From assembly GCF_037042905.1 (NCBI RefSeq), contig NC_087250.1:15688001-15752000 (forward strand): 64,000 nucleotides of DNA, in the 5' to 3' direction. This document shows, piece by piece, positions 1-64,000 of the stretch (its first letter is position 1; the number at the start of each line of letters is the position of its first letter). The translations under genes were made by a program, and so were the position numbers. The notes beneath the pieces are model-generated. The model had not been told where the DNA came from and ran no database searches. It was given only the letters and a program-made list of their open reading frames with translations. Origin of the DNA: Lytechinus pictus (Eukaryota).

Positions 1-375
1 AACATAAATCATGCGAACGGGGGCTTGTATTTGCTCAAAAATCCCAGAAACACATCACGATACACAATCCTCATGATGCCCTTTAATTAAAGGAAGAAAG
101 TTGATTTATGCTCAAATTTTCACTGTTGTACTTGTTTTTGTTTATACTGTTTATACAAATATTTTATTATGAGGCTGCACTCTACAAGCTCCGCTTTTTC
201 AGCAGCCTCCTTCATTTCCAACCTGTTTGAATGGTTGTTTTGATTATTGTAATATAAATTTTCCTTGTTCTTTATTATGTATCAAGCGATAAGGAACAAA
301 ACATTATGTAAATGTTGGAAATGCAAACATATAAAATGAAATGAAATGAAATAAAGATATGGTGTGGAGGAGTGT

Positions 376-732
376 GGAGGACCTGTGGTGTAGTGGTTCT
401 GACTCTCGCCTTGTAAACAGAGGGTCGTGTGTTCGAATCCCACCACGGTCTGGCATCCTTTGGCAAGGCGTTAATCCACACTTTGCCAATCTCCACCCAG
501 GTGCTAAATGGGTACCCGGTAGGATGTGAAAGTCATTGTAGCTTGTCCAGTACTGTGTGCGCCTTACCGGCGACTGACTGGAATACTCCCCAGGGAGTGG
601 AGGATGTGCACACATTGTGTGCGGGAATGACTGATTGAATCCGATGACCGGGGTAATAATATATCTGTAAAGCACTTAGACATGTCGTTCAGATGTATTA
701 AGCGCTATATAAAAGCGGGTTATTATTATTAT
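376..732 (+). mobile_element. tRNA-derived SINE (family A)
   Basis: Box A TGGTGTAGTGG, box B GTTCGAATCC, core GGGTACCCGGTAGG, L2-like tail AAGCGCTATATAAA..(TAT)n; near-identical head at 19623. Confidence 0.85.
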
Positions 733-735
733 TAA

Positions 736-1317
736 AGGGATGGTCCGGGCTGAAAATATTTATATCTTAATACAGAGTAGAATTCACTGAGCAAAATGCC
801 GAAAATTTCATCAAAATCGGATAACAAATAATTAAGTTATTGAATTTTAAAGTTTTGCAATATTTTGTGAAAATAGTCGTCATGAATATTCATTAGGTGG
901 GCTGATGATGTCACATCTCCACTTTCCGTTTTCTTATGTTATTACATAAAATCATAATTTTTTCATTATTTCATACTTGTGTGATTAATATGTCTCCCTT
1001 ATAATGAAATAAGTTGCAGCAATAAATATCTAATGCACTAAATCAGTTGTCAATCCAATTTTTCTAGTTCTTGGAGGAAAAAAATTGAATAAACCTAATT
1101 TCCTATCATAAAATAAAAAAGAACAAGTGGAGATGTGACATCATCAGCCCACCTAATGAATATTCATGACGACTGTTTTCACAAAATATTGCTAAACTTT
1201 AAAATTCAATAACTTTGTTATTTGTTATCCGATTTTGATGAAATTTTTGGCATTTTGCTCAGTGAATTCTACTCTATTTATTAAGCTATACATATACTTT
1301 TAGCCCGGACCATCCCT
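736..1317. mobile_element. Non-autonomous DNA transposon with long TIRs, Kolobok-like
   Basis: TTAA|AGGGATGGTCCGGGCT...AGCCCGGACCATCCCT|TTAA; inverted repeats of about 200 bp or more; same family at 19105. Confidence 0.85.
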
Positions 1318-1345
1318 TTAAATGGTGAGAATCATGTTCACTGAC

Positions 1346-1505
1346 CATCGTTGTCATCATCTTTATCACATTGATTGCCCTCCCCATCACCATCGTTGTC
1401 CAACTGGCCTGTATTAGACTTTGTCATGCAATTATCACAAGCATCACCATGACCGTCGCCATCCACATCTGCCTGATCAAAGTTGGCTACATAGGGACAG
1501 TTGTC
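1346..1505 (-). CDS. Exon 29: TSP type 3 repeats
   Basis: [26 protein letters not shown]...[23 protein letters not shown]; donor G|gtcagt (alternative end 1342). Confidence 0.93.
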
Positions 1506-1833
1506 CTGGAAGGAATGAATAACGGTAATTGTTTTTGTTATGGAATTCAAACCATAATGCTGCCAATGTGAAAGACCATCCTCATTCATTCACAGTTCTG
1601 GTACGGATTAATGTCACTATTATACATCTTCAACTATATCAAATATCCAGTATCCCCCCCCCCCCCGAAAAAGTGTCATGACTAAAAATTAAAATACAAC
1701 ATGGGCCCGTAACACAAAACTTAGCAATGATTGCAGAATATTTTTCTATGACTGATTGCACCGACAATGTACAATCAACGTGAAAATCAGGCGTACGATT
1801 AACTGCTATCCTTTGCACTACAAGACCAAGGAC

Positions 1834-2075
1834 AGGTGTGTTGGCTCAGTTAGTAGAGCGTCCGTCTCACAACTGGGAGGTCGGGAGTTCAAGCCCCGGC
1901 CGCGCCAGACCAAAAGACGTCAAAAGATGAGAGTTGCTGCTACCCTGTTTGGCGGTCAACAAGTAAGGGATAGCTAAAGACCTGGCGCTGCACAGTGGCT
2001 GCCGGGCCCATGATCAATTTTCAGAGAGTACTTCTTTTTCAGATTTCATTTCAAACAATAAAATATGGATTTTCA
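1834..2075 (+). mobile_element. tRNA-derived SINE (family B)
   Basis: Box A TGGCTCAGTTAG, box B GTTCAAGCC; internally deleted relative at 46408-46567. Confidence 0.7.
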
Positions 2076-2439
2076 TTTGCAATAAACAATGAATAAAATG
2101 AACAGAAGGGTATGAAATATGAAATCATTTATGTTATTATGTTGAAATCTGTCAAAAAATAAGATTTCAATTTTTAAAAGATTATCCTTTCCCAACAAAC
2201 CTTCATGGGACAGGATGAAAAACAATGATGATGATAACTCAAATTCTAAATGTTGTAAACTGGGCAAATATTACATTGCCTTCAAGGGGCTAATTCTTAT
2301 GTATTCATGAGGTCATATCTTGGGCCACCGTGGAACAATTCCCACCAAATTTGGGTTATGGAGGCATTCACGTTCTACCACAATATAGTAAAAAAAAATA
2401 TTCAAATTCAAATTGGAAAATTTATGAAATCACACTTCA

Positions 2440-3515
2440 GTACTCTACAGCCCCAAGTTAAATCTCAGATCTCTTGAAATTGAAATCCGGATCTCATGAC
2501 CATCACCTACGTAGCTCACAAGATACACTCGCACTGCAAGTACCCCCACACAAGACTAAAGCAAAACTAGGAGATACATGTAGGTCATTTCTGATGTCAG
2601 CCCCACGACTATGGAACAAACTTCCCCTCAACATTAGGAATTCAACAAATTTACATGATTTCAACTTACAATTCTCGCTACCCCAAATAGCGATTTCGCC
2701 GAGATCCGGGAAAATCCCTGTAACGTGCATTGCATTATGGGATAGCTTTTTCGGTATTACAACTTCCTGTTCGGAAGTCCAACGCACTGTTTTGCCATTT
2801 AGATCAACAGTGCCGTCATGCACAACAACACAACGTAGCTTTCGCTCGGAAAGTTCGTGATCACAACCCTCTCTTTCACTAACAGTTTTACAGCCTTTTC
2901 TGCTAAAGTCACTAATTCTGCCTGACGCTTTCCATTGCACGGTATTCATCTGTCAGTTAAGATTTTTTTAAGTTCCGAAACTGATTTTTATCCATTTTGT
3001 GGTCGACGAAAAATTGAACGAAATGAATGCTGAATATATTTAGTGTCTAGTTGAATACGATCGTGATGTCAGGCCGGTCGCTAAATGCAAAATTTTAAGA
3101 TATTCATTATTTGTTTGAATTTTTATAACCAAATAAAAACATGAATAAAAATTATTCTCACGTGAAATATATGTTTTATTTTTATTTATAATTCAAATGG
3201 AATAAAAACTGACCAAATGTAATAAAAAGTGTTATACTCTGTACATATTACGCTGATTGGCATCGATTTCAGCGTGGTGGAAAACTCAGTATCGCGAACC
3301 TTGCGCGAGTATGATCTAAACCGGAAGTGGTGATGACGACCCGACGGAGTGAAAATTATCTCGTCTCGCGCATTATGAGATTTGTGTTCCTATTTGGGGT
3401 AGCGAGAATTGAAAACCTATCTATTCCAATAGTATGTACAGCACCTAGGCAGCTCTTGCAGCGCAATAGAATATATAGAAATAGTTTATTGCGCTATATA
3501 AATGCATATTATTAT
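2440..3515 (+). mobile_element. L2/CR1-group LINE 3-prime fragment interrupted by a TIR element
   Basis: LQVP..KTKAKLGD..SF..SAPRLWNKLP.NIR then KTYLF and (TAT)n tail resuming at 3412. Confidence 0.75.
2669..3411. mobile_element. Non-autonomous element with perfect 22-bp TIRs
   Basis: CAATTCTCGCTACCCCAAATAG ... CTATTTGGGGTAGCGAGAATTG; TSD not clear. Confidence 0.8.
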
Positions 3516-3529
3516 TTTACGTTTCTTAC

Positions 3530-3757
3530 AATTTCATTGTAGATTCTATCGTTGTCCCAATCATTGTCACAGATGTCTCCGGTCAGGTCGCCGTCAGTAT
3601 CCTCCTGTCCGCTGTTTGGGTACCCAGGACAGTTATCACTGAGGCAGTTTTTATCCGATGTATTGGTGCACCGCATCTTCAAGTCCATCTGACCATCCAT
3701 GTCGAGATCACGGCCGCAGACCAATCCATTCCCAGCCCATGCATGGTCCTCATCACA
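3530..3757 (-). CDS. Exon 28: EGF4 end and TSP type 3 repeats
   Basis: CDEDHAWAGNGLVCGRDLDMDG...DNCPGYPNSGQEDTDGDLTGDICDNDWDND, the thrombospondin signature; phase 0-0. Confidence 0.95.
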
Positions 3758-5054
3758 CTGAAAATAACAGGCGCCAAGTTTGTTTGAAAAATAATGAGTC
3801 AGTGTGATACCCACTAATAGAAAATTTGTCCTTTATAAACAAAATAAATTTCCTGCAGCGGAGCTTGGGAACAATTTGCAATCTTACTGCACTGTGTAAT
3901 TTAATACAGAAATTGGTATTTGGTGAATGAAACCACACAAACCTTCATTTTTTTTAAAGTAATCACATACATTCATGTAAAAATAACTTAGAGAATAACT
4001 GTTGTTTTGTTTTTCTGTAAAATCTTCTTATTTTCCATTTTTTCTGATTTTTTTTCTCTAACAGTCAAGGTCTGTATTGCTTACTGCACATTAAATCATA
4101 TTTTTAAATTATGGCAAAAAGTACATGTCACTGTGCCAATTAATGAGTAGATTATATAAATGTGTATGGAGAAACATCCCCTGAAAAAGTTTTGATGTGG
4201 TTTTTGAATAGATATCTGTTAAGCTGGACTAAACTTGCGAGTTCATATGAAAAATTTTCCTGTTTTATCTAAAACCTCTTAACAAAGCAAGGAATGGGTT
4301 GAAAATTTACAGATATACAAAGTCATGTAATTGCTGTTTTTAGCTATCTCAAGTCCAATCACTTGACTCGTAAAAAAAAGGCTTGAATTACACTTTTAAA
4401 GAAAAAATATACAAAATACCATCCAGATTTCTAGATACATAAAAACTCATAATTACAAATAATCAATTATTAAAAAGAGTTTAAATGGCCTATACATTTT
4501 TGTACCAATAGCATGTTAGATGATTCAATTGATTATTGGGCGATTCCATGCTAGAAAAATCAGCCATTTTCACAACACTTTTCAACCTGCTGTCCAAACA
4601 AACGAGAAATCTTAATTTGTTTTGTGGTAATAATAAAGTACTACTGGGTAGTCATGTAAAAAATGACAAACAACAAAAATATGTTGTCCATTGGTGAATT
4701 AGAGGTGAAAATGCTGCATGTCATGTGGGACACTCATGAGTCCCGTACGACACACAACATTTTCACCTTTAATTCACCCACAATCAAAACATTTTTTTGT
4801 TGGTTATCACTTTTTTACCTAACTACCCACTATAGCTTTATCATTGACAAAAAGAAAATTCTATTGCTCAAGCATCCAGCTAAGAGACTAGAAACTGTTG
4901 TTGAAATGCCCCTCGGGACATGTATGGAATCATCCACTGATCCTCTACCGAAGTTTTAGAGGGGCTTTAGATCCTGTTAACAAATGCATGGTCTTTTTAG
5001 TTTTCACCAAGTTGGCCTTTTCAGTCATCGTCATCATATAACAAAAAATATATA

Positions 5055-5913
5055 GGGGAAGGCGGGGTAAGTTGTGACACTTTTTGCATTTTGCAAGTTA
5101 GAATTGATATGACTAATAATATTGTAGAAATAAGTACCTAGCCTTTAGGTTTGACTCTTGGGAAATATTTTTCACCTTTTTCACCTATGTATAACTTTCT
5201 ACCCTCACACTGAAAGTCATTGTGACCTTTGAAAAAATAATGTCAAATGGCTCAACTTGCCCCATCTATGGGGTAAATTGTGCCACCTTCTGGGGTAAGT
5301 TGAGCCACAAAAACTATGTACAAAATGTATGCGGGAAGAGCCATCATGTCAACTTTTTATTTTAAGCCTTTTCACTTGCTAATTCTCTATAAATACTAAC
5401 ATTCTCTAAAGTAAAAGAATTGTCATGTGAATTTGCTCCTTTCTGCCTGCATATCAATGGTTTTTAAGGTTTTTTTATTATTATTATACATTACCATAAG
5501 AATTACTATGGCTCAACTTGCCCCATGTTGGCTGGCTCAAATTACCCCTGTCCGAACTTAATGCGATATTTTCACATCCACACATTTCTTATGCATCCAT
5601 CATCTAAAAGACTATGAAAAGAATGAGAATCCATACCTGGACTAACAATTTTGTTCTTATTTCTTTATTATATTCAAAGATGTGTGTGAGTAAAAAGCAC
5701 TATTTCACACCCTTTTTTACTTTTTTTGCTGAAATGTGTATTTTTCCCTCTAAAAATTACTTTTTGTTTCAAAGTTGAAAACAATGTGGTGGGGTTAAGG
5801 GTTATGCAATGGGTCATCAATACATGACACCACCACAATGTCTGACTCATTCATTATTGGCCTGGGGGTGGTGGCTCAACTTGCCCCGATACTCAACTTA
5901 CCCCGCCTTCCCC
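5055..5913. mobile_element. MITE with TA TSD
   Basis: TA|GGGGAAGGCGGGGTAAGTTG...CAACTTACCCCGCCTTCCCC|TA with internal GGCTCAACTTGCCCC subrepeats. Confidence 0.85.
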
Positions 5914-5937
5914 TACCGATGTAGATTTATAACTTAC

Positions 5938-6096
5938 CTCACAGTAATAATGATTCGGCCGTAAATAGTGACAGATGGCATGCTCGTTACACTCATGAGT
6001 TCCCAAGGCACAGTGGTCTATTTCTAGCATGCACCTAACTTCGTTGTTGCCAACTTGAAGGTAACCAGGTAAACATTCACCACACTGGAAACTCCC
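5938..6096 (-). CDS. Exon 27: EGF3 C-part and EGF4 N-part
   Basis: GSFQCGECLPGY...DHCALGTHECNEHAICHYLRPNHYYCE; phase 0-0, donor gtaagt. Confidence 0.92.
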
Positions 6097-7422
6097 CTAT
6101 TTCGGAATGGAAAATGGGTAACAAAGATTAGTGAAGGAATTTGAAATATATAATATACATATATATAATTATATACATCAAGGATTACTGTTATAAGATG
6201 TTTAAAACACATAGAATACATAATGGGATAATTCCTGATAATAAAAAAAGCCAAGAGATTAGTTTTCTATTACAATAATGAGTTGCAGATAAACAAAATA
6301 TGATTGTTCTACCTACCCAATAATTATGCAATATATCATAATGGAACAACATGCACACTTACTACTATCACTTCTTATTCTTCTTTTCATACTACTATTA
6401 CTACTAATGCTACTACAATTTTACTACAACTAGTACTATTAATACTCCCACTTCTTCTTTTTCTCCCTTTTCTTCTTCTTTTTGTACTACTGAATACATA
6501 ATTCTACTACTGCTACTATTGCTATTTGTAGTATTAAAACTACTTAGTATAAATGTATGTTATGTACATGTATGTGCCGCAGTTGAAACCCCCATTCTCA
6601 CCCTGAAATTCCATTCCAGAGTATCACCAATTTAGAATGCCGTACAAATTCCTATTTTTCCCCGTTCCAGAGACCCTTTTGGATTGCTTCGTCTAGCTCC
6701 AAAACCTATTCTGAATTTGTAAAACTGATCCAGATCACATTATTGACATCTCAACAACTAGTGAGTGACTTGTCAAGACCATCTTTTATTTTTGTGGGTA
6801 GAATCGTGTAAAAATTGACGTCCAATTTGTGGTTTCATTTTCCATCATGAACTACTCAGCCGGTTGGAGTGACAAGCTCGATCAGCGCGGAGCCTTATCC
6901 AGGCTGCCGAAGCAAGGTGCTACCATGCTATGATATATTGAGTTTGGGAGATCAGAACCCTATTTTTTATGTGGTCAGTTCCAGAGTTTTGCATTTTTAG
7001 TAATCTTTGATTCTAGAGCTGTTCCGGAGACCCCCATTTTCGGACGAAGATTTAGTTCCAGAGCTCCCTACTTTCGACTTTGTTGCACATAAGTATCATA
7101 TTATTTGAGTAGCCTCCGGGACTATTTCTTTTACAACAACAGCAATAACTACTACTACTACTACTACAACTGCATGCTGATATACTACTTCAAACAAAGC
7201 TGATATGAATTCTACATGCCAGTAGCAACGATCAATTACAGCTGGGAATTAAGAACACACACAGATGACTTTAAAAGTCACTGACATAAGTGAAAAAGAT
7301 AAAAGTTATTAGAAGTCAATCCATAATAACAACAATAAAACAAGTCCTTAGGAAGTGCATAAAGACGTTATAACCATATTTATATGCACTTTATAAGAAA
7401 TTTGTATTATGCATCCATTTAC

Positions 7423-7497
7423 CTCAGTATTGTTACAGTATGCATTTGCATCACATCCGCCATTATCGGTGAGGCATTCATTAATATCTGTGCATAC
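7423..7497 (-). CDS. Exon 26: EGF3 N-part
   Basis: VCTDINECLTDNGGCDANAYCNNTE; phase 0-0. Confidence 0.92.
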
Positions 7498-9991
7498 CTG
7501 GGAAGAATGTATGACACAAAGTATGTTAAAGGAGAATGAAACCCAAAATGTAATACCACATAATATCATTGATAAGTAAATGATAATCAAAATGAAACCA
7601 CTTATACCCAAATCCGATTTCCCAGAGTGGAGTACCACCTCTTCAAAGTTAGGCTTCTTCACGATCGAAGTCTCTGAATGGAGATTGCCATTGTTGCGAG
7701 GTTCGTTCAAAATTGTGACGTCAGCGACGAACAACTGCTCTCAGTACTAACTTCCATGTGCAGCTATACACAGGCTGAAACCAACCCCGAGTTTGCATAA
7801 TATAGATACTTTTTTACAAGAAATAAATAAAATATACACCTAAAACACTTAAAAATATTATCAAAAAGGTATTTAAATTATTTTTTTTTTTAAACACAAA
7901 TTGATGAGTTTTGATGAAAATGTTTACACATTTATTTACGATATCCAAATTGGTAAATTTGACAAAGCTGAATTTGTACGTACAGACAATACAGCCGTCC
8001 CCGGCCGCCAACTCACACGTATAGCGAGTAACCCAGCACCATGAACCGCGTTTAGCAGTAGATTTTTAACTAGTGGGTCGCGCGTGCTGAGATCTTACTT
8101 CTGGTGTCCACAACACACGACTTCTATGGCTTGATTTTTCTGTGCGCTGCAGCAATGAACCCTTGAGTGCTGGCCCCTGAACCGAGTGATCGTGTTATGT
8201 TGGAAGTTTGGTTGTCTATCCCGTTTGAATATCGCTAAATTGTTAATTGTGCTATATTTCAATATATCTAACGTTGTTTATTATTTGTTACCGTCAATTT
8301 TAAGTTAAACAAAACTTATCGGACGTTTGTATTGAAATAGAACTTAAAAAGCCCGAGAGCCTACGACTTCGAGCCCCAATACTCGGCCGAAGAAATAGGT
8401 AAAATTCTCGCTACAAACAACATCATTCCTCATTAATTTGGAGGAATTGTTGTATTTCTCCACCTTTAGTGCAGCCACACATTTTTTTTTAGAGATTTCT
8501 GGCCACTTCTGCAGAACAGGAATTTGGTAAAAGCTGCATTTTGTGCCCCTTTCAGACCAATTTCGGCAGCCAGATCCACTTTGGCCCATGTATCTTACGC
8601 TAGCAATCACAGGCGAGCGCCAAGGTCGGACACCGAGTTGTACGTCGCTGACGTCACAACCCCCCACGGAGATATAGGGAGTATAAGCAAAATGGCAATC
8701 TCCACGGGTCTTTCAAATATCAAAATATTGATAACTTTGACTTGACATATCATGGGAAATAGGAAAACATTTTAATTTTATTTTAATCAGTGAAATGTAA
8801 TCAGTTTATGACCAGATAATAAATCTATCCTTTCATTTTCCTTTAATTAATATAATTTGGTTATTATCAGTAGGCTTTATAAATAAAGTATCCCCCATTC
8901 ACAAAACATGTAAATTAAAAATGATTAATGGGACAATGCAAGGAACTGGCAAAAATAATGGTATCTGATATATTTATATCCATAGTTCGGACTGACAAGG
9001 TATATATATTTATATATTCCTAATAAAATGTTCAGCACTGCAATGGAAAGAGCTAGAAAACCGCTGTGACTCGAACAACACACCGACGTTAAATTTATTA
9101 TAATCTGGGCGGAAATTCTTGATATCATCACCCACTGATGTGACGACGGATGTAATCCACCCGGGTACTATAAAAATGTCCCCCTAACCCATTATCCCAA
9201 TACATATTCCTGACTATGGATGGTTTTGAGTGATTTTAATGTATAAAGTGCCATATTTCCCACCAACTGAATGTAAAAAAAACTATGATCATCTGATAGA
9301 AGAAGTTGTTAACATTCATTTCAGGGGGGCGGAAATTCTATCTGAATCAGAGCTTGTCCTTGATACACATTTGTTTGTAAAAAAAGGGTATGATGCAAGG
9401 CAATTCTGCGTGTTATAAGGGTGCGCGCGTGCAGCGAGGACCTTCTGTCCGCTAGTTTTCCATATGAACTATATGGAAATCCATCAATGTCGTACTTTTT
9501 TTTACAGGAAATTTGCACAATATATCTTGTGAACAAAGAGAAGCACACTGAATTTTTAAGAAAAATGAATCTATGAATATACATAACTAGAAAATATCTT
9601 AAATAAACATGCTTTTAAATGCTGATGTTGCTGGCTTTCCATAGTTGTGGTTGATCGGATCAATTGCATCACTTTGTAAGACGAGGCCCATATCATCGCA
9701 ACATCTGCTGCGGTCATTTCAAGCCCTGCTTATCTGCTCGTGATTGCTCCCTTCAGTATCTATCTATATCTTCTTAGATATAGATAGATATAGATAGATA
9801 TAAAAACCAAGAATTTTTTCACCCTTTTATTACAATTTAATCAACCCAATAATTGTCTTTTCTTAATATTTCCCAAATTGCAGAAAATTTCAATGAACTC
9901 ATATAATGCCTTTCATGTTATTTAAATACTCTGGTATAAATTACTATGTAAGATATACTATACTAAATAGGTTCATTATTGCGGAATGAAA

Positions 9992-10146
9992 TAATCGCTA
10001 GAGGGTATTCATTTGTCTCGCAATCTACTCTACTCTGTGATCACGAATTTCCTAGAAAGCTAGTGAACACTTTTTGCGAGAGTGATCACGAATTTCCTTG
10101 TTGACCATAGTAGATTGCAAGACAAATGAATACCCTCTAGCGATTA
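9992..10146. mobile_element. Small hairpin MITE (about 38-bp TIR)
   Basis: TAATCGCTAGAGGGTATTCATTTGTCTCGCAATCTACT ... AGTAGATTGCAAGACAAATGAATACCCTCTAGCGATTA. Confidence 0.75.
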
Positions 10147-10619
10147 AGATATACTATGTTTATTGTCATGTTCCAAATGCAGATTGCAATGTTCATGTTA
10201 AAGTTATATAATTTGTTTTCTTTATCATTTTGCACGGCATGTAAACAAGAAAAGTTTCCAATTATGGACAATAAATAAAAACTCATACTTACATGCAATT
10301 TACAGTTTTATTATTGAAACTGACTTTGTATTACTACATAGCAATTGATTGCCTTTATAATCAGATGCATTAGAAAGGCTCATGTTGAATTTTATATGTT
10401 TCTTCTTTAACTCTTTCCACACGTACTTCGCACCAATGCACAATCGTTGCCAAGCGAACTTCGCATTTCACGTTTAAAGAAACAATGCATCGTTTCTCTC
10501 GCTGAAAATAATTCAGTACAGAGGGGTTCATGGCCCAGCGCACAAAGATTAAATGATATTTTGGATCTATTCTGGACGGGTAAATTGACTTTCAAATATT
10601 GTCTTCCTTGCACCCTCAC

Positions 10620-10760
10620 CTGTCTGTTGTCTCGGGTTTGATTCAAGCCGTATCCATGGATGATATCTCCATGGTAACCAGCTGGGCATCTATCACAGAC
10701 GTATCCCGGCTCTAGATTGGTGCATCCATCGGAGCTAAAGCAGGGGTCCGACTCAGTACA
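10620..10760 (-). CDS. Exon 25: thrombospondin-type Ca-binding EGF2
   Basis: CTESDPCFSSDGCTNLEPGYVCDRCPAGYHGDIIHGYGLNQTRDNRQ, including the GxG...NxQ insert typical of COMP/TSP3/4; phase 0-0. Confidence 0.93.
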
Positions 10761-11563
10761 CTAAAGACGGAGGATTTAATTTTGAAATAAACTTAATGTT
10801 TTTCCCTTCCAGTATGTACATGCATGTAGTTGTGATTGTAATCATTTCTTTATTTCAAAGAAAAGCAGTATACAAATGAACAAAGTGAAACAATGAAAGA
10901 TTAACAAGCAAAACCAGGTCCATGAACCCATACTGGTTCAAGACATAAGAGATTGATTGCAAACAAAAAGCAATCATACAATAAAACTGAATAGGTGATT
11001 TAACATAAAAAAATATTCAGAAGAAAAGTTCAAAACTTAGACTAAAACCGTTCTTTTTTATTAATATAGAAACATTTTAAACTTTGTCTTCCAAGCATTT
11101 CTGGAGCCCTTAAAGATAAGAAGAATATTTGTGCAATATATAAACAAATACAATGGTAAATGAGTTTGTGATGTGTGATAAAAAATTTGCAATATTGTGC
11201 TATCTATGTGTAATTTTAATTGTATATTTATTGTTAATCTTAATGATTTCAATTCTATCTTAATATTGGCATTGTGTAAACATGTACAGTTCAGTCTGTG
11301 ACTGCCAATCATGTTTTTTGCAATAAACCTGAATTGAATTGTATATTTGAGTTGTATGTGTGGGTGTGTGTCATCAATTCAGATCACACACATACTGAAG
11401 TACACATAAGGAAGGCTCACAAAGCATACAAGGGATCATGGCGACTTTCACCCACGGATCCGTTTTGGGGATAGAATTTCAGGTGAATTGGAGAGTTGAT
11501 GGTTTATACAAGTGTGTGTATGGGGAGGGAAGAAGAAGTTATGACAATATCAGAGCACAATAC

Positions 11564-11697
11564 CTCATTGATATCCACGCAGTTCACGCCGTCACCACGG
11601 TAACCGAGCGGGCAATCCAGGCAGCGATACTGACCACCTCCAGTGTTCACGCACTTCACTCCCTTAAAGCAGGGCCCGGGAGGAAGCATGCAGGGAC
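11564..11697 (-). CDS. Exon 24: thrombospondin-type EGF1
   Basis: [45 protein letters not shown]; phase 1-0. Confidence 0.93.
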
Positions 11698-12010
11698 CTT
11701 TAAAAAACAATAGATCAATGATTCATTAAAGCAAAGCAGGGCCGGAATTGGAGGAAGCATGCAGGGACCGTTAAAAGACAACAGATCAATGATCCATTAA
11801 AGCAAGACAAGTACTTCACTCCCTTTTCAAAAGCAAGGCCGGGACTCTATTAAAGCAAGGCCTAGGGGAAGCCCACAGTGACTTTTAAAAGACAATAGAT
11901 CGATCATGAATTAAAGCAAGGGAGGGCCAGACTTAAAAGGCAGGGACTCCCTTAATGCAAGGCCTGAAAGGAAACATGCAGGGACATTTAATAAAAGACA
12001 ATAGATCAAT
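11698..12010. repeat. Three degenerate tandem copies of the exon 24 acceptor junction
   Basis: GGAAGCATGCAGGGAC-n-TTAAAA-ACAATAGATCAATG recurs at about 11752, 11868 and 11970. Confidence 0.8.
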
Positions 12011-12328
12011 AATTTGGAGAACATTCCCATTATCTATTCTTGGTCAAAACATACAAAATGTTTGGAGATGAACATAGTCGCGAGGTTCCGTGGCCAAGTG
12101 GTCTAAGGTGCCCAACTACACCATGAAAGACCGGGCTTTGATAACCGGCACGGCCTCTGACTAATGTACATTTATCTACATTGCTCTTTTTATCTTCCAT
12201 CAAATAAATGAAAATCCTTCATGCATTATTGATACCATGTCCACATGTAAAAAAAAAAAAGCAAACATGTCAGTTTAACTGAGTACCGGTTAATCTGACA
12301 AAGAGAACATTCCCATTACCAAACTTAC

Positions 12329-12508
12329 ATTCGCTTGCAGATGAACATAATGAGCACGGGAGGCAGTCAGCATCTGAATACTGGTTAAACTGGCAAGGGG
12401 AACACTCCCATTTGCCAAGGGAACTTGTGAAGCCACTTGGACAGCACTCACATGACGATTGCTTTGGAAGTGGTTGGTACGACCCATCCTCACACGGGAG
12501 ACACTCAT
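12329..12508 (-). CDS. Exon 23: CxxC / ephrin-receptor-like cysteine-rich repeats
   Basis: DECLPCEDGSYQPLPKQSSCECCPSGFTS...CSPC...CLPCSLC; phase 1-1, donor gtaagt. Confidence 0.9.
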
Positions 12509-14768
12509 CTACAAAGTGCATTGAAAACAAATGTAATCGAATTGCTGAGGGGTAATATTCAAAGATAACTAATAAAAATTAATAACTCTTATTTACCCAG
12601 CTGTAAGCTGTTCTTCCAGTGGGCCCTCATTACGAGACAGGCACGTTTGATTTTTTCAGAGTTTTTACTTTCAAACTCGGGATTGAAACATTGAGATGGA
12701 ATCAAATGCACCCGCTTAGTCCTCTCCGCAAACCACAGAATGCCCTCGAGCAATAGGGAGCTCTGATAACCGCAGATAAGCAGTGACTGAATCGCTATAC
12801 TGAAGTCCCCCGACGTGGTGAATGAAAGTCTCCATGCCAAAAATTGTATTAAAAATGTAAATGGTAAAGTTGCCAACGAACATTCATATCCCGAAATAAA
12901 CTTGGAAGCCTGAAAAATGGACCAGAAAAAGTTGGGATATTGAAATGAAATAATGAACAATCTAATGATCGACTCGCATCTCGGGGGATTCGCCGAAAAT
13001 ATATTGTTTACACTGTACGTCGCCCATTACCCGAGCTGGGCTGCGGCTAGAAATTTGACCTCAGGAGCAGATTAATTCTGACTGGCTTGAATTTCTGGAC
13101 ATTTATGATTTATTTTCATGCTATTTTATTCATCTTCATTTTGTCAAAAAGATTTCTTAAATTGATAGTTACCCCAGACATTACTTTGAATGGCTGAAAA
13201 GGACCGAGTAAAAGCCAAGATAATTTATTCAGTCTCCTTTTCTCATGTCTGTACAACAAACGCATATTGACTTATTGGGTTCCGAGTTTCGCCTCAAAAC
13301 TCGGATCTCAATGTTTCACGGAGTTGCATACTTCTATAGGCATCTTTCACTAGTCTAATTCCTAGACCACTGTTACTGCATCGTAAATGTTTGGTTTGAC
13401 TTTATGGTTTTATTTTGACGGATGAAGAGGGAGTTAGGAGAGAGAGAGATAAAAGGTATGTATGTATGTGTGTGTGAGAGAGGGAGAGATAGAGAAAGAT
13501 GGCAAAGAGATTGAGGGAGAGAGCGAGCGAGAGAGATGAACCATTCATGCCTTCAAAATGTGTACAAGACTACCTATCATATTATCTGTGTTGCGCTGAT
13601 GCGGTTTCTGTTCATGGCCTCACGGGCCTATTAACATTGGGAAAGCAAGAGATATTCATTCGAGCCAACCCATTGCTATTTTTTTAATTTTGATATGGCT
13701 GATTGACAAAGTGTATGCATATGATTGTCCATCTAACACTGATTCTATTTTTGGTAAATACTGAACTTGCTTTTCCCAAATTGGGAAGAAATATCACCAA
13801 TTTTGGACTATATTTTGACTGGCGGAAGGATTAGGGCTATTTTGCTGTTTGAGGTGATGAATCTGCTCCCCCCGACGGTGTCTTCAAACACGCCAATTTA
13901 TTTTTAAAATGAGCCTGTCGAGGGACCCTTTTCTGGTCAGATATGGATTGCCAGATATATATCCTATCCACTGGTAGTAAACATTCGACCCCCGAATTTC
14001 ATCCTTATTTTTTATGAATTTTTTAAAGTGCCAATTTAACACACGAGTCTATGGGGAATGAATTAAGCCTGTGAGACCTCATAGGAAGATAAGTGCCCTG
14101 AGGGACTTGTTTATTTTCTTTGATAGGGCTGGAATTCTCCTTTGTTCCCATCTCAATGTTTCAATTTTCAAACGTAAGGATTTCCTCATGCTCCATAAAA
14201 TAATATGTTATTATAACCCTTCTCCATTCTCATCTGTTGAGTGCATGACAAGAAAGCAGAAGGTAAGTCTTTGGTATAACTCAGCCGGGGATCAGACCCA
14301 CGACATCCCGTTCATGAGGTTGGCGCTCTATTACTGAGCCCCCATGTCCAACTGAATATTGAGTTTTTAATTTGCCAGCTTAGGTGCCTTGTCATAAGTT
14401 GGAATCACATTTACATGAAGAATCAATGCGGAATGCAAGAGAGCTTCTATCAATAAATGATCCGACACGTAGTGCCTTTATATCAGAATTCCCGCTAAAA
14501 AAAGATGGCACAGACTTTTGATAAGGTACCTAATGACATGGCAACTTCTCAGCTTTTCAGTGATACCCTACTTCTTACCCGTACACCATTGATGATTCAA
14601 ATAATTGATGTTTAAGACGTTGGGTACGAATTCCACTTTTTCCAAGTATCGGAAGGCCGAGATGAAACTTTCAATGGCAACTTTTTTAGGGGAATGATAT
14701 CTTTGTCAATGGACATGATCAATAGGAATAGACCTTTTGTAAGATATGCTATTATGTGCAATGCTTAA

Positions 14769-15157
14769 AGAGAAATTCCAGTAGTTGCAGTAAACACTGA
14801 TTTCATGAGAAAGTCTGTAAAACCAGGCTTAATTGTCAGTATATCATCGAGGATCTAGATCTGGTACAGTTACATAAACTGAACTTTGTGAAATCTTGAA
14901 ATCTACGCTGAAAAATGTTCAGACTGAACTTCCCCAACACAGATAAGCGCACGTGGGACAGTGTATAATTATTGCTTTTGGGCCCGACGCTCTACCCGAA
15001 TCCTGTGCTTATTTGCTGATTTCTCAGCAATTACACAATTTCTTCCAGAATCCTTTGGCACATGTGTTTTATTTATACAAACAGACACTTTGGTGGTCAT
15101 TTCATTGGATTCTGTAAGAACTCATTTTGATATCGTTACCAAAACTAGCATTTACCT
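14769..15157. mobile_element. Kolobok-like non-autonomous element
   Basis: TTAA|AGAGAAATTCCAGT...ACTAGCATTTACCT|TTAA. Confidence 0.65.
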
Positions 15158-15199
15158 TTAAAAGGTTACAGTTCCTCTTTGATTGATCACTTTCCTTTC

Positions 15200-15520
15200 A
15201 CTTCACTTATGATAATATATAAATTTATAGAGTGCAGAAACTATTCCATAAAGTGTATATTCTACTGCGCTTTATGGGACTCCTAAAATGCTTGTTATTG
15301 ATTAAATAGATGTGTTTTATGCTTTGGTTTAAAGTTGTTTACGGATGGCGCTTTCCTAACTTCCGGGGGTAAGCTATTCCAATGCTTGGGGGCTACACAA
15401 GTGAATGTTTGATCTCCTAGTGTTACTTTTGTTTTGAAGGATGGAATCTGTAAAAGCAGAGGATCCGTTGAACTGCGCAAATTGCGACCATGATTACTGC
15501 TTTTCTGTAATGTAGCCAGA
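15200..15520 (-). mobile_element. L2 LINE 3-prime fragment
   Basis: RNLRSS...LQIPSFKTKVTLGDQTFTCVAPKHWNSLPPEVRKA...FK..KTHLF. Confidence 0.75.
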
Positions 15521-15940
15521 AGCTTGACCAAGAAGTGCTTTGTATAAAGAGAGGAATCTGTAAATCTTGTCTTCCACAGTGATTTATTCAGTCATGCATG
15601 GTGTGAGTAGTGTAAGGTATCAATGAAAAGATGAGTTATTCCCTCAAATGATGGTATAAATGTACATGTACTGTACTTAAATTGTAGTATTCAATGATTA
15701 TTTCATATTAACCATTAAAATTCAGAATACGAGTACCTTTATTTTGATAAAGCGATTAACAAGCTCACTGAACTATGTCCTCATTGTCTGAGTCAAAGAC
15801 AAGAGCAATACATCAATTTTAGCCTTAAATCAGGTGTTCCCTGAATGGGAAGGAAGTTTCAAAAAAGTTCCACTAAATATATTGTGAATGAAGAATTTAT
15901 ACTTTCACGATAATGAGCAAAATATATTTTGGGGTGCAGT

Positions 15941-16410
15941 ATATTTGGACCCATCGAAGGGGAGAGTTGTTCGAGAGTGACATCATGAAGTAAGCAAGAT
16001 TTGGGTTATATTTGGACCCATTGAAGGGGAGAGTTGTTCAAGAGTGACATCATGAAGTAAGCAAGATTTGGGTTATATTTGGACCCATCGAAGGGGAGAG
16101 TTGTTCAAGAGTGACATCATGAAGTAAGCAAGATTTGGGTTATATTTGGACCCATCAAAGGGGAGAGTTGTTCAAGAGTGACATCATGATGTAAGCAAGT
16201 TTTGGGTTATATTTGGACCCATCGAAGGGGAGGGTTGTTCAAGAGTGACATCATGAAGTAAGCAAGATTTGGGTTATATTTGGACCCATCGAAGGGGAGA
16301 GTTGTTCAAGAGTGACATCATGAAGTAAGCAAGATTTGGGTTATATTTGGACCCATCAAAGGGGAGAGTTGTTCGAGAGTGACATCATGATAAGTAAGCA
16401 AGTTTTGGAT
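15941..16410. repeat. 67-bp minisatellite, 7 copies, abutting the exon 22 donor
   Basis: ATATTTGGACCCATCGAAGGGGAGAGTTGTTCAAGAGTGACATCATGAAGTAAGCAAGATTTGGGTT at 15941, 16008, 16075 and onward. Confidence 0.95.
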
Positions 16411-16416
16411 ACCCAC

Positions 16417-16519
16417 CTTGTCCATATCCTATCGAGTAGAAACCTGGTCTGCACTCTGTCCTTACTCCATCAAAACATGCTGTACCAGCTTCACATTGGA
16501 TGCATTCATCAATACAGAA
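16417..16519 (-). CDS. Exon 22: CxxC / GCC2-GCC3-like cysteine-rich repeat
   Basis: FCIDECIQCEAGTACFDGVRTECRPGFYSIGYGQ; phase 0-1, donor gtgggt. Confidence 0.87.
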
Positions 16520-16639
16520 CTGAAAATGATAATATAATAATTTTGATATAACGGATATTACGATCACTTCTCTATGCTTTGCCACAGAATTGGATGCACT
16601 CACCAATACAGTACTGAAAATCATACTAATAAAAAAAAA

Positions 16640-16905
16640 AAAGTTATTGTATTATGATTATAACGTCTCTATGGGCTCTCAAAGGGCTTGGATACCATAA
16701 CCCTAGCTTTGGCTTGGCGTCCATAATTAATACAGCGCACATGCATTTCAAGAAATCAATTCCTACCAGTTACCCATTTACCTCACCTAGGTCGAATGCA
16801 GCGAAATCTGGATGCCTTTCTTGCTAAAGAAAACTCATGGCTGGGATTTGAATCCACAACCGTTTGTTTTGAAGTCTAAAGACCACTGGGCTACAAATTC
16901 CCACA
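16640..16905 (-). mobile_element. Degenerate tRNA-SINE
   Basis: Shares ACCCATTTACCTCACCT-GGTCGA-TGCAGC core and box B with the copies at 34249 and 35380. Confidence 0.65.
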
Positions 16906-17985
16906 ATGCTCCACAGTACTGAAAATATTGAGGACAAATATTCAAAGAAACAAACCAAGAAATAACATATGTTCGTATTGTTGATAATTGTATAATTTTG
17001 CTATTTGTAAGCTTTGCTTTCTCCAGGATCACCGTTCAATACCATCAGTGTATTAAAACTGTGTTGTCAAATGTTTTGTATTGTTTTTGTATTTGATGGT
17101 TTAACAAATGAATCAAATTGAATTGAATTGAAAATAAAGATAATGTAGTGGTATGACTTCAGGTGCTTTGCATAACTATTTCTTTCTTTCAGGTGTTATG
17201 TGTAAGAGCTATGCTTGCACCAGGTGGACTCATACATACATGTACAATAGCGTACTTAACCATGACAACAGGCATCAATTTGGCACACTGCAAACTAACA
17301 TAGTATGCAATGAACCCCTTCTGTAGTTCTAAAACTCTATCTCTAATCTATCTGCATGCTGGAACCAATCTCTAAGCAATCTGTAATAATCTGACTTGGG
17401 TTCAGAAGTGAACTCCTTTTATATTGGTCTGGTCAAGACTCTTTGTAGCCGAACGGGTGTTGGTCAACCTTGGATGCTTGACCAAAACATTCTGTACGTC
17501 ATAATTTTACTCTGAATTGGGGGAATGGACCTTTTTAATAGTTAAGAGGGAGGAATGTAGTGAATAAGAAACCCATAAAATGTGTGTGCTTCAGAAGTTT
17601 AGCTGGAAGAAGAATGAGTAATACTTTCTAAAGAAAGTTGGAGACGGTAAACATATATCAATCAATATTAAGTATTGATTATGTATTGATATATTATTGA
17701 ATATGTGAGATATATCTCATCATCACATAACAATAAAGTATAAATACCACCAATAATATAATTGCAAAAGACTATAAGAAAAAAACTTCCCCTATGAACA
17801 CCCATTTGTGTAGTTGTAACATCTTGTTTTTTACAGTCCCTTTCACACATTCAGTTCCATGAAAAAAATAGGCAGTTATTTTCATTAACCGTTATTATAA
17901 GCTATTGAAATCCTTGAATCTGATTTTAGCATAAAGGAAAATAGTCAAGGAAAATTACAGACTATATGTTCATGAACGATCTTAC

Positions 17986-18048
17986 CGTGTCATTGCATAC
18001 TGCGTATGTATATGGTGGACATATATATGCATATCCATCGTGGCAAAT
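17986..18048 (-). CDS. Exon 21: cysteine-rich micro-exon (63 nt)
   Basis: ttccag|ICHDGYAYICPPYTYAVCNDT|gtaaga; phase 0-0. Confidence 0.82.
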
Positions 18049-18573
18049 CTGGAATAAAAATGAAGATACAGGTAGCAATCAAAATATACATACATGTATT
18101 ATAATTTATAGCAACAGCATCAATTATGATGATGATTTAAATACCACTGTTGTATTCTAACTTCTACTACTGGAGATATTTGTAGGTTAAGAACAGATAA
18201 AGATGGTAATTTAGTCAATGAAATCAAGTAATGAAACAACAAAAATATATGTCAAGGTTCACATATACATTGCAATTTTGGTGTTTATTTGTTTTAATAT
18301 AAAGGCAAAAAATAATTATTATTTCAAATTTTGATATTTGTGAAAAAAGTCTGCTTTTTTAAGTGCAGATATTCTGCTAAAATCTGAATTAGCTGATATT
18401 GTCTTGCCGTGTTTTCATATACTTGCAAATATCATTATTGGTCCTTATATTCAAAAGAAGTTTAAATTGTTTCATGGTATTAAGAAACCCATGCATTATG
18501 CAGATTTGTTTTATTATTGTGCTTTATTCCAGCATGAATTTAGTATGTAACACTTACCATGTAACAACTACAA

Positions 18574-19025
18574 TTGCACTGGCTTCCCATTAAATTTTTT
18601 ATACAATTCAAAATTCTACTCCTAACATTCAAATCTCTTCATGGACATGCTCCAAAATATCTCTCTAAATTAAACCAGGCACACACTCCCAGTAGGTCCC
18701 TTCATTCTGCAAATCAGCATTTCTTAACAGTCAAAAAAGCAAAAACTAAACTTTTTGGTGATAGGTCCTTTTCAAGCTCTGCCCCACGTCTTTGGAATAC
18801 TATTCCAGCTTCCCTCTGTTTCGATCCAATTTAAAGACGTACCTCATGAAGAATGCATATTCAACATGTAGCCCCATTTACAGTGTACAGTGTCCTTGAT
18901 ATTTTTCAATTTTTAGTTACATGTATTTCACTTTTGTTTGTATATTTTGTATGTTCTATATTGTAAAGCGCTTTGATATGGATTTCATGAAAAGCGCTAT
19001 ATAAGACTAAATTATTATTATTATC
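18574..19025 (+). mobile_element. L2 LINE 3-prime fragment
   Basis: LHWLPI...IQFKILLLTFKSLHGHAPKYL...FGDRSFSSSAPRLWN followed by GTAAAGCGC..AAGCGCTATATAA..(TAT)n tail. Confidence 0.85.
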
Positions 19026-19104
19026 ATCATCATATGCTAAAAGCACACATTTATAATTGGGCTTTACTAATTTTTAGTGTACTCAATGAAATAGGCATAA
19101 TTAA

Positions 19105-20014
19105 AGGGATGCTCCAGGCTGAAGATATTCATATTTCAATTAATGGAGTAAAATTCACAGAGCAAAATGCTGAAAATTTGATCAAAATCAGATAACAAAT
19201 AACAAAGTTATTGAATTAAAAAAATTTCATTATACCAGTGAAACAGTTCTAGACATGTCTTCATGAATATTCATTAGGTGGGGTGATGTCATATCTCTTC
19301 TTGTTCTTTTGTATTTTTATTATATGAAATTGGGTTTATTCAAAAATTTTCTACCAAGAACTATAACAATTTGATTGACAACTGATTAAGTGTATTCGAT
19401 TTAGTGCTGCAACTAAATTTCATCATAATGGAGACACATACACATGCATGAAAAAACGAAACAATTATGATTTCATATAATAACATAAGAAAAAGGAATG
19501 TGGGGGATGTGACATCATCATCATGACGTGCATATAATAAAATATTGCTAAACTTAAAAATTCAATAACTTTGTCATTTGTTACCCGATTTTGATGACAT
19601 TTTCAGCAGTTTGCTATTTATTTGGAAGAGCCGTGGTGTAGTGGTTCTGACTCTCGCCTTGTAAACAGAGGGTCGTGTGTTCGAATCCCACCTAGGTCTA
19701 GCGTCCTTTAGCAAGGCGTTAATCCACACTTTGCCACTCTCGATCCAGGTGCTAAATGGGTACCCGGTAGGATGCGAAAGATATTGCATGTTTGAATTTG
19801 CCAGCGCCATAATGAGGCTGCGATGAATGCAAGGAATGCTCCCCAGGGAGTGGAAATTGTGCACTTTTCATGCAGGATTGAAATGAATCCCATGACCGGG
19901 GTAAATAATATGCTGTAAAGCGCTTTGAGCCATTCTGGGAAAAGCACTATATAAAAATTGGCTATTATTATTATTATTATTTAGATATGAATATTCTCAG
20001 CCTGGAGCATCCCT
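19105..20014. mobile_element. Kolobok-like element (family of 736-1317) with nested SINE
   Basis: TTAA|AGGGATGCTCCAGGCTGA...TCAGCCTGGAGCATCCCT|TTAG. Confidence 0.82.
19623..19980 (+). mobile_element. tRNA-SINE family A nested in the right TIR
   Basis: Head nearly identical to 376-732; (TAT)n tail. Confidence 0.85.
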
Positions 20015-20194
20015 TTAGGTACATGTATACAACATCTGCAGAATCCATGGATTTGTATCAATTTACAATTGAAAACTGTTATGAGAATACAAGCCATAAT
20101 GTCCTTGTGACTGTGTCATATCACTAAATGACATGAAATCAAATAAATTCAATAAGTGAACAACGAACGGCGCTTTTAGACGCGCTTGTCTCAC

Positions 20195-20358
20195 ATGTCC
20201 TTCTGGGCAATGGCTGCAGTGCGTTGCGTGTCCATAGGAGTGTTCCACCGGTGAGCGATCGCAATCATCGCGTGGCGGGTCACATCGGCCACACGTTGAA
20301 CGTGATCCGTCACCCGGGCAGTAGTACGTGGTCTCGCATCGCATACAACCAAGCAGAT
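20195..20358 (-). CDS. Exon 20: CxxC cysteine-rich region
   Basis: HLLGCMRCETTYYCPGDG...CGRC...CSHCPEGH; phase 1-0, donor gtgaga. Confidence 0.88.
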
Positions 20359-20760
20359 CTGTGCATAGAAACAGCGTGAAGAGTAAACAAGTTTGAGGCC
20401 AAAAAAGTCGTGAGCTAGTATATCTTGACCTTTTTAGTACAAGAATCTAGTTTGCATACTGTTTTATTATTGTTTTAAGATTATGTCATATTTTCCCTTT
20501 TTCCTGTTCCTATTTTTTTTCTTAGTCTTGAAACATTTTTTTGAGGAGCATGGCCCCCAGCCGCCCCCACCCCTCTCTGTATGCCAGTGCATAGAAACAT
20601 GATGGTATTATTCATTTTTTATTACCTGCAATTGAATAGGAAGGATAATATATAGAGTTACATGAACAACCAAGACCTCTCTTTAGGAAAGTCATTTTCC
20701 TTGGAATATTATGGAGGTCATCCCCCCCCCCTCACCTGTGAAGCACCGCCTAAGACTTAC

Positions 20761-20914
20761 GTTTAAACTTCATGTACGGCCTGCACCCTAGCAGCTCGAA
20801 GCGCAAACCAATACGGCTGTGCCACGATATAGGATAAATCCGCAAATATATGGCGTATACTTCATCAAAGTAGTTTGTCACTGTGCTGGTCTGGTCGTAG
20901 TTTCCAATGAATAC
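20761..20914 (-). CDS. Exon 19: discoidin domain 3, C-part
   Basis: VFIGNYDQTSTVTNYFDEVYAIYLRIYPISWHSRIGLRFELLGC; phase 0-1, donor gtaagt. Confidence 0.92.
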
Positions 20915-21382
20915 CTGTTAATGAATGAAACAATTGATAAAGATAAAAAATAAAGTCAGCCCCTTACCTGTATGTTGATGTATTTAAGGGCTGCAAACTG
21001 AATGATCTGGTGCACACTTTTGAAAAAAAAGAAAAACTTGTGGAAAAATTAGAAATAAAAACTTATCAAAACTACATGTAGAGCTTGACCTAGTCATATC
21101 GATATACATTACATGTATAGTAGGCCCCAGGTTCGATTCCTGGCAGAGACATTTAAAGAGCCTCTATGTAACTTTGATTTAATAATAATGTGACTTGTGA
21201 AGCACCAAATCCACTCTGTAGAGTGCTCAAGGAGCATAAAAAGCCAAGAGTTAAATGAAAGAGTTTTCAGAAGATTTTTAAAAGTCTCGACAGAGGTGCA
21301 TTTTTATATGTCATAAAGATGTCTTTAAAAAAAAAAATCAGACTGCATGAGATAAACATCTTGATTTTTGATAACAGACCAG

Positions 21383-21661
21383 GGCCCCATCTTACAAAAA
21401 GTTAAATTGATCCGATCAACCACAACTATGGAAAGCCAACAACATCAACATCTAAACATGCATGTTTGTTCAAAATATTTCCTACATATGTTGTATATTC
21501 ATACATTCATTGTTTTCATGAAAATTCAGTATGCTCCTCCTGGTTTACAAACTAAAGGACATTGTACAATTTTCCTGTGGAAAAAAAATTACAACACTGA
21601 TGGATTTCCATATATTTGAGGTTGATCAGATCAATTGTAACTCTTTGTAAAAATGGGACCC
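21383..21661. mobile_element. Harbinger-like MITE
   Basis: GGGCCCCATCTTACAAAAAGTT...AACTCTTTGTAAAAATGGGACCC; inverted partial relative at about 9470-9690. Confidence 0.7.
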
Positions 21662-21777
21662 TAATGCATATCCAGTTAATGAATATAATAGCATAAATTG
21701 TAGTTTGTAAAAATAAATCATATCTAAATATAGATTTTTTTGCGGGGATGAATCGTTTGTTTCTTTGCTGTACCTAC

Positions 21778-21971
21778 CCTGGTCTTATTGTTTGCGTCCA
21801 AGATATCCATCCATGAGAATGTATTGTTAGAGACAGCCAATGTGAAGTTTACAACCCATGCCAGTATATCACTGGAACCCTGCGTTTTGATTCCCGCTAA
21901 CACAGTGGTTTCATTCATAGATACTTGCATCCATTCACCCGGACGCGATGGGAAGTTACCTGGCACCCAAC
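21778..21971 (-). CDS. Exon 18: discoidin domain 3, middle
   Basis: GWVPGNFPSRPGEWMQVSMNETTVLAGIKTQGSSDILAWVVNF...; phase 1-0. Confidence 0.9.
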
Positions 21972-22028
21972 CTGTTGACAGAGTTGATTAGATGATGTTT
22001 GAATGTCTGCATGGTGACATAGACAATT

Positions 22029-22847
22029 GAAGAGTTTAGTTGCAAAAGGGGTTACGTCCACTTGGTACCATTCCGAGAAAAACCATGTTTTTTATTCTCA
22101 CTTGTTGCAATATTCTTATGAGAAACTAAATTGTCATACTGTACTACCTTATCATGTAAACATAAAATTGGGTATAAAAGAAATCTACCTGTCTTCAATT
22201 TTTTTCAATATATTTAAAAAAAAATTGTCATTGTGGACCTAACCCCTTTTGCAAGCAAACTGAAATGAATCCAATCTCTTTTGATTAAAAAAGTGATTTT
22301 TCTTTGCCACTTTCATTCATGCTTTCATATGAATTTCAAATTGTCTTTGGTATCATCAGAGTGACTAAAAATTTAGAGGTTTAGAGACAGAAAACAATAA
22401 AATTTATGAAAAATGGACCTAACCCCTTTTGACAAATGAGGTCTTCAGAAGAGTTTGGTTGCAAAAGGGGTTAGGTCCACCCCAAGAAAATCATTTTTTT
22501 CTCTCCCATATTGCAATATTCTTATGTGAAACTGAATTTTCATGATACCCTACCATGAGAACATGAAATTGGGTATAAAAGAAATCTACCTGTCTGCATA
22601 TTTTTTAAGAAATTATTTTCCAAAAAAATTCTGTGTGGACCTAACCCCTTTTGCAACTAAACTGAAATGGACCTAACCCCTTTTTAAAAAAAAGGTGATT
22701 TTTCTTTGCCATTTTAGTTCACTTTTTAATAGGAATTTCAACTTTTCTTTGGTATCATCTTATAGAGCTATTAAAAATCTACACATTGAGACATAAAATC
22801 AAATTTGATGAAAAATGGACCTAACCCCTTTTGCAAGTGAGCTCTTC
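22029..22847. mobile_element. Head-to-tail dimer of an approximately 410-bp TIR element, AATT TSD
   Basis: AATT|GAAGAG..TTGCAAAAGGGGTT...AACCCCTTTTG..CTCTTC|AATT; units 22029-22446 and 22448-22847; empty site visible at 23272-23362. Confidence 0.85.
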
Positions 22848-23366
22848 AATTGTGGAAGAGGTTCATGGTACCCCACATGGAAAGTCCTAGGAAGGACTAA
22901 CAAATGTTGATAGATGTGATCAGATTCAGATATTTTTATTGTCCATTATGCAATCAGGTACAAATGGAAATTCAATTTGTTCACTCAAAATAATTTAGAA
23001 TGTCGTATGATACACACAAAGATTACACGATACATATCATTCTCGTCCAGAAAGCACCCTTTTTCTTTTGTTATTTTAGAAGCTTGCTTTTCAATTTTTA
23101 ACAGTTTATGTGTATCCTCTTTCCTACTTACATATAATTATCCAAACAGTTGAACTAAAGAGAAGTGCACTTTCCACCATTGCCTTATAATAGACCTGCA
23201 GTATCATCTCTTGAACATGAGCGGACCTTTATAGCTTTCAAAGGAAGAACATTCTACTTTGGGCTTTGTAAGTCTGCACGGTGATATAGACAATTGTGGA
23301 AGAGGTTTACGGTACACCACATGGAAAGTCCTAGGAAGGACTACAAAATGTTGACAGATGTGGAAG

Positions 23367-23690
23367 TAATAACAATAAGAGCTACATCTATATAGTGTTC
23401 AATACTTTCTGTTTCTATAAAGTGCTTTACAATGTAATTATTATCACACCGTCATCGGTTCCTTGTATACACAATGTTGGCGTTTTTACCACTCCCTGGG
23501 GAGCATTCCAACGAAAATACCAAGACTAAATTGCTGGACATATACTACATTGGCTTTCACATCCTACCGGGTACCCATTTAACACCTGGGTGGAGAGTGG
23601 CAAAGGGTGGATTCATGCCCATCCAAAGGATGCTAAGCCAGGGTGGGATTCGAACAGACGACCCTCGGATGAAAAGGCGAGTCTGAAACA
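23367..23690 (-). mobile_element. tRNA-SINE family A, reverse orientation
   Basis: Reverse complement of 376-732 motifs (CCTACCGGGTACCCATTT, GGGATTCGAAC). Confidence 0.8.
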
Positions 23691-24672
23691 CTACCTCAGT
23701 ACTACACAGTGAAATGGATAGGCAAGAAAGGGAATTTTCAAAAGTAGAGTATCTTTCGGGATTGAGTGCAATCCTTGAAAAGGACTGAGTTGAGAAGCTG
23801 GAGTAGTTGGAGAGCTTGAATTGGATGAGAGAAAAATGCTGGTAATGGACCAGTTTGTAGTTACATCATGGACAATTTTGGTCAAATGACCTTTCATTTC
23901 TTTCATTATGATAGGCAGATTTCAAAGCGAGATATAACATATGCATGCCTTACATAGCAGGATGAAGAAATTGATTTATACCAGGTGACCAGAACAGCAA
24001 ACCAATGAACACTTTATGAAGGTATTTGTTGCATTTCTACTTTGAATGTATAATTATAGCATGTTGTACAATGTACTTGGCAAACTGTGAAATACCAGTC
24101 GTTTGTGGACGCATTTTCGTTCTTTGTGGATGCAAATGAAAAAATAATTGAAAAGAATATATGAGTAATCAAGACAACAATGTTGGTGCTTACATCAGTA
24201 CCAATGACCTTTCTCTGATAATAATAATAATAATACACAGTTCTTGTATAGCGCATATTACAATTATAAATGTCTCTATGCGCTTGCAAAGGACTAGGAT
24301 ATTATGATCATGCACAGAATATTCTGATCATGCACAGAATGGATATACAAACTAACTTATTGAACTTGTAGAGCAGGACAAAAAACAAAAAAACTCAAGT
24401 AGACGTGAGCATGTTAACTGACCGTCTCCAACTTTTCAAATCTTTCTGTTTTTTTAAGTTTTCTGACCTCCACTTTCTCGTCGATCCATTTCAATTCTAT
24501 CTCCGTACCTTTAACTTGTTAATAACTTTCTCATTTTAAATCCGATTTTGATGAAATCTTCGGTGCTATTCTTGTATGATTTTTCTCTATTGATTCAAAT
24601 CAACATTTCCTGTGGTCGAATTGACCTTGCAATAAAAACAAAAGTGGTTGGCTTAGTCTGAACTGCCCGAAC

Positions 24673-24807
24673 CTGAACCAAATAGCCGCGTAGGTAGTCT
24701 ATTGAGTCTTGCGCCGTCCACACTGTGACCTTCCAGGCCATCATCAGAGGCATCGAGATGAAACTCACTGATGAGTCTCGATTCCATTCCAAGAGGAGAT
24801 AGACAAA
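24673..24807 (-). CDS. Exon 17: discoidin domain 3, N-part
   Basis: VCLSPLGMESRLISEFHLDASDDGLEGHSVDGARLNRLPTRLFGS; phase 1-1; exon end could alternatively be 24679. Confidence 0.85.
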
Positions 24808-25449
24808 CTGAGGAAAGAGAGAGAGAAAGAGAGATATTTCAATTGTAAAGTATCTAAGCACTTACAGATTTATCATTATCCCGGTCATTACATGTATATT
24901 CAGTCAGTCATTCCTGTATGCAACATATCCTCCAATTGAGATCACGTATGTTTATATAAATCCCTCTCAAATGGTTTATTCATTTATTTTTATTCATTTC
25001 CAGGAAAAAAAGCATGACAACAATATAAACATTCTAAAAGAAATTTAAAATTGAACACCAGCCAATGGCTGGGGATCACCTAAAAGAATTGAAAATTCTG
25101 TCGAGAGGTTCTCCACATTGGCTGGTGCCTACATGGAATAACACAAAATAGCAATGAATGTAAACATGTAATTACAATACTTCTATATAAATCAACCTTC
25201 ATCGTAATATGAAGAGATCGAAACAAAAACACAAGGTTATCGGATTAATACTTTAAGAATGAATGCAGATTGGGTTAAATCAGGAATTAGTCATTTATCA
25301 AATTAGAAACAAAGATGCTAGGTCAATTGGTTGAATTTTGAGAGTCTGAAATGAAATAAATGGTTGTGAACTCAGGTGTTGTCTGAGAAAAACCTTTAAT
25401 GTCAAGAGTATTTATCGCAATTAAAGTATCCTTGGCCTTAAGGAAGATT

Positions 25450-25765
25450 GGTACAGTTTGTAGATATTTGTCAAAGCCATCCACTAAAGGCCTCATTCAT
25501 GCACCTTGGAATACCAGAAAAGGATATTCAAAGCTGCAGGAAATTCAAAACTCTGCAGGCTGTCTCGTTTCCCTCACTAAAAAAACATGAGCATATTGCA
25601 TCAACATTGCCCATCAAATTTTGCATACAGTTAAAAAATCTTCCCATAACATTCAAAATCTTTGTGGTCATGCTCCAAAATATCTTTCTGAATTAATCCA
25701 GGCACACATTCCCATTGGGTCTCTTCGTTTTGCAAATCAACATTTTTCAACTGTCAAAAAATAAC
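25450..25765 (+). mobile_element. Decayed L2 LINE fragment
   Basis: KLQEIQNSA..LV / KKHEHI motifs; resembles 18574-18750. Confidence 0.6.
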
Positions 25766-26052
25766 TGCTCTTACTACTCAGGAAAGCTCATGGAATGTCT
25801 GCACTTCATATATCAATCTTATAATTGAGATAATTACAATTGACTTATCGTTGATTTCATTGTTTTTTTTAATTTCTTGACTCATTATGTTGTATATATT
25901 AGTATGTAAGGGGAATCACTGTTTTGCAAGTCATAAGCTTTTATTGTCATTCCCCAGCCACATCTTAATGTATATTACCGCTTTGTATTCTATGAAATTA
26001 ATAAATGAATTCAATCGAAGAAAAAAAAATTTACTACAATTTTTATTCTCAC

Positions 26053-26267
26053 CATATTTGTAGAAGTAATATTTCGGGACAGCCACCCCGATCTCTCCTG
26101 TGTCCACGCCGGTTGTGAGCCGAAGAGGGGTCCGCTCTTCATCAGCGTCAAATACACATGACTCACTCACTATTAGAGTAACGTTTTTTACCATACCTCT
26201 TCGGGGAAAACCGCCATCAACAGCCGCTAGGCGGACAGTCACATTACTCAGTAGCTCATCACGTTGG
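26053..26267 (-). CDS. Exon 16: cadherin-like unit 2, C-part plus linker
   Basis: VQRDELLSNVTVRLAAVDGGFPRRGMVKNVTLIV... (AxDGGxP motif); phase 2-1, donor gtgaga. Confidence 0.88.
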
Positions 26268-26603
26268 CTTGAAAAGATAAATAAAACAAATAAGGCACCA
26301 TGTCAAGTCAGAGCTGCGTCTTTCCAAAGCGGCCTAATTAAGAATTCTCACACCTAACGATAGACAAAACAACAGGGAACGCAGGAAAGCTGCGGTGAAA
26401 AGACGCATAGTGGCCTTAAAGCCAGATTCCTGCAAAAAAATATGACACAGACTTTTTTACATGATACCTATGATGAACTGAAAAAAACAGACACAGAAAG
26501 AAACTTAGTTAACAAGTATTCAACAGGAATTTCATACATACCGGTAATGGCCCAATTAACACTCAAAGAAGCTAAAATAAGTCTTATGAGAATAAAAAAA
26601 TAC

Positions 26604-26640
<37 letters not shown>

Positions 26641-27336
26641 TATATACATATATATATGCATATATACATGTATATAAAAGAGACAAAGAGGTAATGCATT
26701 GCAGTTCCAAGTAAGTTTTTTTCAAAGTATTCTCCAAAATTTTTTACGCAAACCTCACGTTTTTGTCAGAGATACAAAGCTGACTGTGAGCTTTGTATCC
26801 CTGACGAAAACATGAGGTTTGCGTCGAAAATTTGGAGAATACTTGGAAAATACTATGATGGAACTGCAATGCATTACTTCTTTGTTTCCTCATCTGTGTC
26901 CAACACGCGGAATGTAATATCGTTACATATGAGCAGCTTGGTTTTTCGCGTATTGGCAATAATTAGACATTAGAAACAAGACAGGAATGATAATATTCAC
27001 AAGTAATTCATGTTTGCATTGCCAACATGTTCTTTAAAAGAGAATCCAAATATTCACTAGGCATCTACCTTCTTTGGGGATGAACCGTGAAATGAGAGCA
27101 GTTTTAAAGACAATTTTATTGTTGTTTTCAATATAGCATGTACAATCTCAGCTTGACTAAGGTGACTGCTATAACGTGTGCAAAATACTGTAATGAAGGG
27201 AGCACGCTTTGAATAATAGGTTAGAAATTACATATATAGTTATACATGTATATGCACATATATACACAAGAGCAGACAGTGTCAAGTATTCCTTTCCAAG
27301 TTATAATAATAATTATGATAATAATAACATGCAACA

Positions 27337-27623
27337 TCTATAACTTTTGAAGGTTTCCATGGCAAAGAAGAATAGTGTAGTAGGTTTCACGGTACACCAT
27401 GTAGCTTTCTTGGGCAAGTGTTGGTCCTGAAAAGGACCACCCAATCTCGACGTTTCGACAAGTGTGCTCTTGTCGTCTTCAAAAAAAACTTTTAGAAACT
27501 TTGCTCACTCTCCTGATGATGACGAGAACACACTTGTCAAAACGTCGAGATTGGGTGGTCCTTTTCAGGACCAACACTTGCCCAAGAAAGATACATAGTG
27601 TACCTTGAAACCTACGACACTAT
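27337..27623. mobile_element. Penelope-like terminal repeat in inverted arrangement with minimal hammerhead ribozyme motifs
   Basis: About 110-bp inverted arms (27372-27481 and 27514-27623), each carrying (C)TGAnGA-stem-(G)AAACGTCGAGA; flanking ATGCAACAT direct repeat. Confidence 0.75.
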
Positions 27624-27624
27624 G

Positions 27625-27880
27625 CAACATTTAAATACAATAGCACTTCATACAATGTTTCTTAGCACTGCATTCTATTACCTTGGCTAAGCACAGCTAT
27701 CCTGATTGGACGCTCGAGCATTCAAGGAATTCGTTCCTACCGGGGTACCCATTTACTACACTTGGGTGGAGAGTGGCAAATGTAGGTGAACTTCTTGCTG
27801 AAGGAAAACACGCCATGACTGGGATTAGAACCCACGTCCCTTTGATTGAAAGATGAGAGTTGTAACCACTAGACCACAAC
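27625..27880 (-). mobile_element. tRNA-SINE, reverse; tail split by the Penelope-like insert
   Basis: CCTACCGGGGTACCCATTT core, GGGATTAGAACCCACG box B; (TAA)n tail at about 27303-27327. Confidence 0.7.
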
Positions 27881-28095
27881 AACCCTTAAACTTGGAACAG
27901 CTTTATGAAACACCAACCACCAGGCTCTTTGTAAAGATACAAGAGACCTTACAAACGACTGGGGATTCTTCCTTGTGGTAAATGATACACACAGATTTTC
28001 GTTGGTGTTGATCTCGTTCCCAGGGATCACTACTAACTTACGAACAGCTTTAGGAAACACCCACCGGGTGTGAGAACACCTTCAGAGCAACTTAC

Positions 28096-28259
28096 ACAGA
28101 ATGGGCTACTTCTGAATAATATGATATCATGGCGTTATGTCCTTGATCATTGTCGTAAGCATAAACAGTTTCGATGTATTGTTGGAATACTGGGACTGGA
28201 TAAAAGGTGTGGTTTCCAGGGAACACTGGGCATTGGTCATTAGCATCGTCCACATAAAC
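28096..28259 (-). CDS. Exon 15: cadherin linker and unit 2
   Basis: VYVDDANDQCPVF...TVYAYDNDQGHNAMISY (DxND-xPxF and AxDxDxGxN calcium motifs); phase 0-2, donor gtaagt. Confidence 0.9.
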
Positions 28260-28261
28260 CT

Positions 28262-30335
28262 ACAAAAGGACATGAAAGCATAATAAGTACAATTATATAA
28301 AGCTATTAAACTGGGCAGCGGTCATTATTATCATCCATATAGACTTATGGTAGGACATGAAAATATAATTATTATAAAGTAACTTATTATCTGGGTATTT
28401 GTCATTTTTATCATCCGCATAAACCTATGATAGGGCATGAAAGCATAACAAGTACCATTATAAACTTATTAAATTGGGATTGCTCATTATTATCGCCCAC
28501 ACAGACCTATGATAAGACATGAAAATATAATTATTATAAAGTAACTTATTATCTGGGTATTTGTCATTTTTATCATCCGCATAAACCTATGACAGGGCAT
28601 GAAAGCATAACAAGTACCATTATAAACTTATTAAATTGGGATTGCTCATTATTATCGCCCACACAGACCTATGATAAGACATGAAAATATAATTATTATA
28701 AAGTAACTTATTATCTGGGTATTTGTCATTTTTATCATCCGCATAAACCTATGACAGGGCATGAAAGCATAACAAGTACCATTATAAACTTATTAAATTG
28801 GGATTGCTCATTATTATCGCCCACACAGACCTATGATAAGACATGAAAATATAATTATTATAAAGTAACTTATTATCTGGGTATTTGTCATTTTTATCAT
28901 CCGCATAAACCTATGATAGGGCATGAAAACATAACAAGTACCATTATAAACTTATTAAATTGGGATTGCTCATTATTATCGCCCACACAGACCTATGATA
29001 AGACATGAAAATATAATTATTATAAAGTAACTTATTATCTGGGTATTTGTCATTTTTATCATCCGCATAAACCTATGATAGGGCATGAAAGCATAACAAG
29101 TACCATTATAAACTTATTAAATTGGGATTGCTCATTATTATCGCCCACACAGACCTATGATAAGACATGAAAATATAATTATTATAAAGTAACTTATTAT
29201 CTGGGTATTTGTCATTTTTATCATCCGCATAAACCTATGACAGGGCATGAAAGCATAACAAGTACCATTATAAACTTATTAAATTGGGATTGCTCATTAT
29301 TATCGCCCACACAGACCTATGATAAGACATGAAAATATAATTATTATAAAGTAACTTATTATCTGGGTATTTGTCATTTTTATCATCCGCATAAACCTAT
29401 GATAGGGCATGAAAGCATAACAAGTACCATTATAAACTTATTAAATTGGGATTGCTCATTATTATCGCCCACACAGACCTATGATAAGACATGAAAATAT
29501 AATTATTATAAAGTAACTTATTATCTGGGTATTTGTCATTTTTATCATCCGCATAAACCTATGATAGGGCATGAAAGCATAACAAGTACCATTATAAACT
29601 TATTAAATTGGGATTGCTCATTATTATCGCCCACACAGACCTATGATAAGACATGAAAATATAATTATTATAAAGTAACTTATTATCTGGGTATTTGTCA
29701 TTTTTATCATCCGCATAAACCTATGATAGGGCATGAAAGCATAACAAGTACCATTATAAACTTATTAAATTGGGATTGCTCATTATTATCGCCCACACAG
29801 ACCTATGATAAGACATGAAAATATAATTATTATAAAGTAACTTATTATCTGGGTATTTGTCATTTTTATCATCCGCATAAACCTATGATAGGGCATGAAA
29901 GCATAACAAGTACCATTATAAACTTATTAAATTGGGATTGCTCATTATTATCGCCCACACAGACCTATGATAAGACATGAAAATATAATTATTATAAAGT
30001 AACTTATTATCTGGGTATTTGTCATTTTTATCATCCGCATAAACCTATGATAGGGCATGAAAGCATAATAAGTACCATTATAAACTTATTAAATTGGGAT
30101 TGCTCATTATTATCGCCCACACAGACCTATGATAAGACATGAAAATATAATTATTATAAAGTAACTTATTATCTGGGTATTTGTCATTTTTATCATCCGC
30201 GTAAACCTATGATAGGGCATGAAAGCATAATAAGTACCATTATAAACTTATTAAATTGGGATTGCTCATTATTATCGTCCACATAGACCTACATTTATGA
30301 TAAGACATGAAAGCAAAACATATATCATTATAAAC
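28262..30335. repeat. 162-bp tandem repeat (dimer of about 81-bp subunits), about 12 copies, filling intron 14
   Basis: AACTTATTATCTGGG recurs at 28381, 28543, 28705 and onward; copies nearly identical. Confidence 0.95.
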
Positions 30336-30424
30336 TTGGGGTGTGTTCAATGTCAAGGAGTAGCTAATATCGGTATAATATATATTTTTTAAGCTTTGAA
30401 ATAGACAAATGTACATGTATGTAC

Positions 30425-30582
30425 CTCAATGAATAGGAAGGTTGGATGGTCTCGATCATAAAGTTTGTCAAACCTTAGTTTTACTTGGTAAGCAGGCTTT
30501 TCTTCATGGTCTAAGATAAGATTCGTGATGACTGTAACATTACCTTTCCCATACCATACGGCATTATCGAGGTTCGGGGATT
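30425..30582 (-). CDS. Exon 14: cadherin-like unit 1 (C-terminal half)
   Basis: ...GNVTVITNLILDHEEKPAYQVKLRF...TFLFIE (LDxE motif); phase 1-0. Confidence 0.85.
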
Positions 30583-31176
30583 CTAAAAAGAAACGCAAAG
30601 ATATCATTCAATTAATTCATTTGTATTTGGAAATACCCGCTGAGAATCTTTCTCACTTTCAGTTAAGTTAAATTTAATAAATAAAGGTTAGAAGAGAGGA
30701 TGAAAAAGGATGTTGGTATAAAGGGACCATGCATGTTTTATTGATAAAGTTCTGCTTCTTTTGTGTTCAATGCATATTTTGTTAATGGCAATCCTTACAT
30801 TTGTATTTGATATTTAATCCTTTGTATAAGTTTGAATGGAAATGAAATGACGAATTGAATCAAGGCAACTTCAGTTGTTAAGGGTATGGTTTGAGATTTT
30901 GGGGCAGCACACCCATACCCTTTCTAAATCCACATGCCAGTCTGAAGTGACACGACATCTGCTCCGGTCTCAAATATCAGCGGGCATAGGGTTATAGCAA
31001 TTGTAGTAGAGTTTTTGATTCAGAATAAAAATGTAAAGATAAGGATTACGGTTTATTTAGTTGTGGAGGTTAGGTTTAGGTTTGGCTTAATGTGAAGATT
31101 TTCCATTGGAGCAATCGTTGCCACAGCAAATATCATGGAACCCGCTACACCCCCCTGTTTCCCACCTAAGACTCAC

Positions 31177-31287
31177 CCTGGGTGCAATTTCTTCCTGTCC
31201 ATGCCCCTGAGCACAGGCATGTGTATGAAGTATCATTCAACATACAAGTTCCTCCATTAAAACAAGGATCCGGATCGCAAGCATCAC
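31177..31287 (-). CDS. Exon 13: EGF domain
   Basis: GDACDPDPCFNGGTCMLNDTSYTCLCSGAWTGRNCTQ; phase 1-1, donor gtgagt. Confidence 0.92.
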
Positions 31288-31719
31288 CTTGAATTAGGAA
31301 GGAGAAACAATAATTGTCAGTAATGAGCCAGTTCGTAGTTCCCTTCTGCGCATGATCAGAAGAAGATCATTGGTACTAAGGTGACATGCTGGTTTAATAT
31401 TTACTTCGATAAGCACTAACTTTGATGTCTTGATTATTCTTTCATTCTTTAGAATTGTTTTTTTCATTACATCCACAAAAAAACAGCAATGCGTCCACTG
31501 TTATTGTTTCAACATGCTAGTGCCTTTGAAGTAGAAATGCGACATATACACTGTACCTTCTTAGATCATTAATTGGTGTGCTATTCTTGTCAACTGGTCT
31601 AGTCAATGTCTTCATCCTGCTATGTTAGGCATGCATACATAATATCTTTCTTTGAAATCTGCCTATCATGATGAAAGAAAATCAAGGTCATTTGACCAAG
31701 CCCATGAAGTAACTATGAA

Positions 31720-32760
31720 CTGGTCTATAATATTGGTCACAGGCATACAGATGAGTGCGGGATAAGTTTGGGGACTGAGAAAAGAAAATAAGGAAGAATA
31801 ACAATCAAGTTAAATGATGAGGGGGGGGGGGGAGAAGGTAAAGGTAAAGTATGCAATCACTTTCAAGATGTACCACCATCATAAAAGTACCTCCATGAAA
31901 ACAAGGATTTGGATCGCAAGCATATCCTTCAATCAAGGACAAAGATAGCCAAAAAATGTCAGTAATTTCTTGATTGATTTTATTCACAAACTATGATATT
32001 TCAACTACAAAAATCAATTTTTTTTCAAGTATTAAAGTACCTTGTCAGGACAACCAATGAAAGCTGAAAAGGCTTATTTCTAATAGGGTTCTTTAGTAAG
32101 AAAAGTTGATCACAGGTATACAGAGGACAAGATGGAGCACTGAGAAAGGAAAATAAAGAAAAAAACAAGGGATATGATGGGGAGAAAAAGGTGAAATTTT
32201 ATAACTGCTTTCAAGAAGTACCGCTCATTATACAAGGATTCAGATTGCAAGCATCATCTTCAATCATTAAAGAGAAAGAAAACAAACGCATGTCAGAGAT
32301 TAATAGATCTATTGGTTGATTTTACTCACAAGGTATGAGCACAAGAATACACTTGAAAAATATCAAAAACCCTCCAAAGTATTACATATGAAAGGGTCCT
32401 TTAGTAAGAAAATTGGTCACAGGCGTGCAGATGAAAAGGGGATAATTTTGAGGATTAAGAAAGGAAAAAAAACAAAAACAAAAATGGGGAAAAACAAGGG
32501 GAATGACAAGTGAAAGGGTAATATATATATATACAGTCATTTTCAAGAAGTAACGTTCATCATAAAAGTATCTCCATTGAAACAAGGATCCGGATTTCTA
32601 GCACCTCATTGAATCAGGAAGGAATTAGAAAACCGATAAATCTCAATAATAATATTGATCACAGGCATGATCTTAAGATGAAAGAGGGATAATTTTAAGG
32701 ATTGAGAAAGGAAAATGAAGACAAAGATAAACGTGGGACATGCAAGGGAGGAAAAGGATA
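31720..32760. repeat. Three degenerate copies (about 340 bp) each containing a pseudo-exon fragment of EGF exon 13
   Basis: Minus-strand translations GYACDPNPCFHGGTF (about 31885-31926), DACNLNPC (about 32232-32257), ARNPDPCFNGDTF (about 32565-32605). Confidence 0.78.
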
Positions 32761-32782
32761 AAATATGCAACCGTCATGTTAA

Positions 32783-33518
32783 CCCATATTAAACTGGGGG
32801 GGTCAATTTGACCCCCCCCCTTGACAAATTTCGTCACTATGCCGTCGCGCCAAATTTTTTTACTGCACTGCTCGCTGACTTTTTACTTTCAAGTCTTGCG
32901 CATCTTTTGAAAACCAAATTTGCGATGCCCGGGTACTTGGTTCCGAAATTACACAACATTTTGTAAGTGCATGTCAGACCCGATATTGCTCAAAAACGTG
33001 ATTCCGTGTACAAAGTCAATACAAATTGTGTTTTTCAACCAAAAATCATAAATGTATGATTATTTTCATTTTTGTTGGTTTTAATGGATTTATTTTATGC
33101 TATTTATGATCGCAAAACGGTCCCTGACAAAGTTCATTGGAAAAAACAATAAAAAACAAAGGTTTGAAAAAACAAAGAAATTTTTTTTTGTAGATATTTG
33201 TTAGAAATGTAAGAATTGATACTCCCACCAAAAATTTGCATTCTTCTAGCTATATAAATTGAGTTAAAGGCAAAAACATACACAAGAACCCAAATTAGGG
33301 CAAATTTCATATGCTTATTTGCATAATTAATTAATAAAAAAATATAAACAATTAATATTTTGAAAAGTTTTGTATACAGTCTTGTAGTTTACATCCGGCT
33401 CTACGCGTGTGCAAATTTTCGCGGCGATTGCGCAATCAGCGGCCAAGATCTGAGGGGGGGTCAAATTGACACCCCCCCCCAGTATATACTGGTCCGAAAT
33501 AGCCCAGTTAAGATAGGG
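32783..33518. mobile_element. piggyBac-like non-autonomous element
   Basis: TTAA|CCCATATTAAACTGGG...CCCAGTTAAGATAGGG|TTAA with subterminal GGGGGTCAA-TTGACCCCC palindromes; fragments at about 36050-36398 and 51040-51400. Confidence 0.82.
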
Positions 33519-33616
33519 TTAAGTCTGTCGCATAATGAGATTTTCATTTTGAAAGCATTTACTCTCTTGCAAATATAGGGTGGATCTAGAGCCTTCAAAA
33601 ATATGTAAATTAATAC

Positions 33617-33754
33617 CTTTTATGCAGGGGACAAACTCGACTCCATCGACCGAATCAAAGTGAAATCCACTGAAGTCCTTTGTGGAGTCCTCTGCGTATT
33701 TCGGCCAAGTTCCCTTGTTTGAATATGGCTTCAAGGTGACCACTGGTCTTTCTA
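33617..33754 (-). CDS. Exon 12 (candidate): linker between kringle 3 and EGF
   Basis: tag|TAG tandem acceptor, open frame VERPVVTLKPYSNKGTWPKYAEDSTKDFSGFHFDSVDGVEFVPCIK, AAG|gtatta; phase 1-1; no recognisable domain, so support is weaker. Confidence 0.55.
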
Positions 33755-34248
33755 CTACAATAGATGAGATACATAGAGGCATTGGTACAGTTACACAGGA
33801 TCGGGGCCCCATTGCATAAAAGTTACCATAATGGTAACTTTGCCATCTTATGGTAATGTGCATGGAATTCTTGATTCTGATTGGCTGTTGATCATCGTTA
33901 CAATTGGATGGCAAAGTCATCATGATAGTAACTTTTATGCAACTAGGCCCTGGTGGGGTAAATAAGGGGGCAAAAATCCCCTCACCCTTGGAACCTTAAT
34001 CATGTTAGCCCAACATGTGCCCCCCATGTAGGTCCTGATGACCCCCCCCCACCCTTACTAACGGCCCAATTTTCACACCTTTTAAAGGCAAGTGACGGGG
34101 AGGGGTATATCTAGAAAATCACTTGCACTTTTATATTGGAAAAAAGTGGCACAGGCCTTTCCAAACTTATTATTAAACGTTTTTTCTGAATTTCACAGTT
34201 TTCCCTGAAATTCCTCATGGCCTGTATTTTCATAAAAAGTTTCAGTGT

Positions 34249-34526
34249 GGAGCGTTGTGGCCCAGTGGATTAGTCTTCGGACTTTGAAACAGAGGGTCGT
34301 GGGTTCGAATCCCAGCCATGGCGTAATTTCCTTCAGCAAGAAACTGATCCATAGTGTGCTGCACTCAACCCAGGTGAGGTAAATGGGTATCGGTAGGAAG
34401 TAATTCCTTAAAAAGCTGTGTGCGCTATGAACGCCTAGCTTAGCCGGGTAATATAGGAGCGCCTTGAGCACCTAACAAGGTGGATATGTGCGCAATATGA
34501 ATACCCTATATTATTATTATTATTAT
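34249..34526 (+). mobile_element. tRNA-SINE
   Basis: Box A TGGCCCAGTGG, box B GTTCGAATCC, (TAT)n tail. Confidence 0.85.
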
Positions 34527-34873
34527 AAGAATACCAAGGTGATAGAATTTGTAAATAATACTGGTTGTTATCTTAACATTGTGAAAAAGTTAACCCCTAA
34601 ATGTAGATTAAACTTTTGTAAAAAAAATCTCTTGCGAACCCATTCACCAGGTGGGCATTTCATAAAGCCGTTTGTCGGTTACAATTGACTTAACCTAAGA
34701 CTGGTGACCCCTGCTTATGCTAAGTGATGTTAACCTATTGCTGACATCACACCTGAGAACAGGTTCCAGTCATGTGTAAACTCGCAAGTAACTTTGTGAG
34801 ATACCTGCCTGGTCAGCGGGTGTCGCCCTTAATCCCAAAGGCTTTATAATTGTGTTGTCAATTAGAACTCATA

Positions 34874-35187
34874 GGCCCGTATTCTGAAGTAGGGTTTAAC
34901 TTACACTCAGGTTTAAAGTTGTGGTTTAAGTATGGACAGCTAAGTTACATAAATCCCTAACAGTAGAGATACAGTATAATATTTCACCTCATTTGGCTCT
35001 TAAATCATTCATAATGGTGTAGGAAGTATAAATAGATTATTTTCTTCACCATTGATGAATCAGGAAAGAGCAAAGTAAACAGAAGAAACATACAATTTAA
35101 TAAAAATGTTGACACCTTTGGCTTCCCATAATTTTAGCACAGAGTTAGACCATGGTCTAAGTTAAACCTGACTTCAGAATACAGGCC
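34874..35187. mobile_element. PIF/Harbinger-like MITE
   Basis: ATA|GGCCCGTATTCTGAAGT...ACTTCAGAATACAGGCC|ATA (3-bp TSD). Confidence 0.8.
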
Positions 35188-35379
35188 ATATAAAGAAAAC
35201 AAAATGCCTACGAGTATAGACCTTATGCATGTGACATCATAACCTCAAGGTGCCCTCTATCAGAGGATATAGGAATACACGTAAAGAGAGTAGTCAAAGT
35301 AGGCACCAACTGCAGATCACCAATGCAGGCAAGACAGTGGCTTCAGCCTCTAACACGGCGGCGTGATGATGTCAGTGCA

Positions 35380-35646
35380 TAATAATAATAGCTGGATTTA
35401 TAAAGCGCTTTTTGCCAGAGGATACAAAGCGCTATTATTACCCCGGCTTTAGCTCGAGCTACTGTCACCAGCGCTCAGTGCACGCAAGGAATTACTCCTG
35501 CCGGGTAACCATTCACCTCACCTGGGTCGAGTGCAACACAGTATGGATAAATTTCTTGCTGAAGGAAAATATGCCATGGCTACGATTCGAACCCACGACC
35601 CTCTGTTTCAAAAGCGAGAGTCAGAACCACTAGACCACGACGCACC
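35380..35646 (-). mobile_element. tRNA-SINE, reverse
   Basis: Reverse complement of the 34249 family. Confidence 0.8.
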
Positions 35647-35729
35647 CACATAAGGTCTATTTTGTAAAATATAGAGGATGAATATCTTTTAAGCTACACG
35701 AATGTATCCCTCCTACTGGAGAAACATAC

Positions 35730-35996
35730 CTTTTTCAAAAGTAGCTTTTGAGTTTTTCACGCAGGCAGGGTGGTAGATGCCGACCGGGCAATATTCCCAC
35801 GGAACCAAAGGGTCCGTTGTGTAACACCACGGGGTAACACGCATGCCGATATTCGAACAATTGTTGTGGTCGCCCTCATGAGATGTATAGGGATGCTCGT
35901 GGGGGAATTGCGATGACCAATACTGGCATACCCTACCGCTGACAGTCCAATTCACCACTCCACCGTAATTCTCCAAGCGTCTTGTCAAATTGCAGA
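35730..35996 (-). CDS. Exon 11: kringle 3 (divergent)
   Basis: VCNLTRRLENYGG...SGRVCQYWS...HNNCSNIGMRVTPWCYTTDPLVPWEYC...C; phase 1-1, donor gtatgt. Confidence 0.9.
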
Positions 35997-36643
35997 CTTG
36001 TTAACAAAACAAGTTAAAATAAAAGATCAAAAGAATATCATGATTCAAGAGATTTATTTCATGATATTTATGATCGCAAAAGGGTCCCGACAAATAATCA
36101 GAAAACAATAAAAAAAGGTTTAAAAACAAAAGAAAAACATAAGAATTTTAAAAAATACATCATTAATTACATTTCGCAATTTCTTGTGGATATTTGTCTG
36201 AAATCTAGAAATTGATACTCTCACCAAAAATTAGCATTTGACAAGCTATATAACTTGAGTTAAAGGCAAAAACATAAACAAAAACCCAGCGATCGCGCAA
36301 TCAGCGGCCGTGATCGGGGCGGGGGGGGGGGGGGGGTCAAATCACCCCCCTAGTATATCCTGGTATGAAAAAGCCTACATGTAGTTAAGATAGGGTTAAA
36401 CCAAAGCTGTAAACTAGAGCGAAAATCAAACTTATCGCTAAGAATATGGGCCATAATATTTTTATTAAAAAAGGAAAATGAAGCCTGTTCCATGCCGTAA
36501 AGGTATCTACTGTGAGAGATTTGTTTCATGCATTAGTTAAACCAAAGCTGTAAAATAAGAGTTAAAATCAAAACCAGAGCCAAGAATACCGGCCATAATA
36601 TTACAGAAAAAATATTGGAAAATGACTCCTATTCATGCTTTAA

Positions 36644-37110
36644 TGGGGAAGTTTGCCTGAGAATAAGTATGATGTAAAATTAGCAGAAAAAAATAATAAA
36701 ATGTATTGAAGGTTTGAAGAGAACCATCAGAGATGAAACACAGTTTTAAAAATATTACTTTTTTTATGTGTGGCGTCATATGTGAGCAGCTTCCCCATTT
36801 ATATTGAAGTAAAGAAGAAATCAGTAAAATTAAATTTGCTCAAAATATTGAAAATAGTTTTTATTGTGCCTCTAGTATATTAACAGACTAATATTATATA
36901 CCTGAAAAAAGCAGTTATCATGAAGAATTTATGCATTTATATTTATACACAACATATGGGGAAAGTTGCTCGTACAGTATATGACACCACAAATCCAAAA
37001 CTTAAAATTCTAACAACTTTCTCAATCTTTGATGGATTTTCCTCAAACCTTCACTAACATATTTCTCTGGTATTTTTACCAAGAACCTTTCTACAAGGCG
37101 ACCTTCCACC
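36644..37110. mobile_element. Kolobok-like MITE (family of 55505-55984)
   Basis: TTAA at both ends, degenerate long TIRs; ends about 12 bp from the exon 10 donor. Confidence 0.65.
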
Positions 37111-37124
37111 TTAAAGGTATTTAC

Positions 37125-37406
37125 CAAATTCAGCTGACACATTGACGCATGAAGATTGATTTGGCAAGAGTCGGCATTCTTCAAACCTCGTGTTTGGATT
37201 GGTGGTGTAACACCAGGCTGTCGAATCCCCTGAATCCGGGTTCCGGCAGTAGTTCTCCACCAGCCCTGCATCCGGGTATTGACTCACTTTTGTGTGATGG
37301 TGCGGCGATGTTCGATCCCACCGCTGGCACTCTTTGCCGTTTTTTGTCGTGTTGATGAATCCCCTGTAATCTCTCCCCTCGCTGTCTGTAAAGCACTCTT
37401 CCCATT
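37125..37406 (-). CDS. Exon 10: kringle 2
   Basis: ECFTDSEGRDYRG...CQRWD...[28 protein letters not shown]...C; phase 1-1. Confidence 0.93.
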
Positions 37407-37442
37407 CTACAAGGTGAGGGGATGATGTCACAGTAGTATTTA

Positions 37443-37730
37443 TAATAATTATAATATTAATAAACAGTTCTTGTATAGCGCATATCACATTATGATTATG
37501 TCTCCATGCGCTTCCAAGGGACTTGAATATTATCGCCCAGCCTTTAGCTTGGCGGCCGTATTTACTTACAGCACCCACGTATTTCAAGGTACCCATTCAC
37601 CTCACCTGGGTTGAGTGCAGCATAATGTGGATGAATATCTTGCTGAAGAAAACTACGGCATGGCTGGAATTTGAACCCACGACCCTTTGTTTCAAAGTCC
37701 AAAGACTAACTCACTGGGCAAGCACGCTCT
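37443..37730 (-). mobile_element. tRNA-SINE, reverse
   Basis: GTACCCATTCACCTCACCTGGGTTGAGTGCAGC core; GAACCCACGACCC. Confidence 0.75.
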
Positions 37731-38222
37731 ACATATTATGGAGATTCAATAACTAAATGTAGAATACTTAGAAATACCTACGTACCATCCTTAACAAGAT
37801 TCCCATAAAAAAACTGTTTTTTGCAAGTTGTGTATAGCTTTATTGCGCCACTTGTAACCTGGTGGGTAATTCACAAAGCTATTTGTATAAAGTTACAAGT
37901 GACTTTACTCACGACCGGTGATCCTTTCTTGTGCTAAATGAGATATCCCTCTGAAGCTGACTGAACAGCTGAGAATTTGTTCCAGTTGTGCGCAAAGTCA
38001 TGCGTAACTTTACAATCCGCTTTATGAAACATCCACCTGGGGGTGCTGCACATAAAGTGAAGCGTTATATAGGGTCCCAATTAAACATCATTGTGACACC
38101 ACTTATTCGTGTTAATCAAGAGCAATTTAAGGCCACCTTACGACTTAAAATGTTGAATGGCACATGATTTTTGGGTGTGCATGAACTGAATATTATATTT
38201 TGTTGTCACAAAATAGACTTAC

Positions 38223-38357
38223 TGGGCTTTTCGTGCTCTTCGCCGCACGTATCTTGACGGAGCGGAATACTGCATTCTTCCCATCGTACATGGGGATTTG
38301 TCGTATAGCACCATGCAAAGGGCTCACCATCAGGATTTCTACAGTAATTGTGATCTC
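38223..38357 (-). CDS. Exon 9: kringle 1, C-half
   Basis: [45 protein letters not shown]; phase 1-1, donor gtaagt; not in ORF track. Confidence 0.92.
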
Positions 38358-38359
38358 CT

Positions 38360-41300
38360 AAAAGATACGTATCAAAGGCAAATTATAGTGTTATTTCATC
38401 AGAATGTGACACCATTCAGATACAAATGACCCACGATAGAATGAGTGATCTAAAAGGTTTGCATCAATTAAAGGATTATCGTGTTATTTCATCAGAAATT
38501 AGACACAATTCAGATACAAATGACCCAAGATAGAATGAGTGATCTAAAAATTTTGTATTAATTAAAGGACGATTATCTTGTGATTTCATTAGAAATTTGA
38601 CACCATTCAGATATAAATGACCCAAGATAGAATGAGTGATCTAAAAGATTTGTATCAATTAAAGGAAGATCATCTTGTGATTTCATTAGAAATTTGACAC
38701 CATTCAGATATAAATGACCCAAGATAGAATGAGTGATCTAGAAGATATGTATCATTTAAAGGTAGATTATCTTGTGATTTCATCAGAAATTTGACACCAT
38801 TCAGATATAAATGTCCCAAGATAGAATGAGTGATCTAAAACATTTGTATTAATTAAATGCAGATTATCTTGTGATTTCATCAGAAATTCGACACCATTCA
38901 GTTATAAATGAACCAAGGTAGAATGGGTGATCTAAAAGATTTGTATTAATTAAAGGACGATTATCTTGTGATTTCATTAGAAATTTGACACCATTCAGAT
39001 ACAAATGACCCACGATAGAATGAGTGATCTAAAAAATTTGTATTAATTAAAGGACGATTATCTTGTGATTTCATTAGAAATTTGACACCATTCAGATATA
39101 AATGACCCAAGATAGAATGAGTGATCTAAAACATTTGTATCACTTAAAGGTAGATTATCTTATGATTTCATTAGAAATTTGACACCATTCAGATACAAAT
39201 GACCCACGATAGAATGAGTGATCTAAAAAATTTGTATTAATTAAAGGACGATTATCTTGTGATTTCATTAGAAATTTGACACCATTCAGATATAAATGAC
39301 CCAAGATAGAATGAGTGATCTAAAAGATTTGTATCAATTAAAGGAAGATCATTTTGTGATTTCATCAGAAATTTGACACCATTCAGATATAAATGACCCA
39401 CGATAGAATGAGTGATCTAAAAGATTTGTATCAATTAAAGGCAGATTATCTTGTGATTTCATCAAAAATTTGACACCATTCGGATATAAATGACCCAAGA
39501 TAGAATGAGTGATCTAAAAGATTTGTATCAATTAAAGGAAGATTATCTTGTGAGTTCATTAGAAATTTGACACCATTCAGATATAAATGTCCCAATATAG
39601 AATGAGTTATCTAAAAGATTTGTATCAATTAAAGGTAGATTATCTTGTGATTTCATTAGAAATTCGACACCATTCAGTTATAAATGAACCAAGGTAGAAT
39701 GGGTGATCTAAAAGATTTGTATCAATTAAAGGAAGATTATCTTGTGATTTCATTAGAAATTTGACACCATTCGGATATAAATGACCCAAGATAGAATGAG
39801 TGATTTAAAACATTTGTATTAATTAAAGGACGATTATCTTGTGATTTCATTAGAAATTTGACACCATTAAGATACAAATGACCCACGATAGAATGAGTGA
39901 TCTAAAAAATTTGTATTAATTAAAGGACGATTATCTTGTGATTTCATTAGAAATTTGACACCATTCAGATATAAATGACCCAAGATAGAATGAGTGATCT
40001 AAAACATTTGTATCACTTAAAGGTAGATTATCTTGTGATTTCATAAGAAATTTGACACCATTCAGATACAAATGACCCACGATAGAATGAGTGATCTAAA
40101 AAATTTGTATTAATTAAAGGACGATTATCTTGTGATTTCATTAGAAATTTGACACCATTCAGATATAAATGACCCAAGATAGAATGAGTGATCTAAAAGA
40201 TTTGTATCAATTAAAGGCAGATTATCTTGTGATTTCATTAGAAATTTGACACCATTCAAATATAAATGACCCAAGGTAGAATGGGTGATCTAAAATATTT
40301 GTATCAATTAAAGGAAGATTATCTTGTGATTTCATTAGAAATTTGACACCATTCGGATATAAATGACCCAAGATAGAATGAGTGATTTAAAACATTTGTA
40401 TCAATTAAAGGACGATTATCTTGTGATTTCATAAGAAATTTGACACCATTCAAATACAAATGACCCACGATAGAATGAGTGATCTAAGAAATTTGTATTA
40501 ATTAAAGGACGATTATCTTGTGATTTCATTAGAAATTTGACACCATTCAGATATAAATGACCCAAGATAGAATGAGTGATCTAAAAGATTTGTATCAATT
40601 AAAGGAAGATCATTTTGTGATTTCATCAGAAATTTGACACCATTCAGATATAAATGACCCACGATAGAATGAGTGATCTAAAAGATTTGTATCAATTAAA
40701 GGCAGATTATCTTGTGATTTCATTAGAAATTTGACACCATTCAAATATAAATGACCCAAGGTAGAATGAGTGATCTAAAAGATTTGTATCAATTAAAGGA
40801 AGATTATCTTGTGATTTCATTAGAAATTTGACACCATTCGGATATAAATGACCCAAGATAGAATGAGTGATCTAAAACATTTGTATCACTTAAAGGTAGA
40901 TTATCTTGTGATTTCATAAGAAATTTGACACCATTCAGATACAAATGACCCACGATAGAATGAGTGATCTAAAAAATTTGTATTAATTAAAGGACTATTA
41001 TCTTGTGATTTCATTAGAAATTTGACACCATTCAGATATAAATGACCCAAGATAGAATGAGTGATCTAAAAGATTTGTATCAATTAAAGGCAGATTATCT
41101 TGTGATTTCATTAGAAATTTGACACCATTCAAATATAAATGACCCAAGGTAGAATAGGTGATCTAAAATATTTGTATCAATTAAAGGAAGATTATCTTGT
41201 GATTTCATTAGAAATTTGACACCATTCGGATATAAATGACCCAAGATAGAATGAGTGATTTAAAACATTTGTATCAATTAAAGGACGATTATCTTGTGAT

Positions 41301-44210
41301 TTCATAAGAAATTTGACACCATTCAAATACAAATGACCCACGATAGAATGAGTGATCTAAGAAATTTGTATCAATTAAAGGAAGATTATCTTGTGATTTC
41401 ATTAGAAATTTGACACCATTCAGATACAAATGACCCAAGATAGAATGAGTGATCTAAAAGATTTGTATCAATTAAAGGAAGATCATTTTGTGATTTCATC
41501 AGAAATTTGACACCATTCAGATATAAATGACCCACGATAGAATGAGTGATCTAAAAGATTTGTATCAATTAAAGGCAGATTATCTTGTGATTTCATCAAA
41601 AATTTGACACCATTCGGATATAAATGACCCAAGATAGAATGAGTGATCTAAAAGATTTGTATCAATTAAAGGAAGATTATCTTGTGAGTTCATTAGAAAT
41701 TTGACACCATTCAGATATAAATGTCCCAATATAGAATGAGTTATCTAAAAGATTTGTATCAATTAAAGGTAGATTATCTTGTGATTTCATTAGAAATTCG
41801 ACACCATTCAGTTATAAATGAACCAAGGTAGAATGGGTGATCTAAAAGATTTGTATCAATTAAAGGAAGATTATCTTGTGATTTCATTAGAAATTTGACA
41901 CCATTCGGATATAAATGACCCAAGATAGAATGAGTGATTTAAAACATTTGTATTAATTAAAGGACGATTATCTTGTGATTTCATTAGAAATTTGACACCA
42001 TTAAGATACAAATGACCCACGATAGAATGAGTGATCTAAAAAATTTGTATTAATTAAAGGACGATTATCTTGTGATTTCATTAGAAATTTGACACCATTC
42101 AGATATAAATGACCCAAGATAGAATGAGTGATCTAAAACATTTGTATCACTTAAAGGTAGATTATCTTGTGATTTCATAAGAAATTTGACACCATTCAGA
42201 TACAAATGACCCACGATAGAATGAGTGATCTAAAAAATTTGTATTAATTAAAGGACGATTATCTTGTGATTTCATTAGAAATTTGACACCATTCAGATAC
42301 AAATGACCCACGATAGAATGAGTGATCTAAAAAATTTGTATTAATTAAAGGACGATTATCTTGTGATTTCATTAGAAATTTGACACCATTCAGATATAAA
42401 TGACCCAAGATAGAATGAGTGATCTAAAACATTTGTATCACTTAAAGGTAGATTATCTTGTGATTTCATAAGAAATTTGACACCATTCAGATACAAATGA
42501 CCCACGATAGAATGAGTGATCTAAAAAATTTGTATTAATTAAAGGACGATTATCTTGTGATTTCATTAGAAATTTGACACCATTCAGATATAAATGACCC
42601 AAGATAGAATGAGTGATCTAAAAGATTTGTATCAATTAAAGGCAGATTATCTTGTGATTTCATTAGAAATTTGACACCATTCAAATATAAATGACCCAAG
42701 GTAGAATGGGTGATCTAAAATATTTGTATCAATTAAAGGAAGATTATCTTGTGATTTCATTAGAAATTTGACACCATTCGGATATAAATGACCCAAGATA
42801 GAATGAGTGATTTAAAACATTTGTATCAATTAAAGGACGATTATCTTGTGATTTCATAAGAAATTTGACACCATTCAAATACAAATGACCCACGATAGAA
42901 TGAGTGATCTAAGAAATTTGTATTAATTAAAGGACGATTATCTTGTGATTTCATTAGAAATTTGACACCATTCAGATATAAATGACCCAAGATAGAATGA
43001 GTGATCTAAAAGATTTGTATCAATTAAAGGAAGATCATTTTGTGATTTCATCAGAAATTTGACACCATTCAGATATAAATGACCCACGATAGAATGAGTG
43101 ATCTAAAAGATTTGTATCAATTAAAGGCAGATTATCTTGTGATTTCATTAGAAATTTGACACCATTCAAATATAAATGACCCAAGGTAGAATGAGTGATC
43201 TAAAAGATTTGTATCAATTAAAGGAAGATTATCTTGTGATTTCATTAGAAATTTGACACCATTCGGATATAAATGACCCAAGATAGAATGAGTGATCTAA
43301 AACATTTGTATCACTTAAAGGTAGATTATCTTGTGATTTCATAAGAAATTTGACACCATTCAGATACAAATGACCCACGATAGAATGAGTGATCTAAAAA
43401 ATTTGTATTAATTAAAGGACTATTATCTTGTGATTTCATTAGAAATTTGACACCATTCAGATATAAATGACCCAAGATAGAATGAGTGATCTAAAAGATT
43501 TGTATCAATTAAAGGCAGATTATCTTGTGATTTCATTAGAAATTTGACACCATTCAAATATAAATGACCCAAGGTAGAATAGGTGATCTAAAATATTTGT
43601 ATCAATTAAAGGAAGATTATCTTGTGATTTCATTAGAAATTTGACACCATTCGGATATAAATGACCCAAGATAGAATGAGTGATTTAAAACATTTGTATC
43701 AATTAAAGGACGATTATCTTGTGATTTCATTAGAAATTTGACACCATTCAGATACAAATGACCCAAGATAGAATGAGTGATCTAAAAGATTTGTATCAAT
43801 TAAAGGAAGATCATTTTGTGATTTCATCAGAAATTTGACACCATTCAGATATAAATGACCCACGATAGAATGAGTGATCTAAAAGATTTGTATCAATTAA
43901 AGGCAGATTATCTTGTGATTTCATTAGAAATTTGACACCATTCAAATATAAATGACCCAAGGTAGAATGAGTGATCTAAAAGATTTGTATCAATTAAAGG
44001 AAGATTATCTTGTGATTTCATTAGAAATTTGACACCATTCGGATATAAATGACCCAAGATAGAATGAGTAATTTAAAACATTTGTATCAATTAAAGGTAG
44101 ATTATCTTGTGATTTCATTAGAAATTTGACACCATTCAGATATAAATGACCCAAGGTAGAATGAGTGATCTAAAAGATTTGTATTAATTAAAGGCAGATT
44201 ATCGTGTGAT
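38360..44210. repeat. 97-bp satellite, about 60 copies, with higher-order structure
   Basis: CCATTCAG at 38603, 38700, 38797 and onward; rare variants recur at 2134 (22x97) and 2425 (25x97) spacing. Confidence 0.97.
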
Positions 44211-44621
44211 TTGATAAGTAGACAATTCAAGGTTTGAAGTTGGGGGTTCAAGCATGATATGTAACCACTGAGCCATTTCAGTGAAAACTACCAAGCAAAC
44301 CAGGGGGGGGGGGGGGAAATGGTGTAAAAAAAATATGTATCTTGTCTCTTTTTCAACGGTACAAAATTTGGTATGAATAAGTATGATCAAAAGAGATAAA
44401 GAGACTTGCCCGTGAGAGACAGCTCGCTGAGCGATACGCCCAAGAGTTTAGTTAAATATCCAGTTTTCTGAAATAATGAAGTCAGAATATTGGCATAGCG
44501 AAAATATATCGAAGTCTGAAGTCACGCATCATCAAAGTTAAAATGCCTTTAATCACATGATGCTATTTGAACCAATGACTATTCAGGATTTAATCTATGT
44601 AGGATATAAATGCAACTGGCA

Positions 44622-45634
44622 CAGAGATGCCAACTTTTGGAAATCAGAATTAGGGAGGATTTGCAACCGACACCGACACCGAGCGGAGCGCTCGACCCTT
44701 GCGGCCGGGGTCGAGGGCCCGCCTTAGGGCCCTGGAAGCTCTGGGTTTCTAGATGCTCTCTGGTGCAATCTGACCCTTATTTTGGAGCATTTCACATGTT
44801 TTAAAAAAAACATTGTTCCCACTTTTTGGACATAAAAATAAAAATATCAAATATGCATTTTTACATGTAAAAAAAATGAGGGGACAATAGAAGAAAAGTA
44901 CCTGTTCAACTATAATAATGAGGAATTATCCTCTTTATTATTATTAAAGCGCGGGTAACGTCTTCCTCCTCGCTGGTCCCTTGCTTGGTGAAATAAGTCA
45001 ACAGGGTACTAGTGGAGCTCGAAGATCTCGTCTTCGCAATGTCCGTATGCCGTTTGCTCCCTACGTACTTCCGAATATCATCACGACCTCCGTGCTCAAC
45101 TTTAATGTCCACGCTGCAAATTGTGCAAAATGTATGGTAGATTCCTCTTTCCGACTTCCGAATACACGGGTACTGGAGACTGTATTCAGTCTTATACTTC
45201 TGAGACCATTTCTTGGTCTTTTTTTGTTGATTTTCCGCCATTTCGTGTCAATATCAACCCATCAATACGCCGAAATCACACACCGATATTCCATCGCACG
45301 ACTCGACAAATCCAGCGGCCGCGAGCGCACACGCCTCGCAAAGCTAGCCGGGCCTACCGGCCTGGTGCACAGTGGATTCCCGTTGGGCATATCACATGCA
45401 CCAGCTTTTCGCTGCTCCTTATTTGCCTGCCTTTCACACAGAATTTAGTAGCAGCGAAACGTAATGGAGTCACTACATGCTAAAGTCAGCAGACGATACA
45501 TGTACTTCCAATCCAATTTGATCAATGCAAAAAAAATCGTAATTTCGGGAGGATAAGGATGGTAATCGTAAGGGCGGGAGTTGGGATGAATTTTCGGGAG
45601 CCTCCCGATGAAATCGGGAGGGTTGGCATCTCTG
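44622..45634 (-). mobile_element. Internally deleted hAT-like transposon with 6-bp TSD
   Basis: CTGGCA|CAGAGATGCCAAC...GTTGGCATCTCTG|CTGGCA. Confidence 0.88.
44950..45241 (-). pseudogene. Truncated hAT transposase N-terminus (zinc-finger region)
   Basis: MAEN...YPCIRKS...FCTICSVDIKVEHGGRDDIRKYVGSKRH resembles the N-terminal BED/TTF-like finger of hAT transposases; no catalytic domain follows. Confidence 0.75.
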
Positions 45635-45750
45635 CTGGCATATCTCTGACAACTCCCATTATGTGTATTACTATTCCCTCTGAGGGAGGGCGCTGTGAGA
45701 TTACGACGTCACATGCATTAGGTCTATTGTACAATTGAGTGAAGTCTTAC

Positions 45751-45900
45751 CAACACCCCTCATTGGGTACCTGGCCGCTGTACGGAAGTGGTCATGAGGT
45801 TCAAAGGAGGTCCACTTCTGACAGGTGCGGCCTGAGATAGTCTGATTCACAGACCCTCTATAATCAGACATATCGGTAGAGCTATAGCATTCTCTTGAAT
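45751..45900 (-). CDS. Exon 8: kringle 1, N-half
   Basis: DSRECYSSTDMSDYRGSVNQTISGRTCQKWTSFEPHDH...; phase 1-1, donor gtaaga. Confidence 0.92.
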
Positions 45901-47523
45901 CTGTTGATTGGTGCAGAGAAAGATAGAACCAATTATCGTACACTCTTAAAAAAAATTTAAAGAAGATTACACAATGAGCAGTTTGCCGTATTGTAGCCAT
46001 TTTGAAGCCTTTTATCTCCCTTTTTAATGCTGGTTTGAAATGAACCGTTATGTAATCCTTTTGAAAATAAGGCTAGAAAATAAGGCTATTGTGTTCATTC
46101 AGTTTCCCCCATAGGCTTTTCTAGTACACGAAACGTCTACAAAACAGCAACGAAATGAGTTTGCAAAGCTTTGATCACTGCGTTATAACATATATTCTAT
46201 GAGATTTACGGAACTCTCTACCAGAGACTATAAAAAGATGCTCGTCTCTTTCTCAAGGCCAAATGTTAAATCCATGTAATTATCAGAATATTTGAAATAA
46301 ATCTTCTGTGTCAATGTTTTAGTTTATCATAAAGTCATTCTTCCTTTGATTTAATCACCACCTTCATCTTCACCATTATCCCCAACATCATTTCAATAAT
46401 TTGCACCGGTGTGTTCGCCCAGTTGGTAGAGCGTCCGTCTCACAACCGGGAGGTCGGGGGCTCTGGCGCTGCACACCGGCTGCCGGGCCCACGATCAATT
46501 GGGCAAAGCAAATTTTCGGAGTATTTCATTTCATGTCTATTACGAACAATAAAAATATGGATTTTCATCATCCATATCATCTCCATCTTCAATATTCAAA
46601 TTATGAACAGATATTGCCATTCTGCCGTATAAAAAAGCAACAAATATTGATTTATTGAATTTTAATCTAGGATTATCATTTTTCTTTCAAGCACTCTGCA
46701 TGCCTTTGATAACAATCCTTCTCCTGCATATTGTTATTATTTTAATAATTTGATATTTTCAATCCATTTTTTCCCCCTCTATGATTCATGCAAAAACAAT
46801 AACCAATATACTATGTTTCGTATGTTATGGAAAAATGTATCGTATGAATTATATGAATGTAGAAGAAAACAATAAATCGAATCAAATCAAATATGAACCA
46901 ACTGTTGGTTATTAAAAAGAAACTTGCATGCAAAATGAATGGGGATTTTTTGTAACAGTTGGTAGGTTCGTGTGTTAACCAACCTAAAACATGTTAGAGA
47001 GTGTACTAGAAAAAAAGAGAAGATGAACTTGATATACTGATTAAAAATATATACAGCCAGGTAAAGTCGAATTAGAACTATATAAAGTTCCCCCCTGCGC
47101 CATCCGAGAACAATTTTTTACCATATTACATGACTGTGGTATGCATTTTACATTGCCAGTATCAATGGAGAAAAAAAAGAGTATGATAATGGCACTATAT
47201 TCAACTCTGTGAGGCCATTATCCAACACAAATGTATGAAATGGACAATGCGTGCAATAAGCCATGCAATGATATTATAGGACACCAAAAAGCGCTACAGT
47301 GTCATGTTAATTTGCATTTCAGTGATCAAAATAATGTTTATGTCTCTTTCTTTTAATTAAATGCATTGATGTTATCATACATAGTAATATATAAAAAATT
47401 TGAATATTTTTGTGGTATATGATATTTATTGCATTCCTCAACATAGATACATGTATATAATTATTACACAAACAAACCACTTTTTCAATACAATAAAACT
47501 TTGTATTAATTACCCTTCAAGGC

Positions 47524-47800
47524 TTGCAAGCTGCAATTGACAGAGCACACCAATATAAAACAGAAAAGTACACTGCCTTGATTACCGACATTGAGAATAA
47601 TGGCTACCGAGTAGATTTCCTAGCCATTGAAATTGGTTCAAGGGGCTTTCTTTCCAAAGAAAACACCCAACGAATCAAATCTTTCTTTCTTTTCTTGAGG
47701 CCAGACGTACAAAATATTCTTCGATTAGAGATAATTTGAGTAAAATGGCGGTTGTTTATCTTTCTCAATATATTGTGCAAAGGACAAATCCATCTGGGGC
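47524..47800 (+). mobile_element. Fragment of an RLE-type non-LTR retrotransposon (C-terminal endonuclease)
   Basis: RAHQYKTEKYTALITDIENNGYRVDFLAIEIGSRG has the KxxKY...ExGxRG motif of restriction-like endonuclease LINEs. Confidence 0.7.
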
Positions 47801-48692
47801 AACTACAATCTTTTGGAGCGATAACTCATATTGTTCATTATTTCCAATCTCTCTCTCCCTCTCCCATCTCTCTCTCTGTTCTCCCCCTCTCTTCTCTCCT
47901 CATTCCATCTCCATTCCATTCCTCCTTTCCTTTCTATTGCTTTCCCTTTCTTCTTTGTAAGTCTATAATGTACATGTTGAAATTTACTTTAGATATTATG
48001 TTGACAGTGATGACATGGTATACAGTTTGTTTATTATCCATAATTTTGTTATCTTAATAGTAGGCCTATCAGATTAAGTATTGTGGTCCGGAAGTACTCC
48101 TGATATTTGTTTATGCTTATACGTAAACTAAGTATAAATATATATGTGTGTGTATGTATATTTCTTTTTTCTCTTTTTCTAATATTTACCATAACTTTTG
48201 GCTGTTATCATTTCACATACTCATTTTTTAAAGATATCTTATATGTATAAGTTATGTACCTGTTACTTACATCGAAATTGTACATTAAGTTTTATTCTAC
48301 TGCCCTGCATCGACAGTAATGCGCCATGACCTATTTTGTCTTTGTATTTACTTTGTAAATTTCTTTCCTTTATTGTGACTTCAATAAAGTGATATCAAAT
48401 TAAAATATACATGACAAGAAAGCCCATCATACACGACAAGTTTACTTCACAAAATTTCCTTTCTAAATGTTCAGATAAAAGTTATAGCTGTTAAAATAAC
48501 AGAGAGTATTATACCACATAGAAGAGTTCACTGCTAAAATAATGCAACATACAGAGGGTTGACGGATCAACGCACGAAGAGTTAACTCCATGAGGCCATT
48601 ATCCCAACTCAAATGCACGAAATAGACAGGGCATGCAATAATCAATGCAATGCAACAAGTAGTGATACTATATAACAGCTACAATGTACATG

Positions 48693-49933
48693 CAGACCTC
48701 CCAACATTTTTTTAAAAAAATTCTAAAATAATTGCAACTGTACGAGGAGGCATAGCGTCAGAGCGGTAAGGCCATTTTTTTTTTCAATTTTGGCCCCCAA
48801 ATGGTTCAATCTGGTGCATACACTTGCATAATATATATGCGTTTGTTATACAAGCAGGTTTCTCATGTATATCCTTACCTTGAACTAGTAAACAAAACAA
48901 AATTTAAAAAAGGTGAAAAGAGTAGAGCATGTATTAGAAAAAATTAATGAGAGAATTAATTGGAAAGACACTTTGTAAATCTTAACACTTGTCTTCATAC
49001 CAATCTTAGTTTGAACTAGAAATACTTGCACCAGCAACTGTTTGAAGATCCCTATAGGTTGCACTCTTGCACTGCTGTAACAGAGTAACTGGTAGACCAA
49101 AAGCTTCAGTCTCTGTATTTTGGTTGTTTCGCTGAACTGCGTTGGCTCACTCACCAATACATAGACTGAAGAGCTTGGAGGTATGTACAGACAACGTATA
49201 AGCAGTAACGTTAGATCTAACATTCGGCGGAAACCCGATTTTCCGATCGTTTTTTTGTACATAAAATTTTACATTATGAAAAAGAAATTACATCCATATT
49301 TACGAAAAAAATGTATAAAATTCAGAAATATTGTACCTTAGACCGCAGTTACCACTAATTCCTTTCAAATGATGATCGAAACATCGTCATCTTTGATCCT
49401 TTCGTTGGTCAACGTAAGTTGCCATCTTGGATGACGTCATCATCCTTACCAGTCGCTATATATCGCATTTTGTGCCGCTGCTTTGCGCTTGTAATCTACG
49501 TGCGTGCGTTCGGAACTTGTCACTCGCATTGATTCGCCAGGATATCGAAAATTCCAATCGGAAAGCCTTGATAAAAGCTCGAAGCGGTACAATGCAACAA
49601 CATGAGATACAAAAGCGCAGCGTGCTGCACTGCTGGTTCAGCGCGGCGCTCTTGCTACACGCTAGAAATTCATTATTCTCCATCACTGAACTATATCACT
49701 ACGGTACGTAGTATTATAGTTCATTGTTCGCCATACGGCGTGCGCGTGCATACGTGCTATACAATCGTAACCTGCTGAATGAATATGTCTACTGCCCTCT
49801 TTCGATAAAGGCATGTACATGTACATTGCTCAAAATTCCTATTTTGCGGAAAATAATGGACAATTAGCAGAAAATAAAAAAATAATAAAAAAGCTGAAAT
49901 TTTCCGCCAAAAGCGGAAATGTTGGGAGGTCTG
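48693..49933. mobile_element. Non-autonomous hAT-like element with 6-bp TSD
   Basis: TACATG|CAGACCTCCCAACATTT...AAATGTTGGGAGGTCTG|TACATG. Confidence 0.85.
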
Positions 49934-50487
49934 TACATGGAAGTTGCATTTCAATTCTCAAAATAAAATGGAGCCATAATAATTTGTGATACTGATTTGT
50001 GCAATCACTTTTTTTAATTTTTTTTAGTAATAATAATTATATTGGGTGGCTTTATATCACGGAATTACCAGCGATGAGCCATTCGTTAGGGGCAATATTA
50101 CATTCATCTGCGAGTCATGTAATATTGACCCAACAGCTCTTGAAGTATCTTTAGTATCCCATTCTGAGTAATATAATACAAATATGACCAGCCAACACAG
50201 AACCAACAATAAGTCGCCAGGGAAGGTTCTCCATATGGCAAAAATAGTCATTTGGTCTTCAAAATGTCAAAATTTGAAATTGCAAAGTTGAATAAAAGAC
50301 AACATACAAGTTTCTTTGATATCCTATTTTGCATACTGTCCAGAAGTTTCGAGACTGTACCCATCTCATGCTTGAGTGAACCCGAGCTTCAAGTGATGTT
50401 TTCTCCTTGATAATTCTTTGAAGCAATCACTGACTTTTTCTGCATTGAATTAAATACTTGTGAGAGTTATTGCTGATCAATTTCGAA

Positions 50488-50722
50488 AAGTTATATAACA
50501 TTTTAAAGCTTAGGATGTGCCCTTTCAAGATCATTGAATATCTCAGAATTCATTTTGGGCGACTTAATGTTGGGTTTTTTTTTTTGGGGGGGGGGCAGTT
50601 CACAAGTTATATAACATTTTAAAGCTTAGGATGTGCCCTTTCAAGATCATTGAATATCTCAGAATTCATTTTGGGCGACTTAATGTTGGGGGGGTTTTTT
50701 TTTGGGGGGGGGGCAGTTCACA
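50488..50722. repeat. About 116-bp tandem duplication next to the exon 7 donor
   Basis: AAGTTATATAACATTTTAAAGC... at 50488 and 50604; copies differ only in homopolymer runs. Confidence 0.9.
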
Positions 50723-50735
50723 AATGCTTTGTTAC

Positions 50736-50904
50736 CTCTTGGAAAGCGCTTCCTTCCCGGTCTGATATCTCGTCCAATCAACTCAAATCTGATCACTGAA
50801 TGACTTTGTAGGGCCATCACGACAATTCTCACATATCGAGTAAGTACCGGTCTGTAGAAATAGTTTGTGACAACTGTATTCTGGTCGAAGTTACCAAGGA
50901 ATTC
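50736..50904 (-). CDS. Exon 7: discoidin domain 2, C-part plus basic linker
   Basis: EFLGNFDQNTVVTNYFYRPVLTRYVRIVVMALQSHSVIRFELIGRDIRPGRKRFPR; phase 0-1; not in ORF track. Confidence 0.88.
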
Positions 50905-51716
50905 CTATATATTAAAAAATATATATAGATAATCCCTTTATAAATGTGTATCATTGTCAAGATTAGAGATTCAATCATTTAGCCATAATCATACATATAT
51001 ATACAAGCATTTCTAACAAATATCTACAAAAAAATAGCAAATACATAAATAATTTCATATGTATTTCATTGTTTTCTTAATTCTTGTGTATTTCTTTTTC
51101 TTTTTTAATTTGTTTTCTAATATTTTTTCAATGAACTTTGTCGGGGACACTTTTGCGATCATAAATAGCATGAAATAAATCCATTTAAACCAACAAAGGT
51201 AAAAATAATAATATACATGTAGTTATGAATTTTTGGTTGAAAACACAATTTGTATTGACTTTGTACATGGATTCATATTTTTAAGCAGTTTTGGGTCTGA
51301 CATGCACTTACAAAATGATACGTAATTTCGGAACCGCGTACTCGAGTGCAGCAAATTTGGTCTCAAAAGATGTGCAAGACTTGAAAGTAAAAAGTCACTA
51401 AGGTTATAACCCGGAGACTTAACAACTCGTCCACAACAATTTTTTCTTCTTGGGTGTTTTGCATCCATAAATACAATATGAGTCAAAGTTCAGTGTGTTT
51501 TTCTTTTAATAAGATATTTTTAATGTAATCCTATTCAATAATCATAGGCTTTAATTTTTTTTAAGATAGAGGTCTAACAAAGAGTATGATTTGGCAAAAT
51601 ACACATTTACGTAGAATTAAATAAACAAAGCTCATTTGTGCTAGTCTTGAGTGAGGACCCAATTCTTAATCAAGCTTTCAATCAGGCAGGGTCTGTGTGC
51701 GAAGGCTACTACTTAC

Positions 51717-51851
51717 TATCTGGCGGCGTATGTCAAGAGTATCGTGCCATAGGTATTGGTCAAAACTCCGCAATACTCGGAATCTTGTCACCCATTGTTC
51801 ACGAAACTCAGTCTTGCCTTGCGTCATCAGGCCGATCACCAAGAAGTTTGC
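51717..51851 (-). CDS. Exon 6: discoidin domain 2
   Basis: ANFLVIGLMTQGKTEFREQWVTRFRVLRSFDQYLWHDTLDIRRQI (TQG and WVT motifs); phase 0-0, donor gtaagt. Confidence 0.88.
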
Positions 51852-51924
51852 CTTTAATGGTACAAATAATAAATATTGTAAAGATATAGTGCGCAATTAC
51901 TGTAGGCATATACTCAACTGCGCA

Positions 51925-52150
51925 TTACAATAATGTTATCATTATTACCCAAGCTTTAGCTGTGCTGCCTGCAGGCGCTCAGACATTCGAGGAATTTCTT
52001 ACTACCGGGTACCCATTCACCTCACCTGGGTTGAGTGCAGCATAATGTGGGTAAATTTCTTGCTGAAGGAAAACACGCCACGGCTGGGAATCGAACCCAC
52101 GTCCCTCAGATTGAAAGAAAAGTGTCATAACCACTAGACCGTGATGCCCC
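51925..52150 (-). mobile_element. tRNA-SINE, reverse
   Basis: ACCGGGTACCCATTCACCTCACCTGGG core; GGGAATCGAACCCACG box B. Confidence 0.78.
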
Positions 52151-52169
52151 AAAATGCACTTTGTTAGCA

Positions 52170-52480
52170 GCAGATGATTTCGGAATCGGGATCAATTGAG
52201 CTTCTTTCCGTTGTTGTGGTACTATTCCCGTTTGGAATGATAGGTTGACCAAAGCAGTTAAAGGTACACACAATTTCATATGCATATTCTTTCAAAATCC
52301 TGAGAGCTAGGTCATGAGCTAATCCAGGTTTACCAGTCCGCAATTTCCTTAGCTTCAAGTACACATCATAAATATGAACATGGGGACATGAGCATGGACA
52401 TGGTAAGAAAGCACGTAAGGACACTTTGTCAAAAGGGGAAGGTCGGCTGCGATTGACACAAAATGCTTTTTAATCGCACC
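52170..52480 (-). mobile_element. LINE (CR1/L2-group) reverse-transcriptase-region fragment
   Basis: VYLKLRKL...RILKEYAYE then, after a frameshift, PLTALVNLSFQTGIVPQQRKEAQLIPIPK. Confidence 0.72.
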
Positions 52481-52674
52481 TGCTACCAAATTCAGTGTTA
52501 AGATTCAGTGGTAACATTTCTCAAATTCAAAATCCCTCAAATACATCACAATTTACAATCAAAAAGTAAATAGTGATTCACTAGCCCAATTTTGATACCT
52601 GTCTCCGAGTCACATTTGGTTATGCCCAGATTTCGCAAATTCAAAATCTACTGGCTATATTGAATGCCTTCTGG

Positions 52675-53792
52675 CTACACAGTACATTGTACATACACAC
52701 AGAACATAGTACATTCACACAGAAAACTTTACATACACACAATACACTGTACATACACACAGTACAATTTACATTCACATGGTATATTGTACATACACAC
52801 AGTACACTGATAGTACTGTACATTGTACATACACATTGTACATTATACATAGGCACAGTACATAGTAAATACACACAGTACACTGTACATACACACAGTA
52901 CACTGTACATACACAGTACATTGTACATACTGTACACACTGTACATAGTACAGTGTACATACACTCTGTACATCGTACATACACACTGTACATTGTACAT
53001 ACACAGTACATTGAACATACTGTACACACTGTACATAGTACACACACACCGGACATAGTACATACACACAGTACACTGTACATACACACAGTACACTGTA
53101 CATACACAGTACATTGTACATACTGTACACACTGTACATAGTACAGTGTACATACACTCTGTACACTGTACATACACACAGGAAACTGTACATACACACA
53201 GTACATTGAACATACTGTACACACTGTACATAGTACATACACACCGGACATAGTACATACACACACTACACTGTACATACACACAGTACACTGTACATAC
53301 ACAGTACATTGTACATACTGTACACACTGTACATAGTACAGTGTACATACACTCTGTACATCGTACATACACACTGTACATTGTACATACACACAGTACA
53401 CTGTATATACACAGTACATTGTACATACTGTACACACTGTACATAGTATATACACACTGTACATAGTACATACACACAGTAAACTGTACACACACAGTAC
53501 ATTGTACATATACACACAGTACACTGTACATAATTATACACTGTACATACACAGTACATTGTACATACACAGTACATTGTACATACTTTACACACTGTAC
53601 ATAGTACATACACACAGTACATCGTACATACACACAGTAAACTGTACATACACACACAACACTGTACATACACAGTACATTGTACATACTCTACACACTG
53701 TCCATAGTACATACACACAGTGCATTGTACATAGACACAGTACACTGTACATACACACAGTACATTTTACATACACACTGTACATAGTACAT
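52675..53792. repeat. Complex TGTACA/ACAC low-complexity repeat
   Basis: Reiterated CACTGTACATACACACAGTA; source of the spurious C/V/Y/T ORFs. Confidence 0.95.
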
Positions 53793-53857
53793 AAGTCTTG
53801 CTGAGTTCATCCCGAGTTCAGGTATTAGTACAGATTCACACTATCATAGTGGTCAAT

Positions 53858-54090
53858 GGGTGATTTTAAGTCCGGTGTTGGCGTTGGTGTTGGTGTGGGA
53901 ATTCGGATTGTTTCCCCTAGCTCCAAAACCTATTATGAGTTTGTACAACTGATCCAGATCATATTATTGACATTTCAACAACTAGTGAGTGACTTTTCAG
54001 GACCATCTTCATTTTGTTTGGTGTAATACTCGTGTTAAAATTGACCTAACACCAACACCAAAAGGCCAACACTGAACTTGAAACCAACCC
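53858..54090. mobile_element. MITE; internal part also present at about 6680-6830
   Basis: GGGTGATTTTAAGTCCGGTGTTGGC...GCCAACACTGAACTTGAAACCAACCC. Confidence 0.65.
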
Positions 54091-54168
54091 TCATGATTAA
54101 TTTTCAAACTTTGGTTTACATTCCCAATGTTTTGAAATACATATCATTTCTGTACATACACCCCTGTA

Positions 54169-54816
54169 CAGTGGTGCTCAAAAGTTAGTGAACCCAGACC
54201 AAATATGAACATATTCAAAGTGTTCAAATACGGCCATGCTTTAATGCCACCGCACACCTTATGACTGTTCGTGATCTGATTTTGGAACCAATCGCATTTT
54301 GCTCATTTTCTGAAAATGTGAATGGAACATATCATTTTATTTGAGGTTAAAAGTAATGGAAAGAACACTAATATAACCATTTTGAAAGATTGCAAGCCTT
54401 TATTTTTTTAGCAAAAGCCAAATTAGTTTCAAATTGTAACCAATCGTAAGATTACTATGACGTCATTACGACTAGATATTAAAATCGCTTTTATTCTAAG
54501 AAGAATGATAGCATGATTGAATATACATGTAGGTATTCGTACGATGATTTAGAACATTACACAGTGAGATATTCCCAGTCTCAATATTAGCATCAAATTC
54601 TACTACATTTTGTTCTGAAATCGGGTTGCAGACCAATCGTAAGGTGTGCGGTCGCCTTTAGATATTCATTTATTGAAGTCAGATGATAAAATATTACATT
54701 AAAAAAGTTTGTTATTTCTCGGCTCGCAGAACATTGTAATATTGTTGCCTAAATTCAACACTCGGCATGAAGGAGTGCAATTTATGGTTTGGTTCACTAA
54801 TCTTTGAGCACAACTG
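54169..54816. mobile_element. Tc1/mariner-like MITE with nested Harbinger-like MITE
   Basis: TA|CAGTGGTGCTCAAAAGTTAGTGAACC...GGTTCACTAATCTTTGAGCACAACTG|CA. Confidence 0.8.
54244..54657. mobile_element. PIF/Harbinger-like MITE
   Basis: TTA|ATGCCACCGCACACCTTATGA...TCGTAAGGTGTGCGGTCGCCT|TTA. Confidence 0.75.
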
Positions 54817-55094
54817 CATGATACTCTGAAACTCTGAATTACTGTTTTTATACTATAAGCCCTATATTTAGCCTATTTCCGATATACAAAATGCAATTCT
54901 TTTAAAATCAAGGCACCGTATTACACAAATTTGAGCAATTAATCGGTAAATGAAATGGCCAATCAAAATCGTCGTTGCTTGCACATGTTGCTCAGCAGAC
55001 TGACGAAGAAACAATCAGGATTGTTCTTTCAAATTATTCATTAATCACGAACCTTTCTGTTACAGGACCTAGAACAAGGTGAACTTATAAATAC

Positions 55095-55162
55095 CTTTAA
55101 GTCTGCTTGTATCCAGGGGTTTTTTCGGTCTCCAGACGCCCATCCTCCGCCATAAGGTGGTC
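55095..55162 (-). CDS. Exon 5: discoidin domain 2
   Basis: GPPYGGGWASGDRKNPWIQADLK; phase 1-0. Confidence 0.85.
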
Positions 55163-55504
55163 CTATATCAATCAAAGTCAGATCAAGGACTTTAAACAGA
55201 CGGAGCAAATACAAATATACAATAATAAACAAAAAACAATTATGTTTGAAAATGAGATTTCACCTAACTTTTTGGAAATGCTGATCACTTGGCAGGCAGT
55301 GCATCCCCCATTGAGATGCGCATAATGCCTGTAAACCTTGAGGATTGTCAACATATATAAGCCAATCACTTGAAAAGAGGACAATCACTGATTAAAACTC
55401 ATTCAAATAATTAATACAGTTATAATGCAGAGAGGTAATCTATGTTCATAATTTTGATAGTGAAGATAGAGATGGTAAGGACTATTTAAATTTAATTATT
55501 TTAA

Positions 55505-55984
55505 AGGGAAACTAAAATTAGCAGAAAAATGCCGGTAATAAAAAAACATTGCCAAAGGCTTGATAGAAATATCAAAGAATTAAAAAGTTATTAGAATTTT
55601 AATTATTTGATTTGTGACGTCATATGCGAGCAGCATTCCTACAAAGCAAATAGTAAAAAATCAATGAAATGTCATTTTCTCAGAAAATTGAAAATGTTTT
55701 TTTAACTGTTCTTTTCATATATCAAAAGACAAATCATTTCACACCCGATCATGAATAGAAAACAAAAATAAGTCATAGGAACCATTAAAAAAAATGAAAT
55801 TCATGCCTTTTACATTACATAACTAATGGGGCAGCAGCTTATTTATGACGTCACAAATCCCAAACTTAAAAATTCTAATAACTTCCTTAATCTCTAATAA
55901 ATTTTCCTCAAACCTTCACGATTATTTTTTCATTTTTTTTCTGCTATTTTTACAACAAACTTTTCTTCGGGGTAAACTCCCCCT
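55505..55984. mobile_element. Kolobok-like MITE
   Basis: TTAA|AGGG...CCCT|TTAA; inverted TTTGTGACGTCATA / TATGACGTCACAAA arms. Confidence 0.7.
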
Positions 55985-57645
55985 TTAAGCAGGGAGTACA
56001 ACTTATGAGTGTGCTAACCAGAATGTCCAGAACTTAAAATTCTAATAACTTTTTTCAATCTTTAACAGATTTTCCTCAAACCTTCACCATTATTTTATTA
56101 TTATTTTTTCTGCTATTTTTACAACAAACTTTTCTTCGGGGGTAAACTTTCCCCCCTAAGCAGGGAGCACAACTTATGAGTGTGCTTACCAGAATGCCAA
56201 GAACTTAATATTCTAATAACTTTTTTCAATCTTTAACAGATTTTCCTCAAACCTTCACCATTATTTTTTCATTATTTTATCTGCTATTTTTACAACAAAC
56301 TTTTCTTCGGGGTAAACTTTCCCCCCTAAGCAGGGAGTACAACTTATGAGTGTGCTAACCAGAATGTCCAGAACTTAAAATTCTAATAACTTTTTTCAAT
56401 CTTTAACAGATTTTCCTCAAACCTTCACCATTATTTTTTCATTATTTTATCTGCTATTTTTACAACAAACTTTTCTTTGGGGTAAACTTTCCCCCCTAAG
56501 CAGGGAGTACAACTTATGAGTGTGCTAACCAGAATGTCCAGAACTTAAAATTTTAATAACTTTTTTCAATCTTTAACAGATTTTCCTCAAACCTTCACCA
56601 TTATTTTTTCATTATTTTATCTGCTATTTTTACAACAAACTTTTCTTTGGGGTAAACTTTTCCCCCTAAGCAGGGAGTACAACTTATGAGTGTGCTAACC
56701 AGAATGTCCAGAACTTAAAATTCTAATAACTTTTTTTCAATCTTTAACAGATTTTCCTCAAACCTTCACCATTATTTTTTCATTATTTTATCTGCTATTT
56801 TTACAACAAACTTTTCTTTGGGGTAAACTTTCCCCCCTAAGCAGGGAGTACAACTTATGAGTGTGCTAACCAGAATGTCCAGAACTTAAAATTCTAATAA
56901 CTTTTTTCAATCTTTAACAGATTTTCCTCAAACCTTCACCATTATTTTTTCATTATTTTTTCTGCTATTTTTACAACAAACTTTTCTTCGGGGGTAAACT
57001 TTCCCCCCTAAGCAGGGAGTACAACTTATGAGTGTGCTTACCAGAATGCCAAGAACTTAATATTCTAATAACTTTTTTCAATCTTTAACAGATTTTCCTC
57101 AAACCTTCACCATTATTTTTTCATTATTTTATCTGCTATTTTTACAACAAACTTTTCTTTGGGGTAAACTTTCCCCCCTAAGCAGGGAGTACAACTTATG
57201 AGTGTGCTAACCAGAATGTCCAGAACTTAAAATTCTAATAACTTTTTTCAATCTTTAACAGATTTTCCTCAAACCTTCACCATTATTTTTTCTGCTATTT
57301 TTACAACAAACTTTTCTTCGGGGGTAAACTTTCCCCCCTAAGCAGGGAGTACAACTTATGAGTGTGCTTACCAGAATGCCAAGAACTTAATATTCTAATA
57401 ACTTTTTTCAATCTTTAACAGATTTTCCTCAAACCTTCACCATTATTTTTTCATTATTTTTTCTGCTATTTTTACAACAAACTTTTCTTCGGGGTAAACT
57501 CCCCCTTTAAGCAGGGAGTACAACTTATGAGTGAGCTTACCAGAATGCCCAGAACTTAAAATTCTAATCAAAAAAAAAATCTTAAGGGTAAACTTCTCCT
57601 TTAAGCAGGGAGTACAACTTATGAGTGAGCTTACCAGGATGTCCG
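55860..57645. repeat. About 170-bp tandem repeat, 10 copies: MITE right arm plus a copy of the exon 4 donor junction
   Basis: CAGGGAG(T/C)ACAACTTATGAG at 55990, 56161, 56331, 56501, 56671, 56842, 57013, 57183, 57343 and 57512, with the original at 57606. Confidence 0.93.
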
Positions 57646-57772
57646 GGGTGTCTACTATGAAGGCGAGCGCTAGGTGCACATTGTTCGTTATCCCAACAAT
57701 TTTTTGCCGTAAGCTGAGAATCCTCTATATCTCCATTCACCATCCCGAGAGGATAAAACGTCAGTGGTTTCT
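57635..57772 (-). CDS. Exon 4: discoidin domain 2, N-part
   Basis: KPLTFYPLGMVNGDIEDSQLTAKNCWDNEQCAPSARLHSRHPGHPG; phase 1-1, donor gtaagc. Confidence 0.88.
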
Positions 57773-57934
57773 CTGGCAAAATATAAAAATAATGTTTTAA
57801 TTTTATCATTTAAATAATTTGATAGGGTGCCCTTTCAGCAAAAGCTGGTATTAGTAGGGGCCCTAAAAGCATATAAACAAAACACGTATACAAATGTTAA
57901 AAAATACTCCATAATTTTTCGCTTGCATCCTTAA

Positions 57935-59031
57935 CCCTAAATAAACTGGGCTATTTCGACGCCTGCAAAGAAGGGAGGGGGGCTGATTCAGCCCTCTTAT
58001 GATCTCAGCCATCAACAGCCCAATCGCGACAAAAATTGGCACATGCGTTACCCATGGCATAATCTACAAAACTGAAAGATCAAATTCTGCAAAAAAATCT
58101 TATTAATTATGCTAATTTATGCATAAAATCAAAAACCTTGTTCTAATTAACTAAATAATGCCCCTAAAATGCTACTTTTTGGTTCACAGACTTTTTCTGG
58201 AATGTCATCAAATTTCTATTAGACATTTTCAACATTACATTTATTTTCTTATATATTATGTTTTTAATTTCTTATGTAAATTCTTTGTTTTTCAACTTTT
58301 ATTTTTTTTTTCAATGGAAATTGTCGGGGACTTTATTTTGAACATAATCAAGATGAGAAAAATAATAATATACTTATGAATAAAGCCCCCCTGATCGTGA
58401 TTGTTGATCGCGCAAATGCAAAAAAAAATGGCACACAAGTCACCCCTGACTTAATCTCTACAATTCAAATGTCAGTTGTACCAAAACTATTCAAATTTTT
58501 ATTTTAAATTAATTATGCTAATGCAAAAAAATTGTAATTTGGCTTTAAATTTTTTAATATAGCCCCATACTGCTATAGTTTGGTCTGGATATTCTTAAGA
58601 TTATTATCAAATGATTTTTTTTTTTTAAATGTCAAGATTAAATTTTTGTCTGAAATATTTTGCTTTTTTGAAATTTTGTATGTATTATGCAGTCATTTTC
58701 TACTTTGTTTTTCGTTCTTTTTTTTTCGATGGAAATTGTCGGCAGTACTATTTCAGAATAATGATACAAATTTTGGCTACATACACAATTTGCATTGGAT
58801 TTGTACATGAAATCACTTTTTTGAGCATTTTTGGGTCTGATATGCACTTACAAAATGTTACGTAACTTTGGAACCGCGTACCCTCACGTCGCGAATTTAA
58901 ATTTAAAAGTTACTTGAGACTTGAAAGAAAAAAGTAATGAAACATTGTCGCGTGATCTTTTCGCCTTACGGATTTATCATGAAAAATAATTAGGGGGGGG
59001 TGTTTTTGTCCCCCCCCCCGGCTGGATAGGG
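57935..59031. mobile_element. piggyBac-like non-autonomous element (related to 32783-33518, opposite orientation)
   Basis: TTAA|CCCTAAATAAACTGGG...GCTGGATAGGG|TTAA. Confidence 0.78.
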
Positions 59032-59646
59032 TTAACTGTGACTTAAAATCAAACTTGAATTTCAGTTGCGTGCAGTATAAGATGGTCAGATCATGCCAAC
59101 AAGACACACACTAGCGCGCATCCATCAATCATATTACAAGTAAAATATCAAGTGCGCGTTGGTATTCAAGCACAAGTCTAATGGGCGTTGCAAGAAACTT
59201 GCGATCAATTGAAAGTGTATTTTTGATCTAAATCAATCACATTTCTTGTAATTAGTTGTAAATTTGTGACTGATTACAGAACTGCTTCTTGCAACAAGAA
59301 GTGTAATCTGGGGAGCGTTTCATCAGCAATTTCGTCTGACAAGTTGCTAGATCTTACGTGTTTCCTTGAATCTGATTGGCCAAGAAGCACTGTTACTATG
59401 GTAACTGTCGGATAAAATAGGACTTCTCAAATAAAACAAGTCCTTGATGAAAAGCTCCCCTGATTTGCTACAGATAAAAAGGATCCATTGATTGTTAAAA
59501 TCCCAACAGAAAATTTGCAATTGATTGCAAATATTCTCTTCAGCACCCCCCTCCTCGTCACACAAACTCTGTGACAACCTCCCCCCCCCCCCCCCCCCGT
59601 CTATGAGAATTTTTAGTTGTATATATACCAGCATCAAGAACCTCAC

Positions 59647-59797
59647 TCAGAGGTATCTTAGTCAGGCCAAGCAGCTCGAACCGGAAACTAATATCCCCAT
59701 GCCACGTTTGTGGATAGATCCTGACATATCTGGTTTGGACCGGTTGTATGAAGTAGTTGGTGACGATCAAGTCTCTGTCTCGATTGCCATGGAAAAT
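59647..59797 (-). CDS. Exon 3: discoidin domain 1, C-part
   Basis: IFHGNRDRDLIVTNYFIQPVQTRYVRIYPQTWHGDISFRFELLG; phase 0-1, donor gtgagg. Confidence 0.88.
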
Positions 59798-60471
59798 CTG
59801 TGAGAGTGAATTACAAAGTTAAATTTGATAGGATGAAGATTAAGCGGTGATGCCGCTGTGTTTAATTTACTTGGGCAGATAGATGTAAAACTATTATTAA
59901 TAAAAAATACAAAAAGGAAAAGAATAAAACATAAACATAAATTAGGGGTAACTACGAACAATTGATAGGGACTATAGCGCAGTACCCTTAGTTTTATGCA
60001 GGGCCCTTTGTCTGTGGATACATGTACATCTATCTGCGTGATTGTAGAGACGGAAAAGACACAGAATGACCAAAAGCTTTACACCTACATGTACATGACA
60101 TAGATAAATATCCACGGAAAATCTGTGTCAACATGATATTACATCACAGGCATCGCATGTAGCAACCTCAACTAGTAGCCCTTCTCATCTAAATCCCTGA
60201 ATCATGTGGAAGGTGAAAGGGTGCACAGACATGGAGCATCATCATTTTTACATCATTTTTTATCTAAACAAAAGAGCTGATGAAGATATTTCTGACAGAA
60301 ACTCATATATATTGCATAATTTTTCATGATATTTTTTTGCAAACTTGCTCTTTGATATACTGTATATGGAATATTACGTGAAAATATTGTGGAAATTCAA
60401 TAAATTCATGTTTAATGACAAAACTTCACTTTTTTGAAGACATGAGCCCCTCCCCTAGCCCCCTTTCATAC

Positions 60472-60662
60472 CTCTGACCCCTTGATGTTGACACCGTCCT
60501 TCCATACAGAGCCATTAATGCTCAATCTGACTCTGTATGTTGTAACCCAGTTATCATCATCAGCATTCCCTTGTAATTGTACACCTATGATGTCACGCAG
60601 GACACCAATATCTGCTTGAATCCAAGGATTGCTGTCGTCAGGAGACGGTTCTGGCATCCAAC
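60472..60662 (-). CDS. Exon 2: discoidin domain 1, middle
   Basis: GWMPEPSPDDSNPWIQADIGVLRDIIGVQLQGNADDDNWVTTYRVRLSINGSVWKD...; phase 1-0, donor gtatga. Confidence 0.9.
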
Positions 60663-60679
60663 CTGCATTGGAGAAAACA

Positions 60680-62015
60680 TCATCACTATCACCACCAAAC
60701 CATCGACTTAACCATCATCATATACCACCATCGTCATCACTATCACCACCATACCACCGCCTTCACCATCATATACCACCATCATCATTACTATCACCAC
60801 CATACTATCGCCTTCACCACCATATACCACCATCATCATCACTATCACCACCATACCATCGCCTTCACCACCATATACCACCATCATCATCACTATCACC
60901 ACCATACCATCGCCTTAACCACCATATACCACCACCGTCATCACTATCCCCACCATACCATCGCCTTAACCACCATATACCACCACCGTCATCACTATCC
61001 CCACCATTCCGTCGCCTTCACCACCATATACCACCACCATCATCCCTACCACCACCATACCATCGACTTAACCACCATATACCACCACCATCATCCCTAC
61101 CACCACCATACCATCGACTTAACCACCATCATATACCGCCATCGTCATCATCACTATCACCACCATACCATCGCCTTCACCACCATATACCGCCATCGTC
61201 ATCATCCCTATGACCACCATACCATCGCCTTAACCACCATATATCACCATCGTCATCATCACTATCACCACCATACCATCGCCTTAACCACCATATACTG
61301 CCATCATCATCATCACTATCACCACCATACCATCGCCTTCACCACCATATATTACCATCGTCATCACTATCACCACCATACCGTCGCCTTCACCACCATA
61401 TACCACCACCATCATCATCCCTATCACCACCATACCATCGACTTAACCACCATCATATACCGCCATCATCATCATCACTATCACCACCATACCATCGCCT
61501 TCACCACCATATACCGCCATCGTCATCATCACTATCACCACCATACCTTCGTCTTAACCACCATATATCACCATCGTCATCATCACTATCACCACCATAC
61601 CATTGCCTTAACCACCATATATTACCATCGTCATCACTATCACCACCATACCATCGCCTTCACCACCATATATTACCATCGTCATCACTATCACCACCAT
61701 ACCGTCGCCTTCACCACCATATACCACCACCACCATCATCATCCCTATCACCACCATACCATCGACTTAACCAATATATATCACCATCGTCATCATCACT
61801 ATCACCACCATACCATTGCCTTAACCACCATATATTACCATCGTCATCATCACTATCACCACCATATACCACCCTATCATCATCACGATCACATTCATCA
61901 CCATACCATTTTTTTCGATCACCACCATATACCACCATCATCACCACCACTAACATAATCACCACCATTGTCATCACAGTTATCACAACCACCATCATCA
62001 TAATCATCACCACCA
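60680..62015. repeat. CCA/CAT-rich minisatellite (about 42-48-bp unit)
   Basis: CATCACTATCACCACCATACCATCGCCTT(C/A)ACCACCATATACCAC reiterated. Confidence 0.95.
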
Positions 62016-62257
62016 TTGGCATAAGGAAGCAAGTGACACATCAGTCAAATTTGAGTTATTGTTTCTGAAACACCATTAGTATGTTGTACGTTGAGGCAAA
62101 ATTTGGGGAAGAAATAATCATTCTAAGGAAAAGATATTGCACAAAATATTCTGTTATATTGCATTGACGCCTATGTAAATGACGAACACACATTGCTCAT
62201 TTACAACAAATGATAGTTTTGTAACTTGCTTCCTTTAGCCAAAGTACGGCAGCATAT

Positions 62258-62770
<513 letters not shown>

Positions 62771-62777
62771 TTCTTAC

Positions 62778-62882
62778 CTGATGGCCCATTCAATCTGGCA
62801 AAGGACACCAACAATCTTTCGGAACTTGCATCAAGGCTTTCATTCAGAATAGCAGAATCTTCCATACCCAAGGGTTCAATAT
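62778..62882 (-). CDS. Exon 1 (in window): discoidin domain 1, N-part
   Basis: cag|AT...TCAG|gtaaga; DIEPLGMEDSAILNESLDASSERLLVSFARLNGPSG (PLGME and ARLN motifs of F5/8C); phase 1-1. Confidence 0.88.
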
Positions 62883-63064
62883 CTGTAAGAGAAAACACAC
62901 AAAAACCAGGAAAATATACAATGCAAATATGTATAGGTCTTAAAAATCTGTTCATCATATTACCATTTTAAAGATAACCCTTCCTGCACAAGGAGGGGGT
63001 GGGGGAGGGGGGCTCCAGACAAATTTCACAATCGCCAAATCACTGCACTATGGTATAACTGAGA

Positions 63065-63380
63065 TACCCCAGGTTCCTAATTCTGTAGTATTACTTGAGA
63101 GTGAATCTTGTAGTATTACCTGATGGTGAATGTAGTATATTACTTACCTAACCCAGTTTCATAATTCTGTAGCATTACATGATAGCGTATGTATTATTAC
63201 CTTTCTAAATGTGATAACTCGGATCCATTATTCTGCAGTATTACAATATAGTGGATGTAGTATTACTTACCTACCTGCGATATCCCAGGTTCATAATTCT
63301 GTAGTATTACCTGATAGTGGATGTAGTATTACTTTAATACCTCCCTGTAATATCCCAGGTTCATAATTCTGTAGTATTAC
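63065..63380. repeat. Degenerate tandem repeat (TAATTCTGTAGTATTAC motif)
   Basis: Motif recurs about 5 times at irregular 60-80-bp spacing. Confidence 0.7.
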
Positions 63381-63399
63381 TCTTTTTTTTCTCTCTCTT

Positions 63400-64000
63400 T
63401 CACCCATAACAGGGGCATTTATTTTCAACAAAAATTCATTTCATATTCACATCGTTTTTCAACAAAACTCATAGATACATTTACAAAGCAACAGGCAAAT
63501 TATACATTTCTTTCTTTCTCCTTTTCCTCAGAATCTTATTGATATCTAATCTTAATTTCAATTCTCTGACAAAAGTAAACCATAATTTATTTTCTCTTTC
63601 TTCTTTTCTACGTAAGTTTCTAAAAATTAACATCTTATAATTACTCCAAAGTGCTATTGTTATAATATCATCAATCTTCTTTTCTTTGTAATTTTTCAAC
63701 AAAATATCGACATGAAAACAAAGGTCTACGTCATACACATTTTTAATCATTATGAATAAATTATAAAAGAAATGCCTATTCAAACTACAATACAAAAAAG
63801 CATGTATTAAATCTTCTTTGATATTACAAACTTCACATTTATCATCATTGTCCAATTGCCATAAAAACAACATCCTCTTCGTAGGAATTAAGTTATACAA
63901 CAATTTCAAATTGAATTGTTTTAATTTGTTTTCCCCATATTTTTCAAATTTCTCTGAAAGACATTCTTCCAATTTATAGGATTATCGGCAAAGTCAGCCC
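63400..64000 (-). mobile_element. L1/Tx1-clade LINE ORF2 C-terminus (zinc-knuckle region)
   Basis: KLKQFNLKLLYNLIPT...LFLWQL...KCEVC...EDLIHAFLYC has the CxxC-x8-H-x4-C motif of zf-RVT. Confidence 0.8.

Follow-up and report, generated by a model that had tools for sequence, protein, structure and literature searches.

The introns of a mega-thrombospondin-like gene of Lytechinus pictus carry tandem copies of their own exon-intron junctions, and these arrays belong to a known class of repeats, the mirage minisatellites of amphioxus, which the human F7 VNTR resembles. Their density is unusual, in that 7 of 58 junctions in the window (the whole stretch of 64 kb that was analyzed), or about 1 in 8, had been copied into the neighboring intron, five of them acceptors and two donors. 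We consider the arrays to be neutral by-products of local tandem duplication, and their excess at junctions probably came about chiefly through differential persistence. The sequence-only reading that had picked out this DNA did not recognize the repeats as a named, published class.

The host gene was modeled on the minus strand as 29 GT-AG coding exons, numbered as in the sequence-only reading, with 4,467 coding bases; this amounts to 7.0% of the 64-kb window and agrees with the share of about 7 percent given there. A single frame of 1,488 codons without a stop runs across the model, which spans 1346-62882 (minus strand) and continues beyond the window at both ends. The exons, all on the minus strand, are as follows:
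62778-62882, exon 1
60472-60662, exon 2
59647-59797, exon 3
57635-57772, exon 4
55095-55162, exon 5
51717-51851, exon 6
50736-50904, exon 7
45751-45900, exon 8
38223-38357, exon 9
37125-37406, exon 10
35730-35996, exon 11
33617-33754, exon 12
31177-31287, exon 13
30425-30582, exon 14
28096-28259, exon 15
26053-26267, exon 16
24673-24807, exon 17 (donor uncertain by 6 bases)
21778-21971, exon 18
20761-20914, exon 19
20195-20358, exon 20
17986-18048, exon 21
16417-16519, exon 22
12329-12508, exon 23
11564-11697, exon 24
10620-10760, exon 25
7423-7497, exon 26
5938-6096, exon 27
3530-3757, exon 28
1346-1505, exon 29

A frameshift suspected at first in exon 14 was ruled out, the exon being open throughout 30425-30582; all five differences between this exon and that of a relative fall at third codon positions.

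The gene is mega-thrombospondin-like and is represented in part. Pfam matches were obtained in 10 of the 12 exons scanned (F5/8-C, kringle, EGF, ephrin-receptor-like, and TSP_3), with EGF in exons 13 and 24 and TSP_3 in exons 28 and 29, giving an order of EGF repeats and then type 3 repeats. Three kringle-type domains are encoded, two of them confirmed by Pfam. Exons 14 to 16 are presumably cadherin-like, as judged from a sequence motif, and exons 15 and 16 gave no Pfam match when scanned singly. Mega-thrombospondin, formerly TSP-DD, whose central domains are of the discoidin, growth-factor-receptor cysteine-rich, and cadherin types, shares with the host gene its discoidin domains, EGF repeats, type 3 repeats, and an ephrin-receptor-like cysteine-rich domain, and presumably also a cadherin-like stretch, according to the available portions of its description (PMC6526912); its LRR and C-terminal lectin regions would fall outside the window for the host gene, and the word "kringle" occurs 0 times in the text of that source as available.

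Using 58 junction probes of 40 exon and 40 intron bases each, we aligned every junction to as much as 2 kb of adjoining intron and compared the scores with 200 shuffles. Copies crossing the junction exceeded all 200 shuffles for the acceptors of exons 24, 22, 15, and 13 and for the exon 4 donor, with 19, 25, 34, 40, and 10 exon bases, respectively, in the alignments. This comparison had been proposed alongside a claim of six junction-containing repeats, of which these five are clear, each holding the splice site and 10 to 75 exon bases. The sixth, at the exon 9 acceptor, is the weakest: the array and its AG are real, but 0 exon bases were aligned in the probe test, and the unit comparison revealed only about 8, with a 3-base gap. 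As a specificity control, exons were paired with introns; 5 of the 58 exon/adjacent-intron pairs scored above 34, the maximum of 812 exon/nonadjacent-intron pairs, and the opposite-strand maximum was 27.5. Two other matches were treated as chance, a borderline one of 16 bases for the acceptor of exon 3 (p=0.01) and one of exon 2 into CAT-rich DNA (score 31). The junction copies and the arrays beside junctions are listed below:
11653-12014, minus strand: exon 24 acceptor mirage, with 32-40 exon bases in each of three copies, and a further fragment of exon only, 81-93% identity
12017-12418, minus strand: exon 23 donor mirage, first identified in this analysis, its score of 46.5 exceeding all 2,000 shuffles (p=0.0005)
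15940-16408, no strand assigned: 67-bp x 7 array, its end 8 bases away from the exon 22 donor, unit without exon sequence
16495-16635, minus strand: exon 22 acceptor copy, one extra copy at 16589-16635, 94 bases upstream, 87% identity
28226-30337, minus strand: exon 15 acceptor mirage, 25 copies of a monomer of about 81 bp (34 exon bases plus the acceptor)
31213-32757, minus strand: exon 13 acceptor mirage, three decayed copies (31877-31966, 32216-32280, 32533-32650), 79-82% identity
38350-44218, minus strand: exon 9 acceptor array, 97-bp unit, about 60 copies
50488-50723, no strand assigned: 116-bp x 2 duplication, its end 12 bases away from the exon 7 donor, without exon sequence
55863-57646, minus strand: exon 4 donor mirage, 10 extra copies of a 170-bp unit, 93-96% identity to the real junction
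60678-61970, no strand assigned: 51-bp x 22 array, its start 15 bases away from the exon 2 acceptor, without exon sequence

Two of these, the exon 23 donor copy and the 51-bp array, had been missed earlier, and the two arrays described earlier as ending right at donors do lie there, 8 and 12 bases away. The junction copies are direct repeats with periods of 81/162, 97, 170, about 94-110, and about 330 bp. No repeat unit contains a whole exon, the largest taking in 75 of the 111 bases of exon 13.

Each exon 4 unit carries the donor flanked by the final ~10 bases of the exon and ~35 bases of intron, together with the end of an adjoining inverted-repeat element, and the array shows higher-order periods of 341 and 852. 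The exon 9 unit holds the last ~90 intron bases including the AG; among its 41 units of regular length, identity was 93.5% in the interior, 89.2% for the first unit, and 86.6% for the real end, and a higher-order period of 2,425 was found. The exon 15 array is built of a 162-bp A-B dimer (A-A 99%, B-B 100%, A-B 74%), 72-83% identical to the real junction; its interior units are 99-100% identical within type, and the first and last units are 75-87% identical to the interior.

The smaller repeats had been called arrays at 11698-12010, 31720-32760, and 16591-16630. All three are junction copies, but the first two consist of only three to four decayed copies each (79-93% identity to the real junction), and the third is a single extra copy. 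Exon 24 copies include up to 44 exon bases in pairwise alignment, and none has the AG in register, one having it one base off. Exon 13 copies, spaced by ~330 bp, carry the acceptor and 42-75 bases of an EGF exon, with the AG in 2 of 3, and the exon 22 copy carries 25 exon bases and an intact AG. At exon 23, exon bases 12366-12418 recur at 12269-12321, directly behind the donor, and a second, decayed copy (12017-12076) crosses the donor (p=0.001).

Amphioxus mirages are likewise tandem copies of an exon-intron boundary within the intron, known in Adh3, the globin genes BflGb6 and BflGb9, troponin C, and PGBD5 (PMC3087553 and PMC3902484, in the parts available), and their mechanism is stated as unclear in the accessible text of PMC3087553. 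As far as these texts extend, both sets have the boundary copied at either exon end, intronic copies, units of tens to ~170 bp of which many, not all, keep the AG or GT, and a homogenized interior from which the boundary units are excluded, as reported for BflGb6 (PMC3087553). The host gene belongs to another phylum and holds seven mirages in one gene region, with arrays of up to 60 units and 5.9 kb and with higher-order periods, whereas the globin and PGBD5 cases in those parts have 2-7 units; silent splicing and haplotype length variation are features shown there for the amphioxus mirages. Human donor-spanning VNTRs are described in F7 intron 7 (37 bp), IFI6/6-16, CBS intron 13, LMNB2, and PDGF intron 4 (PMC1557585, in part). 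As in the exon 4 array, the first of their units straddles the end of the exon, and further copies of the donor follow within the intron; by that partial account, however, they occur as one array per gene and at donors only, whereas 5 of the 7 junctions here are acceptors. The Rogers model of intron gain by tandem genomic duplication, cited with internal tandem repeats at exon-intron boundaries of human paralogues in the available part of PMC2812944, also involves local tandem duplication of splice signals; in it, a new intron is delimited by proto-splice sites duplicated within what had been an exon. Unlike in that model, existing junctions were copied here into existing introns: all arrays lie within introns of the intact 29-exon model, and no new intron or exon is evident. 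Nor did the window contain any exon copied whole, with its two splice sites and its frame preserved, which sets these repeats apart from tandem exon duplication. In a literature search made mostly on titles, with few subscription papers, we found no report of echinoderm mirages or of a genome-wide junction-enrichment test.

Placement was evaluated for 17 local duplications in this one window, which a reader had picked as striking. The count excluded microsatellites and low-complexity pairs (among them the CAT run at 62305-62747, which ends close to the donor of exon 1), the short TRF doublets at 24299 and 46063, repeat-element ends that paired only weakly (18962/19914, E=0.002), and self-matches weaker than E=0.001. 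The exon 23 event was the one exception, added after its shuffle test. Under a null that already bars whole-exon and exon-internal duplications, 7 of the 17 events span a junction where 1.95 would be expected (P=0.0015), and 10 of the 17 either span one or end no more than 20 bases away, compared with an expectation of 2.5 (P=2.6e-5). These data support the nonrandom placement claimed for the arrays within this window. A survival filter, one of two sources suggested for it, explains the absence of whole-exon units and a working copy that is always terminal. It does not explain the excess, since the filter is built into the null and since filtering removes events and adds none at junctions.

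The spanning excess depends on how much of the intron is counted as usable, with P=0.055 at half, 0.21 at 35%, and 0.53 at 25%. Chance combined with ascertainment, meaning that tandem duplication is frequent everywhere in the genome and that the window was picked for its junction cases, would fit the lack of a spanning excess at 35% or less and the 7 of 17 events lying more than 20 bases from any junction. We consider it unlikely, given the low P values under the plain null and a span-or-near excess that survives at half the intron (P=0.006).

The other suggested source, a duplication bias at junctions, was not demonstrated, as the spanning excess reaches only P=0.055 if no more than half of the intron predates the duplications. 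In such a bias, the exon would be an island of allelic similarity within divergent intron in a highly polymorphic genome, and allelic repair would align on the exon, lose register at its edge, seed duplications, and drive unequal exchange, the splice site being copied only because it is located at the edge. The excess at or near junctions argues for it, as do the arrays with at least 90% internal identity, all five of which cross a junction or stop no more than 12 bases short of one (P=5.5e-5 for a subset chosen post hoc; 0.0013 at half and 0.023 at a quarter of the intron). In addition, of the 10 events that do not span a junction, 3 have an end 8-15 bases away from one, where 0.37 would be expected (P=0.005, or 0.035 with half the intron). 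However, these figures come from a single window chosen as striking and vary with the share of intron counted, the breakpoints of spanning units lie 8-90 bases inside exons and not at the edge, and breakpoint microhomologies, judged by eye, are only ~2-4 bases. We hold a formation or expansion bias as possible but doubtful.

Because the spanning excess fades at half the intron, shelter near exons is a serious rival to such a bias. The share of intron sequence taken up by repeats that recur elsewhere in the window is 3% up to 50 bp from a junction, 15-31% between 51 and 800 bp, and 12% at greater distances. Across 30130-38480, most of the mid-intron bins match high-copy repeats in contigs of the relative. 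DNA adjoining exons would thus be shielded against deletions and transposon insertions, and the partner copy anchored in the exon would change slowly, so that junction duplications would last and stay recognizable longer than mid-intron ones. Differential persistence is our leading cause for the excess seen in this window, and a true bias at exon edges may contribute as well. Against persistence, the recently homogenized arrays touching junctions fit it less well than the old decayed copies do. Three arrays abut a junction without copying its sequence, which tells against the account as a whole.

The products indicate that segments of 80-330 bp crossing one splice junction were duplicated head to tail, probably by slippage or out-of-register break repair. 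An origin coupled to splicing or templated by RNA, in which transcription or splicing intermediates break DNA or template copies at junctions, would suit the anchoring to splice junctions and the 5:2 ratio of acceptors to donors. We regard it as very unlikely, since that ratio does not reach significance (P=0.45), every unit is a collinear copy of genomic DNA in direct orientation and lacks exon-exon junctions, and one unit takes in the end of a neighboring repeat element, which fits a DNA-level event. Under local DNA duplication, the copied segment takes in no more than part of the exon. The copy at one end therefore stays attached to the remainder of that exon, including the splice site at its far side, a geometry seen throughout, and the extra copies would land in the intron. 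Some seeds would then be amplified and homogenized by unequal exchange into kilobase arrays, as the higher-order periods and divergent boundary units suggest, while others decay.

Decoy splice sites, whose creation had been predicted, are present in the array sequences: the splice dinucleotide is kept in 24 of 25 exon 15 copies (the single loss being the copy nearest the real site), 10 of 10 exon 4 copies, and 51 of ~60 exon 9 units. Selection could in principle maintain them as functional decoys, tuning expression through nonsense-mediated decay, or as alternative EGF exon starts. Many do score like real sites: with a splice matrix trained on the host gene, exon 15 decoys reached 7.9-10.1 compared with 9.4 for the real site left out, and four exon 4 decoys are identical to the real donor from -3 to +6. 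However, mismatches in the exon-derived parts are even across codon positions (19/130, 20/130, and 24/128), with no third-position bias, as would be expected for neutral decay. All 12 decoys tested (eight acceptors of exons 9, 13, 15, and 24, the exon 22 acceptor, and three exon 4 donors) lead to a premature stop, and old dispersed acceptor copies keep the AG in register in 3 of 7 and have lost it in 4 of 7. Together with the reported silence of comparable sites elsewhere, these results make selected decoys extremely unlikely. The AG loss could hint at selection against decoys (P about 0.13, calculated by hand with 70% retention expected).

By analogy with other species, the spliceosome would keep to the terminal copy: only the most upstream donor is used in F7 intron 7 (PMC1557585), and amphioxus mirages are normally silent in splicing (PMC3087553, PMC3902484), according to the parts of these reports available. 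Rare decoy use would give a premature stop, so its cost may be small. The nearest pseudosites are used in 6-16 and CBS in the same partial account (PMC1557585), and thus some leak from decoys is possible in the host gene.

RNA and two DNA contig sets of the relative differ from the window by ~5-8% in exon-covering pieces, and dispersed repeats swamp the resulting tables. Two RNA runs at 85% likeness gave a depth of ~0-2 in exon bins without dispersed repeats, and no exon joints were present among the 15 listed of 1,275 joints at this depth of ~0-2 reads. A run search with 30130-38480 returned best-matching runs sharing 12% of sampled words, no RNA run being among those listed. Separately, word depth in the relative was 16-44 in bins with one unit of the 162-bp or 97-bp arrays versus 39-61 in exon bins, a hint that it may lack the amplified units; word depth is no copy number, so this hint was not relied on.

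Exon edges might be tandem-duplication hot spots in highly polymorphic marine animals, where recombination or repair between alleles would be anchored by the conserved exon and lose register at its margin, an idea we put forward tentatively. If so, mirages would be the visible product of a genome-wide process acting at roughly one junction in eight, which would supply nearly a fifth of the DNA in this gene region and keep making near-perfect decoy splice sites; the idea would also explain the origin of amphioxus mirages and predicts an equal excess at conserved noncoding elements. With a mirage at ~1 in 8 junctions, formation bias, persistence bias, and chance become a countable question. The arrays can mislead gene prediction and read mapping, and they may serve as natural experiments on how splice sites are chosen, since as many as 24 strong candidate acceptors precede the real one. 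Local duplication is also a route of intron growth, as had been proposed for these arrays, with junction-derived spans making up ~11.9 kb of the 64 kb.

The window, with a GC content of 29-46% per kb, carries one large gene on the minus strand, in which 29 GT-AG exons were placed by coordinate; joined, they total 4,467 bases (7.0% of the window) and read through 1,488 codons with no stop, in agreement with the exon numbering of the sequence-only reading and with its exon share of about 7 percent. Pfam domains were detected in 10 of the 12 exons scanned, including discoidin (F5/8-C), kringle, EGF, ephrin-receptor-like and thrombospondin type 3 domains, and the gene resembles the bilaterian mega-thrombospondins, although that account does not mention kringles (PMC6526912). 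Three kringle-type domains (exons 8-9, 10 and 11; window 35730-45900) lie between the discoidin and cadherin-like parts, and two were confirmed by Pfam. In reads and contigs of a related organism, the differences listed for exon 14 all fell at third codon positions (5/5), and the three listed for exons 12 and 13 at codon positions 1, 3 and 1. The exon 17 donor (24673-24679) is weak and could be either of two GT sites, both in frame and separated by 6 bases.

Tandem Repeats Finder and a sensitive self-comparison recovered every repeat named in the sequence-only reading. Comparison of 58 junction probes with the adjoining intron, with 200 shuffles as the control, revealed junction-crossing copies above all 200 shuffles for five probes, namely the acceptors of exons 24, 22, 15 and 13 and the donor of exon 4. 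Thus, five of the six repeats previously claimed to copy a junction do so, while the exon 9 array unit consists of the final ~90 intron bases including the AG, its exon content being only ~8 bases with a 3-base gap, or 0 under stricter penalties. As a specificity control, whole exons were aligned to every intron, and 5 of the 58 adjacent pairs scored above the best of the 812 non-adjacent pairs. These included a new event, in which the end of exon 23 is repeated behind its own donor, so that copies of its two ends make up most of the 631-bp intron separating exons 23 and 24. The exon 4 event, whose junction copies match the real donor region at 93-96% identity, escaped this assay because it carries only 10 exon bases. 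The two arrays said to end at donors indeed stop 8 and 12 bases from them, and a third junction-abutting array begins 15 bases from the exon 2 acceptor. The intron between exons 1 and 2 (60663-62777) is nearly all CAT-rich repeat: a 51-bp array that begins 15 bases from the acceptor is followed by ~147 copies of CAT, which end ~30 bases short of the donor.

The seven junction events comprise three large arrays (exons 15, 9 and 4) and four sets, each of one to four decayed copies at 79-93% identity, and no repeat unit contained a whole exon. The exon 15 array has 25 monomers of ~81 bp arranged as a 162-bp A-B dimer; identity is 99-100% within A and within B, against only 74% between the two and 72-83% to the real junction, indicating an old seed and recent amplification. 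The exon 9 array contains ~60 units of 97 bp with a higher-order period of 2,425 bp. The exon 4 array consists of ten 170-bp units, each combining 10 exon bases with the donor, 35 bases of intron and one end of a ~550-bp inverted-repeat element, which suggests from the unit's composition that the duplication came after that insertion. Elements of this size with inverted ends, MITE-like by eye, recur at 55444-55990 and, in similar form, near 735-1320 and 19100-19630.

These seven events are a real example of an already known repeat class, the mirage (a minisatellite whose unit spans an exon-intron boundary), at unusual density. Five of the seven defining mirage features were tested here and found. 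Human F7, 6-16, CBS, LMNB2 and PDGF carry donor-spanning VNTRs (PMC1557585); the present gene differs from the known cases in host group, in density (copies at 7 of 58 junctions, with ~11.9 kb of junction-derived DNA) and in array size. Our literature search, which covered mainly openly available papers, found no echinoderm report of mirages and no genome-wide test of junction enrichment.

Enrichment was evaluated with 16 local direct duplications from a blind self-comparison (E<0.001, offset ≤1.5 kb, microsatellites excluded) plus the exon 23 event (n=17), each collapsed to one seed. Seeds were placed randomly, but never within an exon or so as to cover one entirely. Of the 17 events, seven spanned a junction versus 1.95 expected (P=0.0015), and 10 spanned one or ended ≤20 bases from it versus 2.5 expected (P=2.6e-5). 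All five arrays with ≥90% internal identity, a subset picked after looking, spanned or lay near a junction (P=5.5e-5). Without exon 23, 6 of 16 events were spanning (P=0.006), and P became 0.028 when exon 9 was also not counted as spanning. The enrichment is sensitive to how much intron existed when the seeds formed: P values for spanning events, near events and the five arrays were 0.055, 0.006 and 0.0013 with half of the intron available, and 0.21, 0.057 and 0.006 with 35% available. Availability is relevant here, since repeats with copies elsewhere in the window take up at least 21% of the non-array intron, against only 3% of the DNA lying ≤50 bp from junctions, and most mid-intron bins have high-copy sequence in the relative. 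The proposed non-random placement holds under the plain null, and the excess in this window, itself chosen for its striking look, is significant yet model-dependent; chance was ranked among the lower explanations. Mid-intron arrays occur too, as three arrays have no junction link:

52676-53793, array with a 20-bp period, 824 bases from the nearest junction
36395-36646, array with a 141-bp period, 398 bases from the nearest junction
63054-63381, array with a 66-bp period, 171 bases from the nearest junction

A further, older duplication (21998-22029 and 22847-22918 versus 23265-23362) ends 26 bases from the exon 18 acceptor, short of the junction; an insertion of 820 bp, in its own right a 402-419 bp doublet, apparently interrupts it.

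The earlier suggestion that only duplications leaving one intact exon persist explains the form of the events, but is not the source of the excess, since the null already contains this filter. A duplication crossing one junction leaves one complete exon at the array end, with spare copies landing in the intron, and higher-order periods together with divergent boundary units point to amplification through unequal exchange. As the cause of the excess we place differential persistence first: exon-adjacent DNA would be protected against deletions and insertions, and pairs in which one member is constrained would remain alignable longer. Second comes a formation or expansion bias at junctions, which fits better with two observations: each of the five arrays highest in homogeneity is junction-anchored, and three arrays stop 8-15 bases before a junction that they do not copy. 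Such a bias might, for example, take the form of allelic repair aligned on the conserved exon and slipping at the exon edge, for which our literature search found no published proposal. An RNA-templated origin of the copies was ranked lower than either differential persistence or a formation bias.

By analogy with F7, with amphioxus and, for acceptors, with exon definition, the ground for use of the terminal acceptor copy, the terminal copy would be the one spliced. F7 has several functional donors of which only the most upstream is used (PMC1557585), and amphioxus mirages are reported to leave the mRNA undisturbed (PMC3087553, PMC3902484). Splice dinucleotides are kept in 24 of 25 (exon 15), 10 of 10 (exon 4) and 51 of ~60 (exon 9) array units, whereas just 3 of the 7 old acceptor copies retain the AG. 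Many of these decoys, that is, splice sites copied into the intron, receive scores like those of real sites on a matrix derived from this gene. Functional decoys likewise belong to the lower-ranked explanations; all 12 decoys tested are predicted to give a premature stop. Exon-derived parts were mismatched at 15%, 15% and 19% of first, second and third codon positions, a near-even spread indicating that the copies are free of coding constraint. A search of sequencing runs with 30130-38480 listed no matching RNA run. Two raw RNA runs of the relative gave an exon depth of ~0-2 reads and a joint table filled by dispersed repeats.

The sole exon 15 copy (of 25) without the acceptor AG is the one nearest to the real site (28311-28377); the nearest exon 24 copy also lacks AG, and the nearest copies at exons 4, 9, 13 and 22 keep the splice dinucleotide. 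At exon 9 the real acceptor has a tandem AG-NAG arrangement (38355-38359); three of these bases are missing from the array units, so that the decoys look like an acceptor displaced by one codon.
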